Assembly: GCF_964355755.1 (NCBI RefSeq)
Contig: NC_092676.1
Location: forward strand, 22,400,871 to 22,464,870
Origin: Antedon mediterranea
Lineage: Eukaryota; Animalia; Echinodermata
Length of the DNA: 64,000 bases
Reading direction: 5' to 3'
Shown here: positions 1 to 64,000 of the stretch, in pieces
How the letters are laid out: every line of letters starts with the position of its first letter
Numbering within the stretch: the first letter of the stretch is position 1
Notes under the pieces: model-generated
The model's input: only the letters and a program-made list of their open reading frames with translations
What the model was told of the DNA's origin: nothing
The model's database searches: none
Made by a program: the position numbers and the translations under genes

Positions 1-3000
1 ATCCCATCGGTTGCATTGGTGGCCTAGGTGCAGGCATCATAGGTGGCTTAGGAGGTGCAGGTAAGTGCTTTAGCATTCCCATCGGCCTGGTCATGGTATG
101 CATTGGTGTTTTCTGGAATGGCTTGGCAGGTCCAATCTTCTCCTTCTCTGCATCAGGCCTAGAAAATACAAACAATTGGTTTTGATCATTAGTCATAATA
201 TCTATACATTGTGTCTACAATTCAAGGTAGAAAAACCACAGGGTTCTGACCAGACGAGTAAACACTCGTGGGGCCGTTGAGAGGCCGAACGGCAGAGCTA
301 CGAATTGGTATACCTGATCGTGAATGCGAAGGCGCAGCCTACTCTGATCTTGTTGCGCAATAGGTACGTGAAAGCAAGCGTCTCTCAAGTCTATTGTGGC
401 TGTCCAGTCTTAGCCCCGACAGGATAGATGAGACAGTCTCCATCCTGAACCTGCGGGGCTGGATGTATCGCTTGTTCAGACTTTACAACATGATATTCCA
501 AAAAGTATGGATTTCAGAATACATTTGACATGTATGAAAAGGATTGTGACCTTTTGAATTCTGGGTTAGTAATAACATACTTTTACAATTACATATCTAT
601 GTAAATTTTTGTCTGTTTTTTTACGTATCTATGTAAAGCGCCTTTTTCATGAAAAGGACGCTATATAAATGTGGTATATTATTATTATTAACTACTTACA
701 GAAATCCTTCTGCTTTTTGATTGGCCGCAATTTGATCTCCCACGGTTATGTTTGCATGTGCCTTTCTAGTTGTTGCTTCCATACTGTTATAAAAATTTTT
801 TTTTAAAATTAACTAATATACAAAGAATGAACAGAACAAAGACAGTACATTTTATCCATGAGCCTAGAGCATCACAAATCAACAATTAAGCCAAACATGC
901 AATGTTTCCCTTAATGCATGGCACAGGAAATCTAATAACCAATCAAATGACAAGAATATCTTTAGGTGTGTTGCAATAGTGATATATGATTGACTAAGAA
1001 TGGATTCAATTTTAATGTGTTTATCATACCTTGCGGAGTGTCCATCCCAAATGACCTTATCTTTATTAGCCGAATCTTGCTCCTCTTCTCCAATCTATCA
1101 AAGGCAAAAAAGAGGAATTGATGTTAACCTTTTAATTAAGATTCTTTTTTTAACAGGCCTTTTGTATTTAAAATGTAGCCAAACATCAGTCTAAGGCATC
1201 AGAAAAAGTTTAGCTCTGTATCTACGAACCTTTTTACCGATTTGCGTCTCAACATCGCCAACACCAAAGATATCAGTACGTCTCTCTGCCAAGTTCTTGA
1301 GATGGTCTTTCATGGCGTCACCGTGAGCAAACACATCATGTTTCTCTGTTTTCTCCTGCATCTGTCGGTCACGTTGTTCGATCCATCTTGGATCCAACAT
1401 ACCTAATAATTTGTATTTTATATCATAATTTAATATTACAACTTAGAAATATCATATCATATAATTTATAATTAAAGATATATTGTCCCCCTGAAAAAAA
1501 TAATTACAAAAATTATAAATATAAGTCCTAAAATAATTGTTTTTAACGTATAACTGCGTAATATCTTACCAATTTTCATATGTTGCGCCATTTTGTCGGC
1601 TGGAATCTTCTCTCCAGTGAGTGGCGACACTAACCATGTCTCATCACTGGCATCAATTTGTTTAGGGGCTAGAAATATTTATAAAAAAATAATTAAAGTA
1701 TGATATGCGTTTTATTTATTTTACATGCAAACAAAAAAATATTGTGTAGTTAGTATACAAATAATGAATGTTGGATGGTGAGAATATTTCATGAGTAATT
1801 GACCAATCCAATTGCAAGAATACAATCAGGTGTGTAATAATAAAAAATAGTTAAATACTGAACTGGGTATAACCTCACCTCCAAATTTGAAATAATTTAG
1901 ATACAACCTGATGTAAAGGTGTGATATTAGGGTAAACCCTATATTCCTCAAATTTCAGGTTTAAACTTAATATGTATTAAACTTGAGTTAGTACATTACA
2001 ATTACACTCGCATATAGCTATTAACTTGTGTTATTAATTCTGTTTGCACCGACAATTTTTTTATGTTAATTATTGTAAGAAAGATAAGGCGCATTTTAAG
2101 AACGATTTTTGTATTAACCACGGTATTTGTGACAGTGTGAAATTTGTATTATTTACTAACAATTTAGATAGCATATACAGATTATCATTGTCATTTTAAA
2201 TATGTTTATATTTTACATTGATTTTATATGTTGTACAAAACTGCTTCTCCTTCTGGAGGTTTTATGAAATAAATAAAAAAAAATATTCTTTAAATCAATA
2301 AGGTACAAATTTAAATAACTTTCTCAGATACAGACTACAAAACACCCAGTGCACCAATAGGAAGACTAAGGGGATTACCCCGTAGTTTTTTGGACAGACA
2401 AATAATAGCAGTTTGGATCCTCAGGGGAGATAGATATTATGTTGTTTGTGCATTTCAACACCTGTGTGCAATTCAGTAGGATGAAAGTCACAGGTTATTC
2501 TCTCACAGCATCCTGTAGTATCTTATTTTATGAACTTTAAAATAACGTTGTCTGATTCAGTATGAATAACAATAAATATTACATTTTTATATTTAAACAC
2601 TGTTATTTACTCTACGACAGTTTTGCCAGAGGAACTTTAATTTGTATAGTAAACTTTGATTAAATGTGGATTAGTGTTTTCTACTTGAAAGTTGACAATA
2701 AACCTGTGTCAATTGAATTCATACTAAAGAGTGGATTTTCACAGTTCTATAAATAGATACAGGTTTCTTAAACCAGGATATGAACTATTATTATGATTCT
2801 CTATGGGTAAATCAAAATCAACACAATGCTGTGCCAACTGTCATTGTGGAATAGAAACCAACACGCAATAGTGAAAGAAGGAACAAGGAAGTGTATCTTA
2901 CATAATGTAAAATTCTTACCAGTAGTTAAACCTACTTGGAATATATTGAAATAGTCATTATAATACTACACTACTAAAAGCATTGGTTAGTTCACACATG

Positions 3001-6000
3001 TTGGTGTTGCTATGCAATCAAATGATTGTATACTTTTTACGTGTTCATATTTAAACTAAAGAAAAGGAAGAAAGAAGATATAACAGAGAGATATATTCTA
3101 GAAAAAAAAGACGAAAATGTAAGCCATAAGACACTACACAACTAAATGGATTTGATAGAGTTAAAGGTATTTAATGGGGATGGCAGATTAGTGGACACAG
3201 GTGAAACTAACCAGTACAATCAAGTTGCTTCTAGCAGAGAATGTAAAAAGGTAATGTATACAGTATAAGGGCCAATGTAAAATTATTATTATTTATACTG
3301 AAGTTATTACAGGGACTACACATTATTTACTCTAAACTTTTTTTTTTTTTTTGGCAATTAATCGGGAACAATCTTATTTGTAATATCTGTATTTATCTGT
3401 ATAAACTTCTCGGTACTGTAGCTAGATTTCTCCAGTACCAATTTTATTTCGGAACAAGTCAATATCAACAATACAAATAAATAGTTGCATAAAGAGATTC
3501 TGAACAAGGTTGGAAAAGTAGTGTAAAAAGAGATTATTATAAATATAGTATTTGTGTCCATTTTATATACAGTTTTGAATCTTTAAGCATTCAAGAATTA
3601 ACACAAGTTATAAGTTAGTGAATTGCAACTATTGTAAATCTTAGTTTTAAAACTAAAGATAAAATTACGAAATGTACTCATAAAAGGAGGGACTATGGTT
3701 CTCCACAAACATTGCACCATATTCGGGAACATGTGTTTCACATGTATCCTCTAGGATTATAGACAATAACCTAACCTTACATGATATAGCCATCACATGT
3801 GATACAAATGGGATGCTGTATTACCAAATATTCCTATAATACTGGAAAAATATTGTATTATGTGGAGATACAGCATTGAGAATCTATGTCAGGATAATTA
3901 ATAGTAAACAATAATATAGCCTGTCAACATTTTTGGATTCAACAACTTTTTTTATGTTTTAACTTTTGATTAATAAATTTCTGTAATTATTCAAGATGAC
4001 CCATTTTTCTTAAGGCGTCAATGTTGAATCGCTTAAAGCCCACACATTTAAGATTCAAACAATTGAATAAAAGTATCACTTAAAAAAAAAAGAACTTGGA
4101 AATAAGAATACCTTTAGGATTGTAATCTTTCCTGATCTCCACTTCTTCGGGCTGTGGCGGAAGTGGAGGTGGCATTGGTGTGTTCTCGCTGGGTAAAGCA
4201 GGCATTGGGGGCATCATTGGAGGTGGTACCGGAGCTGGAAGCTGATCCTCATCATCACTGCTTTCTTCCATATCAGAATCCTATTAGAAAACAATTAAAT
4301 GCAATATAATCTTGATCCTATTGTTTAATTAATGAGCTTTGGTTGAATAAGTAAGTAGTTAAGTATGCGAACTGATGACAAAGAGAAGATAGCATTCAAA
4401 ATCAATACTTCTTTTTGAAGTAACTTAAAGTTATATATAACACATACTGTTAAAGTGAAGTGTTTTGATATCATAATTTACCATACCAGTCAACTCACTC
4501 TTCTAAAATAATTCTGTTTTACTCTTTATAATTACAAACAAAGAATATATATCACAAGAATGAGTAATCCGCGATTTTCCCTGTAACAGTAATATTGTCC
4601 ATGTGGTAAGGCGCCGCCATAAGTGTGGATGTATCTGGGATGTATACAACTTTTTGTGACGGTTTCAATAATCAAAGGCTAGACCACCGGTAGTATTTTC
4701 ATGATAAAAAATGTTATCAACTACATGCCAAGATCATGTTAAATACTATTTGGATATTTAATTGTTCGTTTTATGCAATTTATTTAGTAAAAACTGCCGT
4801 TAAACAGTTTGCTTTATCAACCGGGCGCTACGATAGCGTGACCGGGCGTGTTGGTGTTTACGCGTTTTCACGAAGGATAGTTTAATAATATTCCTCTATT
4901 TAACTTGTTTCTGGTAAAACAAATAAATGTTAATGACATTTAACATTTTGTCCTATTAATAACATGTATTTTATACTAATTTATATCATAAAAACAATAC
5001 TTAATTTACCGGGCGTAGAGTAGTACACGGCAATGGTAAAGAATAGGCCGTGCTGAGTAACGATTTGTTGATTTTTGGTATTGCTGTGTTAGGCCTTTTT
5101 TGTGAACTAACTTAGCATGTTAGTAAATAATTGTCTGTAAAAGTGAATGTACACTAGTTTGTTAATAAATATGTATTATAAAATAGTTTACAATTGCAAA
5201 AACTATTATCATAATTCTATTTAATGTGACATGTATAATATCTATTAAATCAAGTCTTATTTAGTATGTATACATCCGCCCTTATGAGGGCGGGCATCAC
5301 TCACTGGAGCTCTCTGTTACAAATTTCTCATGCAAAAATCGCGGAATACTCATTCTTGTGATATATATTCCTTGTTACAAACCAAACTTTCTGGGAAAAC
5401 CCAGCATTATTAAACTTACGCCTTCGTCCATGTCTTGAAGTTCAGTGTTCTGATCCGTAGGAGCCTGGGGCTGTTTGTCCTTCTGTGCTGATTTCTCCTT
5501 TGACCTCTTACTGTCCTTACCATCATCTTCTCCATCACTCTCAACATCCATAACGACATCATCTTCCTCATGCAAAGCCTCCTACAAAAAGAGTAATACA
5601 ATAATTTATATATACAGACATTAACCTCCATTGCTATTCATTTACTTCTGTGTTTGATATATTAAAATTTTTCCTTTCACAATTTGTTTTGTTTTATATT
5701 TATACTGGGCAACCTCTTCAGTCAAAGACTGGTCTTCCAGAGGGCTAGTTGGTGATCAGTGGCTTTGATGTACTAATAAACCGGGGTAACCCCCTTCTCA
5801 TCTCAAAAGATGTACTAGGTTCTTTAAAGTGCACACGAGCTAATTGTGTACACTGGACCTACGGTTTATAGTCCTTATTCGAGAAGACTCGTTCTACCAC
5901 CAGAACCCTGGAGTGAGTGAGCCTCGAACCCCTGCCGATGTTATGGTTACGTAATTACGGTCCTACTGTCTTAACTGCTCGGCCACTCAACGGCACTATT

Positions 6001-9000
6001 ATACCACAAAGTTTCTCACACTTTTGCACAAGCTTAAAGGGGGATTCTGGGTTTAAAATTGCTTTTAAATATCGTTTATTTATTAAATAAAAAATATTAT
6101 AACAATATAGACATGTCAGAATGAAGAAGTAATAACGAGAAATTAAAAAAATTAAATTTCATATACATTTTAGGGTAAATTCATGGAAAGTCTGTTTTTC
6201 AGCAGCTTAGGGAAGCTCATTAATATTCATGAGATATTCACAAAATCACGTCATCAGTGGATTCCAAACTCGCGACGTCAAGCTTGTACGTTGTGTTCTC
6301 TCTCCTCTGTCAAACGACGACCACCCAATCATTGTGAAATATATTTTTTGTAGATTTCCTAAGCTAGGCCTAAAGTGTAATAATAACAGTAGTAGCATAT
6401 ATTTATTTGACATTTAATGAAATACAAAATTTAGTACAGATTACGGAGTCATAAATTATACTATTTTTATACCTCGAATTAATAGTACAGATCGTATATC
6501 GGCTTCACGTACTAGGCTAGGCCTAGCCTAAATCATTTTATTCATGCCGGGGTGAGAGCCATTTCTGACTAGGGATTCCATGCCACGATGGCTACGTTAA
6601 AACATTGGGGCCATCATTCATGGGCCTAGCTAGCCTATTACTAAACGATTGGCCCATCAATAACAGAACTCAGTGGATTCCAAACCCATCCTATCAACCA
6701 AACTCCTAAACAATCTAAACCTAAAACGTTCTACAAAAATCGGCTGTAAATATTGAGGCAAAACAAGGTCCGATCGCCGTCCGCACGTATGGTGTCCCGA
6801 TCGTCTAATAAGTAGGCCTAGTTTACTCTCCAAAAAAGCGGATACTGCATCAAGCAAGTAGACCGGTAGTAGGAAGGAGACCTAGCCTAGCCTAGCCGAT
6901 CCGGCCCAGTTAAAAATTGAGCTAGCTAGTGTAGTAGACCCTATGCGAATTGATACTACTAGGCCTTTTACTATAGGCTACACTTGTTAAAATTAGCAAT
7001 ACTGTACTTATGTTTACAAATATTCCAACTCTCTCATTCGAGCTATATTATCTATACCATTCCGGTAGGTTGAGTCGACCTTCAATCAAATACTGTACAT
7101 CGTTCATGTTGTGATTATAGACGGGGTATACTCGACCCAACCAGTTTGGTATTGTATACTGTATCTGCTTATCACGTGACGATGTCAGGCATGGGCAGAG
7201 AGAGCACGTGTATCGTCGTCTCGCTCTCCTCGCTCAGCAGGAATGTATACGTTACGCTTCATTGATTTTGAAGGCTTTCCCTAAGTCAGTGCGAAAATCG
7301 GCAAACGTAAAGTGCAAACTTATCTAATTTTTCACTGTTTTGATGGATTTTCATAGAATATTGACTTTATAAATGGGAAGACCGACTAAAATTACATCAG
7401 ATAAGTATAATTTTACAAAAGTAATTGATATGGTTAATGATAACAAGTCGTCGGAAGATTGACCATTTCACGAATTTCCTATTCTGTAACCACAGTGTGA
7501 TTTTGCTGCACTTGTAATCTGGCCTCATTTCACAGCCTTCGTTCTGCTTCACTGGGCGCTTATATAAATTGAAACTTTTACCGTTCAAGAGACAAACAAA
7601 TATATTTTACATTTTTTACTATTCATTTTAAACCCGGAACCCCCCTTTAAGCCTGTGCACAGAGGGATTTCTCTAGTGACAAATTGTGAAAAGTTCATAA
7701 TAGTACAATTAGTAATATTATTCGTAACATCTCTTTCTACATCATAAAATAATTCATCAGATTTGAAAAGAACACAAGACGCAATTAATAAATTTTACAA
7801 TAATTATGACTGATAAAAAAAATAAAATCAATGCTCATTTACAAAACACATTCAGACTAAATTCAAACACAATACTTTGGTAAACCAATTGTAAATGCAA
7901 TATGTGGATAGCCAACTGCCTAATTTTCACTATATAATAATAATTTTAATATATATCATATAATGAATACATATTTATGAATAGGAATCTTACCCCAAAC
8001 TGTTCATATCGCTCCTCTGCAATCACCCTAGCCCCCACCTCAGATGGCTTCACTGGTGGTGGGAAATGGCCTGGTTCATCTGGCTGGAAATCAACTGTTT
8101 CCACAACAACAAAGTCATGCCAATCAATCTGGGCATATGCAACTGAAAACAATAAATAAAATTAGTGATAAATAACTGATAAATACTTTAGTTTTTCAAT
8201 CTGTGGATGCTATTGGAGTGCACAATTTAGGACAACGAATGCTGGATGATGTCTTGATCTAATGTCAGAACACAAACCTGTCAAATGACACTAATTATGT
8301 CTTTCACAAAGTTAAAAAGGTTGTTTATCAGTCTAGTTTGGTACACTACCACCACTTTAGTGTTAGTGGAGCTGTAGCTTGGTGGTTAACATGCTTGCCT
8401 TCCAATCCCAAGGTCTACGGTTCAATTATGACCTAGTGCCAGGTTTGTAACTCACGACTATTTCAACTCTATTCCCTAAACCTCAAATAATACTTAGTTT
8501 ATAAGCACAATAAATTATAAAATTGTACTCACTGTTGGATGCGTATGAAATAAAAAAAATCGTTTTTGACAAAAATGTAAAGCACTTCCTTACCCCTCTC
8601 CCTCTCTTTTTCTTCCTCCTCCTTCTTGCGCTGTCGTTCTTGGTAACGTGCCCATTCTACACGATGCTTTACTTGTTCCATTACATTCTTTGGGTTTTCA
8701 GATTCCTTTCTTAGTTTTATAAGTACATCTTTTGGAGGAATTAAAACCTTGTACAAGAAATAAAAACACAATTAATAAAAAAATTTAGAACTATCTAGTT
8801 GTGTTGTGACATAAAAGATAATCCTTAAAAAGTATTACACAACAACCGACTAAAGGCCTGTTTCTATTAAGCAAGAGAATATGGTTTAAACCAATTTAAA
8901 AGAGGAGGGAAGAGGTTCAGAACAGATGGGTCCTTTGGAAAAAAAACCTAAAAAAGAACCAATCGTAAACAGTTTTAAAAAACCCCAAAACCAGTCATGA

Positions 9001-12000
9001 TCGTCAAAAACCAGTTTCTGGTGACAATCTTTAGCTGCAATGCAACGATCTCAATTTTACCTCACTTCACTGAATGTTGTAAAGATTTTACTACTAGTTA
9101 TAGATAATAGATAGATAATATTACATAGCCTATGTAAATACGCGAACGTGATTGGTTAAAACTGCATCACATGACTTCCGCTGCAAGGTTCGTAAATCGT
9201 ATATATCCTCGACAATGATGATATTGACTGAGTAATTTTCGCGTAATTATCGTGTCCCTGTCACTAATCATATAAATTCTCTAGTACGATGATATTGACT
9301 GTGTAATTTTCGTGTGGCAACACTCGCGTTTGCCGATAAATAAACAAAAGTCATCTACTGGGTCTTGAACTCGCGATGAAATTGTCACTCCATCACAAGC
9401 CAACGCTTCATGCCCTGCGCCACGGAACTTGATTGACGAAATTAGTCATCTAAACTATTTAAACTATGCATATATACCGCCCTCATTTATTTTTAGTCCT
9501 CCCTAGATGTGATGAAACATCGTTTGTGATTGGTTAATACTCACAGTAGTAACGGGTACGCACGCGACGCACTGAATATCTGGTGATTATTTATTCGGCC
9601 TACCTGATAATATTAGTATTATTAATGTAGGCTTATTGATGGAAATTCTTCTGTTATTATTTAAACTACCTAGGCTAGTGAATATGTTATTGTCAAGGAA
9701 TCATTAATTAGTAATTATCTGTATATTATTCTTCGAAAGGTAAGGTGTCTGGGCAGCTTGTTTACATACAATACAAAAAGGAGGCCTAGCCTAGCTACCC
9801 GACCGAGCAGATATTCTACTTGTTGTTGGCTATGTAATATAACAGATATCGCCTTTTATATCGGTAAAATATAAGATTAGACATCCCCTCGGGAATGATA
9901 TTAAGTTCTTGGGAATTATATATTTCCCTCAGCTGGCGCTTCGGGAAACATATATTCCCTCGAACATAATATCATTCCCTCCGGGATGTCTAATCTTGTA
10001 TTTAACCTCTAAGCAGTCAATATCTGTATAATAATGACCCCAATTTCAGTATAGTATACAGTCAATGTGAATTACCTTTGTATATTGTTCAACCAGCTTT
10101 GTAAAATAGTTAAACATGCTGTGTTGTGGCCTCAAAAAATCGAACAAGTAGTTCCTTTGCTCCTTGTTCATCAGAGTGGTCAAAAACTGACGTCCATTAC
10201 GAGCCACAAACTGAGCGGTCAATTTTACGATGTCACTATACAATTAAACAAAAATTAGTTTTATATTTTGATGATGCAAAGAAAAATGTATGGAAAATTC
10301 TTTAGAGAGAGTTGGTCATGCCACAAAAAAAGCCTTTATGGTACAAATATGTTTTAGGCCTGTGGATTATAGTAGTATGATTCATATGCATATCATTCAT
10401 TTTAAATACTTGGTACAATTAATGGTATGTCAATAGGGTTTAGGGGTTGTTTATTAATGAAGTCAATAATCCAACAACATGACCAACATTACTAAGCCAG
10501 CTTGGTAGGAAATATTTTCTTTATACCTAGGGACTAAAAAAAAACATGGACTAGGAATTCAAATGTTTTATCTATATAGTTCATATTGTTCGTTTATGGC
10601 AAAAACAAATTCATTCTTTTTCTAATATACTATATAACCATAGATTTCAACTTTAGGCCTTTAGACTAGGTTTTTTGACAGCTAGGCCTAGTGATCAAAC
10701 AGTTTTATTCTGCACTCGGATTTAAAATTAATGTAGGATGTTGAGATCGAAGTACTGTACATCATTTTGCACTGAAATTTATTAAAAGTACTGATAGGAG
10801 TTGGTCTTATATCCAGGAGTGGCCTTATACCCGAGGAGAGGCTTATAACAGCATCAGTAAGGTACTTACAGTTCAAAAGCTGATATAGACGGTGGATCAG
10901 CTGTGAATTCCCATTCTGCAGGCGATTCTTTGGGGACAGTAGGCTCAACTACTTGTTGTACTGTCTTGGACAAGATAGGAGCAATCTAGAAAAATAATAA
11001 CAGAACAATTATCACATTGAAATTCTGGAGTGCTGATTATTTGGGAGCAATATTAATATGCTCAACCAACTAAAAAAGAAAATGCTAAAATACAATGCTA
11101 AAATGCCAGTGCCTATATTTGTATTGTATCATTTTTAAAAAGTCCACTTGTTTCACAGGATTTTTACCGAAATTCTTTACACTTGTGTTGAAAAAATGTA
11201 TATATACTATTAAATACTTGCACTGATAAAAGGCTAGTGTTGCCAGAAAGCTCTGCTAATTTTACTGGCTGTTTTACATTATCGTTTTGATTTAGCTTTT
11301 CGCTTTTTTTTTTGCATCTCCATTGAGATCCCGCCACTGATATCCACAGCATTGTCATTTTTACAGTAATTTGCCTTTGGTTTAATATATATCCTATTTA
11401 ATTGGGATGGGGATGTTTCCTGAATAGGGATTGGCTGTAGAGTTAAACATATAGGGTGTTCCCTGAATAAGGGTGTCCAAAAGGAGACGTTCTAATGTAA
11501 AAATATTAAGAAATTTTATGGATTTACTATTAAATAATACAAACCAACCTTTGTGATAATTCCTGTCTGTTCTGCAGGTTTTCCTTCTTGGAATTCCTTA
11601 ACCTTGTGTTGATAATACGCATGATATGGATCTCCATTGTTGAGAAAGTTGAACTTTGCGTTAGATATTTCATTCTGACGAATACGTGATTCAAACTCAG
11701 GACCTAGGAAAAACAAACATTTTATGATTATATTATCATAACAAGGAATTGCACTGAATTTTGCTACTACAATGTTAAACCTTGGACCTAAAAACAAAAT
11801 CTTTCTAGAATGTTTATAATTATTATTTTATTTTTGTCAAAATTATATAAAAGTAAATGTAATAATAAACAAACTTACAATATGCATTATTATAAAACAG
11901 TTATTTTAAGGTTTAAATGGTGATGGAATGCATTAATTTAAATGAATCAATGTATTATGAATAAAGATATGTATTAATTAAATGAATACGGATACAGCAT

Positions 12001-13679
12001 AAAATCTGGTATGTACCTTTTCAATTTGAAGATAAATCATTGCTAATTAAGCATGGAGGTACCCTCTGTTAACTGAAATACTCAATTGAGACACTACTGT
12101 AGTATATACTCATGGAGAAATAAGTTATTTCTTATAACTTATTTCTCCATGATATACTCAAGTAAAGTTCCTGATTGAATATGCTGAATGTGTAATTATT
12201 CATTGATTTCTTTGGTCGTTCTGTTAACTATAATTATCTTTTTAATATATGTACTGTAGCAGAGCTTTGTTTCTTACTGTGGTATACTACCTTCAATATG
12301 TTATTTTATACATGTACTATTAACTTACCATTTCTTGCTACAAAACTGGCAGTCTTGTCAACAATATCTATAAAATTTACGTTTAAGAAAGACAACTTGG
12401 CTATACATTATTTAAAACATTGAACAATATGTAGTATCTGAACAAAACAAACCATACTGCTAAGATCAGGTAAATTGCTAAACCCTTCAAAATATCGAAT
12501 AAATCATAGTAATTCACATCTAAAGAAAATGTGATCTTGAGTCAAGTACACTTTAACAACTTACTGGGTAAATTAAAAAAGGATAATTCGAAATGGTAAA
12601 CATACTGTACACATCATATAATAATCATTCCATGTATGACATGAATGGGTAGTAGTGACATCTAGTAAAATTATGTACAGTATAAATATTAGTTAGGCTT
12701 ATCAGGTACAAAAAAAATGAAATGGGCTAGGCCTAGGCTATAATGTTGTAGGTTGGCATGGAACTAGGCCTAGGTTTTCAAGAGGCTAGGCCTTGGTGAA
12801 ATTTCTATTTTTAGAACTGCCGACCTTGGCTTCAATCCGGCCGCAATTCATTCCGGCCGCAGCTATGGAGCGCCCAATGAGTCTTTTACAACCGAGACAC
12901 GTTTTTTGTAGAGAATCAAAATAAACCTTAATTAGACGGATATTTGATTATTTGAAATAAATAAATTACTATTTTACATATTGTTATTAACTATAATTAG
13001 TAAGTATGGGTAAGATAAAGTGTTATCAAAATAAGGTTTTTAACTAGGCCCTAGGGCCTAATTGTTAATGTTAATGTAAAGCTATAAAATGTACATAGAA
13101 AGAAATTAAATATTGTTATTCAAGCATTAATTAGACGGGTATTTGATTATTTGAAAGGAAAAAGTTAAGTTAAGTTTAGTTTGAATAAAAAAGCAATTAA
13201 AATCGTTGCTAATAAATATTCAACTAGGCCTAGTTCCATTTAAATTCTTTTGGTCACCAAGAGAATTTGTTATAACACTGAACTGTATAGAAAACGTAGA
13301 TATGGGCGCTCCATAATTAACGGCCACTTTGCACAGGAAGTCGAATTGAATAGCGGCCGGAGTGCATAACATCGTGCTAAACTGATACGGCCGGAGTGAT
13401 CGGCTTCCCTACCTACTAGGCCCTAGGCCAAATTTAAATTTACGACTAAAGCATTTAATATCATAAAACGATCTAGAACTACTATACTAGACTTTAATAA
13501 TTAGGTCTAGCCCCAATAGGTCTAGGCCTAGGCCTAAATTATTTGTATGGAAGGATACTTCGAACTTCTGGTGGCGGGTAGATGATGCCAACCATTGGCT
13601 TGCTCGATTGGACTTCGCTTCCTTCTTCGTCATCTTGATTTGTCTCTTGATTAACTGACGATACGACTTCAACTGGCAT
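1..13679 (-). CDS. SF3A1: Splicing factor 3A subunit 1 (SF3a120/Prp21), multi-exon; 3' end lies outside the window
   Basis: Exons with GT-AG ends and consistent phases: 13679-13559 (MPVEVV..KPMVGIIYPPPEVR), 12367-12329 (NIVDKTASFVARN), 11703-11549 (GPEFESRIRQNE..DPYHAYYQHKV, SURP1), 10985-10870, 10235-10076 (DIVKLTAQFVARNGRQFL, SURP2), 8747-8594, 8142-7994 (AYAQIDWHDFVVVETVDF), 5581-5420, 4280-4112, 1668-1570 (LVSPLTGEKIP), 1402-1230 (LDPRW..LAERRTDIFG), 1094-1030 (VIWDGH), 783-700, 158-<1. The motifs match SF3A1 SURP and PRP21 domains. Confidence 0.97.
239..479 (-). mobile_element. DIRS1-like retrotransposon reverse transcriptase fragment (frameshifted relic) in an SF3A1 intron
   Basis: GC-rich island. 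The minus strand reads LNKRYIQPRRFRMETVSSILSGLR, then after a frameshift WTATIDLRDACFHVPIAQQDQSRLRLRIHDQVYQFVALPFGLSTAPRVFTRLVRTL. FRMET, IDLxDA.FHVPI and LPFGLSTAPRVFT are typical DIRS RT motifs. Confidence 0.85.
4539..5374. mobile_element. Non-autonomous TIR DNA transposon, P-element-like
   Basis: About 40-bp TIRs CAAAGAATATATATCACAAGAATGAGTA.. / ..TACTCATTCTTGTGATATATATTCCTTG, CA..TG termini, 7-bp TSD TTACAAA on both sides. Confidence 0.75.
5705..5991 (-). mobile_element. tRNA-derived SINE with a Deu/Nin-like central domain
   Basis: Minus strand has an A box (TGGCCGAGCAG), a B box (GGTTCGAGGC), a core TAAGGACTATAAACCGTAGGTCC and a LINE-like tail. Degenerate plus-strand copies lie at about 26195-26330 and 46705-46840. 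Confidence 0.7.
6038..7646. mobile_element. Non-autonomous Kolobok-like DNA transposon
   Basis: TIRs AGGGGGATTCTGGGTTTAAAAT / ATTTTAAACCCGGAACCCCCCT flanked by a TTAA TSD (6034-6037, 7647-7650). No coding capacity seen. Confidence 0.75.
8367..8445 (+). mobile_element. Degenerate tRNA-derived SINE head
   Basis: GGAGCTGTAGCTTGGTGGTTAAC..GGTTCAATT resembles A and B boxes, but no clean cloverleaf forms. Confidence 0.4.
9119..10033. mobile_element. Unclassified ~0.9-kb non-autonomous element with split inverted repeats, copy 1
   Basis: Highly similar to 32486-33402. The terminal TATTACATAGCC has an inverted copy at about 9828, followed by a ~190-bp terminal palindrome. Confidence 0.75.
12368..13558 (-). 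other. U12-type (minor spliceosome) GT-AG intron, first coding intron of SF3A1
   Basis: The 5' splice site is GTATCCTT, an exact U12 consensus. The 3' end reads TTTCTTAAAC-GTAAATTTTATAG: a U12-like branch site about 13 nt before AG, with no long pyrimidine tract. Confidence 0.85.
12813..13410. mobile_element. Degenerate MITE-like inverted-repeat element
   Basis: Inverted motifs TCCGGCCGC..TATGGAGCGCCCA at the left versus TGGGCGCTCCATA..GCGGCCGGA at the right. Ends are imprecise. Confidence 0.45.
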
Positions 13680-13839
13680 TTTTATTAATATTATAATTGC
13701 TACTATGTTAATTAATTACTATAGACAACTTCTACTGAAAACGTACCTGTTATTACCTTATTTTTAATCTTAAATTTAGACCTAAACTTCGCACATTTCA
13801 CGTCCGCCGTCCGATGATCAACACAAACTGCGACTTACA

Positions 13840-14030
13840 TTTGTTTGTTGTAGCGTTTGTAGGCAAATTACTCAACTGCTATAGACATTATAAAAGGTGG
13901 CGACATTTACAAATCATGTGATTTACTCTCTGCCATACTTCGCTATTTCTTTTTTGCGTAAGAGCTGGGTGGTGTAAAAAATCCCGTAAATTGACACTTT
14001 TTGGGAGCTCAAACTCATTTAAAAAAAGCG
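13840..14030. promoter_or_regulatory. Probable bidirectional promoter of SF3A1 and ATP6V1C, with M-box TCATGTGA at 13914-13921
   Basis: The genes are head-to-head. Candidate 5'UTR donors face outwards (minus GTAAGT at about 13838, plus GTAAGG at about 14030). TCATGTGA is a MiT/TFE-type E-box. Confidence 0.55.
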
Positions 14031-14382
14031 TAAGGAAATCCTAAAATATAATTATTTTTATCTTTTATTTACTATAAATTTAGAATAATTTATCTTCTTT
14101 TATACAGCAGATAAAAGCTAGGCCCTTACTCTAGTCATTTTAGTTATGCTAGCCTCTGAGCTAGGCAGGAATCTGGCTGGTCGTAGAGTAGTACAGTAGG
14201 CCTAGGCCGGGTGCCTATTAAGTGAGATTTACAGGACAGGCGAGAGAAGAGATGATTGTCTAGTAGTGTGTGGATGTGTGACAGACGAACAGTTAGGGTA
14301 ACTAAGAAAAATTGGTCAATACATAATATAATATTAATACTAAATAGTTTTACTGCACATATCATCTTCAATCAGCCCATTA

Positions 14383-14730
14383 TGCACTTGTCAATTGTAT
14401 GACTCACTATACGACCCCCGGGAGAGGTGTGTCATGGGTGCGTCATTTACAAATAATTACTGACGCGTCAAAAAACCTAGATGGTACGTCACATCAATGA
14501 ACAAGGTGCGTCAATGTCCGTCACTTTACCACCCACCATATCATAAACAACATGGTCACATTGCGTCAAAATGGGTGCGTCATGGTCACCTAAAGGTAAG
14601 TCACCTTTTTGACGCACGGGTGCGTCATGGTATTCAAAAGTATGACGCACATCGGACAAATGACGCACCTCTCCCGAGGGTCGTATCTCTCCCGGGTGTC
14701 GTATAGTGGGTCATACAATTGACAAGTGCA
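14383..14730. mobile_element. PIF/Harbinger-type MITE
   Basis: TIR TGCACTTGTCAATTGTATGAC..CACTATACGAC, TTA TSD, internal TGACGCA/TGCGTCA repeats. Confidence 0.8.
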
Positions 14731-15108
14731 TTATAGGCCTACGCCTAGCCTATATAGACCTTGGGACGGTATCGGGCCTGATAGTCTTTGTAGTTTGACC
14801 CAATGTGATAGTCTTTCTAACCATAATTTCACTCTTTCAACTTAATTAGAACTTTCCCTGTTTATTTTAATAGACCTGAACATCCTTAACATTTGTTATT
14901 TTAACTACTGTAGGCCTAGGCGATAACTCAGTTTAAACAGTAATTATCTGTACCGTCATTGCAGTGGCGGTGCATTATGTAATAGTAATACTAATGGAAG
15001 ACAGCCTTTGTAAATTAGTTTTTATATGTGTCTTTTAATTGATGAATTAAATGCAATCTATATCACTGTTTTGATGCGTATAACAATTGAATAAATTTCT
15101 TTCAGAAA

Positions 15109-18100
15109 ATGAGTCAGATAATGAGTGAATTCTGGCTGATCTCGGCTCCTGGCGAGCCAAATGCTCATCAAACATTTGAACGTCTTTGCCAGGCAACTGC
15201 AAATATATCACAGAATAACAAGTTCAACATTCCAGACCTCAAAGTAGGGACCCTTGATGTTCTTGTAGGCCTCTCAGATGACCTTGGGAAGTTAGACACC
15301 TATGTGGAAAGGTAAGGGGGGTTATATGATGTGTTGTAAAGCTATACCTTTAAAAAAAGTGTTGTGGGATGAGGAACATTATTTGAAACGACAATATATC
15401 CACATTTTCTGTTTTACCCACCCTAATCCAACATAGAACAGGTATGAAAAATAAATCTTTTAAAAGTTTGATTTATTTTTATATAATCAAGACTATTTTA
15501 TCAACCTTTATCTTGTTTTTTTTTGTAGTATGGCACACAAAATTGCACATTATCTTGGTGAAGTCCTTGAAAACCAAAAAGCTAAGCTGGCAGAAAATCT
15601 CACAGCAAATGGAGGTAGGTCAAAGTTTAAATCGATAAAAAAAAAAAAAAAAAGCAAATTCACAGACAGAAACGAGACTCTCCCTTTAAACATTTTTTAT
15701 TGTATGACAAAGTTATTCTTTTTTAGTTGAGTTATCTTCTTACCTGATGCGATTTCAGTGGGACATGGCCAAGTACCCCATCAAGCAACCGCTTAAGAAT
15801 ATAACCGAGATTATAAGCAAGGTACAGTGTACATTGTGATGAAGTGCCATTGTTTTGTTTCTATAACATTATTTCCACTTCAAATCATCAGAAATCAGAA
15901 AATATAGGCAAACCTGCAATTTAAGATTAATAAAATTGTTAAACATAGTATTTAAATGGTAGCAGAAGAACTTAATTTTAATAGATCCATGTAATGTAAG
16001 ATATGTGACAATTTTCAGGGCCATAGCCACATGAATTAGTGTGACGTAAGGGTAGCTAGCATACTTGGTTGGAGACCAGTTGTGGGTTTGGGAACCAAAT
16101 TCCTTTGAAAAATTGCATTATGTGGACTCTTTTAGAGATACTAAAATTAATGTTGAAGCATTACCAATCATCAGTTGACTTTTATTAATAAGAACACCAT
16201 ATTTTATTGTCAATAAATTTTTTATTTTATTAAATTGTAAAAGATTATAAAAGAGAACATCAACATAACCCTTCAGTGTGCATAGCCCATATACTTTATC
16301 TTTCTTATTACATAACTTGAATTTTCTTATTTTAGCAAGTCAGTGCTATAGATGCTGACCTAAAGACCAAGGCAAATGCATACAACAGTTTAAAGGGCAA
16401 CTTACAGTCATTAGAAAGGAAAGCAATGTAAGTTATACCTTTATTCTACATTAAAGTTCTGTCTACACTATAAAAATTAGTTTTATTAAAAAAGTCTGAT
16501 GTTCCCAAATACGGTAGTATAATAATATATCCTCGTGTCCATATATGGGCACATCACATACAGTTTTATAGTGTAGACAGAGATTATTTTAAATTGATGT
16601 GTTTTCATTTATTTGTAGTGGTAGCCTGCTAACAAGAAACTTGGGAGATCTGGTGAAGAAAGAAGACTTTGTAACAAATTCAGAATATTTAACAACTTTA
16701 TTAGTTGTAGTTCAAAAGTATGTTACTTTGTTTTTATAATACTATTACAGTATATTGGATCTGATATGATATAATGATATGACTAATTATGCATGTACTG
16801 TACAGTGCTGCACATGAGCATAAATAGACAACTATGTGCATACAGTAGGTAGATCGATTTAGGCTTGGCGTAGTGTACCTGTCTACCTACTATGCCCAGC
16901 TCAACTATGTGCATACAGTAGGTAGATCGATTTAGGCTTGGCGGAGTGTACCTGTCTACCTACTATGCCCAGCTCAACTATGTGCATACAGTAGGTAGAT
17001 CGATTTAGGCTTGGCGGATTGTACCTGTCTACCTACTATGCCCAGCTCAACTATGTGCATACCGTAGGTAGATCAATTTAGGCTTGGCGGAGTGTACCTG
17101 TCTACCTACTATGCCCAGCTCAACTATGTGCATACCTTAGGTAGATCGATTTAGGCTTGGCGGAGTGTACCTGTCTACCTACTATGCCCAGCTCAACTAT
17201 GTGCATACAGTAGGTAGATCGATTTAGGCTTGGCGGAGTGTACCTGTCTACCTACTATGCCCAGCTCAATTATGTGCATACAGTAGGTAGATCGATTTAG
17301 GCTTGGTGGAGTGTACCTGTCTACCTACTATGCCCAGCTCAATTATCAAAATAAAAAAAAAAGACAGTGAATGAACTCACTTTTGGCTAAAGCTTGGCAA
17401 TTTGCCTAAATGGAGAATGGTTAACCATCTGATAACCATTGTGGTGTCATCATTGTATATATTTTCTAAGGGCCTGTTTCTGCTGCATACAAATAACCGG
17501 TGGAAATCGGTGTGAATGAATTAACTCCATTTTCTTGGGAGCAGAAACAGGACAAATTTGTGGTAAACGGTTAAAAACACCCATTCAATTCGGTGTTAGA
17601 ACACCATTTAACCGGTTTTCGCTGGGAAACTTTTAGCTGCAACACAAAGTAACGGTTATTTGATTGACAGCTGCTGACTATCAACTACACGGCAGTAACG
17701 TTTGAATTAACCGCCAGGACCAATTGCATTTTGGTTAATTCTAACGATTTTTGTCAACGACCACCCATTGATTTAATAAGTTATTTCGGAGCAAAAACAG
17801 TTTTTGTTATTTTTAATCTATTTTAAAATAAACGGTTAATTTGCGTTATTCAGCAGAAACAGACCCTAAATGTTTGTAATTCCTACTAATTAATTCCAAA
17901 TGCTTGCTTATATTTACAGTGGTGCTGTAAATGACTGGGTTTCAAAATATGAAGGACTTGCTGACATGGTAGTTCCAAGGTCATCAAAGTAAGTCATTAT
18001 TGAACTTAATACTGTATGCCATGTGCTGATCCTATTGTTTTTAAAACAAAAGTCAAGAGCTATTAATAGATTAAGAGGGTGGAGAGGGGAGAGTAGGATG

Positions 18101-21100
18101 TATCCATTTACTTAAGCTCTATCTTCACTATTAAACTTTATGTGACAAAAAAATGTGACGTGCCCATATATGGACATGTTGATGTCATATCACTACCATA
18201 TTTAAGTATATCACTAACATAATGGTGAATAAAGTTTGATAGTGTAGACAGAGCTTCAAATTGCTCTGTCTGTCTTGAGAATTTTTTCCTACAAGATTTT
18301 ATCTCACATTAAGGAAGGTTGATGGTACACCATGTGTTTCAAATGAATATAGTAAAGTATGCTTGAGATCTTCATGACAACAACAACTAATGCACATGTA
18401 CCAAAATAACTATCCTGTAATATAATTGCTGGATGAAATTTTGTTTCAGAAAAATATATGAAGATAACGAGCATTCGTTATTCACAGTATCACTTTTCAA
18501 GAAAGTTGTTGATGAGTACAAGCTACATGCAAGAGAAAACAGGTGAATACTTGTGTTTTAAAAGTTCTGTTAATTCAATAGGATTAAAAAACTAGAAGAG
18601 CACTCGGTAGAAACCTCTGCCTAGGCCTATGAAAATTTAATGATGTGTTTCCATATGAAGCCATGCTTTAAAATCTTATGAAAATTGGGCAATAACTTTT
18701 TGAGTTATCCTGCTAACTAACATAGAAAGAAAGAAATAAAAACAAGCACACGCTATCGATCAGATAACCTCTCGCCATTCTGGCAGAGGTAATAAAGGAA
18801 CAACAGTAAGATGGTCTGTTTTGTTTTTTAGATTTACAGTCAGGGATTTCACCTACAATGAAGCTGAATTAACAGCAGGAAAGAACGAACTGAACAAACT
18901 AGCAGCAGACAAGAAAAAACAATTTGTAAGTTTTTTTTTACGTAATAATAATGCGTTGACCTTCACTTTGGAAATTAAGCTTCCCCTACCTTACTGCAAC
19001 TCACATTAGAGGTTCACAAGATATACACAAGATGCTCTACATAAACAAAGTCTTATTACAAGTCTTTGGGAGGGGAGTTGTAATTTTGTCCTTAGAAAAA
19101 AATCCTGACATGTGACGGGACTTCAACCCAGTGGTAGCATCATAACCACCAAGCCACAACTCCACTCCATTAAAATAAATCATTGCAACATATTAATTTT
19201 AAATCTTTATTTTTACAGGGTCCTTTAGTACGATGGTTGAAAATCAACTTTAGTGAAGTTTTTATGGCTTGGATTCATGTTAAAGCGCTACGAGTGTTTG
19301 TAGAATCAGTTTTAAGGTACTGTAATTAAAACAAAATTTATCATATGTTTTAGGAAAAAGAAACTCAACCACCCAGTGTTATTGTTAAAATAAATAATAA
19401 TGTAAAATGGTTAACATGAAGATCTGTGAGAATATTGAGAATCCTTTACATTATTGTTGGCGTTTTATTATTAATAGGTATGGACTCCCAGTAAACTTTC
19501 AGGGGATGCTTATTCAACCGTACAAAAAGACACAACGAAGATTGAGAGAAGTTCTACAACAGAAATATGGTCATCTGGATGGGAGCAGTGTTGGTGCATC
19601 TGAGGTATTGAAAGGTTTAGGTTCAGTCCAATGTGTGTGTTATGCGCGATTTGAACGATTTGCGCAATTTGAAATTGCGCAAAAAATTCCTTGCGCAATT
19701 TGAAATTGCGCAAAGAATTCTTGCGCAATTTCAAATTGCGCACGGATTTTCTTGCGCAATATTAAATTGCGCAATCAACTTGCGCAATATCAAATTGCGC
19801 AAGAAAATCCTTGCGCAATTTCAAATTGCGCTGCACAATTTGTAAAATTGTCAAATTGCGCAGCAGAATTCTACCAGAATGCGTGCTAACGTCGACGATC
19901 GGTTAACAATAATAATTACGGTGGCCCACAACTGTCACGCACACTATAACACAGAATCACACAATTAAAGAAGGAATTACACAATTAAAGAAGGAATCAC
20001 ACAATTAAAGAAGAAATCGCATATAAACAAAAGAAAGCATGCAAATATAAAACGAAATGCACAAATAAAGAAGAAACGCGCAATTAAAGAAGAGCTAAGC
20101 ACAATTAAAGAAGTCCGCAACATATTCGAAAGCTCCTCGCGCAATTAAGGAAGTCCGCAACAAATTTGAAAGCTCCTCGCACAATTAAAGAAGTCCGCAA
20201 CAAATTCGAAAGTACCTCGCACAATTAAAGTACAGTAGTCCGTATGGAACGCCATCGCTGCCTCCGGCAGTAAACTTTAATTCTATTCGGCTCTTTTACC
20301 ATTACGTTCGGCTCTTTAGCATTCGGCGCATTTCTATTCGGCCCATTTACCATTACGTTCGGCTCTTTCAGCATTCGGCGCATTTCTATTTGGCCCATTT
20401 ACCATTACGTTCGGCTCTTTTTAATTCGGCTCTTTCTGCATTACCTTCGGCTCTTTTAGATTTGGCCCTTTTTTATACGGCCCAATTAAATTCTAATCTT
20501 TTACATGGGGTCAAATGGAAGAAAATCAACGGCTGGAAATGAGTCTATGAAAAGTTTACAAAACATATAGATGCAGCATGTAGAGTGTTTGGTTGGTTGA
20601 ATTAAATGAATGAATTTGAAGGCTATAATCATTTTATTGACATGATTAATGTGTTAGAGAACTTGCAATTGTCCCACCTTATTGAACATTTTGAGAGAGA
20701 AAAGGTTTGATTTGTGGCCTAGGCTAGCTAGGCCTAGCCTAGTGCCAGCCTAACATTTAATAATAATAATTTACCCTTTTTCTCTCAAAATTTGTTAAAA
20801 GATGAATTAATTTTAGGTTATTCAACACATCTTTAATCGGTTGGCTACTCATGGTTGGCACCATGATGATGACATGTTTGTAAACTTTTCATAGACTAAT
20901 TTTCAGTCGTTGATTTTCTTCCATTTGACCCCATGTCAAAGGTTAGATTTTAATTGCGCCGTATAAAAAAATGCCGATTTAAAAAGAGCCCAACGTAATG
21001 CAGAAAGAGCCGAAATGGTAAATGGGCCGAATAAAAAAGAGCCAAATGCTGAAAGAGCCGAACGTAATGGTAAATGGGCCGAATAAAAAAGAGCCGAATG

Positions 21101-22660
21101 CTGAAAGAGCCGAACGTAATGGTAAATGGGCCAAATCGAATGCGCCGAATGCTGAAAGAGCCGAATAAAAATGCGCCGAATGCTAAAAGAGCCGAACGTA
21201 ATGGTAAAAGAGCCGAATAGAATTAAAGTTTGCTGCCGGAGGCAGCGATGGCGTTCCATAAGGACTACTGTACTTTAATTGTGCGAGGTACTTTCGAATT
21301 TGTTGCGGACTTCTTTAATTGTGCGAGGAGCTTTCGAATTTGTTGCGGACTTCTTTAATTGTGCGAGGAGCTTTCGAATTTGTTGCGGACTTCTTTAATT
21401 GTGCTTAGCTCTTCTTTAATTGCGCGTTTCTTCTTTATTTGTGCATTTCGTTTTATATTTTCATGCTTCCTTTTGTTTATATGTGATTTCTTCTTTAATT
21501 GTGCGATTTCTTCTGTGTTATAGTGTGCGTGACAGTTGTGGGCCACCGTAAATAATAATTTATTCGAAAATAATATTATCACTCATTGTAACTTAAAATA
21601 AATCAAAATAAATGTAAAAATTAAAAAAATTAATGTAGTAATACACAACATAGTCTACCGCCACCAACGTTTAGACTTGCTATCAAAACATAGCCAGTGT
21701 AGTAGGCTAGAGTAGTATTAGCCGCCCGCCGTGCACGTGCCCGCCGGGAACACCACCTTTGTGGTCCTTTGTCGGGTCTTCGACGGTATGCTAACAATAA
21801 CAATATTTTCACTACTACAAAAAATAAGGAAATGCTATATTATCTTTAATTTTGAATCATTCTTAGAAATTACTATAAAAATATGGGTGTGCATGATTTC
21901 ACAATCTGTCGAAAAAAACCTTGCGCAATTTGCAGATTACTTGCGCAATTTAATACGTTGCTTGCACAATTTGAAACAGATGTTTCAATTCAAATTGCGC
22001 AAGGAATTCTTTTGCGCAATTTTAAATTGCACAAATCGTTCAAATCGCGCATAACATGTGCATTCAGTATGACTACCTCCCAACTTGGAAAAAATGAAAT
22101 AATGTCCAAACTATAGAGGGTGATATAACATCAACAACTATATCAAACTATAGAGGGTGCTATTAGCTATAATTGTAGACATATGTATGTCAGACGTGCC
22201 AAATGTGTTGACTCATTTTTCCGCATATTTAACAATTATGAATTTATTATAAACATCATATGGACCGATATTAGTATGTTTTCTATTCTCTTATCAATAT
22301 AAAGAGCCTAGTAGTAGACCTACTGTAGAAATTACACATTTTTTAAAAATAAATTTAGAGAAAAATTTCATTTTAGCACAACAGCAAACCGCCCAAAATA
22401 TCTCGAGGAGATTCCTATGATTATATCAGAAGAGTTGTGATGTCTGAGAATACATTGATATTGATTGCATTCATTGCGATGATATAATAAGTAAAAGTGT
22501 TTGCATGCAAAATAAGTGTGTAGAAATTTTAAATTACCTCATAATAATTTTCTCTTTTCTTCAGACGGTCCTTGACATACCAGGCATGACAATGGCTCAA
22601 CAGCAATATTACCCGTACGTGTATTACCCAATTGAAATTAACTTTTGGGACAGGACGTGA
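15109..22660 (+). CDS. ATP6V1C1: V-type proton ATPase subunit C, 11 coding exons, 383 aa
   Basis: Exons 15109-15311, 15529-15614, 15727-15821, 16336-16427, 16619-16717, 17920-17988, 18450-18542, 18832-18925, 19219-19316, 19478-19604 and 22565-22660 sum to 1152 nt in frame. Motifs: [74 protein letters not shown]. Confidence 0.97.
16454..16583. mobile_element. Short MITE (~130-140 bp); second copy at 18115-18255
   Basis: TIR CTGTCTACACTAT / ATAGTGTAGACAG. Both copies share an internal CCATATATGG core in opposite orientations. Confidence 0.65.
16829..17346. repeat. 73-bp minisatellite, 7 copies, each with an internal hairpin
   Basis: Unit starts at 16829, 16902, 16975, 17048, 17121, 17194 and 17267. 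GCATACAGTAGGTAGA pairs with TCTACCTACTATGC within each unit. Confidence 0.95.
17470..17866. mobile_element. PIF/Harbinger-type MITE
   Basis: TIR GGGCCTGTTTCTGCTG / CAGCAGAAACAGACCC with a TAA TSD. A related decayed copy lies near 8850-9050. Confidence 0.8.
19638..22056. mobile_element. Non-autonomous TIR element (TGT..ACA termini, 4-bp TSD; Ginger-like) with TTGCGCAA subterminal arrays
   Basis: TIR TGTTATGCGCGATTTGAACGATTTG / CAAATCGTTCAAATCGCGCATAACA, TSD TGTG. The empty site is visible in the duplicate at about 41570 (AATGCGTGCATT). Confidence 0.8.
19917..21550. mobile_element. Nested 1.6-kb foldback element, IS3EU-like (TACGG..CCGTA)
   Basis: Inverted arms of at least 650 bp contain internal ~39-bp and ~43-bp tandem subrepeats. 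The flanking duplication AATAAT(AAT) is consistent with a 6-bp TSD. Confidence 0.8.
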
Positions 22661-24317
22661 AGATAATTCATCGCGCTCATTATGCAATAATAGGGTATTT
22701 TTAAATTGGATAAATAATAGGTGAAATAAAATTGTAAGGGTGGGTGTATGTGTATAATGTGGTGTTTAGTAGATGGTTATAGATTGTAATAGGGACTTTT
22801 TGGTCAACAGCTTCAACCTTAAGTTGTAACAACATGCATTATGTATGCTCCGCCCATTTATGCAGATTTGGAAAGACCTTGAATTCAAATAAATTTCAAT
22901 TAGTAAGCGATGGATCTGATTGGCCGCATTACTTGCATTGCTTGTATGTTTTTGCGCTACATTGTGTGAAACCAAGCTTAAAAGTTCTAACTTTTATGCT
23001 AGCAAAGTTGTTGCATATCATTAGTGATACTAAGTGATACTAATCGCGTAATATTTGATGAAAAGTGTTTCGCGAAAAGATGAAAACTAGAGAGCTTAAC
23101 AAAACACAATTTAAGATTGAGGAAATTTTCATTTAGATTTTTTATTTGCAGTGCCCGCAATTAAAAGGTGTAGTTTAATTATAACCATGTCAATTTACTA
23201 GTATATTAAAGCTAAAACATTATTCACTTAATAAAAACGCAAAATCCATTTCACATTACATGTGTGTATATGTGTGAACACAAGTTAAGTTGAGGATCAA
23301 AAAGTCTGTAATAAATATTAAAGTAAATCTATTAAATATAAATACTTGTTCTGTATATAAAATGCTTTATGAATTCATTTTAATATATTATATATAAAAG
23401 GTATATAAATAAGTAAGTTAATTGTACTAAATTTCTTTAAATATTACATCTAGTCATGTTTTGTGGTAAACCATTTTCTGTTGCTTCTTCTCAGACTAGA
23501 TTCTAGATGGTGATTAAGATTCAGCTTAATATTCATAAAAAGTTTGTCACACATGGCTTGTCATACTATACTTGAGCTGAAATTAATTCATCTTCATAAA
23601 AACTGCCGCTAGTGGCGCTATGTAAAAAGAAACAATTCTTGAAGATTTATAGCAGAATTAAATACAAAATAAAAAAAACCAAAAATAAATTTCTCTGAAG
23701 TTTGATTTAAATTACAAGTAAATATGTTATGCTCATTTCGTTCAAGCCGCACATCAATTATGCAAATCAATTACGCTTGTTGAAAATCACCATCAAATTA
23801 ATTTATTTTGTGTTGCCAAATCACGGTGTATCATACAATTCCGGTTATTGAGTCCTTGCACATTACGCCCAAGAATACATTAAGTTGAATGATATAAGAA
23901 ATTAAAAATGTATTTAGAATGTATTTAAGTATTGTAGATTGTAGAATACAAAATATATGAGTAACATTCCATATCTAAAACTATAGTAAATAATATTTAC
24001 GTGTAGGCTACTAAATTGTTACTCGATGTCTGTTACTATCGAACAGTTTCCCAACGGAATATACTTATATTTATCATATATTGTGGAATATAATAAATGA
24101 CAAGTTAAAAGTTTTTTCAGTTCTTTTTTTTTCAGATTTTCTGTTGTATAAATAAGTTTTTTGGTTTCTTTGTTTTGTTTTATATATATATACTGTAGGC
24201 TTATATTAAAGCACTCTTCCCTGATTAAAGCAAGTTATATAACAAAGTAATAATTACAAACAATGAAACTTTGATTTAAACATTAAATACATTTTAAAAA
24301 GTACACATAGAATTTAC

Positions 24318-24424
24318 ATCACACATGGGATCAACAAATCACACATGGGATTAACGAATCACACATGGGATCAACGAATCACACATGGGATCAACGAATC
24401 ACACATGGGATTAACAAATCACAT
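24318..24424. repeat. 20-bp tandem repeat abutting the GPCR stop codon (5 copies; 6 copies at 44953-45079)
   Basis: TCACACATGGGAT(C/T)AAC(G/A)AA repeated. Confidence 0.9.
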
Positions 24425-27400
24425 AGGCCTAAGTGGAATTTGTGTAACTGCCGGTTGCCGTACTTTGCATTTAAACATATAGACGATTGTATAAAGATAA
24501 GGATTGACTGAGGAGTTTATAGGGATGATGAATGTCGCTGCCCAAACATATATGTCATCAGGAATCCTCATCCAATCCATCTCAGAACCAATTGCCATTA
24601 CTATAATCGGACCCCAGCAACAGAAATCAGTGAAAACTATTAACCCTAGTTTTCGAGCCATTTTCAGTTGCTCCTTTCTCATCTGCCGTCTGTTTACAGT
24701 GGCACCCGATCTTTTAACGGATAAGAAAATCATGAGGTAACTCACTGCAATTACGACAAATCCGATTCCATTAAATGCAACAAAAATGGTTATAGCATAC
24801 TCCCAACCTGGCCACCGACTTCTGGTTAGAGGTAATGCCAGGCAAACACTTTCTTTTCCGTAATAGTTATCGCTAAAGTACGATATTTCAGCAAATTTTA
24901 GTTTATTTACTGCTGGAAGAAAACTCAGGACAATCCAGAACAACCATGCGAATGCGAGTATAATTTTACACTTTTTACTATTGAGACGATTTGTACTGAA
25001 TGGATAAACGATGTTAACAGCACGGTCAATGCTCAGCATCATCAGTGTGAACACTGAGCATTGCCCAGAGAGAGTAGAAATAGCCCCGGCGAAGCTGCAA
25101 AGGAAACTCTTCTTCCACTCTCTTGCAACTTCAGAATACCTTCCTCTGTAATGTATGTCTGCACTTGAAATGATGATCAGATAGACTGCCATCAGCATGT
25201 CCGACGCGGCAAGGTTAGTGATAAGAATGGTTTGAACTTTGTTAACATTGTTATTGTTACCTGTCTTGTCCTTTTTCAATCGTCTAGATATGATGACAAC
25301 TGAATTACCAATGATGGATGATATTCCAATTATCATCATTAAAACACGGAGATGTTTACTTTTTAGTAGATCTTCACAAGAAGCAAATGCATCAACAGGT
25401 TCGCATTTATCAATAACACCAACAAGACAACACAGGCGAGAGAAATCCGAGTACCTGTTAAATTAATTGTAAATAGTTAATAAGTTTAGTGATTTCGACT
25501 TTTGGAAAATAAATGTTGTGAGAATACATTAAAATATTGTACATATTAAACCTCTAAAAATTTACAGTAAACATTATCAAAATCAGTTTAAAAATCACTT
25601 TAAACAGGATTGTCGTGATATGAAGCCCCATGGATATATCATGGATAAAAAATAGTCGGCATCTCGCACATACAACACATTATCTCGTATGTATGACTTT
25701 CTTGTACGTACATTTTATTATCTCGTATGCCTATATGTACAACTTATTATTATCTCATACGTACAACTTATTATTATCTCATACGTACAACTTATTATTA
25801 TCTCATACGTACAACTTATCATTATCTCATACGTACAACTTATTATTATCTCATACGTACAACTTATTATTATCTCATACGTACAACTTATTATTATCTC
25901 ATACAACTTATTATTTCAAGCTTATTAAGAGTAACTTGGAAATTTGGTTGAATTTCAAAGAAAACTAATTTTATTTATTTAATTTGAATCCAGCTAGCAC
26001 GTGACAATTTCAGAATGAGATGAAGGTCTACAGATGTGACACTGTTTTGACCAATGATAACATACTTGTGAACCTAGTGCCACTAATAAATTATAGTTGC
26101 AATAAATAATTTCAATATATTATGAAGACTAGAGGGTCAATTGGTCGTCGAGCTAAAGAGCCACCAATTATTAGTATAAGTACGAGGCTGACTCCTAGTT
26201 CTGGTGGTGGGTTCTTGGGTAAGGACTATAGACAGTAGGTCCAGTGTACATGTTTGTCCATCTGCACTTAAAGAATTCAATTTGGGATGAGTAGGGGGTT
26301 ACACCAGTGTACCGATTCATAAAATAGCCTCTGTAGCACCTATATATCTGATAGCTATACAATAATAAAAATAAAATAAATAATATATAACTACAACAAT
26401 AATATTTGTCATGGCGTATATGCAGGTATATCATTACTTACAATTCTTTTAAGTTTGTTAATTTTTCAAACGTCCTATCTCTGTACACCTGTAAGTTGTT
26501 ACCACTTAAATATCTAAAAAAGTAATAGACGGAAAACAAAAATAGAATAAGGTGTTGTAACGGTTTGTATAAGGCTGGTTGCAAATTTCCTCATTTTGAT
26601 TTGAATTAGTAAATTCAATTTCTTCTTTAGATTTTTAACAACTCATTATTTTTCTTTCACACTTTTTATTCTCTTTGTTTTCATTAGCATTTTCTTAATT
26701 TGCTTATTTTTACAAAAACCCTTGAAATAAGTCTGATGACTTTCATGGTCCTAATTGTACCTATTCTGTTTGTCCTTGTCTGTTTCTCATTGTTATTTGA
26801 TGTAGTTAAGTTTAAATTTGATAAATAAAGGAGATTATAGAAAATAATTAGTAGAGTAGAATTTTAAATGATTGGAGTATGTATAATATAATATAATTCA
26901 ATTTAAACTATGTTTCAAAATTTTTCAATGCTTAAAAAAACAGTAATATGAATAAACCTTTTGTTCTGTACACAGAAATACTGAACATTTTGAAAACTAC
27001 AATGTTGTTTGATATTATTTCATCAATTACATCTTTTATCTTTTTTATCTTTTATCGCAATCAATTCATAAAAATGAAAACCAAATAATCATACAGTTCA
27101 TGCATAAATGAAACTGCATAAGAAATATATAGTGTAACTTACAGACGATATGAATTATATAGATGCCACACCTTAAGCCTGTTTTCCTGTCGACGTTATT
27201 CGACGCTATCGTCGTTGATCGTTAACGATCGTTTGAAAACGATCAAGTTGAAATGACAACGATAGCGAGTACCTTTTGCTGTAAATCGTTAACATTTCAA
27301 TGTTAACGTAGAAGATCGCCGATTATTGTTAACGATACCGTCGAATAACGTTGACAGGAAAACAGGCTTTACATGAGAAGTACTCAAAGTATTCTTAAAT

Positions 27401-30400
27401 GTAGGTCTACTTAGTATAAAGTACGAACACGCAAAGCTACTGTCAAGTATTTATTAAATTATCATCTTTTGTTAATTGCAATCAAATCAGACAAAAATCA
27501 AACGGAAACCAAATAATCATAAGAGTCATACTGTATATAAATTATAGTGCTACTTACAAATGTGAAAGTGATGAAGCAAAAGAAGAGAAGGCATCTGGTT
27601 CAATGGTAGTTATAGCATTGTTCTGTAAATCCCTGTTGAAAGATAAATTAATAATAGACAACAGATATTGAGTAATGCATCACATTATTTAAAAAATACA
27701 TAATTTTCATTATCATACGTTAAAAAATTGTAAAAATAAAATTTTTTTTGCATAGTTAAATAAAAAACTGTTATGTTATGTTACATATAATATAGATATT
27801 AATATTAATACAGCTGTAATTTAAGAAAAATTTGTAATAAACAAAGCAATACACTTACAGTGCTTTCAATGCTGTCAAACCAGCAAATGCATCGGCTGGC
27901 AATGTACTTATTTGATTATAAGGCAACCACCTTAAATAGAAAAAGAATGCACAAAATAAGCACATGGAGTAAATACAATATAAATTATTTTTGTCTTTCT
28001 GTTTCTTCAAATAATTAAATTATCTACATCAGTAATACTACATTATAGTTATACTGCATGAATATAATTGTCAAGTTTTAAATATTATTATTGTTAATAA
28101 AATATTATTCAACAATTTAGATTAAGATTTCTTATTGTTAATATCTGACAAAAAGGATCTATGGTAGTTATAGCATTTCTCTCTAAATTCCTGTTAAAAG
28201 ATAAATTAATAAACAACATTTTATTGAGTAATGCATCACATTACTAAAAAAAATACGTAATTTTCATTATCAAGTAGAAAAACTATAAAAATAACATTTT
28301 ATTTGCATAGTTAAATTAAATAAAAATTAAATGTCATGACTTTGTTATTTTATTATTTCACTCTGTTGCCTAAAATGTTTACATTATTAGACTGCATGAG
28401 TATAGTTTCAACTCTTATACTTGAATCATTTGCATATGAAATATGAATTATAGTGTTAACTTACAGATGCCACCGTACATTAGAAGTAAGATTTCATTTA
28501 AAGTAAGATAAAATTATGTTATGTTACATATAATATAGATATTAATATTAATACAGCTTTAATTTAATTAAGAAATTAAGACAAATTTGTAATAAACAAA
28601 GCAATACACTTACAGTACTTCCAATGCTGTCAAACCAGCAAATGCATTGGCTGGCAATGTACTTATTTGATTATCATACAAGTACCTCAAATAGAAAAAG
28701 AATGCACAGAATAAGCACATGGAGTAATTACAATATCAATTATGTTTGTCTTTATGTTTCCTAATGTTTAAATTAGTAATACTACATTATAGTTACACTG
28801 CATAGTATAGTGTCAACTTTTATACTTGAATGATGTCAAAAATGCTATGTTAAAATAGAATATTGTTTTTAATTTGCAACTCAGACAAAATCACTATAAG
28901 AAATGATATTTCTAGACAAACTCACTCCAACAAATTTTAATTAATTGATTACAATTATGAAATATTATTATTAAAAAAATTATAGATTACAATACAGATT
29001 AAGATAAATTTGTAATATCTGACAAAAAGGATCTATGGTAGTTATAACATTGTTCTCTAAATTTTTGTTGAAAGATAAATATATATACCAAGTTTGATTT
29101 AAAAAATACATAATAAACAAAGCAATACACTTACAGTTCTTTCAATGCTGTCAAACCAGCAAATGCATTGGCTGACAATGTACTTATTTGATTACCAGAC
29201 AAGGACCTCAAATAGAAAAAGAATGCACAGAATAAGCACATAGAGTAATCACAATATCAATTATGTTGGTCTTTATATTTCCTAATGTTTAAATTAGTAA
29301 TACTACATTATAGTTACACTGCATAGTATAGTGTCAACTCTTATATTTGAATGATTTCAAATATACTAGTTTAAAAAGAATATAGTTTTTAATTTGTAAC
29401 TCAGACAAAATCACTACAAGAAATGTTATTTCTAGAAAAACTCACTCCAACAAATTTTAATTAATTGATTACAATTATTTCAAAGAATTACAGATTAAGA
29501 TTCTTAATAAATTTGTAATATCTGACAAAAAGGATCTATGGTAGTTATAGCATTGTTCTCTAAATTGAAGTTGAATGATAAATACAGTATATATATATAT
29601 ACAACATTTGATTTAAAAAATACATAATTTTCATTATCGTAAGTAGAATAAAAAAAAACCATTTTATTTAAAATTAAATTTCATGACTTCATTATTTTAT
29701 TATTTTACTCTGTTGCCTAAAATGTTTACATTATTAGACTGCATGAGTATAGTTTCAACTCTTATACTTGAATCATGTAAAAATAATATACCACAGTATG
29801 TTATGAAAGGATTTGTTTTCTCAGATAAATTACTGCAAACAATTTAAATTAATTGATAGAGAGAGAATATAATTTGCAACATTATTGTTAATAAAATATT
29901 ATTCCAAACAGTTGTTGATATCTGACAAAAAAATAAATAACTCGACATTCATGGTGGATGAAGTAACACTTGTTTTTAAAGTTCTTGTTATAAGATCATA
30001 TTATGAAATGATGTAATAAATAAGAATATCTTACTGTGTTAAACCATGGATTAAAGAATAGAAGGATATTCATCGACGTGAGATCAAGGGTTCCTTGACT
30101 CTCGCCGACAGAGCGCGGACCGCCCACAATGTTACAGTTTAATTAACCGCATGGTAACAACGAAACGGTCGCGTGCCTAATATATTGTTTACTGCACATG
30201 TGCAACGACATTTAACCTCTTTGGCCTCTGCCTCACGCCACTGCTGAGTATAATGTTTATTGAAAACAGTTATTAAATTACATTGTACGTTATTGTGAAG
30301 ACCCTAATGTAGGCTTACTTCATCAATATACGAAAGCCCATTAATGCCATTTTAAGTATATGTTTTTCGAACGTAATCCGTTCTAACGAATTAGTAATTC

Positions 30401-33400
30401 GTTTGAACGGATTAATAATCTGTTCAAACGAATTAGTAATCCGTTCAAACGAATTGCAACATATACAACAAGTGCCATTTAAAGAATATGTTGTAATTCG
30501 TTTCAACGGATTACTAATTTGTTTAAACAGATTAATAATCTGTTAAAACGAATTAGGAATCCGTTCAAACGGATTAGTAATTTGTTTAAACGGATTACTA
30601 ATTTGTTCAAACGAATTACTAATTCGTTCAAACGAATTACTAATTTGTTCAAACAGATTAGTAATCCGTTTAAACAAATTATTAATTTGTTTAAACAAAT
30701 TATTAATTCGTTTAAACGGATTACTAATTCGTTTGAACGAATTAGTAATTCGTTTGAACGGATTACTAATCCGTTTAAACAAATTAGTAATTCGTTTGAA
30801 CGAATTAGTAATCCGTTTAAACAAATTAGTAATTTGTTTGAACGGATTAGTAATCCGTTTGAACAAATTAGTAATCCGTTTAAACAAATTAGTAATTTGT
30901 TTGAACGGATTAGTAATCCGTTCAAACGAATTAAAACATATACCTTAAATGGCACTTGTTGTATATGTTGCAATTCGTTTGAACGGATTACTAATTCGTT
31001 TGAACAGATTATTAATCTGTTCAAACGAATTACTAATTCGTTAGAACGGATTACGTTCGAAAAACATATACTTAAAATGGCATTAATGGGCTTTCGTATC
31101 AATATACCAGATAAAATACTATATTGTTATTGGCTTAGAATTGTAGATGCTATAATTGTAATTAGTATAGGTTTCTGCCGCGATTGATCTACGCTAATGT
31201 TTTTATGACATTAAAGTAGCATTTTATGACCTGTAGTAGCCCTACATCTGAGACAATAACTATTTGTTGTCTCAGCCTACATGTAAAATTACAAAATCAG
31301 CAAGGATACTAGGCCTAGGCCTTCTAGGCTTACTAGTAAACCATATGATTTGCCGACATTGATACTGCCTAGGTAGGCCTAGGCTAATATTAAGTGTAGT
31401 AGATACAACGTGTAATCATGATCTATATACTCACCGTTGTCTTACTTCTTGTGTGAATAATAATAGGTACTTCGTTTGTTCGTGATTAAGTTTGCCATGC
31501 GTGTACTTTTCAAAACGACCGCTAGGTAACGTATCGCAACTATACATAGCCAGCCAATCCCGGATCAGGGATCGCTGTTTTCATTAAATCAGGCCCGGTG
31601 ATTGGATGTGATGTGGATGACATAACCACTTGCCAATCACCAGGCACTAAAATTTAAATATAATTACATCGATAATTAAGGAGAATTATGAAGAAACCAC
31701 TGCTTAGCCATATATTAAATACATGATTGTTCTATGTGTGGACACCGGACACGCTAACAACATACATGGTCAAATGCATAATTTAATATTCTATAGATTA
31801 ACGCAATTTTTAATGACAGAAGATGGCAGGCAAATAATGATAATTCAAATATAAAAATTGCATATTATTTTATTAATATTACCAACTACTTAAAATTACC
31901 AGTCGTAAGAAAGTGAACTTTTCGTAGTCTGATTGTTATGAAACTAAAACAGAATTGTTCAGCATTACATTTTTATTGTCAATTAATCATCGACGCAGAC
32001 ATGTCAATAGAACATTCAGACTGCGCATACGATTTGTACATGGTTACGTTTTGGTCTAAAAAAATGTAGCAGTTGATTCGCAGCGTTCTACAGAGGACCG
32101 CGGTTAGAGACACGGAGTTCAATGTTTGATTGGCAGCAGTGCTTTAGTATAGAAGCGCGTTCTAAAATCGTTTGATGTCGCCGTCGATGCATATCCTTCT
32201 AATTCTTTTATCCATGGTTAAACCTACAATGTAGATATTAATATTAATACAGCTGTAATTTAATTAAGAAATTAAGACAAATTTGTAATAAACAAAGCAA
32301 TACACTTACAATCCTTTCAATGCTGTCAAACCAGCAAATGCATTGGCTGACAATGTACTTACTTGATTAATAGACAATTCCCTCAAATAGAAAAAGAATG
32401 CACAGAATAAGCACATGGAGTAATTACAATATCAATTATGTTTGTCTTTATGTTTCCTAATGTTTAAATTAGTAATACTACATTATATTACATAGCCTAT
32501 GTAAATACGTGAACGTGATTGGTTGAAACTGCGTCACATGACTACCGCTGCGAGGATCGTAAATCGTATATATCCTCGAGAACGATGATATTGACTGAGT
32601 AATTTTCGCGTAATTATTGTGTCCCCTGTCATTAATCATATAAATTCTCGAGTTCGATGATATTGACTGTGTAATTTTCGTGTGCAACACTCGCGTTTGC
32701 CGATAAAATCTACTGGATCTTGAACTCGGGATGGAATTGTCACTCCATCACAAGACAACGCTTCAACCGCTGCGCCACGGAACTTGCTTGAAGAAATTAA
32801 TCTTTTAAACTATTTAAGCTATGCATTTATAGCGCCCTTATTTGTTATTAGTCCTCCCTAAATGTGATGAAACACCGTTTGTGATTGGTCAAAACTCACG
32901 GTAGTAACTAGTACGCGCTGAATATCCGGCGATTCGGCTCCTCGAAGAGAAGAAGACGAATTGTTTATTCGGCGTACCTGATTATAATATTATTATTAAT
33001 AGGCTTATTGATGAAAATTCTTCTGTTAATTTAAACGACCTAGGCCTAAGTGAATATTTTATTGCCAAGGAATCATTAATTAGTAATTATCTGTATATTA
33101 TTCTTCGCAAGGTAAGGTGTCTAGGCAGACTTGTTTACATACAATACAAATACTATAGGAGGCCTAGCCTAGTTTCACCCAACCCACCAGACTTGTTCTT
33201 GGCTATATAATATAACAGATATCGCCTTCTGTATCGGTTAAGTATAAGATTTGACATCCCCTCGGGAATGATATAAAGTTCTCGGGGAATATTTCCCTCA
33301 GCTGGCGCTTCGGGAAATATATATTCCCTCGAACTTAATATCATTCCCTCGGGGATGTCAAATCTTATATTTAACCTCTAAGCAGTCAATATCTGTATAA

Positions 33401-36400
33401 TAGTTACACTGCATAGTATAGTGTCAACTCTTATACTTGAATGATGTCAAATATACTATGTTAAAATAGAATATAGTTTTTAATTTGTAACTCAGACAAA
33501 ATCACTACAAGAAATGTTATTTCTAGACAAACTCACTCCAACAAATTTTAATTAATTGATTACAATTATAAAAGAGAAAATAGTTTTAAATATTATTACT
33601 AAAAAATAATTATATCAAACAATTACAGATTAAGATTCTTAATAAATTTGTAATATCTGACAAAAAGAATCTATGGTAGTTATAGCATTGTTCTCTAAAT
33701 TCCTGTTGAAAGATAAATATGTATTACATTTGATTTAAAAATAATTTTCATTATCATAAGTAAAAAAAACTATTTTATTTGTAGAGTTAAATAAAAATTA
33801 AATGTCATGACGTCATTATTTTATTATTTCACTCTGTTGCCTAAAATGTTTACATTATTAGACTACATGAGTATAGTTTCAACTCTTATACTTGAATCAT
33901 GTAAAAATAATATACTACAGTATGTTTTGAAAGGATTTGTTTTCTCAGACAAATTACTGCAAACAATTTAAATCAATTGATTGAAATATAATTTGCAACA
34001 TATTGTTTCTAAAATATTATTTCAAACAATTTTTGATATCTGAGAAAAAAAAATGATTCATGGGGGATGAGCTATGTTAAACCTACAATGTAGATATTAA
34101 TATTAAAACAGCTATAATTTAATTAAGAAAGTAAGACAAATTTGTAATAAACAAAGCAAATACACTTACAGTATTTTCAATGCTGTCAAACCAGCAAATG
34201 CATTGGCTGGCAATGTACTTATTTGATTATCATACAAGTACCTCAAATAGAAAAAGAATGCACAAAATAAGCACATGGAGTAATTACAACATCAATTATG
34301 TTTGTCTTTATGTTTCCTAATGTTTAAATTAGTAATACTACATTATAGTTACACTGCATAGTATAGTTCAACTCTTATACTTGAATGATGTCAAATATAC
34401 TAGTTTAAAAAGAATATAGTTTTTAATTTGTAACTCAGACAAAATCACTATAAGAAATGTTATTTCTAGACAAACTCACTCCAACAAATTTTAATTAATT
34501 GATTACAATTATGAAAGAGAAAATAGTTTTAAATATTATTATTAAAACAATATTATTTCAAAGAATTACAGATTAAGATTCTTTATAAATTTGTAATATC
34601 TGACAAAAAGGGTCTATGGTAGCATTGTTCTCTAAATTGCAGTGGAAATATAAATGTATATATCACATTTGATTTAAAAAAAAATTAAAATTGCACTTGT
34701 ATAGTTAAATCAAATAAAAATTAAATGTCATGACTTCATTATTTTATTATTTCACTCTGTTGCCTAAAATGTTTACATTATTAGACTGCATGAGTATAGT
34801 TTCAACTCTTATACTTGAATCATGTCAAAATAATATACCACAGTATGTTATGAAAGGATTTTTTCTCAGACAAATTACTGCAAACAAATTTAAATTAATT
34901 GATTGAAAGAGATTATAATTTGCAACATTTTTAATAAAATATTATTTCAAACAGTTGTTGAAATCTGACAACAAAATAAATAACTCATTCATTCATGTAA
35001 TTGTATTGATATATGATGAAATATGACCTGAAATATATGAGTACCAAATTTGGTTTAATTATGCTTGTCAAAATATGATTACAAACATGATTTTGTTAAA
35101 TAGACCACGTAATTTTTGATTGCGCACCACGAAAACATAATCACATCGATTCCTGGATGAATTAACACTTGTTTTAAAGTTCTTGTTATAAAATGATGTT
35201 ACTATGTTAAACCTACAATGTAGATATTAATACAGCTGTAATTTAATTAAGAAATTAAGACAAATTTGTAATAAATAAATAAACAAAGCAAATGGTATAC
35301 CAATGCTGTCAAACCAGCAAATGCATTGGCTGGCAATGTACTTATTTGATTACAATACAAGCCCGGCCCTCCTATAAAAATGCACAGAATGAATAAGCAT
35401 ATGGAGTAAATACCGTACAATATCAATTATTTTTGGTTTTTTTGTTTCCTCAAATAATGTTTAAATAATCTATATTAGTAATACTACATTATTAGTATAA
35501 ATATCAATATTTTAAATAAAAAAGCACTGCAAGAAATTTCAATAAATTGATTGCAATTATGAAAGAGATAATAGTTTTCAATATTAATACTAATAACATA
35601 TTATTTCAAACAATTTTGGCACAAAAAAAAGTACAGGGTACAACAATTTGCATTTTGTACAACACAGTGACTGAAAAAAACAACTTTAGCAGGATATAAA
35701 AACAGTGGCTATGCACAACATTTTGCCTTGTACAAAAACAGTTGTTGATTGGTACAAAAACACTTGTTAGGAACATAGCGGTGGCAGGGTACAACTTGCG
35801 TTATACAACACGGTGACTGGAAACAAACTTAAACGGTAGCAGGATATAGAAACGGTGGCAGGATACAAAAGCAGTAGGGTATAAAATCTGCATTGTACAA
35901 AAACGGTGGCAAGGGTACATAAACTTGGGGTTGTACAACAGTGGCTGAGAACAAAAACAGTGGCAGGATATAAAAACTTGGGTTGTACAACAGTGGCTGA
36001 GAACAAAAACAGTGGCAGGATATAAAAACTTGGGTTGTACAACAGTGGCTGAGAACAAAAACAGTGGCAGGATATAAAAACTTGGGTTGTACAACAGTGG
36101 CTGAGAACAAAAACAGTGGCAGGATATAAAAACTTGGGTTGTACAACAGTGGCTGAGAACAAAAACAGTGGCAGGATATAAAAACTTGGATTGTACAACA
36201 GTGGCTGAGAACGAAAACAGTGGCAGGATATAAAAACTTGGGTTGTACAACAGTGGCTGGGAACAAAAACAGTGGCAGGATATAAAAACTTGGGTTATAC
36301 AACAGTGGCTGAGAACAAAAACGGTGGCAAGGGTACACAAACTTGGGTTGTACAACACTGGCTGAGAACAAAAACAGTGGCAGGATATAAAAACTTGGGT

Positions 36401-37688
36401 TGTACAACAGTGGCTGAGAACAAAAACAGTGGCAGGATATAAAAACTCCTGTTAGTTCTACAAAATACAAGGATGGCAAAGGGATTGGTGGTTGCCTCAA
36501 GCAAGGCACAATTCATTCATTAAGCCTACTTACAATGTTGTTATTGGATTATGATTAGGATATAAAAACTTGGGTTGTACAACAGTGGCTGGGAACAAAA
36601 CCTTGGCAAGATATATTAGGAAAACAAAATGGTAGCGTACAAAAACTGAAACAGTAGCATGGTAACTAACCATAGCAGGGCTAAAAAAAATAGAGGTAAC
36701 CCCCTGTTAGTTCTTCAGAAGCGAGGATGAGAAAGGGTTTGGCACAATTCATTCATTAAGCCTACTTACAATGTTGTTATTGGATTATGATCATTGTACT
36801 GAGCAAGTTGTGTCTGTATGGTAGTATTCCATGTATCACAATGAGTATAATTTTGCAAATGGTTACAATTACAAAGTCTTGGGCATACACTTTTTTCTGT
36901 TAAAAATATAAAAATATTTTAAAATGAGTAAATAATAAAAAGTAACTTATTTTATTTAGTTATCACAGTATAAAACATACTAAATCAGCAGTCAGAAAAC
37001 GAAGTGGAGAAAAATATATTAAAAACAAATACAAATTAAAATGTATAAAAGTTGCATATATAATACTTGCTACTACATTTACTTGTCTATCAATATAGAA
37101 TATGTGTGATTTTAATATAGATCAAAAGGGAAATTACTAAAAAAATGGTAATGGCTGCATACAACAACAAAAATAAGCAAAAAGCTAAATCAAAACGGTT
37201 TTGTAAAATAGCCAGAAAGAAATTACAGAGCTTACAGGTAACATTACGCCTTCCTTAGTAGTGTAGGGGTACATAGAGATAAGTAAGAATACAAGGTAGA
37301 CAAGAGCTGCTGATTATACTAAACTAAAACATATAGCCATTTCCTTCGTTGAATAAAGCAATTTGCACTAGGAAAAAGTGACATTTAAGTACAAGCACGT
37401 GCCAGGATTTGTGCTTCTTTTTTCCCCACAAATAGGGGGAAAAGGTGTAAGTGTAACAACTGAAAAACATCAACATAATTTGCCTGCTGGCTAGCAGAGA
37501 ACTTCCACTGCTGTTTCTTGTTTGAAAAAGACACTTTTCAGGGGGAAAGGGTAATAAAATTTTAATTAATACAATTTTTTTAATGTTTGAAAATAAGATG
37601 GTAAATATATCTTACCATTCACATCGGAACTATAACAGCTAGAAAACAACAATGGTACCAACAGCACGAGGGTGTTAAAGATAGACAT
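24419..37688 (-). CDS. LRR-containing rhodopsin-class GPCR, copy A (LGR type C/GRL101-like hinge and 7TM, no LDLa); 580 aa if all cassettes are included
   Basis: Exons: 37688-37616 signal peptide (MSIFNTLVLLVPLLFSSCYS); 36896-36770 LRRNT (CPRLCNCNHLQNYTHC); five 72-nt LRR cassettes at 34241-34170, 32381-32310, 29206-29135, 28685-28614 and 27930-27859; LRR exons 27632-27558 and 26513-26442; and 25454-24419 hinge (YSDFSRLCC..C..DAFASCEDLL) plus 7TM (NLAASD, SIDR, CLALPL, FTDFCCWGP, NSSVNPYLY). The total of 1743 nt is in frame. Confidence 0.9.
25737..25912. repeat. 24-bp minisatellite (about 7 copies in copy A, about 1.5 copies at 46390 in copy B)
   Basis: GTACAACTTATTATTATCTCATAC repeated. This explains the periodic spurious ORFs. 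Confidence 0.9.
27176..27368. mobile_element. Harbinger-type palindromic MITE; duplicate at 47720-47912
   Basis: TIR AGCCTGTTTTCCTGTC, TTA TSD. It is present in both paralogs. Confidence 0.8.
30045..32216. mobile_element. Non-autonomous P-like TIR element inserted in an LRR-unit intron
   Basis: TIR CATGGATTAAAGAATAGAAGGATAT..CATCGAC / GTCGATGCATATCCTTCTAATTCTTTTATCCATG, 7-bp TSD GTTAAAC. Sister units show the empty site TGTTAAACCTACAATG. Confidence 0.8.
30329..31098. mobile_element. Nested IS3EU-like foldback element with 21-bp subrepeats
   Basis: TIR TACGAAAGCCCATTAATGCCATTTTAAG, 6-bp TSD TCAATA, internal AACGAATTAGTAATCCGTTCA-type repeats. Confidence 0.8.
32486..33402. mobile_element. Unclassified ~0.9-kb element, copy 2, inserted in an LRR-unit intron
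   Basis: Homologous to 9119-10033. It interrupts the unit motif TACTACATTATAGTTACACTGC. Confidence 0.75.
35290..35372 (-). pseudogene. Broken LRR cassette exon
   Basis: The core LYCNQISTLPANAFAGLTAL is intact, but the GTAAG donor region is lost and the acceptor side is replaced by GGAGGGCCGGGC, which is out of phase. Confidence 0.8.
35630..36600. repeat. 52-bp minisatellite (about 10 homogeneous copies at 35920-36447, decayed flanks)
   Basis: AAAAACTTGGGTTGTACAACAGTGGCTGAGAACAAAAACAGTGGCAGGATAT repeated. Confidence 0.92.
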
Positions 37689-40600
37689 CTTTGTACACAA
37701 ATTTAACGATATCGGAGTGTTACTAGTTAACTTTACTTCTGCGAGTCAGCTCCGATTTGTGAGAATTAAACGTTTTGTTGTTTAAAGAATACGTTTAGCA
37801 CTTCTAGTGAGTTTTAATAATTTAGACAAATAATTTCACCAGATGTATTCAGGTTTTGCTGATAGGAGTCCTAATGGTTCATCTTAATATTCAATTGTTA
37901 TTTGAAAATATTAATATTAATGTCAAAGAGGTTACACCACCCTGGTAATATGCAGTAATAACTTTTTACCCAAAATAATAATATAGTTATTAAAGTTTTC
38001 ACATAATAATAAATTGTATTACTTATATTAAGTCCATGTTGGGAGACGATTAATTAAACTAATCTAACATTTTACATGTTTCTATTAATTACTTGTGTCA
38101 ATTGTTTGTTTTTCTAAAGAATAAATAATAATTAATTTTATTAAGACCAATAAATTTCTCCAAAAGTCCTTTCTTCCACTTGCCACATTAAAACTGACTT
38201 TTGGTAGCTCATCCAGTAAACATAAGGTCTTATTAGGTCTGTATTTCTAATATGGGTAAAAATATATATATATATATTGGCATATATGGCGTTTCATATG
38301 TATAGTAGATCTTTTTTCCAGACCAAAATCGAAATGCTGACTGGTGGACGATAACATAAAAAAGATGAAAACTGCAGGCCTTGAGGAAAGTATAATTAAA
38401 CATAGCAACTACTACTGTACAAGCAGCAATGAATATCATAAGGGGTGCTGAGATCAGCATTCAGTTCTGTCGATAAGTAATTCAGTTGTTTTAACTTTGA
38501 AAATCAGCTAAATTGATGAAAACTACACATTTTGTTTACATTACTTGTAGCATTTCCTGTGAATTTTAATAATTTAGATAAATAATTTCATCAGATGTAT
38601 CTGTGTTTTTCTGAAAGGAGTCTTAATGGTTCGTTTTAATATTAAATTATATTAAAAATATTAAAGGTACCAATTTGATAGAGATTACATCACAATGAGT
38701 ACAGTATAACGTTTGTCCCAAACATAAATGTTATGAAAATAGACATTTTCAATAAAATTTATTATGTGCTAATAATAATTAGCGACACAATTAAATGTTT
38801 TCGTAGTTATAAAAAGTTTCCATCTACTCTTTTAATTGCTTAGGCCTACATTATTTTTATCGTATATTTTGTATTTATAGTAGTTTTTCTGATAAATAAA
38901 GAATAATTGATTTTAATAATAGAAAAATGAATATTTTTTAGATAAAAGTGTCCTTCTGCTCGCCACTGACTGTTGGTTACTGCTCATCAACTATTCGTCC
39001 ACAACTTAGAAGATTGCAGCAAACAGTATTCTAAATTTGTTCTTTCTTTATATTTTGATATTTTAGCACAAAGTTTCACTTACCAGAAACAATTAGGTCT
39101 ATGGCTACTGAAAAACAGTCAATAATAATTTGTTCTCTCATTTTTACAATATTTTATATATTTGTTGTGTCATTTTATTCGGCTTTTTTATTTGTATGCT
39201 ACAGTATATTTAAGATGTTTTCATTTTGATCATTCTTTTCGGTATGTTTTATATTCTTAGGACCCCTTTTATTTTTTCACCAGACAACAAAGTCTTAAAG
39301 ATAAACATGTTCTTACCTAACTTTGTACCAATATCTGACAGTTCAATTGTTTAAAGATTACCTACCATAGCGTTTCTAGTAATTGTGTTAATAATTTAGA
39401 TAAATCACTTCACAAGATGCATCCAATGAAGAGTTTCACTGATGGAGTAGTAATCATATATTTAATTAGAATGAAAATTTATCTGGTTTGGTAAAAGAGA
39501 TGGAGATAGATACTTGCACTTTGATTCACAAGTTAACATATATCTCTCTTAACATTTAACTGTTTACATTCAAAGTAATATTAAACGTATAAAGTTTGTG
39601 TTAGCTCATGTTTCCCTCTATTATTGATTTCATCGTTCTTATTTTTTTCTTAGGTTTTTTTTTTTTTGATAAAGAAAACTAGATTCGAATGAAGAATAAT
39701 ATGATTTTAAATAGGATCCCTCCCGGTCACCTCATTCAAACTGGCTGCGGGCGTTGGCAGGATTTTTAAAAAGGAGAAGATTTGAGAGGAGTGGAGCACA
39801 TAATCGGCTGAGTACAGGCTATAGTGGCAGTATTTACCAATCGCACATGTGTGTTATTTCTCTTAAAAATATGAAGAATTTCACATTTAAGGAAATTTTT
39901 TCAATTACAAGAGTAAATGTTTCTCTTAGCTGAAGTGTAATGGTGAACGGTCACAGGACCGACAAGTTCTGTAGCCTTTAAACATCATATTTTGGAGGAT
40001 CATAATTACCTCGGTAAACGCAGAAGAAAACTTGTTTAACTTAATTATTCGGTAACTTTATTCCTCTAACTCATTGAATATTTATGAGGCGTGACGCAAG
40101 TGTGGGCATCATATGACCATATATCAGTAGACGCGGAAGAAAGCAATGAATTATTTAATATCTTTATTCCTCGCTTAATGAATATGTATGAGGCGTGATG
40201 CAAGGGTGGACAGTCATATGATCGTACATCAGTATTTTCCTACAGTAGGTAGGTTTTAGATAGAAAACATAATTATGCAGTTTTTTCATTTAACTTAAAG
40301 ATATATTATCCCCTGAATTTTAATGTCACATAATAGTTATTCCCTTTGACCAAAAACTTGATAGAAAAAAAAAAACTTACTGAATAAAATTTTATTTTAT
40401 TTAAAGCAAAACATTGTCTGTCAGACAATTGGTTTTTGGCTGAATTTAACTGTTTATTTTTTCTTTTTATAAAGTGCAAACATAATTTGTTTTTGTTTCT
40501 TTTTCTACGGAAATGATTACCTTTATTAAAACTACAAAATGGCCTATTTGATTTATTAATCTTCATTTTTCATGTTTTTCAGGGACAGTACATCTTTAAT

Positions 40601-41113
40601 AATATCGAATGTTTATTACCTGATGTAAATATTGACCCAATTCCTTCATAGCTTAAAACAAGCATTATTAAAAAAATATCCATATAAAAATTAACATACT
40701 ACACATTTACAACTTTTGAGAACAACAGACCTCAGAACTTGGAAAAATAAATATCGGAAAGTTTATGAAAGCATGTCAAAACTATAGAGGGCATTATAAC
40801 ATTTTGTTTTGTTAAGATAGTGGCAACTGCACTATAATAGTAAACATGGGTATGGCAGGTGTGCCAAAGGCTGATAATGCGGTGCCAACTGAATTCAAAG
40901 TATTAAACAACAGATGAATTTATTTAGTTAGTATCTAGAGACGTTTGCCGGAATGGCTGCCAATGGGATTTCACTCATGCGAAGTGTATAAGAGATAGGA
41001 GTTTCATATCTTGCGCCACTTCGCACGGCGCTATAGTATCTTTGGTGTGTGCCGCTCAACCAGCAACTCGCTTTAAAATAAATTGCTGCCACATCTTAAT
41101 TTTATTTTTACAG

Positions 41114-43302
41114 GGTTAGTACGATGGTTGAAAATCAACTTTAGTGAAGTTTTTATGGCTTGGATTCATGTGCAAGCGCTATGAGTGTTTGTAGAATCAG
41201 TTTTAAGGTACTGTATGTTGTGATGTGCATTTTGGAATTAAAAAAATTAACTTATTTCATATCATATGTTTTAGGGAAAAGAAACTCAACCACTCAGTGA
41301 TATTGCTAAAATAAATAATAATTTCAAATGGTTTACATGAATATCTGTGGGAATAAAATGAAGGAAAAAATTAGTTGGATCCATTACATTATAGTTGGTG
41401 TTTTATTATCTAATAGGTATAGACTCACAGTAAACTTTCAGGGGATGCTTATTCAACCATACAAAAAGACACAGCGAAGATTGAGAGAAGTTCTACAACA
41501 GAAATATGGTCATCTGGATGGGAGCAGCGTTGGTGCATCTGAGGTAATGAAAGGTTTAGGTTCAGTCTAATGCGTGCATTTAGTATGACTAAACAGTTCC
41601 AAATTACTTTTACCACTACCTCCCAACTGGGAAAAAAGAAATAATGTCCAAACTATAGAGGGTGATATAACATCAAAAAATATATCAAACTATAGAGGGT
41701 GCTATTAGCTATAATTGTAAACATAGGTACAGTATATCAGACGTTCCAAATGCGGTGACTCATTTTTTCGCATATTTAACAATGTATGAATTTATTATAA
41801 AAATTGTACGGACCGATATTAGTATGTTTTCTATTCTCTTATCAATATATAGAGCCTAGTAGTAGCAGACCTACTGTTAAAATTACACATTATCAAATCT
41901 ATATATAAATTTACGTAAGGGCAAAATTCGGTAAATCGCGCGTTATTTCTAGAATTTTTACTCGATGGTATATAAAGTTGGTTCTTACTTTCGGTACTGA
42001 TTTTAACCACCTGATGTAATCCTGTTTACTAATTAAATTGAGTTAGATAATTAGTTATTGACAATTAAAACGAATTTTGGTTCAACGATTTGCCCCAAAT
42101 AGGGGTGTTTTCCGATCGTGGTATACACTGTCTAATGGATATCCATCTTGAAAAATAGGCCCGCACACAATAATACGAGGATGTTTCGGATTTTCCTATC
42201 TCCTTCTAGGATAATTGTTTTTAATAGCTGAAAACCGGTTGAACAGCTCGAGTACAGCATCATCATGTTGATGTTTTCTTTAAAAAATACTATTTTGATA
42301 GATTTAATATACGTTTATACAAAAGGATTGCTTGGCGATGAATGGAACATTCCAATCTCTCCCCACATTTGGTATAACACAAGTAGGTAAATTTATGTGT
42401 CTTTCGGGGATAAAATTAAAAACCTTTGACATTAAATACATAAACCATTTTTGTCCCATTTGAAGCACAATTTTTTTTGTTACTGTGAGTGTGGTGTACT
42501 GTTTAAATACATAATTAAACTTTAATACTGACAGTTGCTTCTTAATAGTATTAATTAATAATTATAAAAAAATATAAAAGTCGTCGTGGTGTATCGTTAC
42601 ATGTACTTTACTATTTAAATCGACTATGACAGTGACAGTTTCAATAAAGTATTAAATCGCAAATATTTAGTGGTTTATTATTTATAAAACATAAAAACAA
42701 ATATACGGATAAAGAATATATTTAAAAATGGTTCCTCTTTGCACCCACCCTCTTACCATCCCTTAACCCTAACATGTTAGTACATACAAAACACAAATTG
42801 GGTTTGTTTACTCAAGTACTTCCCGGGGTACTAATTTAGTTGGCTACATAAATCACTGTGTCTGTTTATTACGTACATTTGAAATCGCCAGTTTTTTACG
42901 CTGAAATTACTATGTATTCGAGAACCATCTGTGGGCACAGCCTAGATGGACCATTTAGTTATACAATATTTAATATATATTTTTTTTAAAGAATTTAAAT
43001 AGAAATTTAAATTTAGCACAAGAGCAGCAAACGCTCAAAATATCTCGAGCAGATTCCTGTGATTATATCGGGAGAGTTGTGATGTCTGAAAATGCATTGA
43101 TATTGATTGCATTCATTGCGATGATATAATAAGTAAAAGTGTTTGCATGCAAAATAAGTGCGTAGAAATGTTTAATTACCTCATAATAATTTTCTCTTTT
43201 CTTCAGACGGTCCTTGACATCCCAGGCATGACAATGGCTCAACAGCAATATTACCCGTACGTGTATTACCCAATTGAAATTAACTTTTGGGACAGGACGT
43301 GA
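41114..43302 (+). pseudogene. 3'-fragment pseudogene of V-ATPase subunit C (exons 9-11 only)
   Basis: Exon copies at 41114-41207 (4-nt deletion, CGA>TGA at 41182), 41417-41543 (YGLP>YRLT) and 43207-43302. No upstream exons are seen. Confidence 0.92.
41898..42958 (+). mobile_element. Non-autonomous Helitron (3' hairpin deleted)
   Basis: 5' TCTATATATAAATTTACGTAAGGGC. It is the reverse-complement homolog of 57327-58640 and is absent from the paralogous intron near 22340. Confidence 0.8.
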
Positions 43303-45073
43303 AGATAATTCCTCGCGCTCATTATGCAATAATAGGGTATTTTTAAATTGGATGAATAATAGGTGAAATAAAATTGTACGGGAGGGTGTATGTGTAACGT
43401 GGTGTTTAGTAGATGGTTATAGATTGTAATAGGGACTTTTTGGTCAACAGCTTCAACCTTAAGTTGTAACAACATGCATTATGTATGCTCCGCCCATTTA
43501 TGCAGATTTGGAAAGACCTTGAATTCAAATAAATTTCAATTGGTAAGCGATGGATCTGATTGGCTGCATTACTTGCATTGCTTGTATGTTTTTTGCGCTA
43601 CATTGTGTGAAACCAAGCTTAAAGGTTTTAACTTTTATGCTAGCAAAGTTGTTGCATATCATTAGTGATATAAGTGATACTAATCGCGTAATATTTGATG
43701 AAAAGTGTTTCGCGAAAAGATGAAAACTAGAGAGCTTAACAAAACACAATTTAAGATTGAGGAAATTTTCATTTAGATTTTTTATTTGCAGTGCCCGCAA
43801 TTAAAAGGTGTAGTTTAATTATAACCATGTCAATTTACTTGTATATTAAAGCTAAAACATTATTCACTTAATAAAAATGCAAAATCCATTTCACATTCTG
43901 ACGACATGTGTGTATATGTGTGAACACAAGTTAAGTTGAGGATCAAAAAGTCTGTAATAAATATTAAAGTAAATCTATTAAATATAAATACTTGTTCTGT
44001 ATATAAAATGTTTTATGAATTCATTTTAATATATTATATATATAAAAGGTATATAAATAAGTAAGTTAATTGTACTAAATTTCTTTAAATATTACATCTA
44101 GTCATGTTTCGTGGTAACCATTTTCTTTTGCTTCTTCTCAGACTAGATTCTGGATGGTGATTAAGATTCGGCTTAATATTCATAAAAAGTTTGTCACACA
44201 TGGCGTGTCATACTATACTTGAGCTAAAATTAATTCATCTTCATAAAAACTGCCGCTAGTGGCGTTATGTAAAAAGAAACAATTCCTGAAGACTTATGGC
44301 AAAATTAAATACAAAACCAAAAATAAATTTATCTTTGAAATTTAATTTAAATTACAAGTAAATATGTTATGCTCATTTCGTTCAAACCATGACCTCCATC
44401 AATTATGTACATCAATTACGATTTTTGAAGCATCATCAAATAAATTTTGTGTTGCCCAATCACGGTGTATCATACAATTCTAGTCATCGAGTCCTTGCGC
44501 ATTACACCCAAGAATACATTAAGTTGAATGATATTAGAAATTAAAAATGAATTTAGAATGTATTTAAGTATTGTAGATTGTAGAATACAAAATATATGAG
44601 TAACATTTCATATCTAAAACTATAGTAAATATTATTTACGTGTATACTAAATTGTTACTCGATGTCTGTTACTATCAAACAGTTTCCCAACGGAATATAC
44701 TTATATTTATTATATATTGTGGAATATAATAAATGACAAGTTAAAAGTTTTTTCAGTTCTTTTTTTTCAGATTTTCTGTTGTATAAATAAGTTTTTTGGT
44801 TTCTTTGTTTTGTTTTATATATATATACTGTAGGCTTATATTAAAGCACTCTTCCCTGATTAAAGCAAGTTATATAACAAAGTAATAATTACAAACAATG
44901 AAACTTTGATTTAAACATTAAATACATTTTAAAAAGTACACATAGAATTTACGTCACACATGGGATCAACGAATCACACATGGGATTAACGAATCACACA
45001 TGGGATTAACGAATCACACATGGGATCAACGAATCACACATGGGATCAACGAATCACACATGGGATTAACAAA

Positions 45074-48000
45074 TCACATAGGCCTAAGTGGAATTTGTGT
45101 AACTGCCGGTTGCCGTACTTTGCATTTAAACATATAGACGATTGTATAAAGATAAGGATTGACTGAGGAGTTTATAGGGATGATGAATGTCGCTGCCCAA
45201 ACATATATGTCATCAGGAATCCTCATCCAATCCATCTCAGAACCAATTGCCATTACTATAATCGGACCCCAGCAACAGAAATCAGTGAAAACTATTAACC
45301 CTAGTTTTCGAGCCATTTTCAGTTGCTCCTTTCTCATCTGCCGTCTGTTTACAGTGGCACCCGATCTTTTAACGGATAAGAAAATCGTGAGGTAACTCAC
45401 TGCAATTACGACAAATCCGATTCCATTAAATGCAACAAAAATGGTTATAGCATACTCCCAACCTGGCCACCGACTTCTGGTTAGAGGTAATGCCAGACAA
45501 ACACTTTCTTTTCCGTAATAGTTATCGCTAAAGTACGATATTTCAGCAAATTTTAGTTTATTTACTGCTGGAAGAAAACTCAGGACAATCCAGAACAACC
45601 ATGCGAATGCGAGTATAATTTTACACTTTTTACTATTGAGACGATTTGTACTGAATGGATAAACGATGTTAACAGCACGGTCAATGCTCAGCATCATCAG
45701 TGTGAACACTGAGCATTGCCCAGAGAGAGTAGAAATAGCCCCGGCGAAGCTGCAAAGGAAACTCTTCTTCCACTCTCTTGCAACTTCAGAATACCTTCCT
45801 CTGTAATGTATGTCTGCACTTGAAATGATGATCAGATAGACTGCCATCAGCATGTCCGACGCGGCAAGGTTAGTGATAAGAATGGTTTGAACTTTGTTAA
45901 CATTGTTATTGTTACCTGTCTTGTTCTTTTTCAATCGTCTAGATATGATGACAACTGAATTACCAATGATGGATGATATTCCAATTATCATCATTAAAAC
46001 ACGGAGATGTTTACTTTTTAGTAGATCTTCACAAGAAGCAAATGCATCAACGGGTTCGCATTTATCAATAACACCAACAAGACAACACAGGCGAGAGAAA
46101 TCCGAGTACCTGTTAAATTAATTGTAAATAGTTAATAAGTTTAGTGATTTCGACTTTTGGAAAATAAATGTTGTGAGAATACATTAAAATATTGTACATA
46201 TTAAACCTCTAAAAATTTACAGTAAACATTATCAAAATCAGTTTAAAAATCACTTTAAACAGGATTGTCGTTATATGAAGCCCCATGGATATATCATAGA
46301 TAAAAAATAGTCGGCATCTCGCACATACAACACATTATCTCTATGTATGACTTTCTTGTACGTACATTTTATTATCTCGTATGCCTATACGTACAACTTA
46401 TTATTATCTCATACGACTTATTATTTCAAGCTTATTAAGAGTAACTTCGAAATTTGGTTGAATTTCAAAGAAAACTAATTTTATTTATTTAATTTGAATC
46501 CAGCTAGCACGTGACAATTTCAGAATGAGATGAAGGTCTACAGATGTGACACTGTTTTGACCAATGATAACATACTTGTGAACCTAGTGCCACTAATAAA
46601 TTATAGTTGCAATAAATAATTTCAATATATTATGAAGACTAGAGGGTCAATTGGTCGTCGAGCTAAAGAGCCACCAATTATTAGTATAAGTACGAGGCTG
46701 ACTCCTAGTTCTGGTGGTGGTTTCTTGGCTAAGGACTATAGACAGTAGGTCCAGTGTACATGTTTGTCCATCTGCACTTAAAGAATTCAATTTGGGATGA
46801 GTAGGGGGTTACACCAGTGTACCGATTCACAAAATAGCCTCTGTAGCACCTATATATCTGATAGCTATACAATAATAAAAATAAAATAAATAATATATAA
46901 CTACAACAATAATATTTGTCATGGCGTATATGCAGGTATATCATTACTTACAATCGTTTTAAGTTTGTTAATTTTTCAAACGTCCTATCTCTGTACACCT
47001 GTAAGTTGTTACCCCTTAAATATCTAAAAAAGTAATAGACGGAAAACAAAAATATAATAAGGTGTTGTAACGGTTTGTATAAGGCAACTGATTGCAAATT
47101 TCCTCATTTTGATTTGAATTAGTTTAAATTCAATTTCTTCTTTAGATTTTTAACAACTCATTATTTTTCTTTCACACTTTCTATTCTCTTTGTTTTCATT
47201 AGCATTTTCTTAATTTGCTTATTTTTACAAAAACCCTTGAAATAAGTCTGATGACTTTCATGGTCCTAATTGTACCTATTCTGTTTGTCCTTGTCTGTTT
47301 CTCATTGTTATTTGATGTAGTTAAGTTTAAATTTGATAAACAAAGGAGATTTTAGAAAATAATTAAAGTAGAGTAGAATTTTAAATGATTGTAGTATGTA
47401 TGATACAATAGTAGTACGAACCTGTTACATATGTATACTATAATATAATTCAATTTAAACTATGTTTCAAATTTTTTCACTGCTTAAAAAAACAGTAATA
47501 TGAATAAACCTTTTGTTCTGTACACAGAAATACTCAACATTTTGAAAACTACAATGTTGTTTGATATTATTTCATCAATTACATCTTAACTTTTTTTATC
47601 GCAATCAATTCATAAAAATGAAAACCAAATAATCATACAGTTCATGCATAAATGAAACTGCATAAGAAATATATAGTGTAACTTACAGACAATATGAATT
47701 ATATAGATGCCACACCTTAAGCCTGTTTTCCTGTCGACGTTATTCGACGCTATCGTCGTTGATCGCTAACGATCGTTTGAAAACGATCAAGTTGAAATGA
47801 CAACAATAGCGAGTACCTTTTCCTGTAAATCGTTAACATTTCAATGTTAACGTAGAAGATCGCCGATTATTGTTACCGATACCGTCGAATAACGTTGACA
47901 GGAAAACAGGCTTTACATGAGAAGTACTCAAAGTATTCTCAAATGTAGGTGTACTTAGTATAAAGTACGAACACACAAAGCTACTGTCAAGTATTTATTA

Positions 48001-51000
48001 AATTATCATCTTTTGTTAATTGCAATCAAATCAGACAAAAATCAAACGAAAACCAAATAATCATAAGTAGTCATCTGTATATAAATTTTAGTGCTACTTA
48101 CAAATGTGAAAGTAATGAAGCAAAAGGAGAGAATGCATCAGGATCTATGGTAGTTATAGAATTGTTATTTAAACCCCTGTTGAAAGATAAATTAATAATA
48201 GACAACAGATATTGAGTAATGCGTCACATTATTAAAAAAATACATAATTTTCATTATCATACGTTAAAAAATTGTAAAAATAAAATTTTATTTCCATAGT
48301 TAAATAAAAAAAAAAATTAAATTTCATGACTTTGTTATTTTATTATTTAATTCTGTTGCCTCAAATGTTTACATTATTAGACTGCATGAGTATAGTTTCA
48401 ACTCTTATCTTGTCAAAATAATATACCACAGTATATTATGAAAACCTTTTTTTTTCTCAGACAAATTACTGCAAACAATTTAAATTAATTGATTGAGAGA
48501 GATTATAATTTGCAACATTATTGTTAATAACATATTATTTCAAAAAGTTATATCTGAGAAAAAATAAATAACTCATTCATTTAAAGTAAGATAAAATTAT
48601 GTTATGTTACATATAATATAGATATTAATATTAATACAGCTGTAATTTAATTAAGAAATTAAGACAAATTTGTAATAAACAAAGCAATACACACTTACAG
48701 TATTTTCAATGCTGTCAAACCAGCAAATGCATTGGCTGACAATGTACTTATTTGATTATTATTCAAGTACCTCAAATAGAAAAATAATGCACAAAATAAG
48801 CACATGGAGTAATCACAATATCAATTATGTTTGTCTTTATGTTTCTTCAACTGTTTAAATTATCTACATCAGTAATACTACATCATAGTTATACTGCATG
48901 AATATATTGTCAAGTTTTAAATATTATTATTGTTAATAAATATTCTTCAAACAATTTAGATTAAGAATTCTTATTAATTTTTAATATTTGACAAAAAGGA
49001 TCTATGGTAGTTATAGCATTCTTCTCTAAATTCCTGTTGAAAAATAATAATAGGCAACATTTTATTGAGTAATGCATCACATTATCTAAAAAAATACGTA
49101 ATTTTCATTATCATAAGTAGAAAAACAGTAAAAATTAAATTTTATTTGCATAGTTCAATTATATAAAAATTAAATTTCATGACTTCATTATTTTATTATT
49201 TCACTCTGTTGCCTAAAATGTTTACATTATTAGACTGCATGAGTATAGTTTCAACTCTTATACTTGAATCATGTCAAAATAATATACTACAGTATGTTAT
49301 GAAAAGATTTTTTTCTCAGAAAAATTACTGCAAACAATTTAAATTAATTGATTGAGAGAGATTATAATTTGAAACATTGTTAATAAAATATTATTTCAAA
49401 CAATTTTTGATATCTGAGAAAAAAATTAACTCATTCAATTAAAGTAAGATAAAATTAAAATTATGTTATGTTACTTTGTTAAACCTACAATGTAGATATT
49501 AATATTAATAAAGCTGTAATTTAATTAAGAAATTAAGACAAATTTGTAATAAACAAAGCAATATACTTACAGCCATCCCAATGCTGTCAAACCAGCAAAT
49601 GCATTGGCTGGCAATGTACTTATTTGATTATCAGACAACAACCTCAAATAGAAAAATAATGCACAAAATAAGCACATGGAGTAAATCTATATTATAAGTG
49701 AGAGAGTTTGTCTGTTTGTCTGTTTGTTCGTTATACAAAATTTTGTTACTGCACATAATCTTACATATGGGGTATCAAAATGACCGCAATTGTACCGGGA
49801 ATGTTCTAAGCTATATTTCAACATCATCCGCCACCTAGGATCCAAGTTAGGGACCAAAATGTGGTCAAAACCCCCACTTTCGATGTTTGTTCGTTATAAA
49901 AATTTCTGTGTCTGCACGTAACCATACGTATGGGGTATCAAAATGATGGCAATTGTACCCGGAAGGTTTTAAACTACATTTAAAAAAATTCCCCCGACTC
50001 CTGGGGTTTTTGTGGAATGGGTGGGGGGGGGGGGGTGGTTGTGTGGTGGTTTGTGATGTCATTTTTGCTAGGGCTCGGGGTTGTAGGCTATCGAATTGTA
50101 AAATTATACTACAAAAGTTTTACAGTATTTGAATTATCCTCAGCAAGGCGTTTGGGGAAATATAGATATAGCTATACATATTTCATTCATTAAACAATAT
50201 GACACCTATTCAATTACACATTTAGCAAAGTACTTTAACCATATCCAGCTATTTGTTGGTCTCTTGGATTGCCTCATTACAGACATCCATACCTGTGTGA
50301 ACATACACATGTTGTTTACTGTTACTGTGTTCAACTACATCACCAATCCTCCAAGGAAAAAAACGTACATTGTGGGAGAGTGGGGTTGGGAGATAGGGTT
50401 TGGGAGTTTGGTTTCAGGAGAGAGTGGGGATTTTGCTTACACCAGAATTGTGGTTGGAAACTTTTAAAGTATTTAATCATCCCTGGGAAGCGGATGGGAG
50501 TTTGGGGTGGGGATGTACATCTAGGCCTATCACCATGACCGAAACTGTATTTGGAATGTTTTAAACTACATTTGAAAACTGCCACTGAGGGATTATGGGT
50601 TGGGAGTGATAATAATATAAATTGTACTGGAACCGGCTTCAACAGATCACCCAGTGTATCTGGCGTGTGTTTTTTGTAGAGGGAGGAGGAGCGAAAATAC
50701 TAGCGTAATGAAGTAGCCTATATGATTGGATTGTACTAGGAAAAGTTACTAAATTTGAACTGTCCAGGGGAGGAGTTAAGGTTTGTTGATGGTGGCTGGG
50801 GTGGTGAAAGGAGAAAGATGGCTGGGTGCCCGCAGTATCTAAATTACAAATTTTAATTATCAGCCAATATGACACCTATTCATTTACACAATTTACAACG
50901 TACTACAACCATTATTAGACCCATCGTAGTTATGAATACTCCTCTCAATTCGAAGCTTAGGTTGAATTGAATTTGTCCATCACTGGGAAGATTTTGTTTT

Positions 51001-54000
51001 TAAGAAAGAGTATGGGGTGTTGTTGAGGGGTCGATGTTGGTGAGTATAGACAGATACTGGCGTCGGGTGTTATGTACTGAGAAGGCTGTAAACTAATTTT
51101 GAAACCCGCCCTGGGGCGGGTATAATTGCTAGTATAATATAAATTATTTTTGTCTTTATGTTTCTTCAACTGTTTAAATTATCTACATCAGTAATACTAC
51201 ATCATAGTTATACTGCATGAATATATTGTCAAGTTTTAAATATTATTATTGTTAATAAAATATTCTTCAAACAATTTAGATTAAGAATTCTTATTAATTT
51301 TTAATATTTGACAAAAAGGATCTATGGTAGTTATAGCATTCTTCTCTAAATTCCTGTTGAAAAATAATAATAGGCAACATTTTATTGAGTAATGCATCAC
51401 ATTATCTAAAAAAATACGTAATTTTCATTATCATAAGTAGAAAAACAGTAAAAATTAAATTTTATTTGCATAGTTCAATTATATAAAAATTTAATTTCAT
51501 GACTTCATTATTTTATTATTTAATTCTGTTGCCTCAAATGTTTACATTATTAGACTGCATGAGTATAGTTTCAACTCTTATCTTGTCAAAATAATATACC
51601 ACAGTATATTATGAAAACCTTTTTTTTTCTCAGACAAATTACTGCAAACAATTTAAATTAATTGATTGAGAGAGATTATAATTTGCAACATTATTGTTAA
51701 TAACATATTATTTCAAAAAGTTATATCTGAGAAAAAATAAATAACTCATTCATTTAAAGTAAGATAAAATTATGTTATGTTACATATAATATAGATATTA
51801 ATATTAATACAGCTGTAATTTAATTAAGACATTAAGACAAATTTGTAATAAACAAAGCAATACACTTACAGTGTTCCCAATGCTGTCAAACCAGCAAATG
51901 CATTGGCTGACAATGTACTTATTTGATTAACAGACAACCACCTCAAATAGAAAAAGAATGTACAGAATAAGCACATGGAATAATTACAATATCAATTATT
52001 TTTGTCTTTATATTTCCTAATGTTTAAATTAGTAATACTACATTATAGTTACACTGCATAGTATAGTGTCAACTCTTATACTTGAATGATGTCAAATATA
52101 CTATGTTAAAATAGAATATTGTTTTTAATTTGTAACTCAGACAAAATCACTACAAGAAATGATATTTCTAGACAAACTCACTCCAACAAATTTTAATTAA
52201 TTGATTACAATTATGAAAGAGAAAATAGTTTTAAATATTATTATTAACAAATTATTTTTTCAAACATATACAGATTAAGATTTTTTATAAATTTGTAATA
52301 TCTGACAAAAAGGATCTATGGTAGTTATAACATTGTTCTCTAAATTGCCGCAGTTGAAATATAAATATATCACATTTGATTTTCATTATTGTAAGTAGAA
52401 AAAAAAATTGTACTTGTATAGTTAAATCAAATAAAAATTAAATTTCATGACTTCATTATTATTTTAATATTTCACTCTGTTGCCTAAAATGTTTACATTA
52501 TTAGACTGCATGAGTATAGTTTCAACTCTTATACTTGAATCATGTCAAAATAATATACTACAGTATGTTATGAAAGGACTTTTTTCGCAGATAAATTACT
52601 GCAAACAATTTAAATTAATTGATTGAGAGAGATTGTAATGTATTGTTAATAAAATATTATTTCAAACAGTTGTTGATATCTGACAACAAAATAAATAATT
52701 AATTCATGGTGGATGAATTAACACTTGTGTTTTAAGTTATTGTATAAGATCATATTATGAAATGATGTAATAAATAAGAATATCTTAGTTACTATGTTAA
52801 ACCTACAATGTAGATATTAATATATATACAGCTGTAATTTAATTAAGAAATTAAAGACAAGTTTGTAATAAATAGAGTAAGTAAACAAAGCAATACACTT
52901 ACAGGGATTCCAATGCTGTCAAACCAGCAAATGCATTGGCTGGCAATGTACTTATTTGATTATTATGCAACCACCTCAAATAGAAAAAGAATGCACAGAA
53001 TAAGCACATGGAGTAATCACAATATCAATTATTTTGTCTTTCTGTTTCTTCAAATAATTAAATTATCTACATCAGTAATACTACATTATAGTTATACTGC
53101 ATGAATATAATTGTCAAGTTTTAAATATTATTATTGTTAATAAAATATTACTCAAACAATTTAGATTAAGATTTCTTATTAATTGTTAATATCTGACAAA
53201 AAGGATCTATGGTAGTTAGGCCTATAGCATTTCTCTCTAAATTCCTGTTGAAAGATAAATTAATAAACAACATTTTATTGAGTAATGCATCACATTACTA
53301 AAAAATACATAATTTTCATTATCAGAAGTAGAAAAACTGTAAAAATAACATTTTATTTGCATAGTTAAACTAAATAAAAATTAAATTTCATGACCTCATT
53401 ATTTTAATATTTCACTCTGTTGCCTAAAATGTTTACATTATTAGACTGCATGAGTATAGTTTCAACTCTTATACTTGAATCATGTCAAAATAATATACTA
53501 TAGTATGTTATGAAAGGACTTTTTTCGCAGATAAATTACTGCAAACAATTTAAATTAATTGATTGAGAGAAATTGTAATGTATTGTTAATAAAATATTAT
53601 TTCAAACTGTTGTTGATATCTGACAACAAAATAAATAATTAATTCATGGTGGATGAATTAACACTTGTTTTTAAAGTTCTTGTTATAAGATCATATTATG
53701 AAATGATGTAATAAATAAGAATATCTTACTGTGTTTAACATACAATGTAGATATTAATATATATATACAGCTGTAATTTAATTAAGAAATTAAGACAAAT
53801 TTGTAATAAACAAAGCAATACAATTACAGGGATTCCAATGCTGTCAAACCAGCAAATGCATTGGCTGACAATGTACTTATTTGATTATTATGCAAGTGCC
53901 TCAAATAGAAAAAGAATGCACAGAATAAGCACATGGAGTAATCACAATATCAATTATGTTTGTCTTTATGTTTCCTAATGTTTAAATTAGTAATACTACA

Positions 54001-57000
54001 TTATAGTTACACTGCATAGTATAGTGTCAACTCTTATACTTGAATGATGTCAAATATACTATGTTAAAATAGAATATAGTTTTTAATTTGCAACTCAGAC
54101 AAAATCACTACAAGAAATGATATTTCTAGACAAACTCAGTCCAACAAATTTTAATTAATTGATTACAATTATGAAAGAGAAAATAGTTTTAAATACTATT
54201 ATTAAAAAATTATTATAATCAAACAATTACAGATTAAGATTCTTAATAAATTTGTAATATCTGACAAAAAGGATCTATGATAGTTATAGCATTGTTCTCT
54301 AAATTCCTGTTGAAAGATAAATATTTATTACATTTTATTTGTAAAAAAAACTATTTTATTTGTATAGTTAAATAAAAATTAAATTTCATGACTTCGTTAT
54401 TATTTTATTATTTCACTCTGTTGCCTAAAATGTTTACATTATTATACTACATGATTATAAGTTTCAACTCTTATACTTGAATCATGTCAAAATAATATAC
54501 TACAGTATATTATGAAAACCTTTTTTTTTCTCAGACAAATTACTGCAAACAATTTAAATTAATTGATTGAGAGAGATTAAAATTTGCAACATTATTGTTA
54601 ATAAAATATTATTTCAAAAAGTTATATCTGAGAAAAAATAAATAACTCATTCATTTAAAGTAAGATAAAATTATATGTTATGTTACATATAATATAGATA
54701 TTAATATTAATACAGCTGTAATTTAATTAAGAAATTAAGACAAATTTGTAATAAACAAAGCAATACACTTACAGGGTTTCCAATGCTGTCAAACCAGCAA
54801 ATGCATTGGCTGACAATGTACTTATTTGATTATCATACAAGTACCTCAAATAGAAAAAGAATGTACAGAATAAGCACATGTAGTAAATACAATAAAAATT
54901 ATTTTTGTCTTTATGTTTCTTCAACTGTTTAAATTATCTACATCAGTAATACTACATCATAGTTATACTGCATGAATATATTGTCAAGTTTTAAATATTA
55001 TTATTGTTAATAAAATATTCTTCAAACAATTTAGATTAAGAATTCTTATTAATTTTTAATATCTGACAAAAAGGATCTATGGTAGTTATAGCATTCTTCT
55101 CTAAATTCCTGTTGAAAAATAATAATAGGTAACATTTTATTGAGTAATGCATCACATTATCTAAAAAAATACGTAATTTTCATTATCATAAGTAGAAAAA
55201 CAGCAAAAATTAAATTTTATTTGCATAGTTCAATTAAATAAAAATTAAATGTCATGACTTCATTATTTTATTATTTCACTCTGTTGCCTAAAATGTTTAC
55301 ATTATTAGACTGCATGAGTATAGTTTCAACTCTTATACTTGAATCATGTCAAACTAATATACCACAGTATGTTATGAAAGGATTGTTTTCTCAGACAAAT
55401 TACTGCAAACAATTTAAATTAATTGATTGAGAAAGATTATAATTTGCAACATTGTTAATAAAATATTATTTCAAACAATTGCTGAAATTTGACAACAAAT
55501 AAATAACTCATTTAAAGTGAGATAAAATTATGTTATGTTACTATGTTAAACAAACAATATAGATATTGACCGTCTGAGAAAAGAACATCGCGGTATGGTG
55601 GACAAGATCGATGACCTCGAACAGTACAGTAGGCGCAACTGCCTACTAATTCACGGATAGTCTGGGTTCCAGACGGAGTTTTGTCTTAATATTAGTAAAA
55701 AGATAAATATTTTGGCACATATGGCGTTTCATACGTTTACTACTTGATTTTGGATACTCCGTCTGGGGAAACACGCACAAGTCACGTGGTTTGACACCAA
55801 GAATTCTTGGTGCATACGATTATCCGGTTGACTAGTTTCAGCTGCATGCGATTGGCTACTCACTCGTACACTATTTTAATATTCATATTTCAAAGACTCA
55901 ACATCTAAGATGATGCGCATGCGCTATTTTACGTTTAGACAATGTGTACTTGGGTACATCATGGAGATACCTCCATGGGTACATTGATGAAAGTTTCTGA
56001 AGGCTAGAAATGATTTTATCCCTGTCTGGTAATTATTTGATGGGATTTTTCCCAAGAACATGAAAACTCGTCTTGATATGATAGGCTACCTTCTCCGCAA
56101 ATCAAACATTGGTTGAATGGATCATTTATTACGCGGAGATATTTTAATTTAATTCCCACCCAGACCCTGTCCTGTTCTGTATGGTGGTGTAGCCCTGTTG
56201 TGTGCCGGTGATGGTATGTAGGCCTACCTTATTGGCGTTTTATTCGGCAGGTCATACGTGCGAGTTGAGTAGGACCTACGAAGGAGGCCTAGGCCAAGGA
56301 CTAAACAATTAATAAACAAAACAACTTGGCAACACGATTTTATATTTCAACAGCCTCGATCGTACATTCAGCACTGTTCGTATAGTACTCGATCTTTTTT
56401 ATTTTGAAACAAAATGATCATTGGTTGATTCGAAATCCATATTTACATACCGCCCGCCCCATATAGCCAAATACGGTATCGTAACCTACTTCATTCTTAT
56501 CGGATGCTTGCGGTCTGCAAATCGATTTCTATACGTGTTTCACAAGTCTGTATTTTCAGACAAAAATCGCGGTCGAAATAAAAACAAATAAATAAAAAAA
56601 AAGACAATACAGACTTGGAGTGTATTTTCAGACAAAAATCGCGGTCGAAATAAAAACAAATAAATAAAAAAAAAGACAATACAGACTTGGAGCAAGTCTA
56701 ATTCACGGAGTACCCGAAACGGCAAATGAAAACACAGATACCTTAACTCTAGATATTATAACATCACGCATCTGCGAAGATATGGAACTAATCGAGATTG
56801 ACCAAACTCACCGACTTGGACGGAAGAGAGTACTCCATAACAACAAAACATGCAGCAGTTCTAAACCGAGGCCTCCGATTATCGTAAAATTTTCCACATA
56901 CCGCGCACGAGCAGAAGTATTTCGCAACAAGAAATTGCTTAAAAATTCTTCTTACTCTATAACCGAGAACTTAACACCTTCTCGCATGACCCTCCTGCGC

Positions 57001-57289
57001 GAAGCGGGCGCACATGCCGCTGTGGAAGCCGCGTGGTCGCTCGATGGACGGATCAACTGCCTTCCGACCTCCGTAATTTCTAGATGTAATTAAAACATCA
57101 ACTATCAATTAATATTGCTTGTATGTTCCGCTTTGCGGATTCAGCTACAGTAAACCTTGATTGTTCCTGTCTGATCCCAAAATTATTTATATTACATTAC
57201 TCCTGCTGTTGTCGTTTATCGTCATCATCATCTTTTATTATTATTATTATTAATGTTATTATTATTATTATTATTAGTAGGCTATTATA

Positions 57290-57327
<38 letters not shown>

Positions 57328-60300
57328 TAGATGGTACGCTCGCTTCGCTCGCGTACCATCTAGGTCGTGCCCACAGATGGTTCTCGAATACACAGTAATT
57401 TCAGGGTAAAAAATCTGGCGATTTCAAATGCACGTACCGCAGGACTTAACTATAATACATTGTCGTTTACAGAAACGAATAAGTAGACACAATGATTTAT
57501 GTAGTCAACCAAAATTAGCACCCTGAGAATTAGGCTTCCGAAAGAGAAATTTACCACAAAATGAGTCCAAATTGTTTATTCATTTAAAGAAACCCAATTA
57601 GGGTTGAGGGATGGGAAAGAGGATAGGTACAAAGAGGAACAATTTTTAAATATATTCTTTATCCACGTCAGTAACGAAATATTGTTTTCATTTTTTATAG
57701 GCCTATAAATAATATACCACTAACGGTGACTAAATATAGTAAAACATTTGCGATTTAATACTTTGTTAAAACTGTCACTGTCATAGTCGATTGAAATAGT
57801 AAAGTACATGTAACGATACACCACTACGACGTTTATATTTTTATGTAATTATTAATTAATGCAAACATTGAGAAGCAACTGTCAGTAATAAAGTTTATTT
57901 GTATATTACGTGTTTATATATCTAACAGTAGAGCCTACCCATAATCACAGTAATAAAGTTTATTTGTATATATTTTTTTACATCTAACAGTATTCACAGT
58001 AAGAAATGTTTGTATATATTTTTTAAAATCTATTCACAGTAAGAAATGTTCGATTCAAATGACGACCAAAAATGGTTAATAGGACGTATTTGCAGTACTG
58101 TATTGTCAAATTTATTCTCCAAGGGCTCATAAATTTACCTACTTGTGTTAAACCAAACTGGCAGACTGAGAGATTGGAATGTTCCATTCATCGCAAATCA
58201 ATACATTTGTAATTAAACGTAAATTAAATCTATCAAAATAGTATTTTTTAAAGAAAATCGGCCTGTCTTCAACATTATGATGCTGTACTCGAGCAGTTCA
58301 ACCGGTTTTCAGCTATTAAAAACAATTATCGTAGGAGGAGATAGGAAAATGCGAAGCGTCCTCGTATTATTGTGTGCGGGTATTTTTCAAGTTGGACATC
58401 CATTAGACAGTGTATACCACGATCGGAAAACACCCCTATTTGGGGCAAATCGTTGAACCTAAATTCGTTTTAATCGTCAATAACTAATTATCTAACTCAA
58501 TTTAATTAGTAAACAGGGTTACATCAGGTGGTTAAAATCAGTACCGAAAGTACGAACCAACTTTATATACCATCGAGTAAAAATTCTAGAAGTAAGGCGC
58601 GATTTACCGAATTTTGCCCTTACGTAAATTTATATATAGATTATTATTATTACTAGTATTATTATCATCTCATTTGTATTGCTATACCATTCACTTGATC
58701 GTAATAGTTAATTGATAATTGGTACGGTACGGTATTAATAATTATTATTAATTTCTTTATTATAATACCATTATTATATTATTACGACTACTATTCAATA
58801 ATTGTAACAACTGATATCCCTAAAATCACTATTATGAAGTGTATTGATTACCTATCATTATTATTCCCTTTGTTTTCATACTATTAGCAATACTTTTAAT
58901 CAATAACTTTGAGAATAAACATTGTATAACTAATATTACTTTAATTACCAATAACTCTATTATCAAACATATATATTGGTATAAAAATAAGTAAACAACC
59001 AACCTCAATGCCTTAATTTAATTTAAAACTTCCATATTACGCAATTTTGTAGTGCTCTGTGCGATTATGCAATATTATTCCTACTTATAATTCATCTGAT
59101 AAATCGAATATTTATAAACCTCATTATTATTATTATTATTGTTATTATTAATTGTTTAAATGTATACTCGTTCTATGTCTTGTGTGTCTTGTGATAAATG
59201 TATAAGGGTAGCCACATATGTTAACTGTGATATTTGCAATAAGCCTTCTCATGCAACCTGCGCAAGTTTTCCCTACTCAAATTCGCTCAAATTTTACTGC
59301 TGCAAATGTCTTGAAGAAACCCTTCCTTTCAACCACATAATTGATGATGATGAATTCAAACATGAAATAAAACAGTTAAACAATGATCATACCATAAATT
59401 ATTCCAATCTGCAATCATTACTATTTAATCCTTTTGATCTAAACGACGATAATGATTACGACTATATTAATGAAATAACTAATCATAATGATAAATGTGA
59501 ATATTATTTGAGTGATTCATTTAACAACAAAATAATCAATACAAATTCCAATCTCAGTATACTTCATATGAACTCCCGAAGCCTCATAAAAAACTTTAAG
59601 TCCATCACAAACTATCTTCTTACTCTAAATCATAAATTCCAAATTATTGGTTTTAGTGAAACCTGGTTGGATAACACCAACAATGTACCGTCTCCACTCA
59701 CTCATATCGAAGGATACACAATGATAAAATCTAACCGTGCAGGTAAAAGAGGCGGGGGAGTTGCCCTTTACATTTCAGATGAACTAAATTTCAAAATCAG
59801 AAGTGACATAAATTTACCAACAAACCAAAATTATGATTCGTTATTTATTGAAATAGAATCTATTACCAAAAATAGCATTGTTGGTATTATCTATAGGCCT
59901 CCCAATAGCTCTTTTCAACCATTCATAAACAACATTTCTAACTGCATTGATTCAATAACAAAGGAAAAAAAACAATTATTTGTCTGTGGTGACTTTAACC
60001 TAGACCTTATAAAACACTCAACCCATAACTACACGAATGAATTCTTAAACACCATGTACTCGGCATCTTTATATCCTCTAATTGACAAACCAACTAGAAT
60101 AACCACTAAAACATCTACACTTATTGATAATATTTTTACAAATGTACTTGACCAAAAAATAACTCCTGGTATTCTTTTTAACGACATTACTGATCACTTT
60201 CCAGTATTCCAAATCCTAAACAATTCCCATTCAAATCAAATAAAAAATTTAAAATGTAACAAAAAACATTACTCAAGAAAGATAAACCAAGAAAATATAG

Positions 60301-62596
60301 CATCTCTAGGGATTAACTTAATGAACACGAACTGGGACGATGTCTACCAAAATAACTCTGCAAATGAATCCTATAATATTTTTCTCGACAGATTTTCTTC
60401 ACTATACGATACTCACCTCCCAAAGACAAGAACTAAAATTAACAAACGTAAACTTTGTAAACCATGGATAACAAAAGGTATAATCAAATCTATAAACACT
60501 AGAAATAAATTATATAAAAAATATATAAAAACACCAAATATGATTAATAAAACCAATTATATTACTTACAGAAATAAACTCACACGACTAATAAGAACAT
60601 CATGTAAGCAACACTATACAAATAAGTTTAACGACTATAAAAATAACATTAAAAAAACCTGGAATATAATTAATAACATTCTCTGTAAAAACACCACAAA
60701 GACGCTACCTAGTTATTTTACAGATAATGGTACAAAAATTACTGACCCATCTCAAATTTCCAATAAATTCAATCGCTATTTTACTGATATTGGACCTAAA
60801 CTTTCTTCTAAAATTTCGGCTACTCATGGCAACTTTACTGATTATCTAAGGAATCCCACTCAAAATTCAATTTTCTTCCAACCTACATCTGGTAAAGAGA
60901 TTCTTGAAATAATTTCTAATCTAAAAAACAGTAAAAGTGCTGGCCTTAATGATATTGAACCTACGATTATTAAAGAAATTGGACCTTTTATTACCAGACC
61001 CCTTACCCACATTTTTAATCTATCACTAACTAATGGTGTATTTCCATCATCCTTAAAAATCGCCAAAGTAATTCCTATTCATAAAAAAAATGATTCCCAT
61101 TCCTTTGAAAACTACCGTCCAATCTCAATCTTGCCTTGCTTTTCTAAAATACTCGAACGCCTTATATACAATAGACTTTACAACTTTCTTTCTTCACATA
61201 AATCTTTTCATGATAACCAATATGGCTTCAGACCAAAACATTCTACCGATCTTGCAATCCTTGACATTCAAAGTAAAATCTCTAACGCCTTATCTAAAAA
61301 CCACCATACTATTGGCTTATTTTTGGACTTGTCTAAAGCATTTGACACTATTAACCACACAATTCTTTTAACTAAACTTAGTCACTATGGTATCCGCGGA
61401 ACTCCTCTATCTCTACTCTCTAACTATCTACAAAACAGACAACAAATCACCTCTTTCGGCTCCTACTCCTCAGAAGTTCTTCCCATAACATGCGGTGTGC
61501 CCCAAGGATCAATTCTTGGTCCTCTACTTTTTCTCATCTATGTCAACGACATCATCAACGCTACCAAATCTTTTGAATACGTCCTGTTTGCCGACGACAC
61601 GAACATTTTTTCCTCCCATCCTGACTACAACACCTTAACTAGAATTTTTAATAAGGAAATAAAACATATATCTCACTGGCTTAAACTTAATAGACTCTCA
61701 CTAAATATAAACAAAACTGAATATATACACTTTTCTCCAAATAGAACATGCAATGACAATCAAAACACAATCCATATAGAAAACACTCCTATCAAAAGGG
61801 TTACTTATTCTCAGTTCCTTGGTGTAACTATAGATAATAACTTAAACTGGAAAACCCATATAACAAATATAGCTAATAAAATTTCAAAAAACATCGGTGT
61901 CTTAAAAAAACTTAAATATATTCTACCCTCTAATATCCTTTTTTCTTTATATAACACATTAATTTTACCTTATCTATCCTATTGTAACATTGCTTGGGGA
62001 ATTACAGATACTAAAAATAAAACTCTCTGTCCATGGGCTTCCACACATATTTCTAAATTAGACAAACTCTTTAAACTCCAAAAACGGGCTATTCGCATTT
62101 GTACCAATTCTCACTATATAGCCCACACAAAGTCCCTTTTCTTTAAACTTAATACCCTAAACATCTTCGATATTAACAAATTACAAATCGCCACATTCAT
62201 GCACAGATATTCAAACAATCAACTTCCAAATATTTTCAAACATTTCTTCATCAAAAATAATGAATTTCACAACTACAATACAAGAAACACCAACAATTAC
62301 GCCACAATAAATTTAACCCATAACACAATCCGGAATTCTATCAAATACCATGGTCCTCTAGTATGGAATAATTTAAGTCAATCCTTACTAAATACTAATA
62401 ACTTAAATACATTCAAATCCAAATATAAACAATTCCTTTTATCACAATACAGATCGTATTAATAAAACTTTTTCATCAAACTTTTTTTTTTTATTTGTCT
62501 CACCTCCTGCAAGTATATATGATAGTACATATACTATACCCTTTACGTTTGTCCTTTTGTTGTGTTTGTATTGTCCTGTAGCGTAATTGTGTATAA

Positions 62597-62649
<53 letters not shown>

Positions 62650-63000
62650 TTTCTACTACTTTAATTAATATTTAATTATTGTCTATTGTAATTGATACAA
62701 TAATTAGTGTATTTTGTACTGGTGAAACCAGGCTTAAAGCTCTATATTGAGCTTATTTGGTCTTTTCCAGGCTTTGCATTTTTTTATTTAATACTTATTA
62801 TGTAAAAATATTAAGTTTGATGCATTGTGAAATAAAAACGAACGAACGAACGAATATTAATATTAATACAGCTGTAATTTAATTAAGAAATTAAGACAAG
62901 TTTGTAATAAACAAAGTAATACACTTACAGTCCTTTCAATGCTGTCAAACCAGCAAATGCATTGGCTGGCAATGTACTTATTTGATTACCATCCAAGTAC
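45074..63000 (-). CDS. LRR-containing GPCR, copy B; 5' exons lie beyond the window
   Basis: 72-nt cassettes at 63000-62929, 54844-54773, 53899-53828, 52974-52903, 51941-51870, 49642-49571 and 48770-48699; LRR exons 48176-48102 and 47023-46952; hinge plus 7TM exon 46109-45074, open and nearly identical to copy A. Confidence 0.88.
49686..51132 (+). mobile_element. Non-autonomous Helitron in an LRR-unit intron
   Basis: 5' TCTATATTATAAG, 3' hairpin ACCCGCCCTGGGGCGGGT followed by CTAG. Inserted between A and T of GAGTAAA^TA with no TSD. Confidence 0.85.
55658..56700. mobile_element. Non-autonomous AcademH-like DNA transposon inserted in LINE ORF1
   Basis: TAG..CTA termini (TAGTCTGGGTTCCAGAC / AGACTTGGAGCAAGTCTA) and a 9-bp TSD ATTCACGGA (55649-55657, 56701-56709). 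Confidence 0.7.
57327..58640 (-). mobile_element. Non-autonomous Helitron inserted in the (TTA)n tract between LINE ORF1 and ORF2
   Basis: Minus strand 5' TCTATATATAAA; 3' hairpin GATGGTACGCGAGCGAAGCGAGCGTACCATC followed by CTAG^T. Confidence 0.88.
59160..62462 (+). CDS. LINE ORF2: PHD-like zinc finger, APE endonuclease and reverse transcriptase (1100 aa)
   Basis: N-terminal CxxC..CxxC..H..C..CxxC; endonuclease motifs SETWL, GGGVALY, YRPP, GDFN, IDNIF and TDHFP; RT motifs YRPISILP, QYGFR, FLDLSKAFD, GVPQGSILGP, FADD and FLGV. Confidence 0.97.
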   Translation: MYTRSMSCVSCDKCIRVATYVNCDICNKPSHATCASFPYSNSLKFYCCKCLEETLPFNHIIDDDEFKHEIKQLNNDHTINYSNLQSLLFNPFDLNDDNDYDYINEITNHNDKCEYYLSDSFNNKIINTNSNLSILHMNSRSLIKNFKSITNYLLTLNHKFQIIGFSETWLDNTNNVPSPLTHIEGYTMIKSNRAGKRGGGVALYISDELNFKIRSDINLPTNQNYDSLFIEIESITKNSIVGIIYRPPNSSFQPFINNISNCIDSITKEKKQLFVCGDFNLDLIKHSTHNYTNEFLNTMYSASLYPLIDKPTRITTKTSTLIDNIFTNVLDQKITPGILFNDITDHFPVFQILNNSHSNQIKNLKCNKKHYSRKINQENIASLGINLMNTNWDDVYQNNSANESYNIFLDRFSSLYDTHLPKTRTKINKRKLCKPWITKGIIKSINTRNKLYKKYIKTPNMINKTNYITYRNKLTRLIRTSCKQHYTNKFNDYKNNIKKTWNIINNILCKNTTKTLPSYFTDNGTKITDPSQISNKFNRYFTDIGPKLSSKISATHGNFTDYLRNPTQNSIFFQPTSGKEILEIISNLKNSKSAGLNDIEPTIIKEIGPFITRPLTHIFNLSLTNGVFPSSLKIAKVIPIHKKNDSHSFENYRPISILPCFSKILERLIYNRLYNFLSSHKSFHDNQYGFRPKHSTDLAILDIQSKISNALSKNHHTIGLFLDLSKAFDTINHTILLTKLSHYGIRGTPLSLLSNYLQNRQQITSFGSYSSEVLPITCGVPQGSILGPLLFLIYVNDIINATKSFEYVLFADDTNIFSSHPDYNTLTRIFNKEIKHISHWLKLNRLSLNINKTEYIHFSPNRTCNDNQNTIHIENTPIKRVTYSQFLGVTIDNNLNWKTHITNIANKISKNIGVLKKLKYILPSNILFSLYNTLILPYLSYCNIAWGITDTKNKTLCPWASTHISKLDKLFKLQKRAIRICTNSHYIAHTKSLFFKLNTLNIFDINKLQIATFMHRYSNNQLPNIFKHFFIKNNEFHNYNTRNTNNYATINLTHNTIRNSIKYHGPLVWNNLSQSLLNTNNLNTFKSKYKQFLLSQYRSY

Positions 63001-63163
63001 CTCAAATAGAAAAAGAATGCACAGAATAAGCACATGGAGTAATCACAATATAAATTATGTTTGTCTTTATGTTTCCTAATGTTTAAATTAGTAATACTAC
63101 ATTATAGTTACACTGCATAGTATAGTGTCAACTCTTATACTTGAATGATGTCAAATATACTAT

Positions 63164-64000
63164 TAGTACAGGCTATATATGGTTTGACCTTGAAAAAATT
63201 CTAATAAAAGGTCTTTTGGTATTTTATTGTAGCTTTAGGTGTGAATAATTACCAAAAAATTTTTGCAGCCTTCTACTCTAGTTGCTGCGTTAGTGAGATA
63301 TTGAGGGTCAAAGGTCAGTGACCTTTTTGTGGCATTTGATGGCTCATAACTCCTCAACTCCTGGGTTTAAAAAGACAAATGTGGTGTCTACATCTATGGT
63401 TTAGTGGTCAAACAACAAAATAAAGTTTTTTCAAATTTTTGGTCACTTGTGCCATTGGTCAGATAGTCGGGGTCAAAGGTCATTGACCTTTATTCATTAA
63501 TTGTTCATAACTCTTCAACTACTGCACCAAACAGGACAAAAGTAGTGTCTAAACCTAGGTTTCTGGGGTCAATAAATACAATTAACATATTATCAAAGCA
63601 GTCAGATGGCATCATTAATACTTTTTATACAGTACTCACAATACATTAAATATCAAATACGTCATTTAAATGATACGCGCAGAAGATTATCGTCATAAAC
63701 AATTTAACTTTCATTTGTACACATTGATGGACTACACGTAGCTACCGTCATCATCAACATCAAAAGAAGTATAGTCCACTGCTTTAATAACATTCTCGCA
63801 GCCATCAACCTGACAAGGGCCACAAGCATTTGTGCATGGCATATTGGCTTTTTTGCAAGAACATCTTAAGTTGCTGCATTCGGTTTTGCAATTGCACCTA
63901 AGGACCTTCAAAAGTTCGTCTGGTGCATGTTTGTCATTTGTCATAATAGGAAGAATGCAGTTTTCATCCTTTTGCCATCCCCATTTGCATGGGTTAAGGT
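63164..64000 (-). mobile_element. End of an Academ-like DNA transposon with the transposase C-terminus (63732->64000)
   Basis: The terminus TAGTACAGGC interrupts the LRR-unit intron, with subterminal GGTCAAAGGTCA repeats. The minus frame reads LNPCKWGW..APDELLKVLRCNCKTECSNLRCSCKKANMPCTNACGPC (WGW plus a CXC Cys cluster). Confidence 0.75.

What the first reader, a model, noticed from the sequence alone, without database searches (positions are those of the whole stretch)
27859..63000. GPCRs with arrays of hypervariable one-exon-one-LRR cassettes: candidate variable receptor system
Seen: 12 intact 72-nt phase 2-2 exons. Copy A in transcript order reads YLYD..KIL, ELSI..KGL, SLSG..KEL, YLYD..EVL, WLPY..KAL. 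Copy B reads YLDG..KGL, YLYD..ETL, HLHN..ESL, WLHN..ESL, WLSV..GTL, LLSD..GWL, YLNN..KIL. The framework NQISTL(P/S)ANAFAGLTAL is nucleotide-identical apart from the P/S site and two single changes, with essentially no synonymous variation. All 12 cassettes differ from one another. Variation sits in five codons, and in three of them only positions 1-2 change (NNT, NNT, RRA). Established: these five residues are the solvent-exposed x positions of the LxxLxLxxN beta-strand, the ligand-binding concave face. The same positions diversify in lamprey VLRs and plant LRR immune receptors, and one-LRR exon arrays are known in brown algal ROCO genes. Inference: this is a diversifying recognition module (immunity, allorecognition or chemosensing) wired to a constant LGR-type 7TM. 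I do not know this architecture as described for GPCRs.
Basis: partly seen in the sequence, partly recalled or inferred. Interest (0 to 1): 0.93.

Follow-up and report, generated by a model that had tools for sequence, protein, structure and literature searches.

The report
Feather-star GPCRs with shuffled variable cassettes
Two neighbouring feather-star receptor genes carry rows of near-identical one-exon building blocks that differ mainly at five predicted binding-surface residues, which likely lets this receptor family evolve new specificities quickly, most probably for recognising foreign molecules.

Summary
Observation confirmed. Two tandem minus-strand genes hold 5 and 7 intact 72-nt LRR exons; 24 of 28 minimal nucleotide changes fall in five codons at the x positions of LxxLxLxxN. 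Those codons differ far more than flanking introns (pN 0.50 vs 0.10), silent framework sites barely differ (0.012), and upstream flank, downstream flank and variable blocks have uncorrelated histories: homogenisation by recombination plus selection for diversity. Copy A reads as a complete 580-aa receptor (signal peptide, LRRNT, cassettes, two cap LRRs, 7TM). The 7TM lies in a crinoid-only, LDLa-less offshoot of GRL101-like receptors with at least 26 Antedon paralogs on 8 chromosomes; one paralog repeats the pattern on a different framework. It works like brown-algal ROCO LRR exon arrays, on a GPCR; ten-search-limited literature checks found no such GPCR. No sign of somatic assembly. Function (non-self sensing most likely) is inferred. 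New variant of a known kind; interest 0.65.

The parts
37616..37688 (-). Copy A exon 1, predicted signal peptide (24 aa, phase 1)
   Evidence: ATG, hydrophobic core, GTAAGA donor, in phase with LRRNT exon; predicted, no transcript
36770..36896 (-). Copy A LRRNT-like cap exon (CPxxCxC...C), 127 nt, phase 1-2
   Evidence: tblastn match to N-cap of P0002 weak (E 1.4); no Pfam hit
35301..35364 (-). Broken 13th cassette: core intact, both splice ends altered
34170..34241 (-). Cassette A1 (YLYD..KI)
32310..32381 (-). Cassette A2 (ELSI..KG)
29135..29206 (-). Cassette A3 (SLSG..KE)
28614..28685 (-). Cassette A4 (YLYD..EV)
27859..27930 (-). Cassette A5 (WLPY..KA), the only one with an AAG acceptor
27558..27632 (-). 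Copy A penultimate LRR exon C1 (75 nt)
26442..26513 (-). Copy A last LRR exon C2 (72 nt)
24419..25454 (-). Copy A hinge + 7TM terminal exon (CEDLL, DRA, CCWGP, NPYLY)
   Evidence: PF00001 E 1e-30; motifs; RXFP1 best solved relative E 4e-44
62929..63000 (-). Cassette B1 (YLDG..KG), separated from B2 by 8.2 kb of inserted repeats
54773..54844 (-). Cassette B2 (YLYD..ET)
53828..53899 (-). Cassette B3 (HLHN..ES), GTAATT donor
52903..52974 (-). Cassette B4 (WLHN..ES)
51870..51941 (-). Cassette B5 (WLSV..GT)
49571..49642 (-). Cassette B6 (LLSD..GW)
48699..48770 (-). Cassette B7 (YLNN..KI)
48102..48176 (-). Copy B penultimate LRR exon C1 (75 nt)
46952..47023 (-). Copy B last LRR exon C2 (72 nt)
45074..46109 (-). 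Copy B hinge + 7TM terminal exon, 4 nt different from copy A
28145..55108 (-). Nine intronic relics of the 5' half of exon C1 (first bases 55108, 54306, 52347, 51353, 49033, 33702, 29567, 29064, 28190), part of the tandem repeat unit; 6 of 9 keep an AG acceptor; all run into a stop after 20-27 codons

Best explanation
These are two recently duplicated members of a feather-star family of LRR-containing GPCRs whose ectodomain is predicted to be built from a tandem row of one-exon-one-LRR cassettes, likely kept uniform and reshuffled by germline recombination while selection likely diversifies the five binding-face residues to recognise changing foreign macromolecules. Shown: the exon row, its phase compatibility, the open 580-aa frame of copy A, the site pattern, the mosaic flanks, the family expansion. 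Inferred: (1) unequal crossing-over and gene conversion use the identical 51-nt core and conserved flanks as homology, changing cassette number (5 vs 7 here, 11-12 in paralog models) and pairing; because each beta-strand is made by the 3' end of one exon and the 5' end of the next, every shuffle makes new strands; (2) selection keeps many alleles at the five x codons against this homogenisation; (3) all cassettes are spliced, through weak GAG acceptors, into one horseshoe whose concave face binds a protein or glycan ligand; (4) binding is relayed by the conserved hinge (CEDLL) to a constant 7TM and G protein; (5) the ligand is most likely microbial or parasite-derived.
For: x codons pN 0.50 vs framework pS 0.012 and flank introns mean 0.10. 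The six pairs with the closest flanks (2.7-4.3% apart) still differ at 5-10 of 15 x nucleotides, Fisher p 6e-4 to 8e-10. Minimal networks: 25 replacement steps at 12.3 x sites vs 4 silent steps at 17 sites in the whole exon, ratio 8.6, p 1e-6. Internal control: nine dead C1 relics in the same repeat units differ by 0.096 at the equivalent codons, cassettes by 0.43. Exon C1 differs at 7 of 55 replacement sites between A and B vs 2 of 803 in the 7TM and 27 of 1862 in the neighbouring introns. Mosaicism: P/S site and codon-22 site 33 nt apart show all four combinations 3:3:3:3; upstream vs downstream flank Mantel r -0.02, all six tests non-significant. Replication: paralog model P0158 has 11 distinct repeats on another framework, identity 0.94 framework, 0.25 at x; of 65 GPCR hits with 3 or more scored repeats the six highest (0.56-0.94) are crinoid and the other 59 are at most 0.53. 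Three of the five x positions are strand in 9-10 of 10 repeats of the P0151 model, the other two flank the strand. A GRL101-like LRR-GPCR cluster lies in a schistosome-resistance locus of Biomphalaria sudanica (PMC12297450, passages).
Against: 11 of 12 acceptors are GAG, a rare class (recalled). The database proteins of both genes are 306-aa 7TM-only models without cassettes. Counted within the five x codons alone, replacement excess is not significant (p 0.098 at 26 of 28; the network count is 25 of 28, weaker still). Framework pN/pS is not below 1 (0.021/0.012) and the framework is not significantly more conserved than the adjacent 38 intron bases (p 0.11). Recombination makes step counts and dN/dS-type ratios unreliable. 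The same protein pattern occurs in 14 of 113 non-GPCR LRR arrays, mostly unnamed metagenome proteins (framework identity 0.85 or more), so it does not by itself mean immunity. Expanded GRL101-like genes of apple snails and a starfish gene are enriched in sensory organs (PMC6573481, PMC6267866, passages). Paralog arrays are automatic gene models of unknown transcript support.
Confidence: 0.5

Rival explanations
1. Same germline cassette mechanism, but the ligands are conspecific or environmental cues (protein pheromones, gamete or settlement signals), so the family is chemosensory or reproductive rather than immune.
For: All sequence evidence for the best explanation fits equally. Ampullariid GRL101 expansions (29-132 genes) are highly expressed in tentacles and palps (PMC6573481, passages); a starfish GRL101-like gene is enriched in sensory tentacles (PMC6267866, passages).
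Against: Repeat-level hypervariability with mosaic shuffling is the pattern published for candidate immune receptors (PMC3341825, PMC11378527, passages); A and B diverge at the binding face faster than their introns, suggesting an arms race.
Confidence: 0.22
2. The weak GAG acceptors make cassette inclusion optional, so one gene yields many isoforms by in-frame skipping (up to 32 and 128 subsets), or cassettes act as donors for somatic conversion, giving a repertoire within one animal.
For: All cassettes are 72 nt, phase 2-2, so any subset stays in frame; weak acceptors are confined to the variable exons while LRRNT, cap and 7TM exons have CAG/TAG; skipping would re-pair the half strands; ROCO LRR exons are alternatively spliced (PMC11378527, passages).
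Against: No transcript or somatic data. The germline gene is complete and in order, unlike VLR loci; no cassettes on the opposite strand or outside the two genes among 13 found in 64 kb; no other AG within 46-66 nt upstream, which suits constitutive use of the GAG.
Confidence: 0.15
3. The cassettes are no longer spliced; the arrays are recently expanded, decaying repeats whose variable codons were inherited from older functional repeats.
For: GAG acceptors, 7TM-only database models, one broken cassette and many transposon insertions in the introns.
Against: 12 of 13 cassettes are intact with no stop or indel while flanks carry many indels; copy A is one open 580-aa frame and copy B 561 aa without stops; truly dead relics in the same units do not diversify this way; C1 and C2, with normal acceptors, also change at x codons.
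Confidence: 0.13

Closest known systems
Brown-algal LRR-ROCO genes (Ectocarpus, Saccharina; PMC3341825, PMC11378527, passages read)
   Same: One 72-nt phase-2 exon per 24-residue LRR; exon shuffling, variable repeat number between recent paralogs, diversified residues on the concave face; function inferred, not proven.
   Different: Here the array is extracellular on a class A GPCR in an animal, not on a cytosolic Roc-COR GTPase; five sites (not four); framework far more uniform, including silent sites; no opposite-strand spare exons seen; alternative splicing untested.
GRL101 / type C LGRs (Lymnaea GRL101, RXFP1) and expanded GRL101-like clusters of snails (PMC8286064, PMC12297450, PMC6573481, passages read)
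   Same: 7TM and hinge clearly of this group (RXFP1 best solved relative, E 4e-44; 37-44% identity to canonical GRL101s); LRR ectodomain; tandem lineage-specific expansion.
   Different: Not in the orthologous GRL101 clade; no LDLa or lectin module in copy A; repeats 95% alike in framework vs 30-53% in non-crinoid GRL101-like hits. The passages read report no cassette-level hypervariability.
Lamprey/hagfish variable lymphocyte receptors (PMC13428168, passages read)
   Same: 24-residue LRR cassettes with variable concave-face residues between fixed caps.
   Different: VLR germline genes are incomplete and assembled somatically from flanking donors with cytidine deaminases; here the germline gene is complete, cassettes are intron-separated exons, and the output is a 7TM.
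Sea-urchin germline-expanded receptors (TLR, NLR, SRCR) and SpTransformer (PMC13428168, passages read)
   Same: Echinoderm germline multigene expansion with mosaic, recombination-shaped diversity.
   Different: Different protein families; diversity here is built repeat by repeat inside a GPCR gene.

Membership tests
Class A LRR-containing GPCR (LGR) | Rhodopsin-family 7TM | tested here: met
   PF00001 E 1e-30, 107 bits over cutoff 30.5; DRA, CCWGP, NPYLY
Class A LRR-containing GPCR (LGR) | LRR ectodomain and hinge in frame with the 7TM | tested here: met
   Genomic frame open, 580 aa for copy A; paralog models join the same repeats to the 7TM; transcript not seen
GRL101 proper (type C2 LGR) | Multiple N-terminal LDLa repeats | tested here: not met
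   No LDLa motif in six frames and no tblastn hit of six LDLa-bearing N-termini near the genes; signal exon abuts LRRNT in phase. Copy B's 5' end lies outside the window
GRL101 proper (type C2 LGR) | Orthology with Lymnaea GRL101 on a 7TM tree | tested here: not met
   Window genes sit in a crinoid-only clade (33 rows, SH-aLRT 100) apart from the 13-row clade with Lymnaea (100); quick tree, midpoint root, no bootstrap
ROCO-type LRR exon-shuffling system (works-like test) | One 72-nt same-phase exon per LRR | tested here: met
ROCO-type LRR exon-shuffling system (works-like test) | Shuffling/mosaicism and changing repeat number | tested here: met
   four-gamete and Mantel results; 5 vs 7 cassettes; P0148 vs P0151 same 7TM, 10 vs 12 scored repeats
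ROCO-type LRR exon-shuffling system (works-like test) | Positive selection at concave-face sites by codon site models | tested here: inconclusive
   Counting tests support it against pooled silent sites and introns (p 1e-6) but not within the five codons alone (p 0.098); no codon site model run
ROCO family (membership) | Roc-COR GTPase domain | tested here: not met
   C-terminal module is a 7TM
ROCO-type LRR exon-shuffling system (works-like test) | Alternative splicing of LRR exons | not testable with these tools
   No RNA data were obtained
Agnathan VLR | Incomplete germline gene with flanking donor cassettes | tested here: not met
   Copy A is a complete ordered gene; all 13 cassettes lie inside the two genes on the coding strand
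Agnathan VLR | Somatic assembly and clonal expression | not testable with these tools
   Needs sperm vs coelomocyte long reads

The most novel reading that the evidence does not exclude
Feather stars have a GPCR-based variable receptor system: weak GAG acceptors let each gene include different subsets of hypervariable LRR cassettes (or cassettes convert one another in somatic cells), so one animal expresses a combinatorial repertoire of binding surfaces wired to constant G-protein signalling, a Dscam/VLR-like system in an invertebrate deuterostome.
Probability: 0.15. Interest if true: 0.92.

Novelty: new variant of a known kind. Interest (0 to 1): 0.65.

Why it matters
GPCR specificity normally evolves by gene duplication and point change in the pocket. 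Here a GPCR appears to have taken on the repeat-shuffling design of candidate immune LRR receptors, independently of algae and lampreys and at least twice on different frameworks within one genome. It gives a concrete, testable candidate for non-self recognition in crinoids, for which our searches found no described receptor family of this kind, and a natural library of modular LRR binders coupled to one signalling unit. Automatic annotation cuts these genes down to the 7TM exon, so similar systems may be hidden in other genomes.

Tried and rejected
No whole genome is held for the window, so cassettes could not be counted genome-wide. Sequencing-run search: no RNA holder listed; no evidence either way. 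Contigs of four runs (X5, X12, X1, X6) laid on copy B all include intronic pieces, so they behave as DNA; none of the 15 joints shown (136 not shown) matches an exon junction; summed depths over cassettes were not used as copy numbers. Cassette variation between individuals remains untested. The homolog search with the LRR region of P0151 was swamped by non-GPCR LRR arrays; none of the best 120 of 800 carries PF00001. One search failed through a regex slip, redone. The single-sequence model of P0151 is usable only for the ectodomain (pLDDT about 75-90 over 11-310 with a dip at 205-217, under 50 from 343); fold searches return generic LRR horseshoes (LGR4/5, LINGO1, LRIG1, Tolls; Z 23-29, no clear winner) and say nothing on function. 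The careful tree did not finish; the quick one was used. A position-specific mutation hotspot was considered and disfavoured: dead relics in the same units do not show it and third positions of three x codons never change. The search for literature on GAG acceptors gave one moss paper, listing only. Earlier scan notes: nothing for this genome or sequence.
Full report
Observation. A scan of both strands for the cassette core found 13 copies, all on the minus strand. Twelve are intact 72-nt phase 2-2 exons at 63000, 54844, 53899, 52974, 51941, 49642, 48770 (copy B) and 34241, 32381, 29206, 28685, 27930 (copy A; first bases); the one near 35351 has lost both splice ends. All 12 differ. Codons 1, 3, 4, 22 and 23 carry 6, 6, 6, 3 and 8 residue types; the other 19 positions carry one or two. 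24 of 28 minimal nucleotide changes lie in those 15 bases (p 4e-13).

Anatomy. Copy A reads as signal-peptide exon (37688-37616), LRRNT-like exon (36896-36770), five cassettes, a 75-nt and a 72-nt cap LRR exon, and one hinge+7TM exon: 580 residues, no internal stop. Copy B has seven cassettes and the same three 3' exons (561 residues open); its 5' exons are not in the window, and an intact LINE-type RT ORF and other repeats separate B1 from B2. The exon border cuts the LRR strand, so residues 22-23 of one exon and 1-4 of the next make one LxxLxLxxN strand. The tandem unit is about 0.5-1 kb and includes a dead 5' half of the 75-nt exon (nine relics). GAG acceptors are rare in animals (recalled, not from a call). 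Splicing of the cassettes is therefore predicted, not shown.

Identity. The 7TM matches PF00001; its best solved relative is RXFP1 (E 4e-44), then the glycoprotein-hormone receptors. Nearest database proteins are Antedon mediterranea 'GRL101-like' models (up to 82%), and the window's own proteins lie on a contig of the same length as several of them, so the window is most likely from that feather star (inference). On a quick tree of 69 7TM rows (2 window, 34 A. mediterranea, 8 Anneissia, 25 other animals, chosen by hand from 159 hits), the two genes fall in a 28-row Antedon-only clade (SH-aLRT 99), inside a 33-row crinoid clade (100) in which my motif count found no LDLa, apart from the clade with Lymnaea GRL101. 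The 26 named members lie on 8 different large contigs. No LDLa was found in the window near the genes. Veenstra reports a single GRL101 orthologue per ambulacrarian (PMC8286064, passages), so this is a derived, expanded offshoot and not GRL101 itself.

Evolution of the cassettes. Mean pairwise pN at the five x codons is 0.50; framework pS is 0.012 and pN 0.021; flanking intron substitution distance averages 0.10, maximum 0.21, over 66 pairs. The six pairs with the closest flanks (2.7-4.3%) differ at 5-10 of 15 x bases (Fisher p 6e-4 to 8e-10), and x distance does not track flank distance (rho 0.03). Minimal networks give 25 replacement steps at x sites against 4 silent steps in the whole exon, a rate ratio of 8.6 (p 1e-6); within the x codons alone the excess is not significant (p about 0.1 or weaker). 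The nine dead relics differ by 0.096 at the equivalent codons against 0.43 for live cassettes. The 'constant' exon C1 also differs between A and B at 7 of 55 replacement sites, against 2 of 803 in the 7TM and 27 of 1862 in adjacent introns (p 1e-7, 3e-5), and C2 changes only at two x codons. Two sites 33 nt apart show all four combinations equally (3:3:3:3), and upstream flank, downstream flank, 5' and 3' variable blocks are mutually uncorrelated in all six Mantel tests. This is what frequent exchange inside the identical core would give. Because silent sites are as uniform as replacement sites, the framework is homogenised at DNA level; protein-level purifying selection is not shown. Recombination makes the rate ratios approximate.

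Replication and specificity. Paralog model P0158 has 11 distinct repeats on a different framework with identity 0.94 (framework) and 0.25 (x), next to 0.95 and 0.18 for the window; of 65 GPCR hits with at least three scored repeats, the top six are crinoid (0.56-0.94) and the other 59 are at or below 0.53. P0148 and P0151 share a 7TM but differ in N-terminal repeats. These are automatic models; their exon structure and transcript support could not be examined. The pattern is not exclusive: 14 of 113 non-GPCR LRR arrays reach framework identity 0.85 or more. In an AlphaFold model of P0151 (ectodomain pLDDT mostly 75-90), x codons 23, 1 and 3 are strand in 10, 10 and 9 of 10 repeats and codons 22 and 4 flank the strand. 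That this strand forms the concave ligand-binding face is established for LRR proteins (PMC3341825, passage).

Mechanism. Best reading (0.5): a germline-diversifying receptor in which recombination shuffles and homogenises cassettes, selection maintains variety on the binding face, and a constant hinge and 7TM relay the signal, most likely for foreign macromolecules. Rivals: the same machine used for chemical or reproductive cues (0.22); an individual-level repertoire by cassette skipping or somatic conversion (0.15); a decaying unspliced array (0.13). Published GRL101-like expansions point both ways: a cluster of 12 in a schistosome-resistance locus (PMC12297450, passages) and sensory-organ expression in apple snails and a starfish (PMC6573481, PMC6267866, passages).

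Comparison and novelty. It works like brown-algal ROCO genes (72-nt LRR exons, shuffling, selected concave sites, alternative splicing; PMC3341825, PMC11378527, passages) but is not a ROCO, not a VLR (complete germline gene; PMC13428168, passages) and not GRL101 proper. Six full-text searches (mostly listings and abstract starts, seven papers read as passages, no supplements) showed no report of such cassette arrays in a GPCR or in crinoids; the library lacks most subscription papers. Verdict: real feature, new variant of a known kind, interest 0.65; 0.92 if the repertoire proves combinatorial within one animal.

Noticed in passing
window 59160-62462 (+): Intact 1100-aa endonuclease/reverse-transcriptase ORF (RVT_1 E 3e-39), a probably young LINE inserted antisense in the B1-B2 intron; a 141-aa ORF1-like fragment lies at 56668-57093.
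   Followed up: partly
window 28145-55108 (-), nine places: Relics of exon C1's 5' half, six with an intact AG acceptor, in frame with the cassettes and ending in a stop after 20-27 codons; if used they would give short secreted LRR-only products or decayed transcripts.
   Followed up: partly
window 879-11827 (-): Exons of an SF3A1/PRP21-like splicing-factor gene (PF12230 at 7949-8161).
   Followed up: partly
window 15091-15315 (+) onward: V-ATPase subunit C gene (PF03223), convergent with receptor copy A.
   Followed up: partly
window 19989-21514: Long inverted repeat (about 640 bp, 85%) built of short tandem arrays, possibly a foldback element.
   Followed up: no
window 41896-42949 and 57356-58642; 9112-10033 and 32479-33402: Two interspersed repeats present twice in the window (one inverted, one direct); the second interrupts the A1-A2 intron.
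   Followed up: no
window 30373-31054, 35897-36447, 16829-17346: Minisatellites of 21, 52 and 73 bp; the 52-bp array sits beside a 51-bp duplicate of the LRRNT exon's 3' end and donor (36505-36555).
   Followed up: no
P0208, P0273: Capsaspora tyrosine kinases have LRR arrays with a very similar framework and variable x positions (framework identity 0.72 and 0.65, x about 0.2).
   Followed up: partly
P0002 (Anneissia japonica): Related LDLa-less receptor model with signal peptide, LRRNT and 10 scored, less uniform LRRs (framework 0.56), suggesting the architecture predates the Antedon-Anneissia split.
   Followed up: partly

Follow-up and report, generated by a model that had tools for sequence, protein, structure and literature searches.

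A crinoid-specific, LDLa-less family of GRL101-like receptors with hypervariable cassette exons is, judged from sequence, the stronger finding in the 64,000 nucleotides of Antedon mediterranea DNA analysed here (the window). Two tandem minus-strand GPCR genes, copies A and B, carry intact 72-nt leucine-rich repeat (LRR) cassettes of phase 2-2, of which 11 of 12 are preceded by a GAG acceptor; the GAG pattern by itself is one event and has modest weight. The best explanation of the whole, to which we assign a probability of about 0.65, is that the GAG was copied from a founder, that the cassettes diversify in the germ line and that skipping is a by-product.

A search of the window for TTTTTCTATTTGAG gives 11 matches on the minus strand and none on the plus strand, and each match is followed by a G, a 72-nt exon and a donor that is either GTAAGT or GTAATT. 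The cassettes are located as follows, in window positions.

34170 to 34241, minus strand: cassette A1, GAG acceptor, first base 34241
32310 to 32381, minus strand: cassette A2, GAG acceptor, first base 32381
29135 to 29206, minus strand: cassette A3, GAG acceptor, first base 29206
28614 to 28685, minus strand: cassette A4, GAG acceptor, first base 28685
27859 to 27930, minus strand: cassette A5, AAG acceptor, first base 27930
About 35300 to 35371, minus strand: broken thirteenth cassette (copy A), with 4 nt inserted and its donor damaged; length 68 or 71 nt, which breaks the frame
62929 to 63000, minus strand: cassette B1, GAG acceptor, first base 63000; copy B extends beyond the window end
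54773 to 54844, minus strand: cassette B2, GAG acceptor, first base 54844
53828 to 53899, minus strand: cassette B3, GAG acceptor, first base 53899
52903 to 52974, minus strand: cassette B4, GAG acceptor, first base 52974
51870 to 51941, minus strand: cassette B5, GAG acceptor, first base 51941
49571 to 49642, minus strand: cassette B6, GAG acceptor, first base 49642
48699 to 48770, minus strand: cassette B7, GAG acceptor, first base 48770

Copy A has five cassettes and one that is dead, copy B has at least seven, and in both copies each LRR of the array has a 72-nt phase-2 exon to itself, and exons are gained and lost. The nearest AG upstream of the acceptor is 42–62 nt away in all 12 cassettes, and inside every one of them an in-frame AAG occurs at +24 and a CAG at +35. 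All 32 subsets of the five cassettes in copy A translate without a stop, and skipping is computed to raise the number of distinct forward junction strands from 4 to 10 in A and from 6 to 18 in B. This is in accordance with an earlier note on the same DNA, which had claimed GAG at 11 of 12 cassettes with no other AG near upstream, AAG at the last cassette of copy A only, CAG or TAG at the other exons of both genes (5 CAG and 2 TAG are found), and 72-nt, phase 2-2 cassettes that can be skipped in frame, as is now seen for A. Its range, 28614 to 63003, encloses the GAG cassettes but leaves A5 below its start, and its inventory was right about the 12 intact cassettes but overlooked the frameshifted thirteenth, the AAG and CAG within the exons, and seven decoy CAG acceptors.

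The decoys and the constant exons of the two copies are these.

37616 to 37688, minus strand: copy A exon 1, 73 nt, start codon, signal-peptide-like (by eye), ends in phase 1
36770 to 36896, minus strand: copy A exon 2, 127 nt, Cys-rich LRRNT-like cap without a Pfam match, CAG acceptor
27558 to 27632, minus strand: copy A 75-nt LRR exon, CAG acceptor; its 5' stub belongs to the duplicated unit
26442 to 26513, minus strand: copy A last 72-nt LRR exon, TAG acceptor
24419 to 25454, minus strand: copy A hinge and 7TM exon, CAG acceptor; 7tm_1, E 1e-30
48102 to 48176, minus strand: copy B 75-nt LRR exon, CAG acceptor; donor spliced in runs X1 and X2
46952 to 47023, minus strand: copy B last 72-nt LRR exon, TAG acceptor; X1 and X2 have both of its introns spliced
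45074 to 46109, minus strand: copy B hinge and 7TM exon, CAG acceptor
28150 to 55108, minus strand: seven intronic decoy CAG acceptors, first bases 55108, 54306, 53244, 51353, 49033, 33702 and 28190

Copy A reads as a 580-aa open frame over 10 exons with no internal stop, i.e., as an LGR architecture in one frame with signal peptide (by eye), LRR ectodomain, hinge and 7tm_1 domain. The two copies differ by about 2–3%, and are either separate genes or a pair of haplotypes joined in tandem. Their public gene models are 306-aa, 7TM-only products, and since CAG and TAG exons whose splicing is seen in X1 and X2 are missing from them too, the models are incomplete. The constant exons have YAG acceptors in seven cases of seven, versus RAG in 12 of 12 cassettes; in a neighbouring housekeeping gene taken as control, with exons chosen by eye and an open joined frame, the 11 acceptors are 9 TAG, 1 CAG, 1 AAG and no GAG. 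The decoys are 5' stubs of the 75-nt exon in seven introns, with the acceptor intact and no donor of their own, and reading into them meets a stop within about 20–26 codons.

All 12 cassettes lie in one family of repeated units, 70–99% alike in register with introns included, so that their acceptors are not independent. Because the GAG acceptors are located in copies of one duplicated unit, they represent one founder event. Position −3 has 11 G and 1 A across the 12 copies, which is a single change, and from −40 to −4 only 6 of 37 positions vary; as the other 31 of 37 are invariant, the G at −3 needs no special explanation. In related units an A at −3 is found in DNA run X3 (11 contigs, depth 421.9 of 717.4) and in DNA run X5 (7 contigs, depth 161.1 of 1007.9). 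For units with the same intron the contig table, which also misses a variant known from the window (−24), has no CAG or TAG row at −3. A TAG acceptor occurs in one more distant unit (2 contigs, agreement 0.77), and AAG recurs at the intron ends of a second lineage. One gene copy per animal was considered as the meaning of the single long contigs found in X3 and X5, and was rejected because contigs drop variants. In the unit tree no branch reaches 95, and the order of duplication is not recoverable from that tree. Inheritance from a founder unit, the fallback of the earlier note, is likely the better-supported reading of these sequences when compared with selection on each exon: the bases beside −3 are conserved at least as well, and A at −3 is frequent in related units. 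GAG is reported as the weakest acceptor in competition (PMC2018619, PMC3095350). The cassettes have a branch-point-like YTNAY at −27 and a tract of 77–82% pyrimidine in 12 cases of 12, and downstream of the acceptor the first 20–24 nt are free of a competing AG.

Variation within the cassettes is confined in a striking way. When the minimum number of changes is counted, 24 of 27 fall in 15 of 69 nt, i.e., in five exposed codons (0 of 200,000 random placements). Diversity is 0.32 in the cassette head and 0.47 in the tail, 0.017 in the 51-nt core and 0.04–0.15 in the introns, and in the exposed codons pN is 0.52 versus a pS of 0.18 that comes from 3.2 sites in copies that are not independent. 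None of the 12 intact cassettes has a stop in the hypervariable codons, and Leu and Asn are fixed. That five exposed codons change several-fold faster than introns, while the framework is fixed, suggests selection for new binding surfaces. Third positions of the core vary in 0 of 17 cases, which may mean that selection maintains splicing elements there, as opposed to simple drift. In the paralog P0255, entropy across its 11 repeats is highest at the same positions, and a structure of its array, predicted from a single sequence with pLDDT of about 70–90 in the LRR part, has a strand at residues 41–45 that repeats every 24 residues; by this model the variation is concentrated on concave-face residues. 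With the shared 24-residue register, the exon junction at 42/43 would lie inside the strand and split it. The earlier description of the array is supported in the split strand that it had claimed, but it overlooked the hypervariable strand residues, which are what makes the array interesting.

The best matches of the copies are named GRL101-like, and the proteins retrieved with the LRR region of P0001 as query are mostly unrelated LRR proteins. In a quick 7TM tree, from which the isoform or short rows P0261, P0264, P0266 and P0268 were excluded and whose set held no Lymnaea GRL101, there is a crinoid-only clade with separate expansions in Antedon (30 rows, support 100) and Anneissia (10 rows, support 90). 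The 7TM of the copies is nested in a 43-row crinoid clade (support 100), of which the other three rows, the sisters P0003, P0004 and P0006, carry LDLa. The LDLa counts in the tree labels derive from a poor pattern and were disregarded. No LDLa exon was found between signal peptide and LRRs of copy A, by exon reading and Pfam; the 5' end of copy B lies outside the window. The exact core pattern has no match in metagenome contigs. In the literature searched, which included few subscription papers, no paper was found on the crinoid cassette family or on GAG acceptors in LRR arrays.

Runs X1 and X2, taken as RNA from their spliced joints alone, have contigs in which the backbone introns are spliced. 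In RNA contigs of the family, cassettes are joined in the 72-nt register, and seven of seven junction rows total 72 nt. These cassette-to-cassette junctions come from other cassettes than those of the window and would argue, for the family, against a strict one-of-N choice. Among the RNA contig junctions listed, in contigs that tell of presence only, none joins two of the window's own cassettes; in the same junctions, none of the 12 window cassettes is matched by a head, and of the 8 heads 3 match the paralogs P0250/P0247. Cassette junctions have depths of 40–81 versus 83 for the backbone, which alleles or paralogs spliced in linear order would explain just as well as skipping. No joint that uses the AAG at +24, which would give a 48-nt exon, occurs in the 4 joint rows or the 7 letter rows listed. 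In an Anneissia paralog, two annotated isoforms, named X1 and X2, differ by exactly one 24-residue LRR in the same register. No docking/selector-type pairing was seen when the 25 longest inverted repeats in each region were inspected (out of 183 and 145); this is a weak test, in which the list for region A is filled by one palindromic array.

The founder reading can be put as follows. An intron-exon unit of roughly 0.9 kb has been duplicated repeatedly, and the GAG was likely copied from one founder exon. From the sequence around them we infer that the GAG acceptors of the window are used: in a scanning model, each is likely usable as the first AG after the branch-point-like motif and the pyrimidine-rich tract. 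The cassettes are likely translated, because the LRR framework is fixed while the five exposed codons vary. Diversity would come mostly from germ-line events: units, which phase symmetry leaves free to come and go, are gained, lost and probably exchanged, and point changes are added. Like other LRR genes, the two copies probably skip some exons, which would be a by-product and no programme. The receptors would then likely recognise a variable outside ligand, with microbial, non-self or chemical ligands as candidates, and signal via the 7TM.

One may instead suppose that selection keeps the GAG and AAG acceptors weak, that random skipping is frequent and yields many isoforms per gene with new junction strands, and that the CAG stubs compete. 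The open frame of every subset in A, the gain in junction strands, the contrast of RAG with YAG, the listing of G or A only at −3 in related units with AAG in the second intron lineage, and the annotated Anneissia isoforms would all suit such selection, as would the weakness of GAG in competition and the reports of such splicing for brown-algal ROCO genes (PMC11378527) and NLRP3 (PMC6642158). One founder, however, accounts for the pattern, −3 is no more conserved than its neighbours, the more distant unit has TAG, the remaining splice signal is strong, and no skipping junction is among those listed, where the depths fit linear splicing as well; we regard it as rather unlikely that weakness has been selected. 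Quite improbable, in our judgement, is its elaboration into a crinoid GPCR repertoire, with deliberately weak GAG/AAG and decoy CAG acceptors, per-cell skipping of subsets, new junction strands, and soluble ectodomains by donor read-through; if true, an echinoderm would possess a system of anticipatory recognition that is based on splicing.

It is also conceivable, though very unlikely, that the GAG cassettes are mostly unspliced and constitute a silent reservoir or decaying copies, with gene conversion to and from expressed paralogs and a short product. The 7TM-only public models would agree with this, but they also miss the CAG and TAG exons spliced in X1 and X2, and the RNA heads that match P0250/P0247 rather than the window must be read with the fact that contigs drop variants and that the junctions are known from listed matches. 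One cassette is already dead, but 12 are intact, free of stops in the hypervariable codons, and fixed for Leu and Asn.

A large family of fast-diversifying crinoid LRR-GPCRs is a new candidate recognition system, whose cassettes public models drop or garble. The 11 near-identical GAG acceptors and their AAG sibling form a natural series for the weight of the −3 base in an invertebrate, and the same series can help to tell whether selection favours weak acceptors in LRR arrays or simply tolerates them.

To place the family among known systems, consider Dscam, where one exon is chosen per array of Ig-domain exons via docking/selector pairing. As in arthropod Dscam1, tandem duplicated exons may diversify a surface receptor, but the crinoid cassettes appear to be additive. 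The earlier suggestion that Dscam-like combinatorial splicing is possible stands as far as the in-frame precondition and the Anneissia isoform pair go, but 'Dscam-like' is a poor label, because Dscam picks one exon per array and docking/selector pairing was not seen among the longest inverted repeats. The VLRs of lampreys and hagfish have 24-residue LRR modules with a variable concave face and are assembled somatically at the DNA level. Copies A and B have such modules and such a face, but each cassette is an ordinary exon, and copy A, as known from germline sequence, appears to be a complete gene with spliceable cassettes, rather than the incomplete germline gene of VLR-type somatic assembly, of which this sequence gives no sign.

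Like type C LGRs (GRL101 in C2, relaxin receptors in C1; PMC4079206, PMC8286064), the copies have an LRR ectodomain, a Cys hinge and a rhodopsin-type 7TM. Unlike GRL101, copy A and the clade members whose Pfam lists were inspected lack LDLa, and in place of the fixed hormone-binding surface of type C LGRs there are near-identical repeats with hypervariable faces. Crinoids have one GRL101 gene according to PMC8286064, versus the many paralogs found here; the insulin-like peptide ligand of GRL101 is a hypothesis in the same source. Octopus adhesion GPCRs with LRRs were set aside as a match, as no selected sites are given in the available text of PMC6408891. In-frame skippable LRR exons with a split beta-strand are a published norm (PMC6642158, PMC11378527), and the in-frame precondition is general to LRR genes. 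NLRP3 and other human LRR genes have a fixed exon border inside the beta-sheet, and skipping shortens the domain, which still folds (Hoss et al. 2019, PMC6642158); unlike the crinoid arrays, they have few isoforms and no recent near-identical cassette array. In brown-algal ROCO genes each LRR is reported to be encoded by a single 72-bp phase-2 exon; such exons are born and lost, concave-face sites are under positive selection, several splice variants exist, and an immune role has been proposed (Zambounis et al. 2012, PMC3341825, and a 2024 follow-up, PMC11378527). Copies A and B share the single-LRR 72-nt phase-2 exons, their gain and loss and the variation on the concave face, whereas ROCO proteins are cytosolic ROC-COR GTPases of an unrelated lineage. 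The crinoid family converges on brown-algal ROCO arrays and on VLR-type surfaces, and yet would signal via a 7TM.

The minus strand of the AT-rich window (31.7% GC) carries two tandem receptor genes. In protein comparison, the best relatives of their 7TM exon come from crinoids and bear the name GRL101-like. Copy A is complete and encodes 580 aa with no internal stop; copy B continues beyond the window edge. Since the 3' blocks of A and B are only about 2-3% apart, the two copies may be joined haplotypes. The receptor genes and the other elements of the window are as follows.

Copy A, minus strand: signal-peptide-like exon, Cys-rich cap, five 72-nt cassettes (A1-A5), 75-nt LRR exon, 72-nt LRR exon, hinge-7TM exon.
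Copy B, minus strand: at least seven cassettes (B1-B7).
About 35300-35371: thirteenth cassette, out of frame, a dead unit.
36500-36556: duplicate of the exon 2 3' end and donor, some 240 nt downstream of the original and adjoining a 52-nt tandem array; it could compete as a 5' splice site.
30328-31099: fold-back element in the A2-A3 intron (772 nt, 386-nt arms, 91% complementary, no spacer), composed of 21-nt palindromic repeats.
59160-62462, plus strand: intact LINE-like 1100-aa frame with endonuclease and reverse transcriptase (RVT_1, E 3e-39), within the intron between B1 and B2 and antisense to the receptor.
56668-57093: 141-aa frame with no Pfam match.
1030-12367, minus strand: splicing-factor gene, eleven exons forming one open frame.
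9112-10033: insertion of about 920 nt in the splicing-factor gene; second copy at 32479-33402 (85%).
19954-21514: probable fold-back transposon, a long inverted pair (19989-20562 versus 20877-21514, 85%) made up of tandem repeats of 20, 40 and 52 nt.

The public models of both genes are 7TM-only (two 306-aa records identical to the window's 7TM exons; P0213, P0253, P0214, P0247 and P0250 of the protein set were examined), and in the models of several paralogs odd insertions stand between the repeats, which suggests that automatic annotation fails on the cassettes of this crinoid LRR-GPCR family.

The earlier note had described rare GAG acceptors before cassettes that can be skipped in frame, and this description holds. 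GAG precedes 11 of the 12 intact cassettes, with A5 (AAG) as sole exception, the closest rival AG upstream is 42-62 nt off, the seven remaining acceptors of both receptor genes are all CAG or TAG, and every one of the 32 subsets of copy A cassettes stays in frame. That the beta-strand straddles the cassette junction, as had also been proposed, agrees with the predicted structure of the paralog P0255. In the neighbouring gene, which we take to be an SF3A1-like splicing factor, the 11 sampled acceptors are TAG (9), CAG (1) and AAG (1). Overlooked in the earlier note were the dead unit, an AAG that occurs in frame at +24 of every cassette, and seven stubs of the 75-nt exon inside introns, with their CAG acceptors intact. 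From these stubs follows that the duplicated unit spanned from mid-intron through the cassette into part of the next exon.

Apart from position -3, the first base of the acceptor triplet, the cassette splice signal looks good, with YTNAY at -27, a tract of 77-82% pyrimidine and a GTAAGT donor in 11 of 12 cassettes. GAG is the weakest among competing acceptors according to PMC2018619 and PMC3095350, but the following AG lies 20-24 nt further on, beyond the reach of about 5 nt within which, according to PMC12081236, a stronger AG can displace the first one past the branch point, which is otherwise normally used.

Comparison within the window shows that all cassettes with their introns derive from one copied unit, so that the GAG pattern, although real, represents a single inherited event. 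Between -40 and -4 of the intron, 31 of 37 positions are identical in all 12 cassettes and 34 deviate in one cassette at most; -3 likewise deviates in one. When public contigs are aligned on cassette A1, A is found at -3 in 11 contigs of the DNA run X3 (depth 421.9 of 717.4), in 7 of the DNA run X5 (161.1 of 1007.9) and in one of X1. Neither C nor T occurs at -3 among the contig rows on A1, in a table that is incomplete and lacks a -24 variant known from the window. Loose contig ends point to two other intron lineages, one with AAG (consensus of 4 contigs) and one with TAG (2 contigs, agreement 0.77). Because A occurs at -3 in related units, and -3 is as variable as its neighbours, G is not specially preserved; a leaning to purines is conceivable. 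We give a probability of about 0.65 to the reading, already allowed for in the earlier note, that the founder's GAG was carried along with the copied units and tolerated. That weak acceptors were instead retained for frequent cassette skipping is doubtful: GAG is weak and skipping keeps the frame, but -3 varies like the positions around it.

Variation among the 12 cassettes is concentrated on codons 1, 3, 4, 22 and 23: 24 of 27 minimum changes fall in 15 of 69 nt, a concentration that 200,000 random placements never reached. The head of the cassette has a diversity of 0.32 and the tail one of 0.47, compared with 0.017 for the core and 0.04-0.15 for the flanking intron. With few synonymous sites and copies that are not independent, pN is 0.52 versus a pS of 0.18 in the five variable codons, and 0.021 versus 0 in the others. 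In the model of P0255, which has the same variation pattern across 11 repeats, the variable codons correspond to x residues of xxLxLxxN, within the strand or next to it; the concave face with these positions binds ligand in VLR and PGIP, as stated in PMC3341825. The variable codons of the cassettes contain no stops, and such hypervariation at exposed codons is the strongest indication that the cassettes with GAG are translated. That they are a silent reservoir is improbable. In the 51-nt core (window 34183-34228 in A1), none of 17 third positions varies across the 12 copies, less than in the introns, which may reflect an exonic splicing element or homogenisation of the copies. Both DNA and RNA contigs contain related cores in great numbers (164-212 contigs from X3 and X5).

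None of the runs listed is recorded as RNA, and the RNA content of X2 and X1 is judged by spliced joints: the last two introns of the receptor gene are spliced out in X2 (depth 82.9) and X1 (22-32), and X3 and X5 contigs read through them unspliced. All seven cassette-to-cassette rows listed for contigs on A1 sum to 72 nt, so cassettes of the family, as distinct from the window's own, are spliced in exactly 72-nt register, and no junction among the rows listed uses the AAG at +24. The rows listed for the spliced introns of the receptor gene belong to larger tables, with a further 59 joint and 43 letter rows. Since none of eight heads read from junction contigs matches the window's 12 cassettes (three match the paralogs P0250/P0247), these contigs give no direct view of GAG use or skipping in the window, and one tail joined to many heads is uninformative because tails are shared. 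The annotated isoforms X1 and X2 of an Anneissia japonica paralog, 485 and 461 aa long, differ by one repeat in the same register. Combinatorial splicing of the cassettes is a possibility. Donor read-through of any cassette gives Leu and then a stop (12 of 12); in run X2, a 126-nt contig identical to A1 (depth 13; window 34095-34198) continues unspliced from the exon through the donor into the intron, with no depth upstream of the A1 acceptor, and the contig could reflect a secreted ectodomain form or plain pre-mRNA.

Receptor diversity is probably generated chiefly in the germ line, and the receptors would recognise variable ligands. The hypervariable family, more than the GAG pattern, is the part worth following. 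In a quick tree from 69 7TM rows, both copies fall inside a 30-row Antedon clade (support 100) with a 10-row Anneissia clade as sister (support 90), some of these rows being perhaps alleles or partial models. The crinoid clade that encloses both has three further rows, all with LDLa, so that a loss of LDLa in the family and a separate expansion in each lineage are likely.

No published description of a hypervariable crinoid LRR-GPCR family was found in the literature searched, and PMC8286064 gives crinoids one GRL101 gene and no further LGRs of that kind. The window receptor is an LGR, but copy A lacks the LDLa repeats expected of GRL101 proper. LRR exons with preserved frame and split strand are general, according to PMC6642158. 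Closest in working are the brown-algal ROCO arrays, for which PMC11378527 and PMC3341825 describe 72-bp phase-2 LRR exons, selection on the concave face and splice variants.
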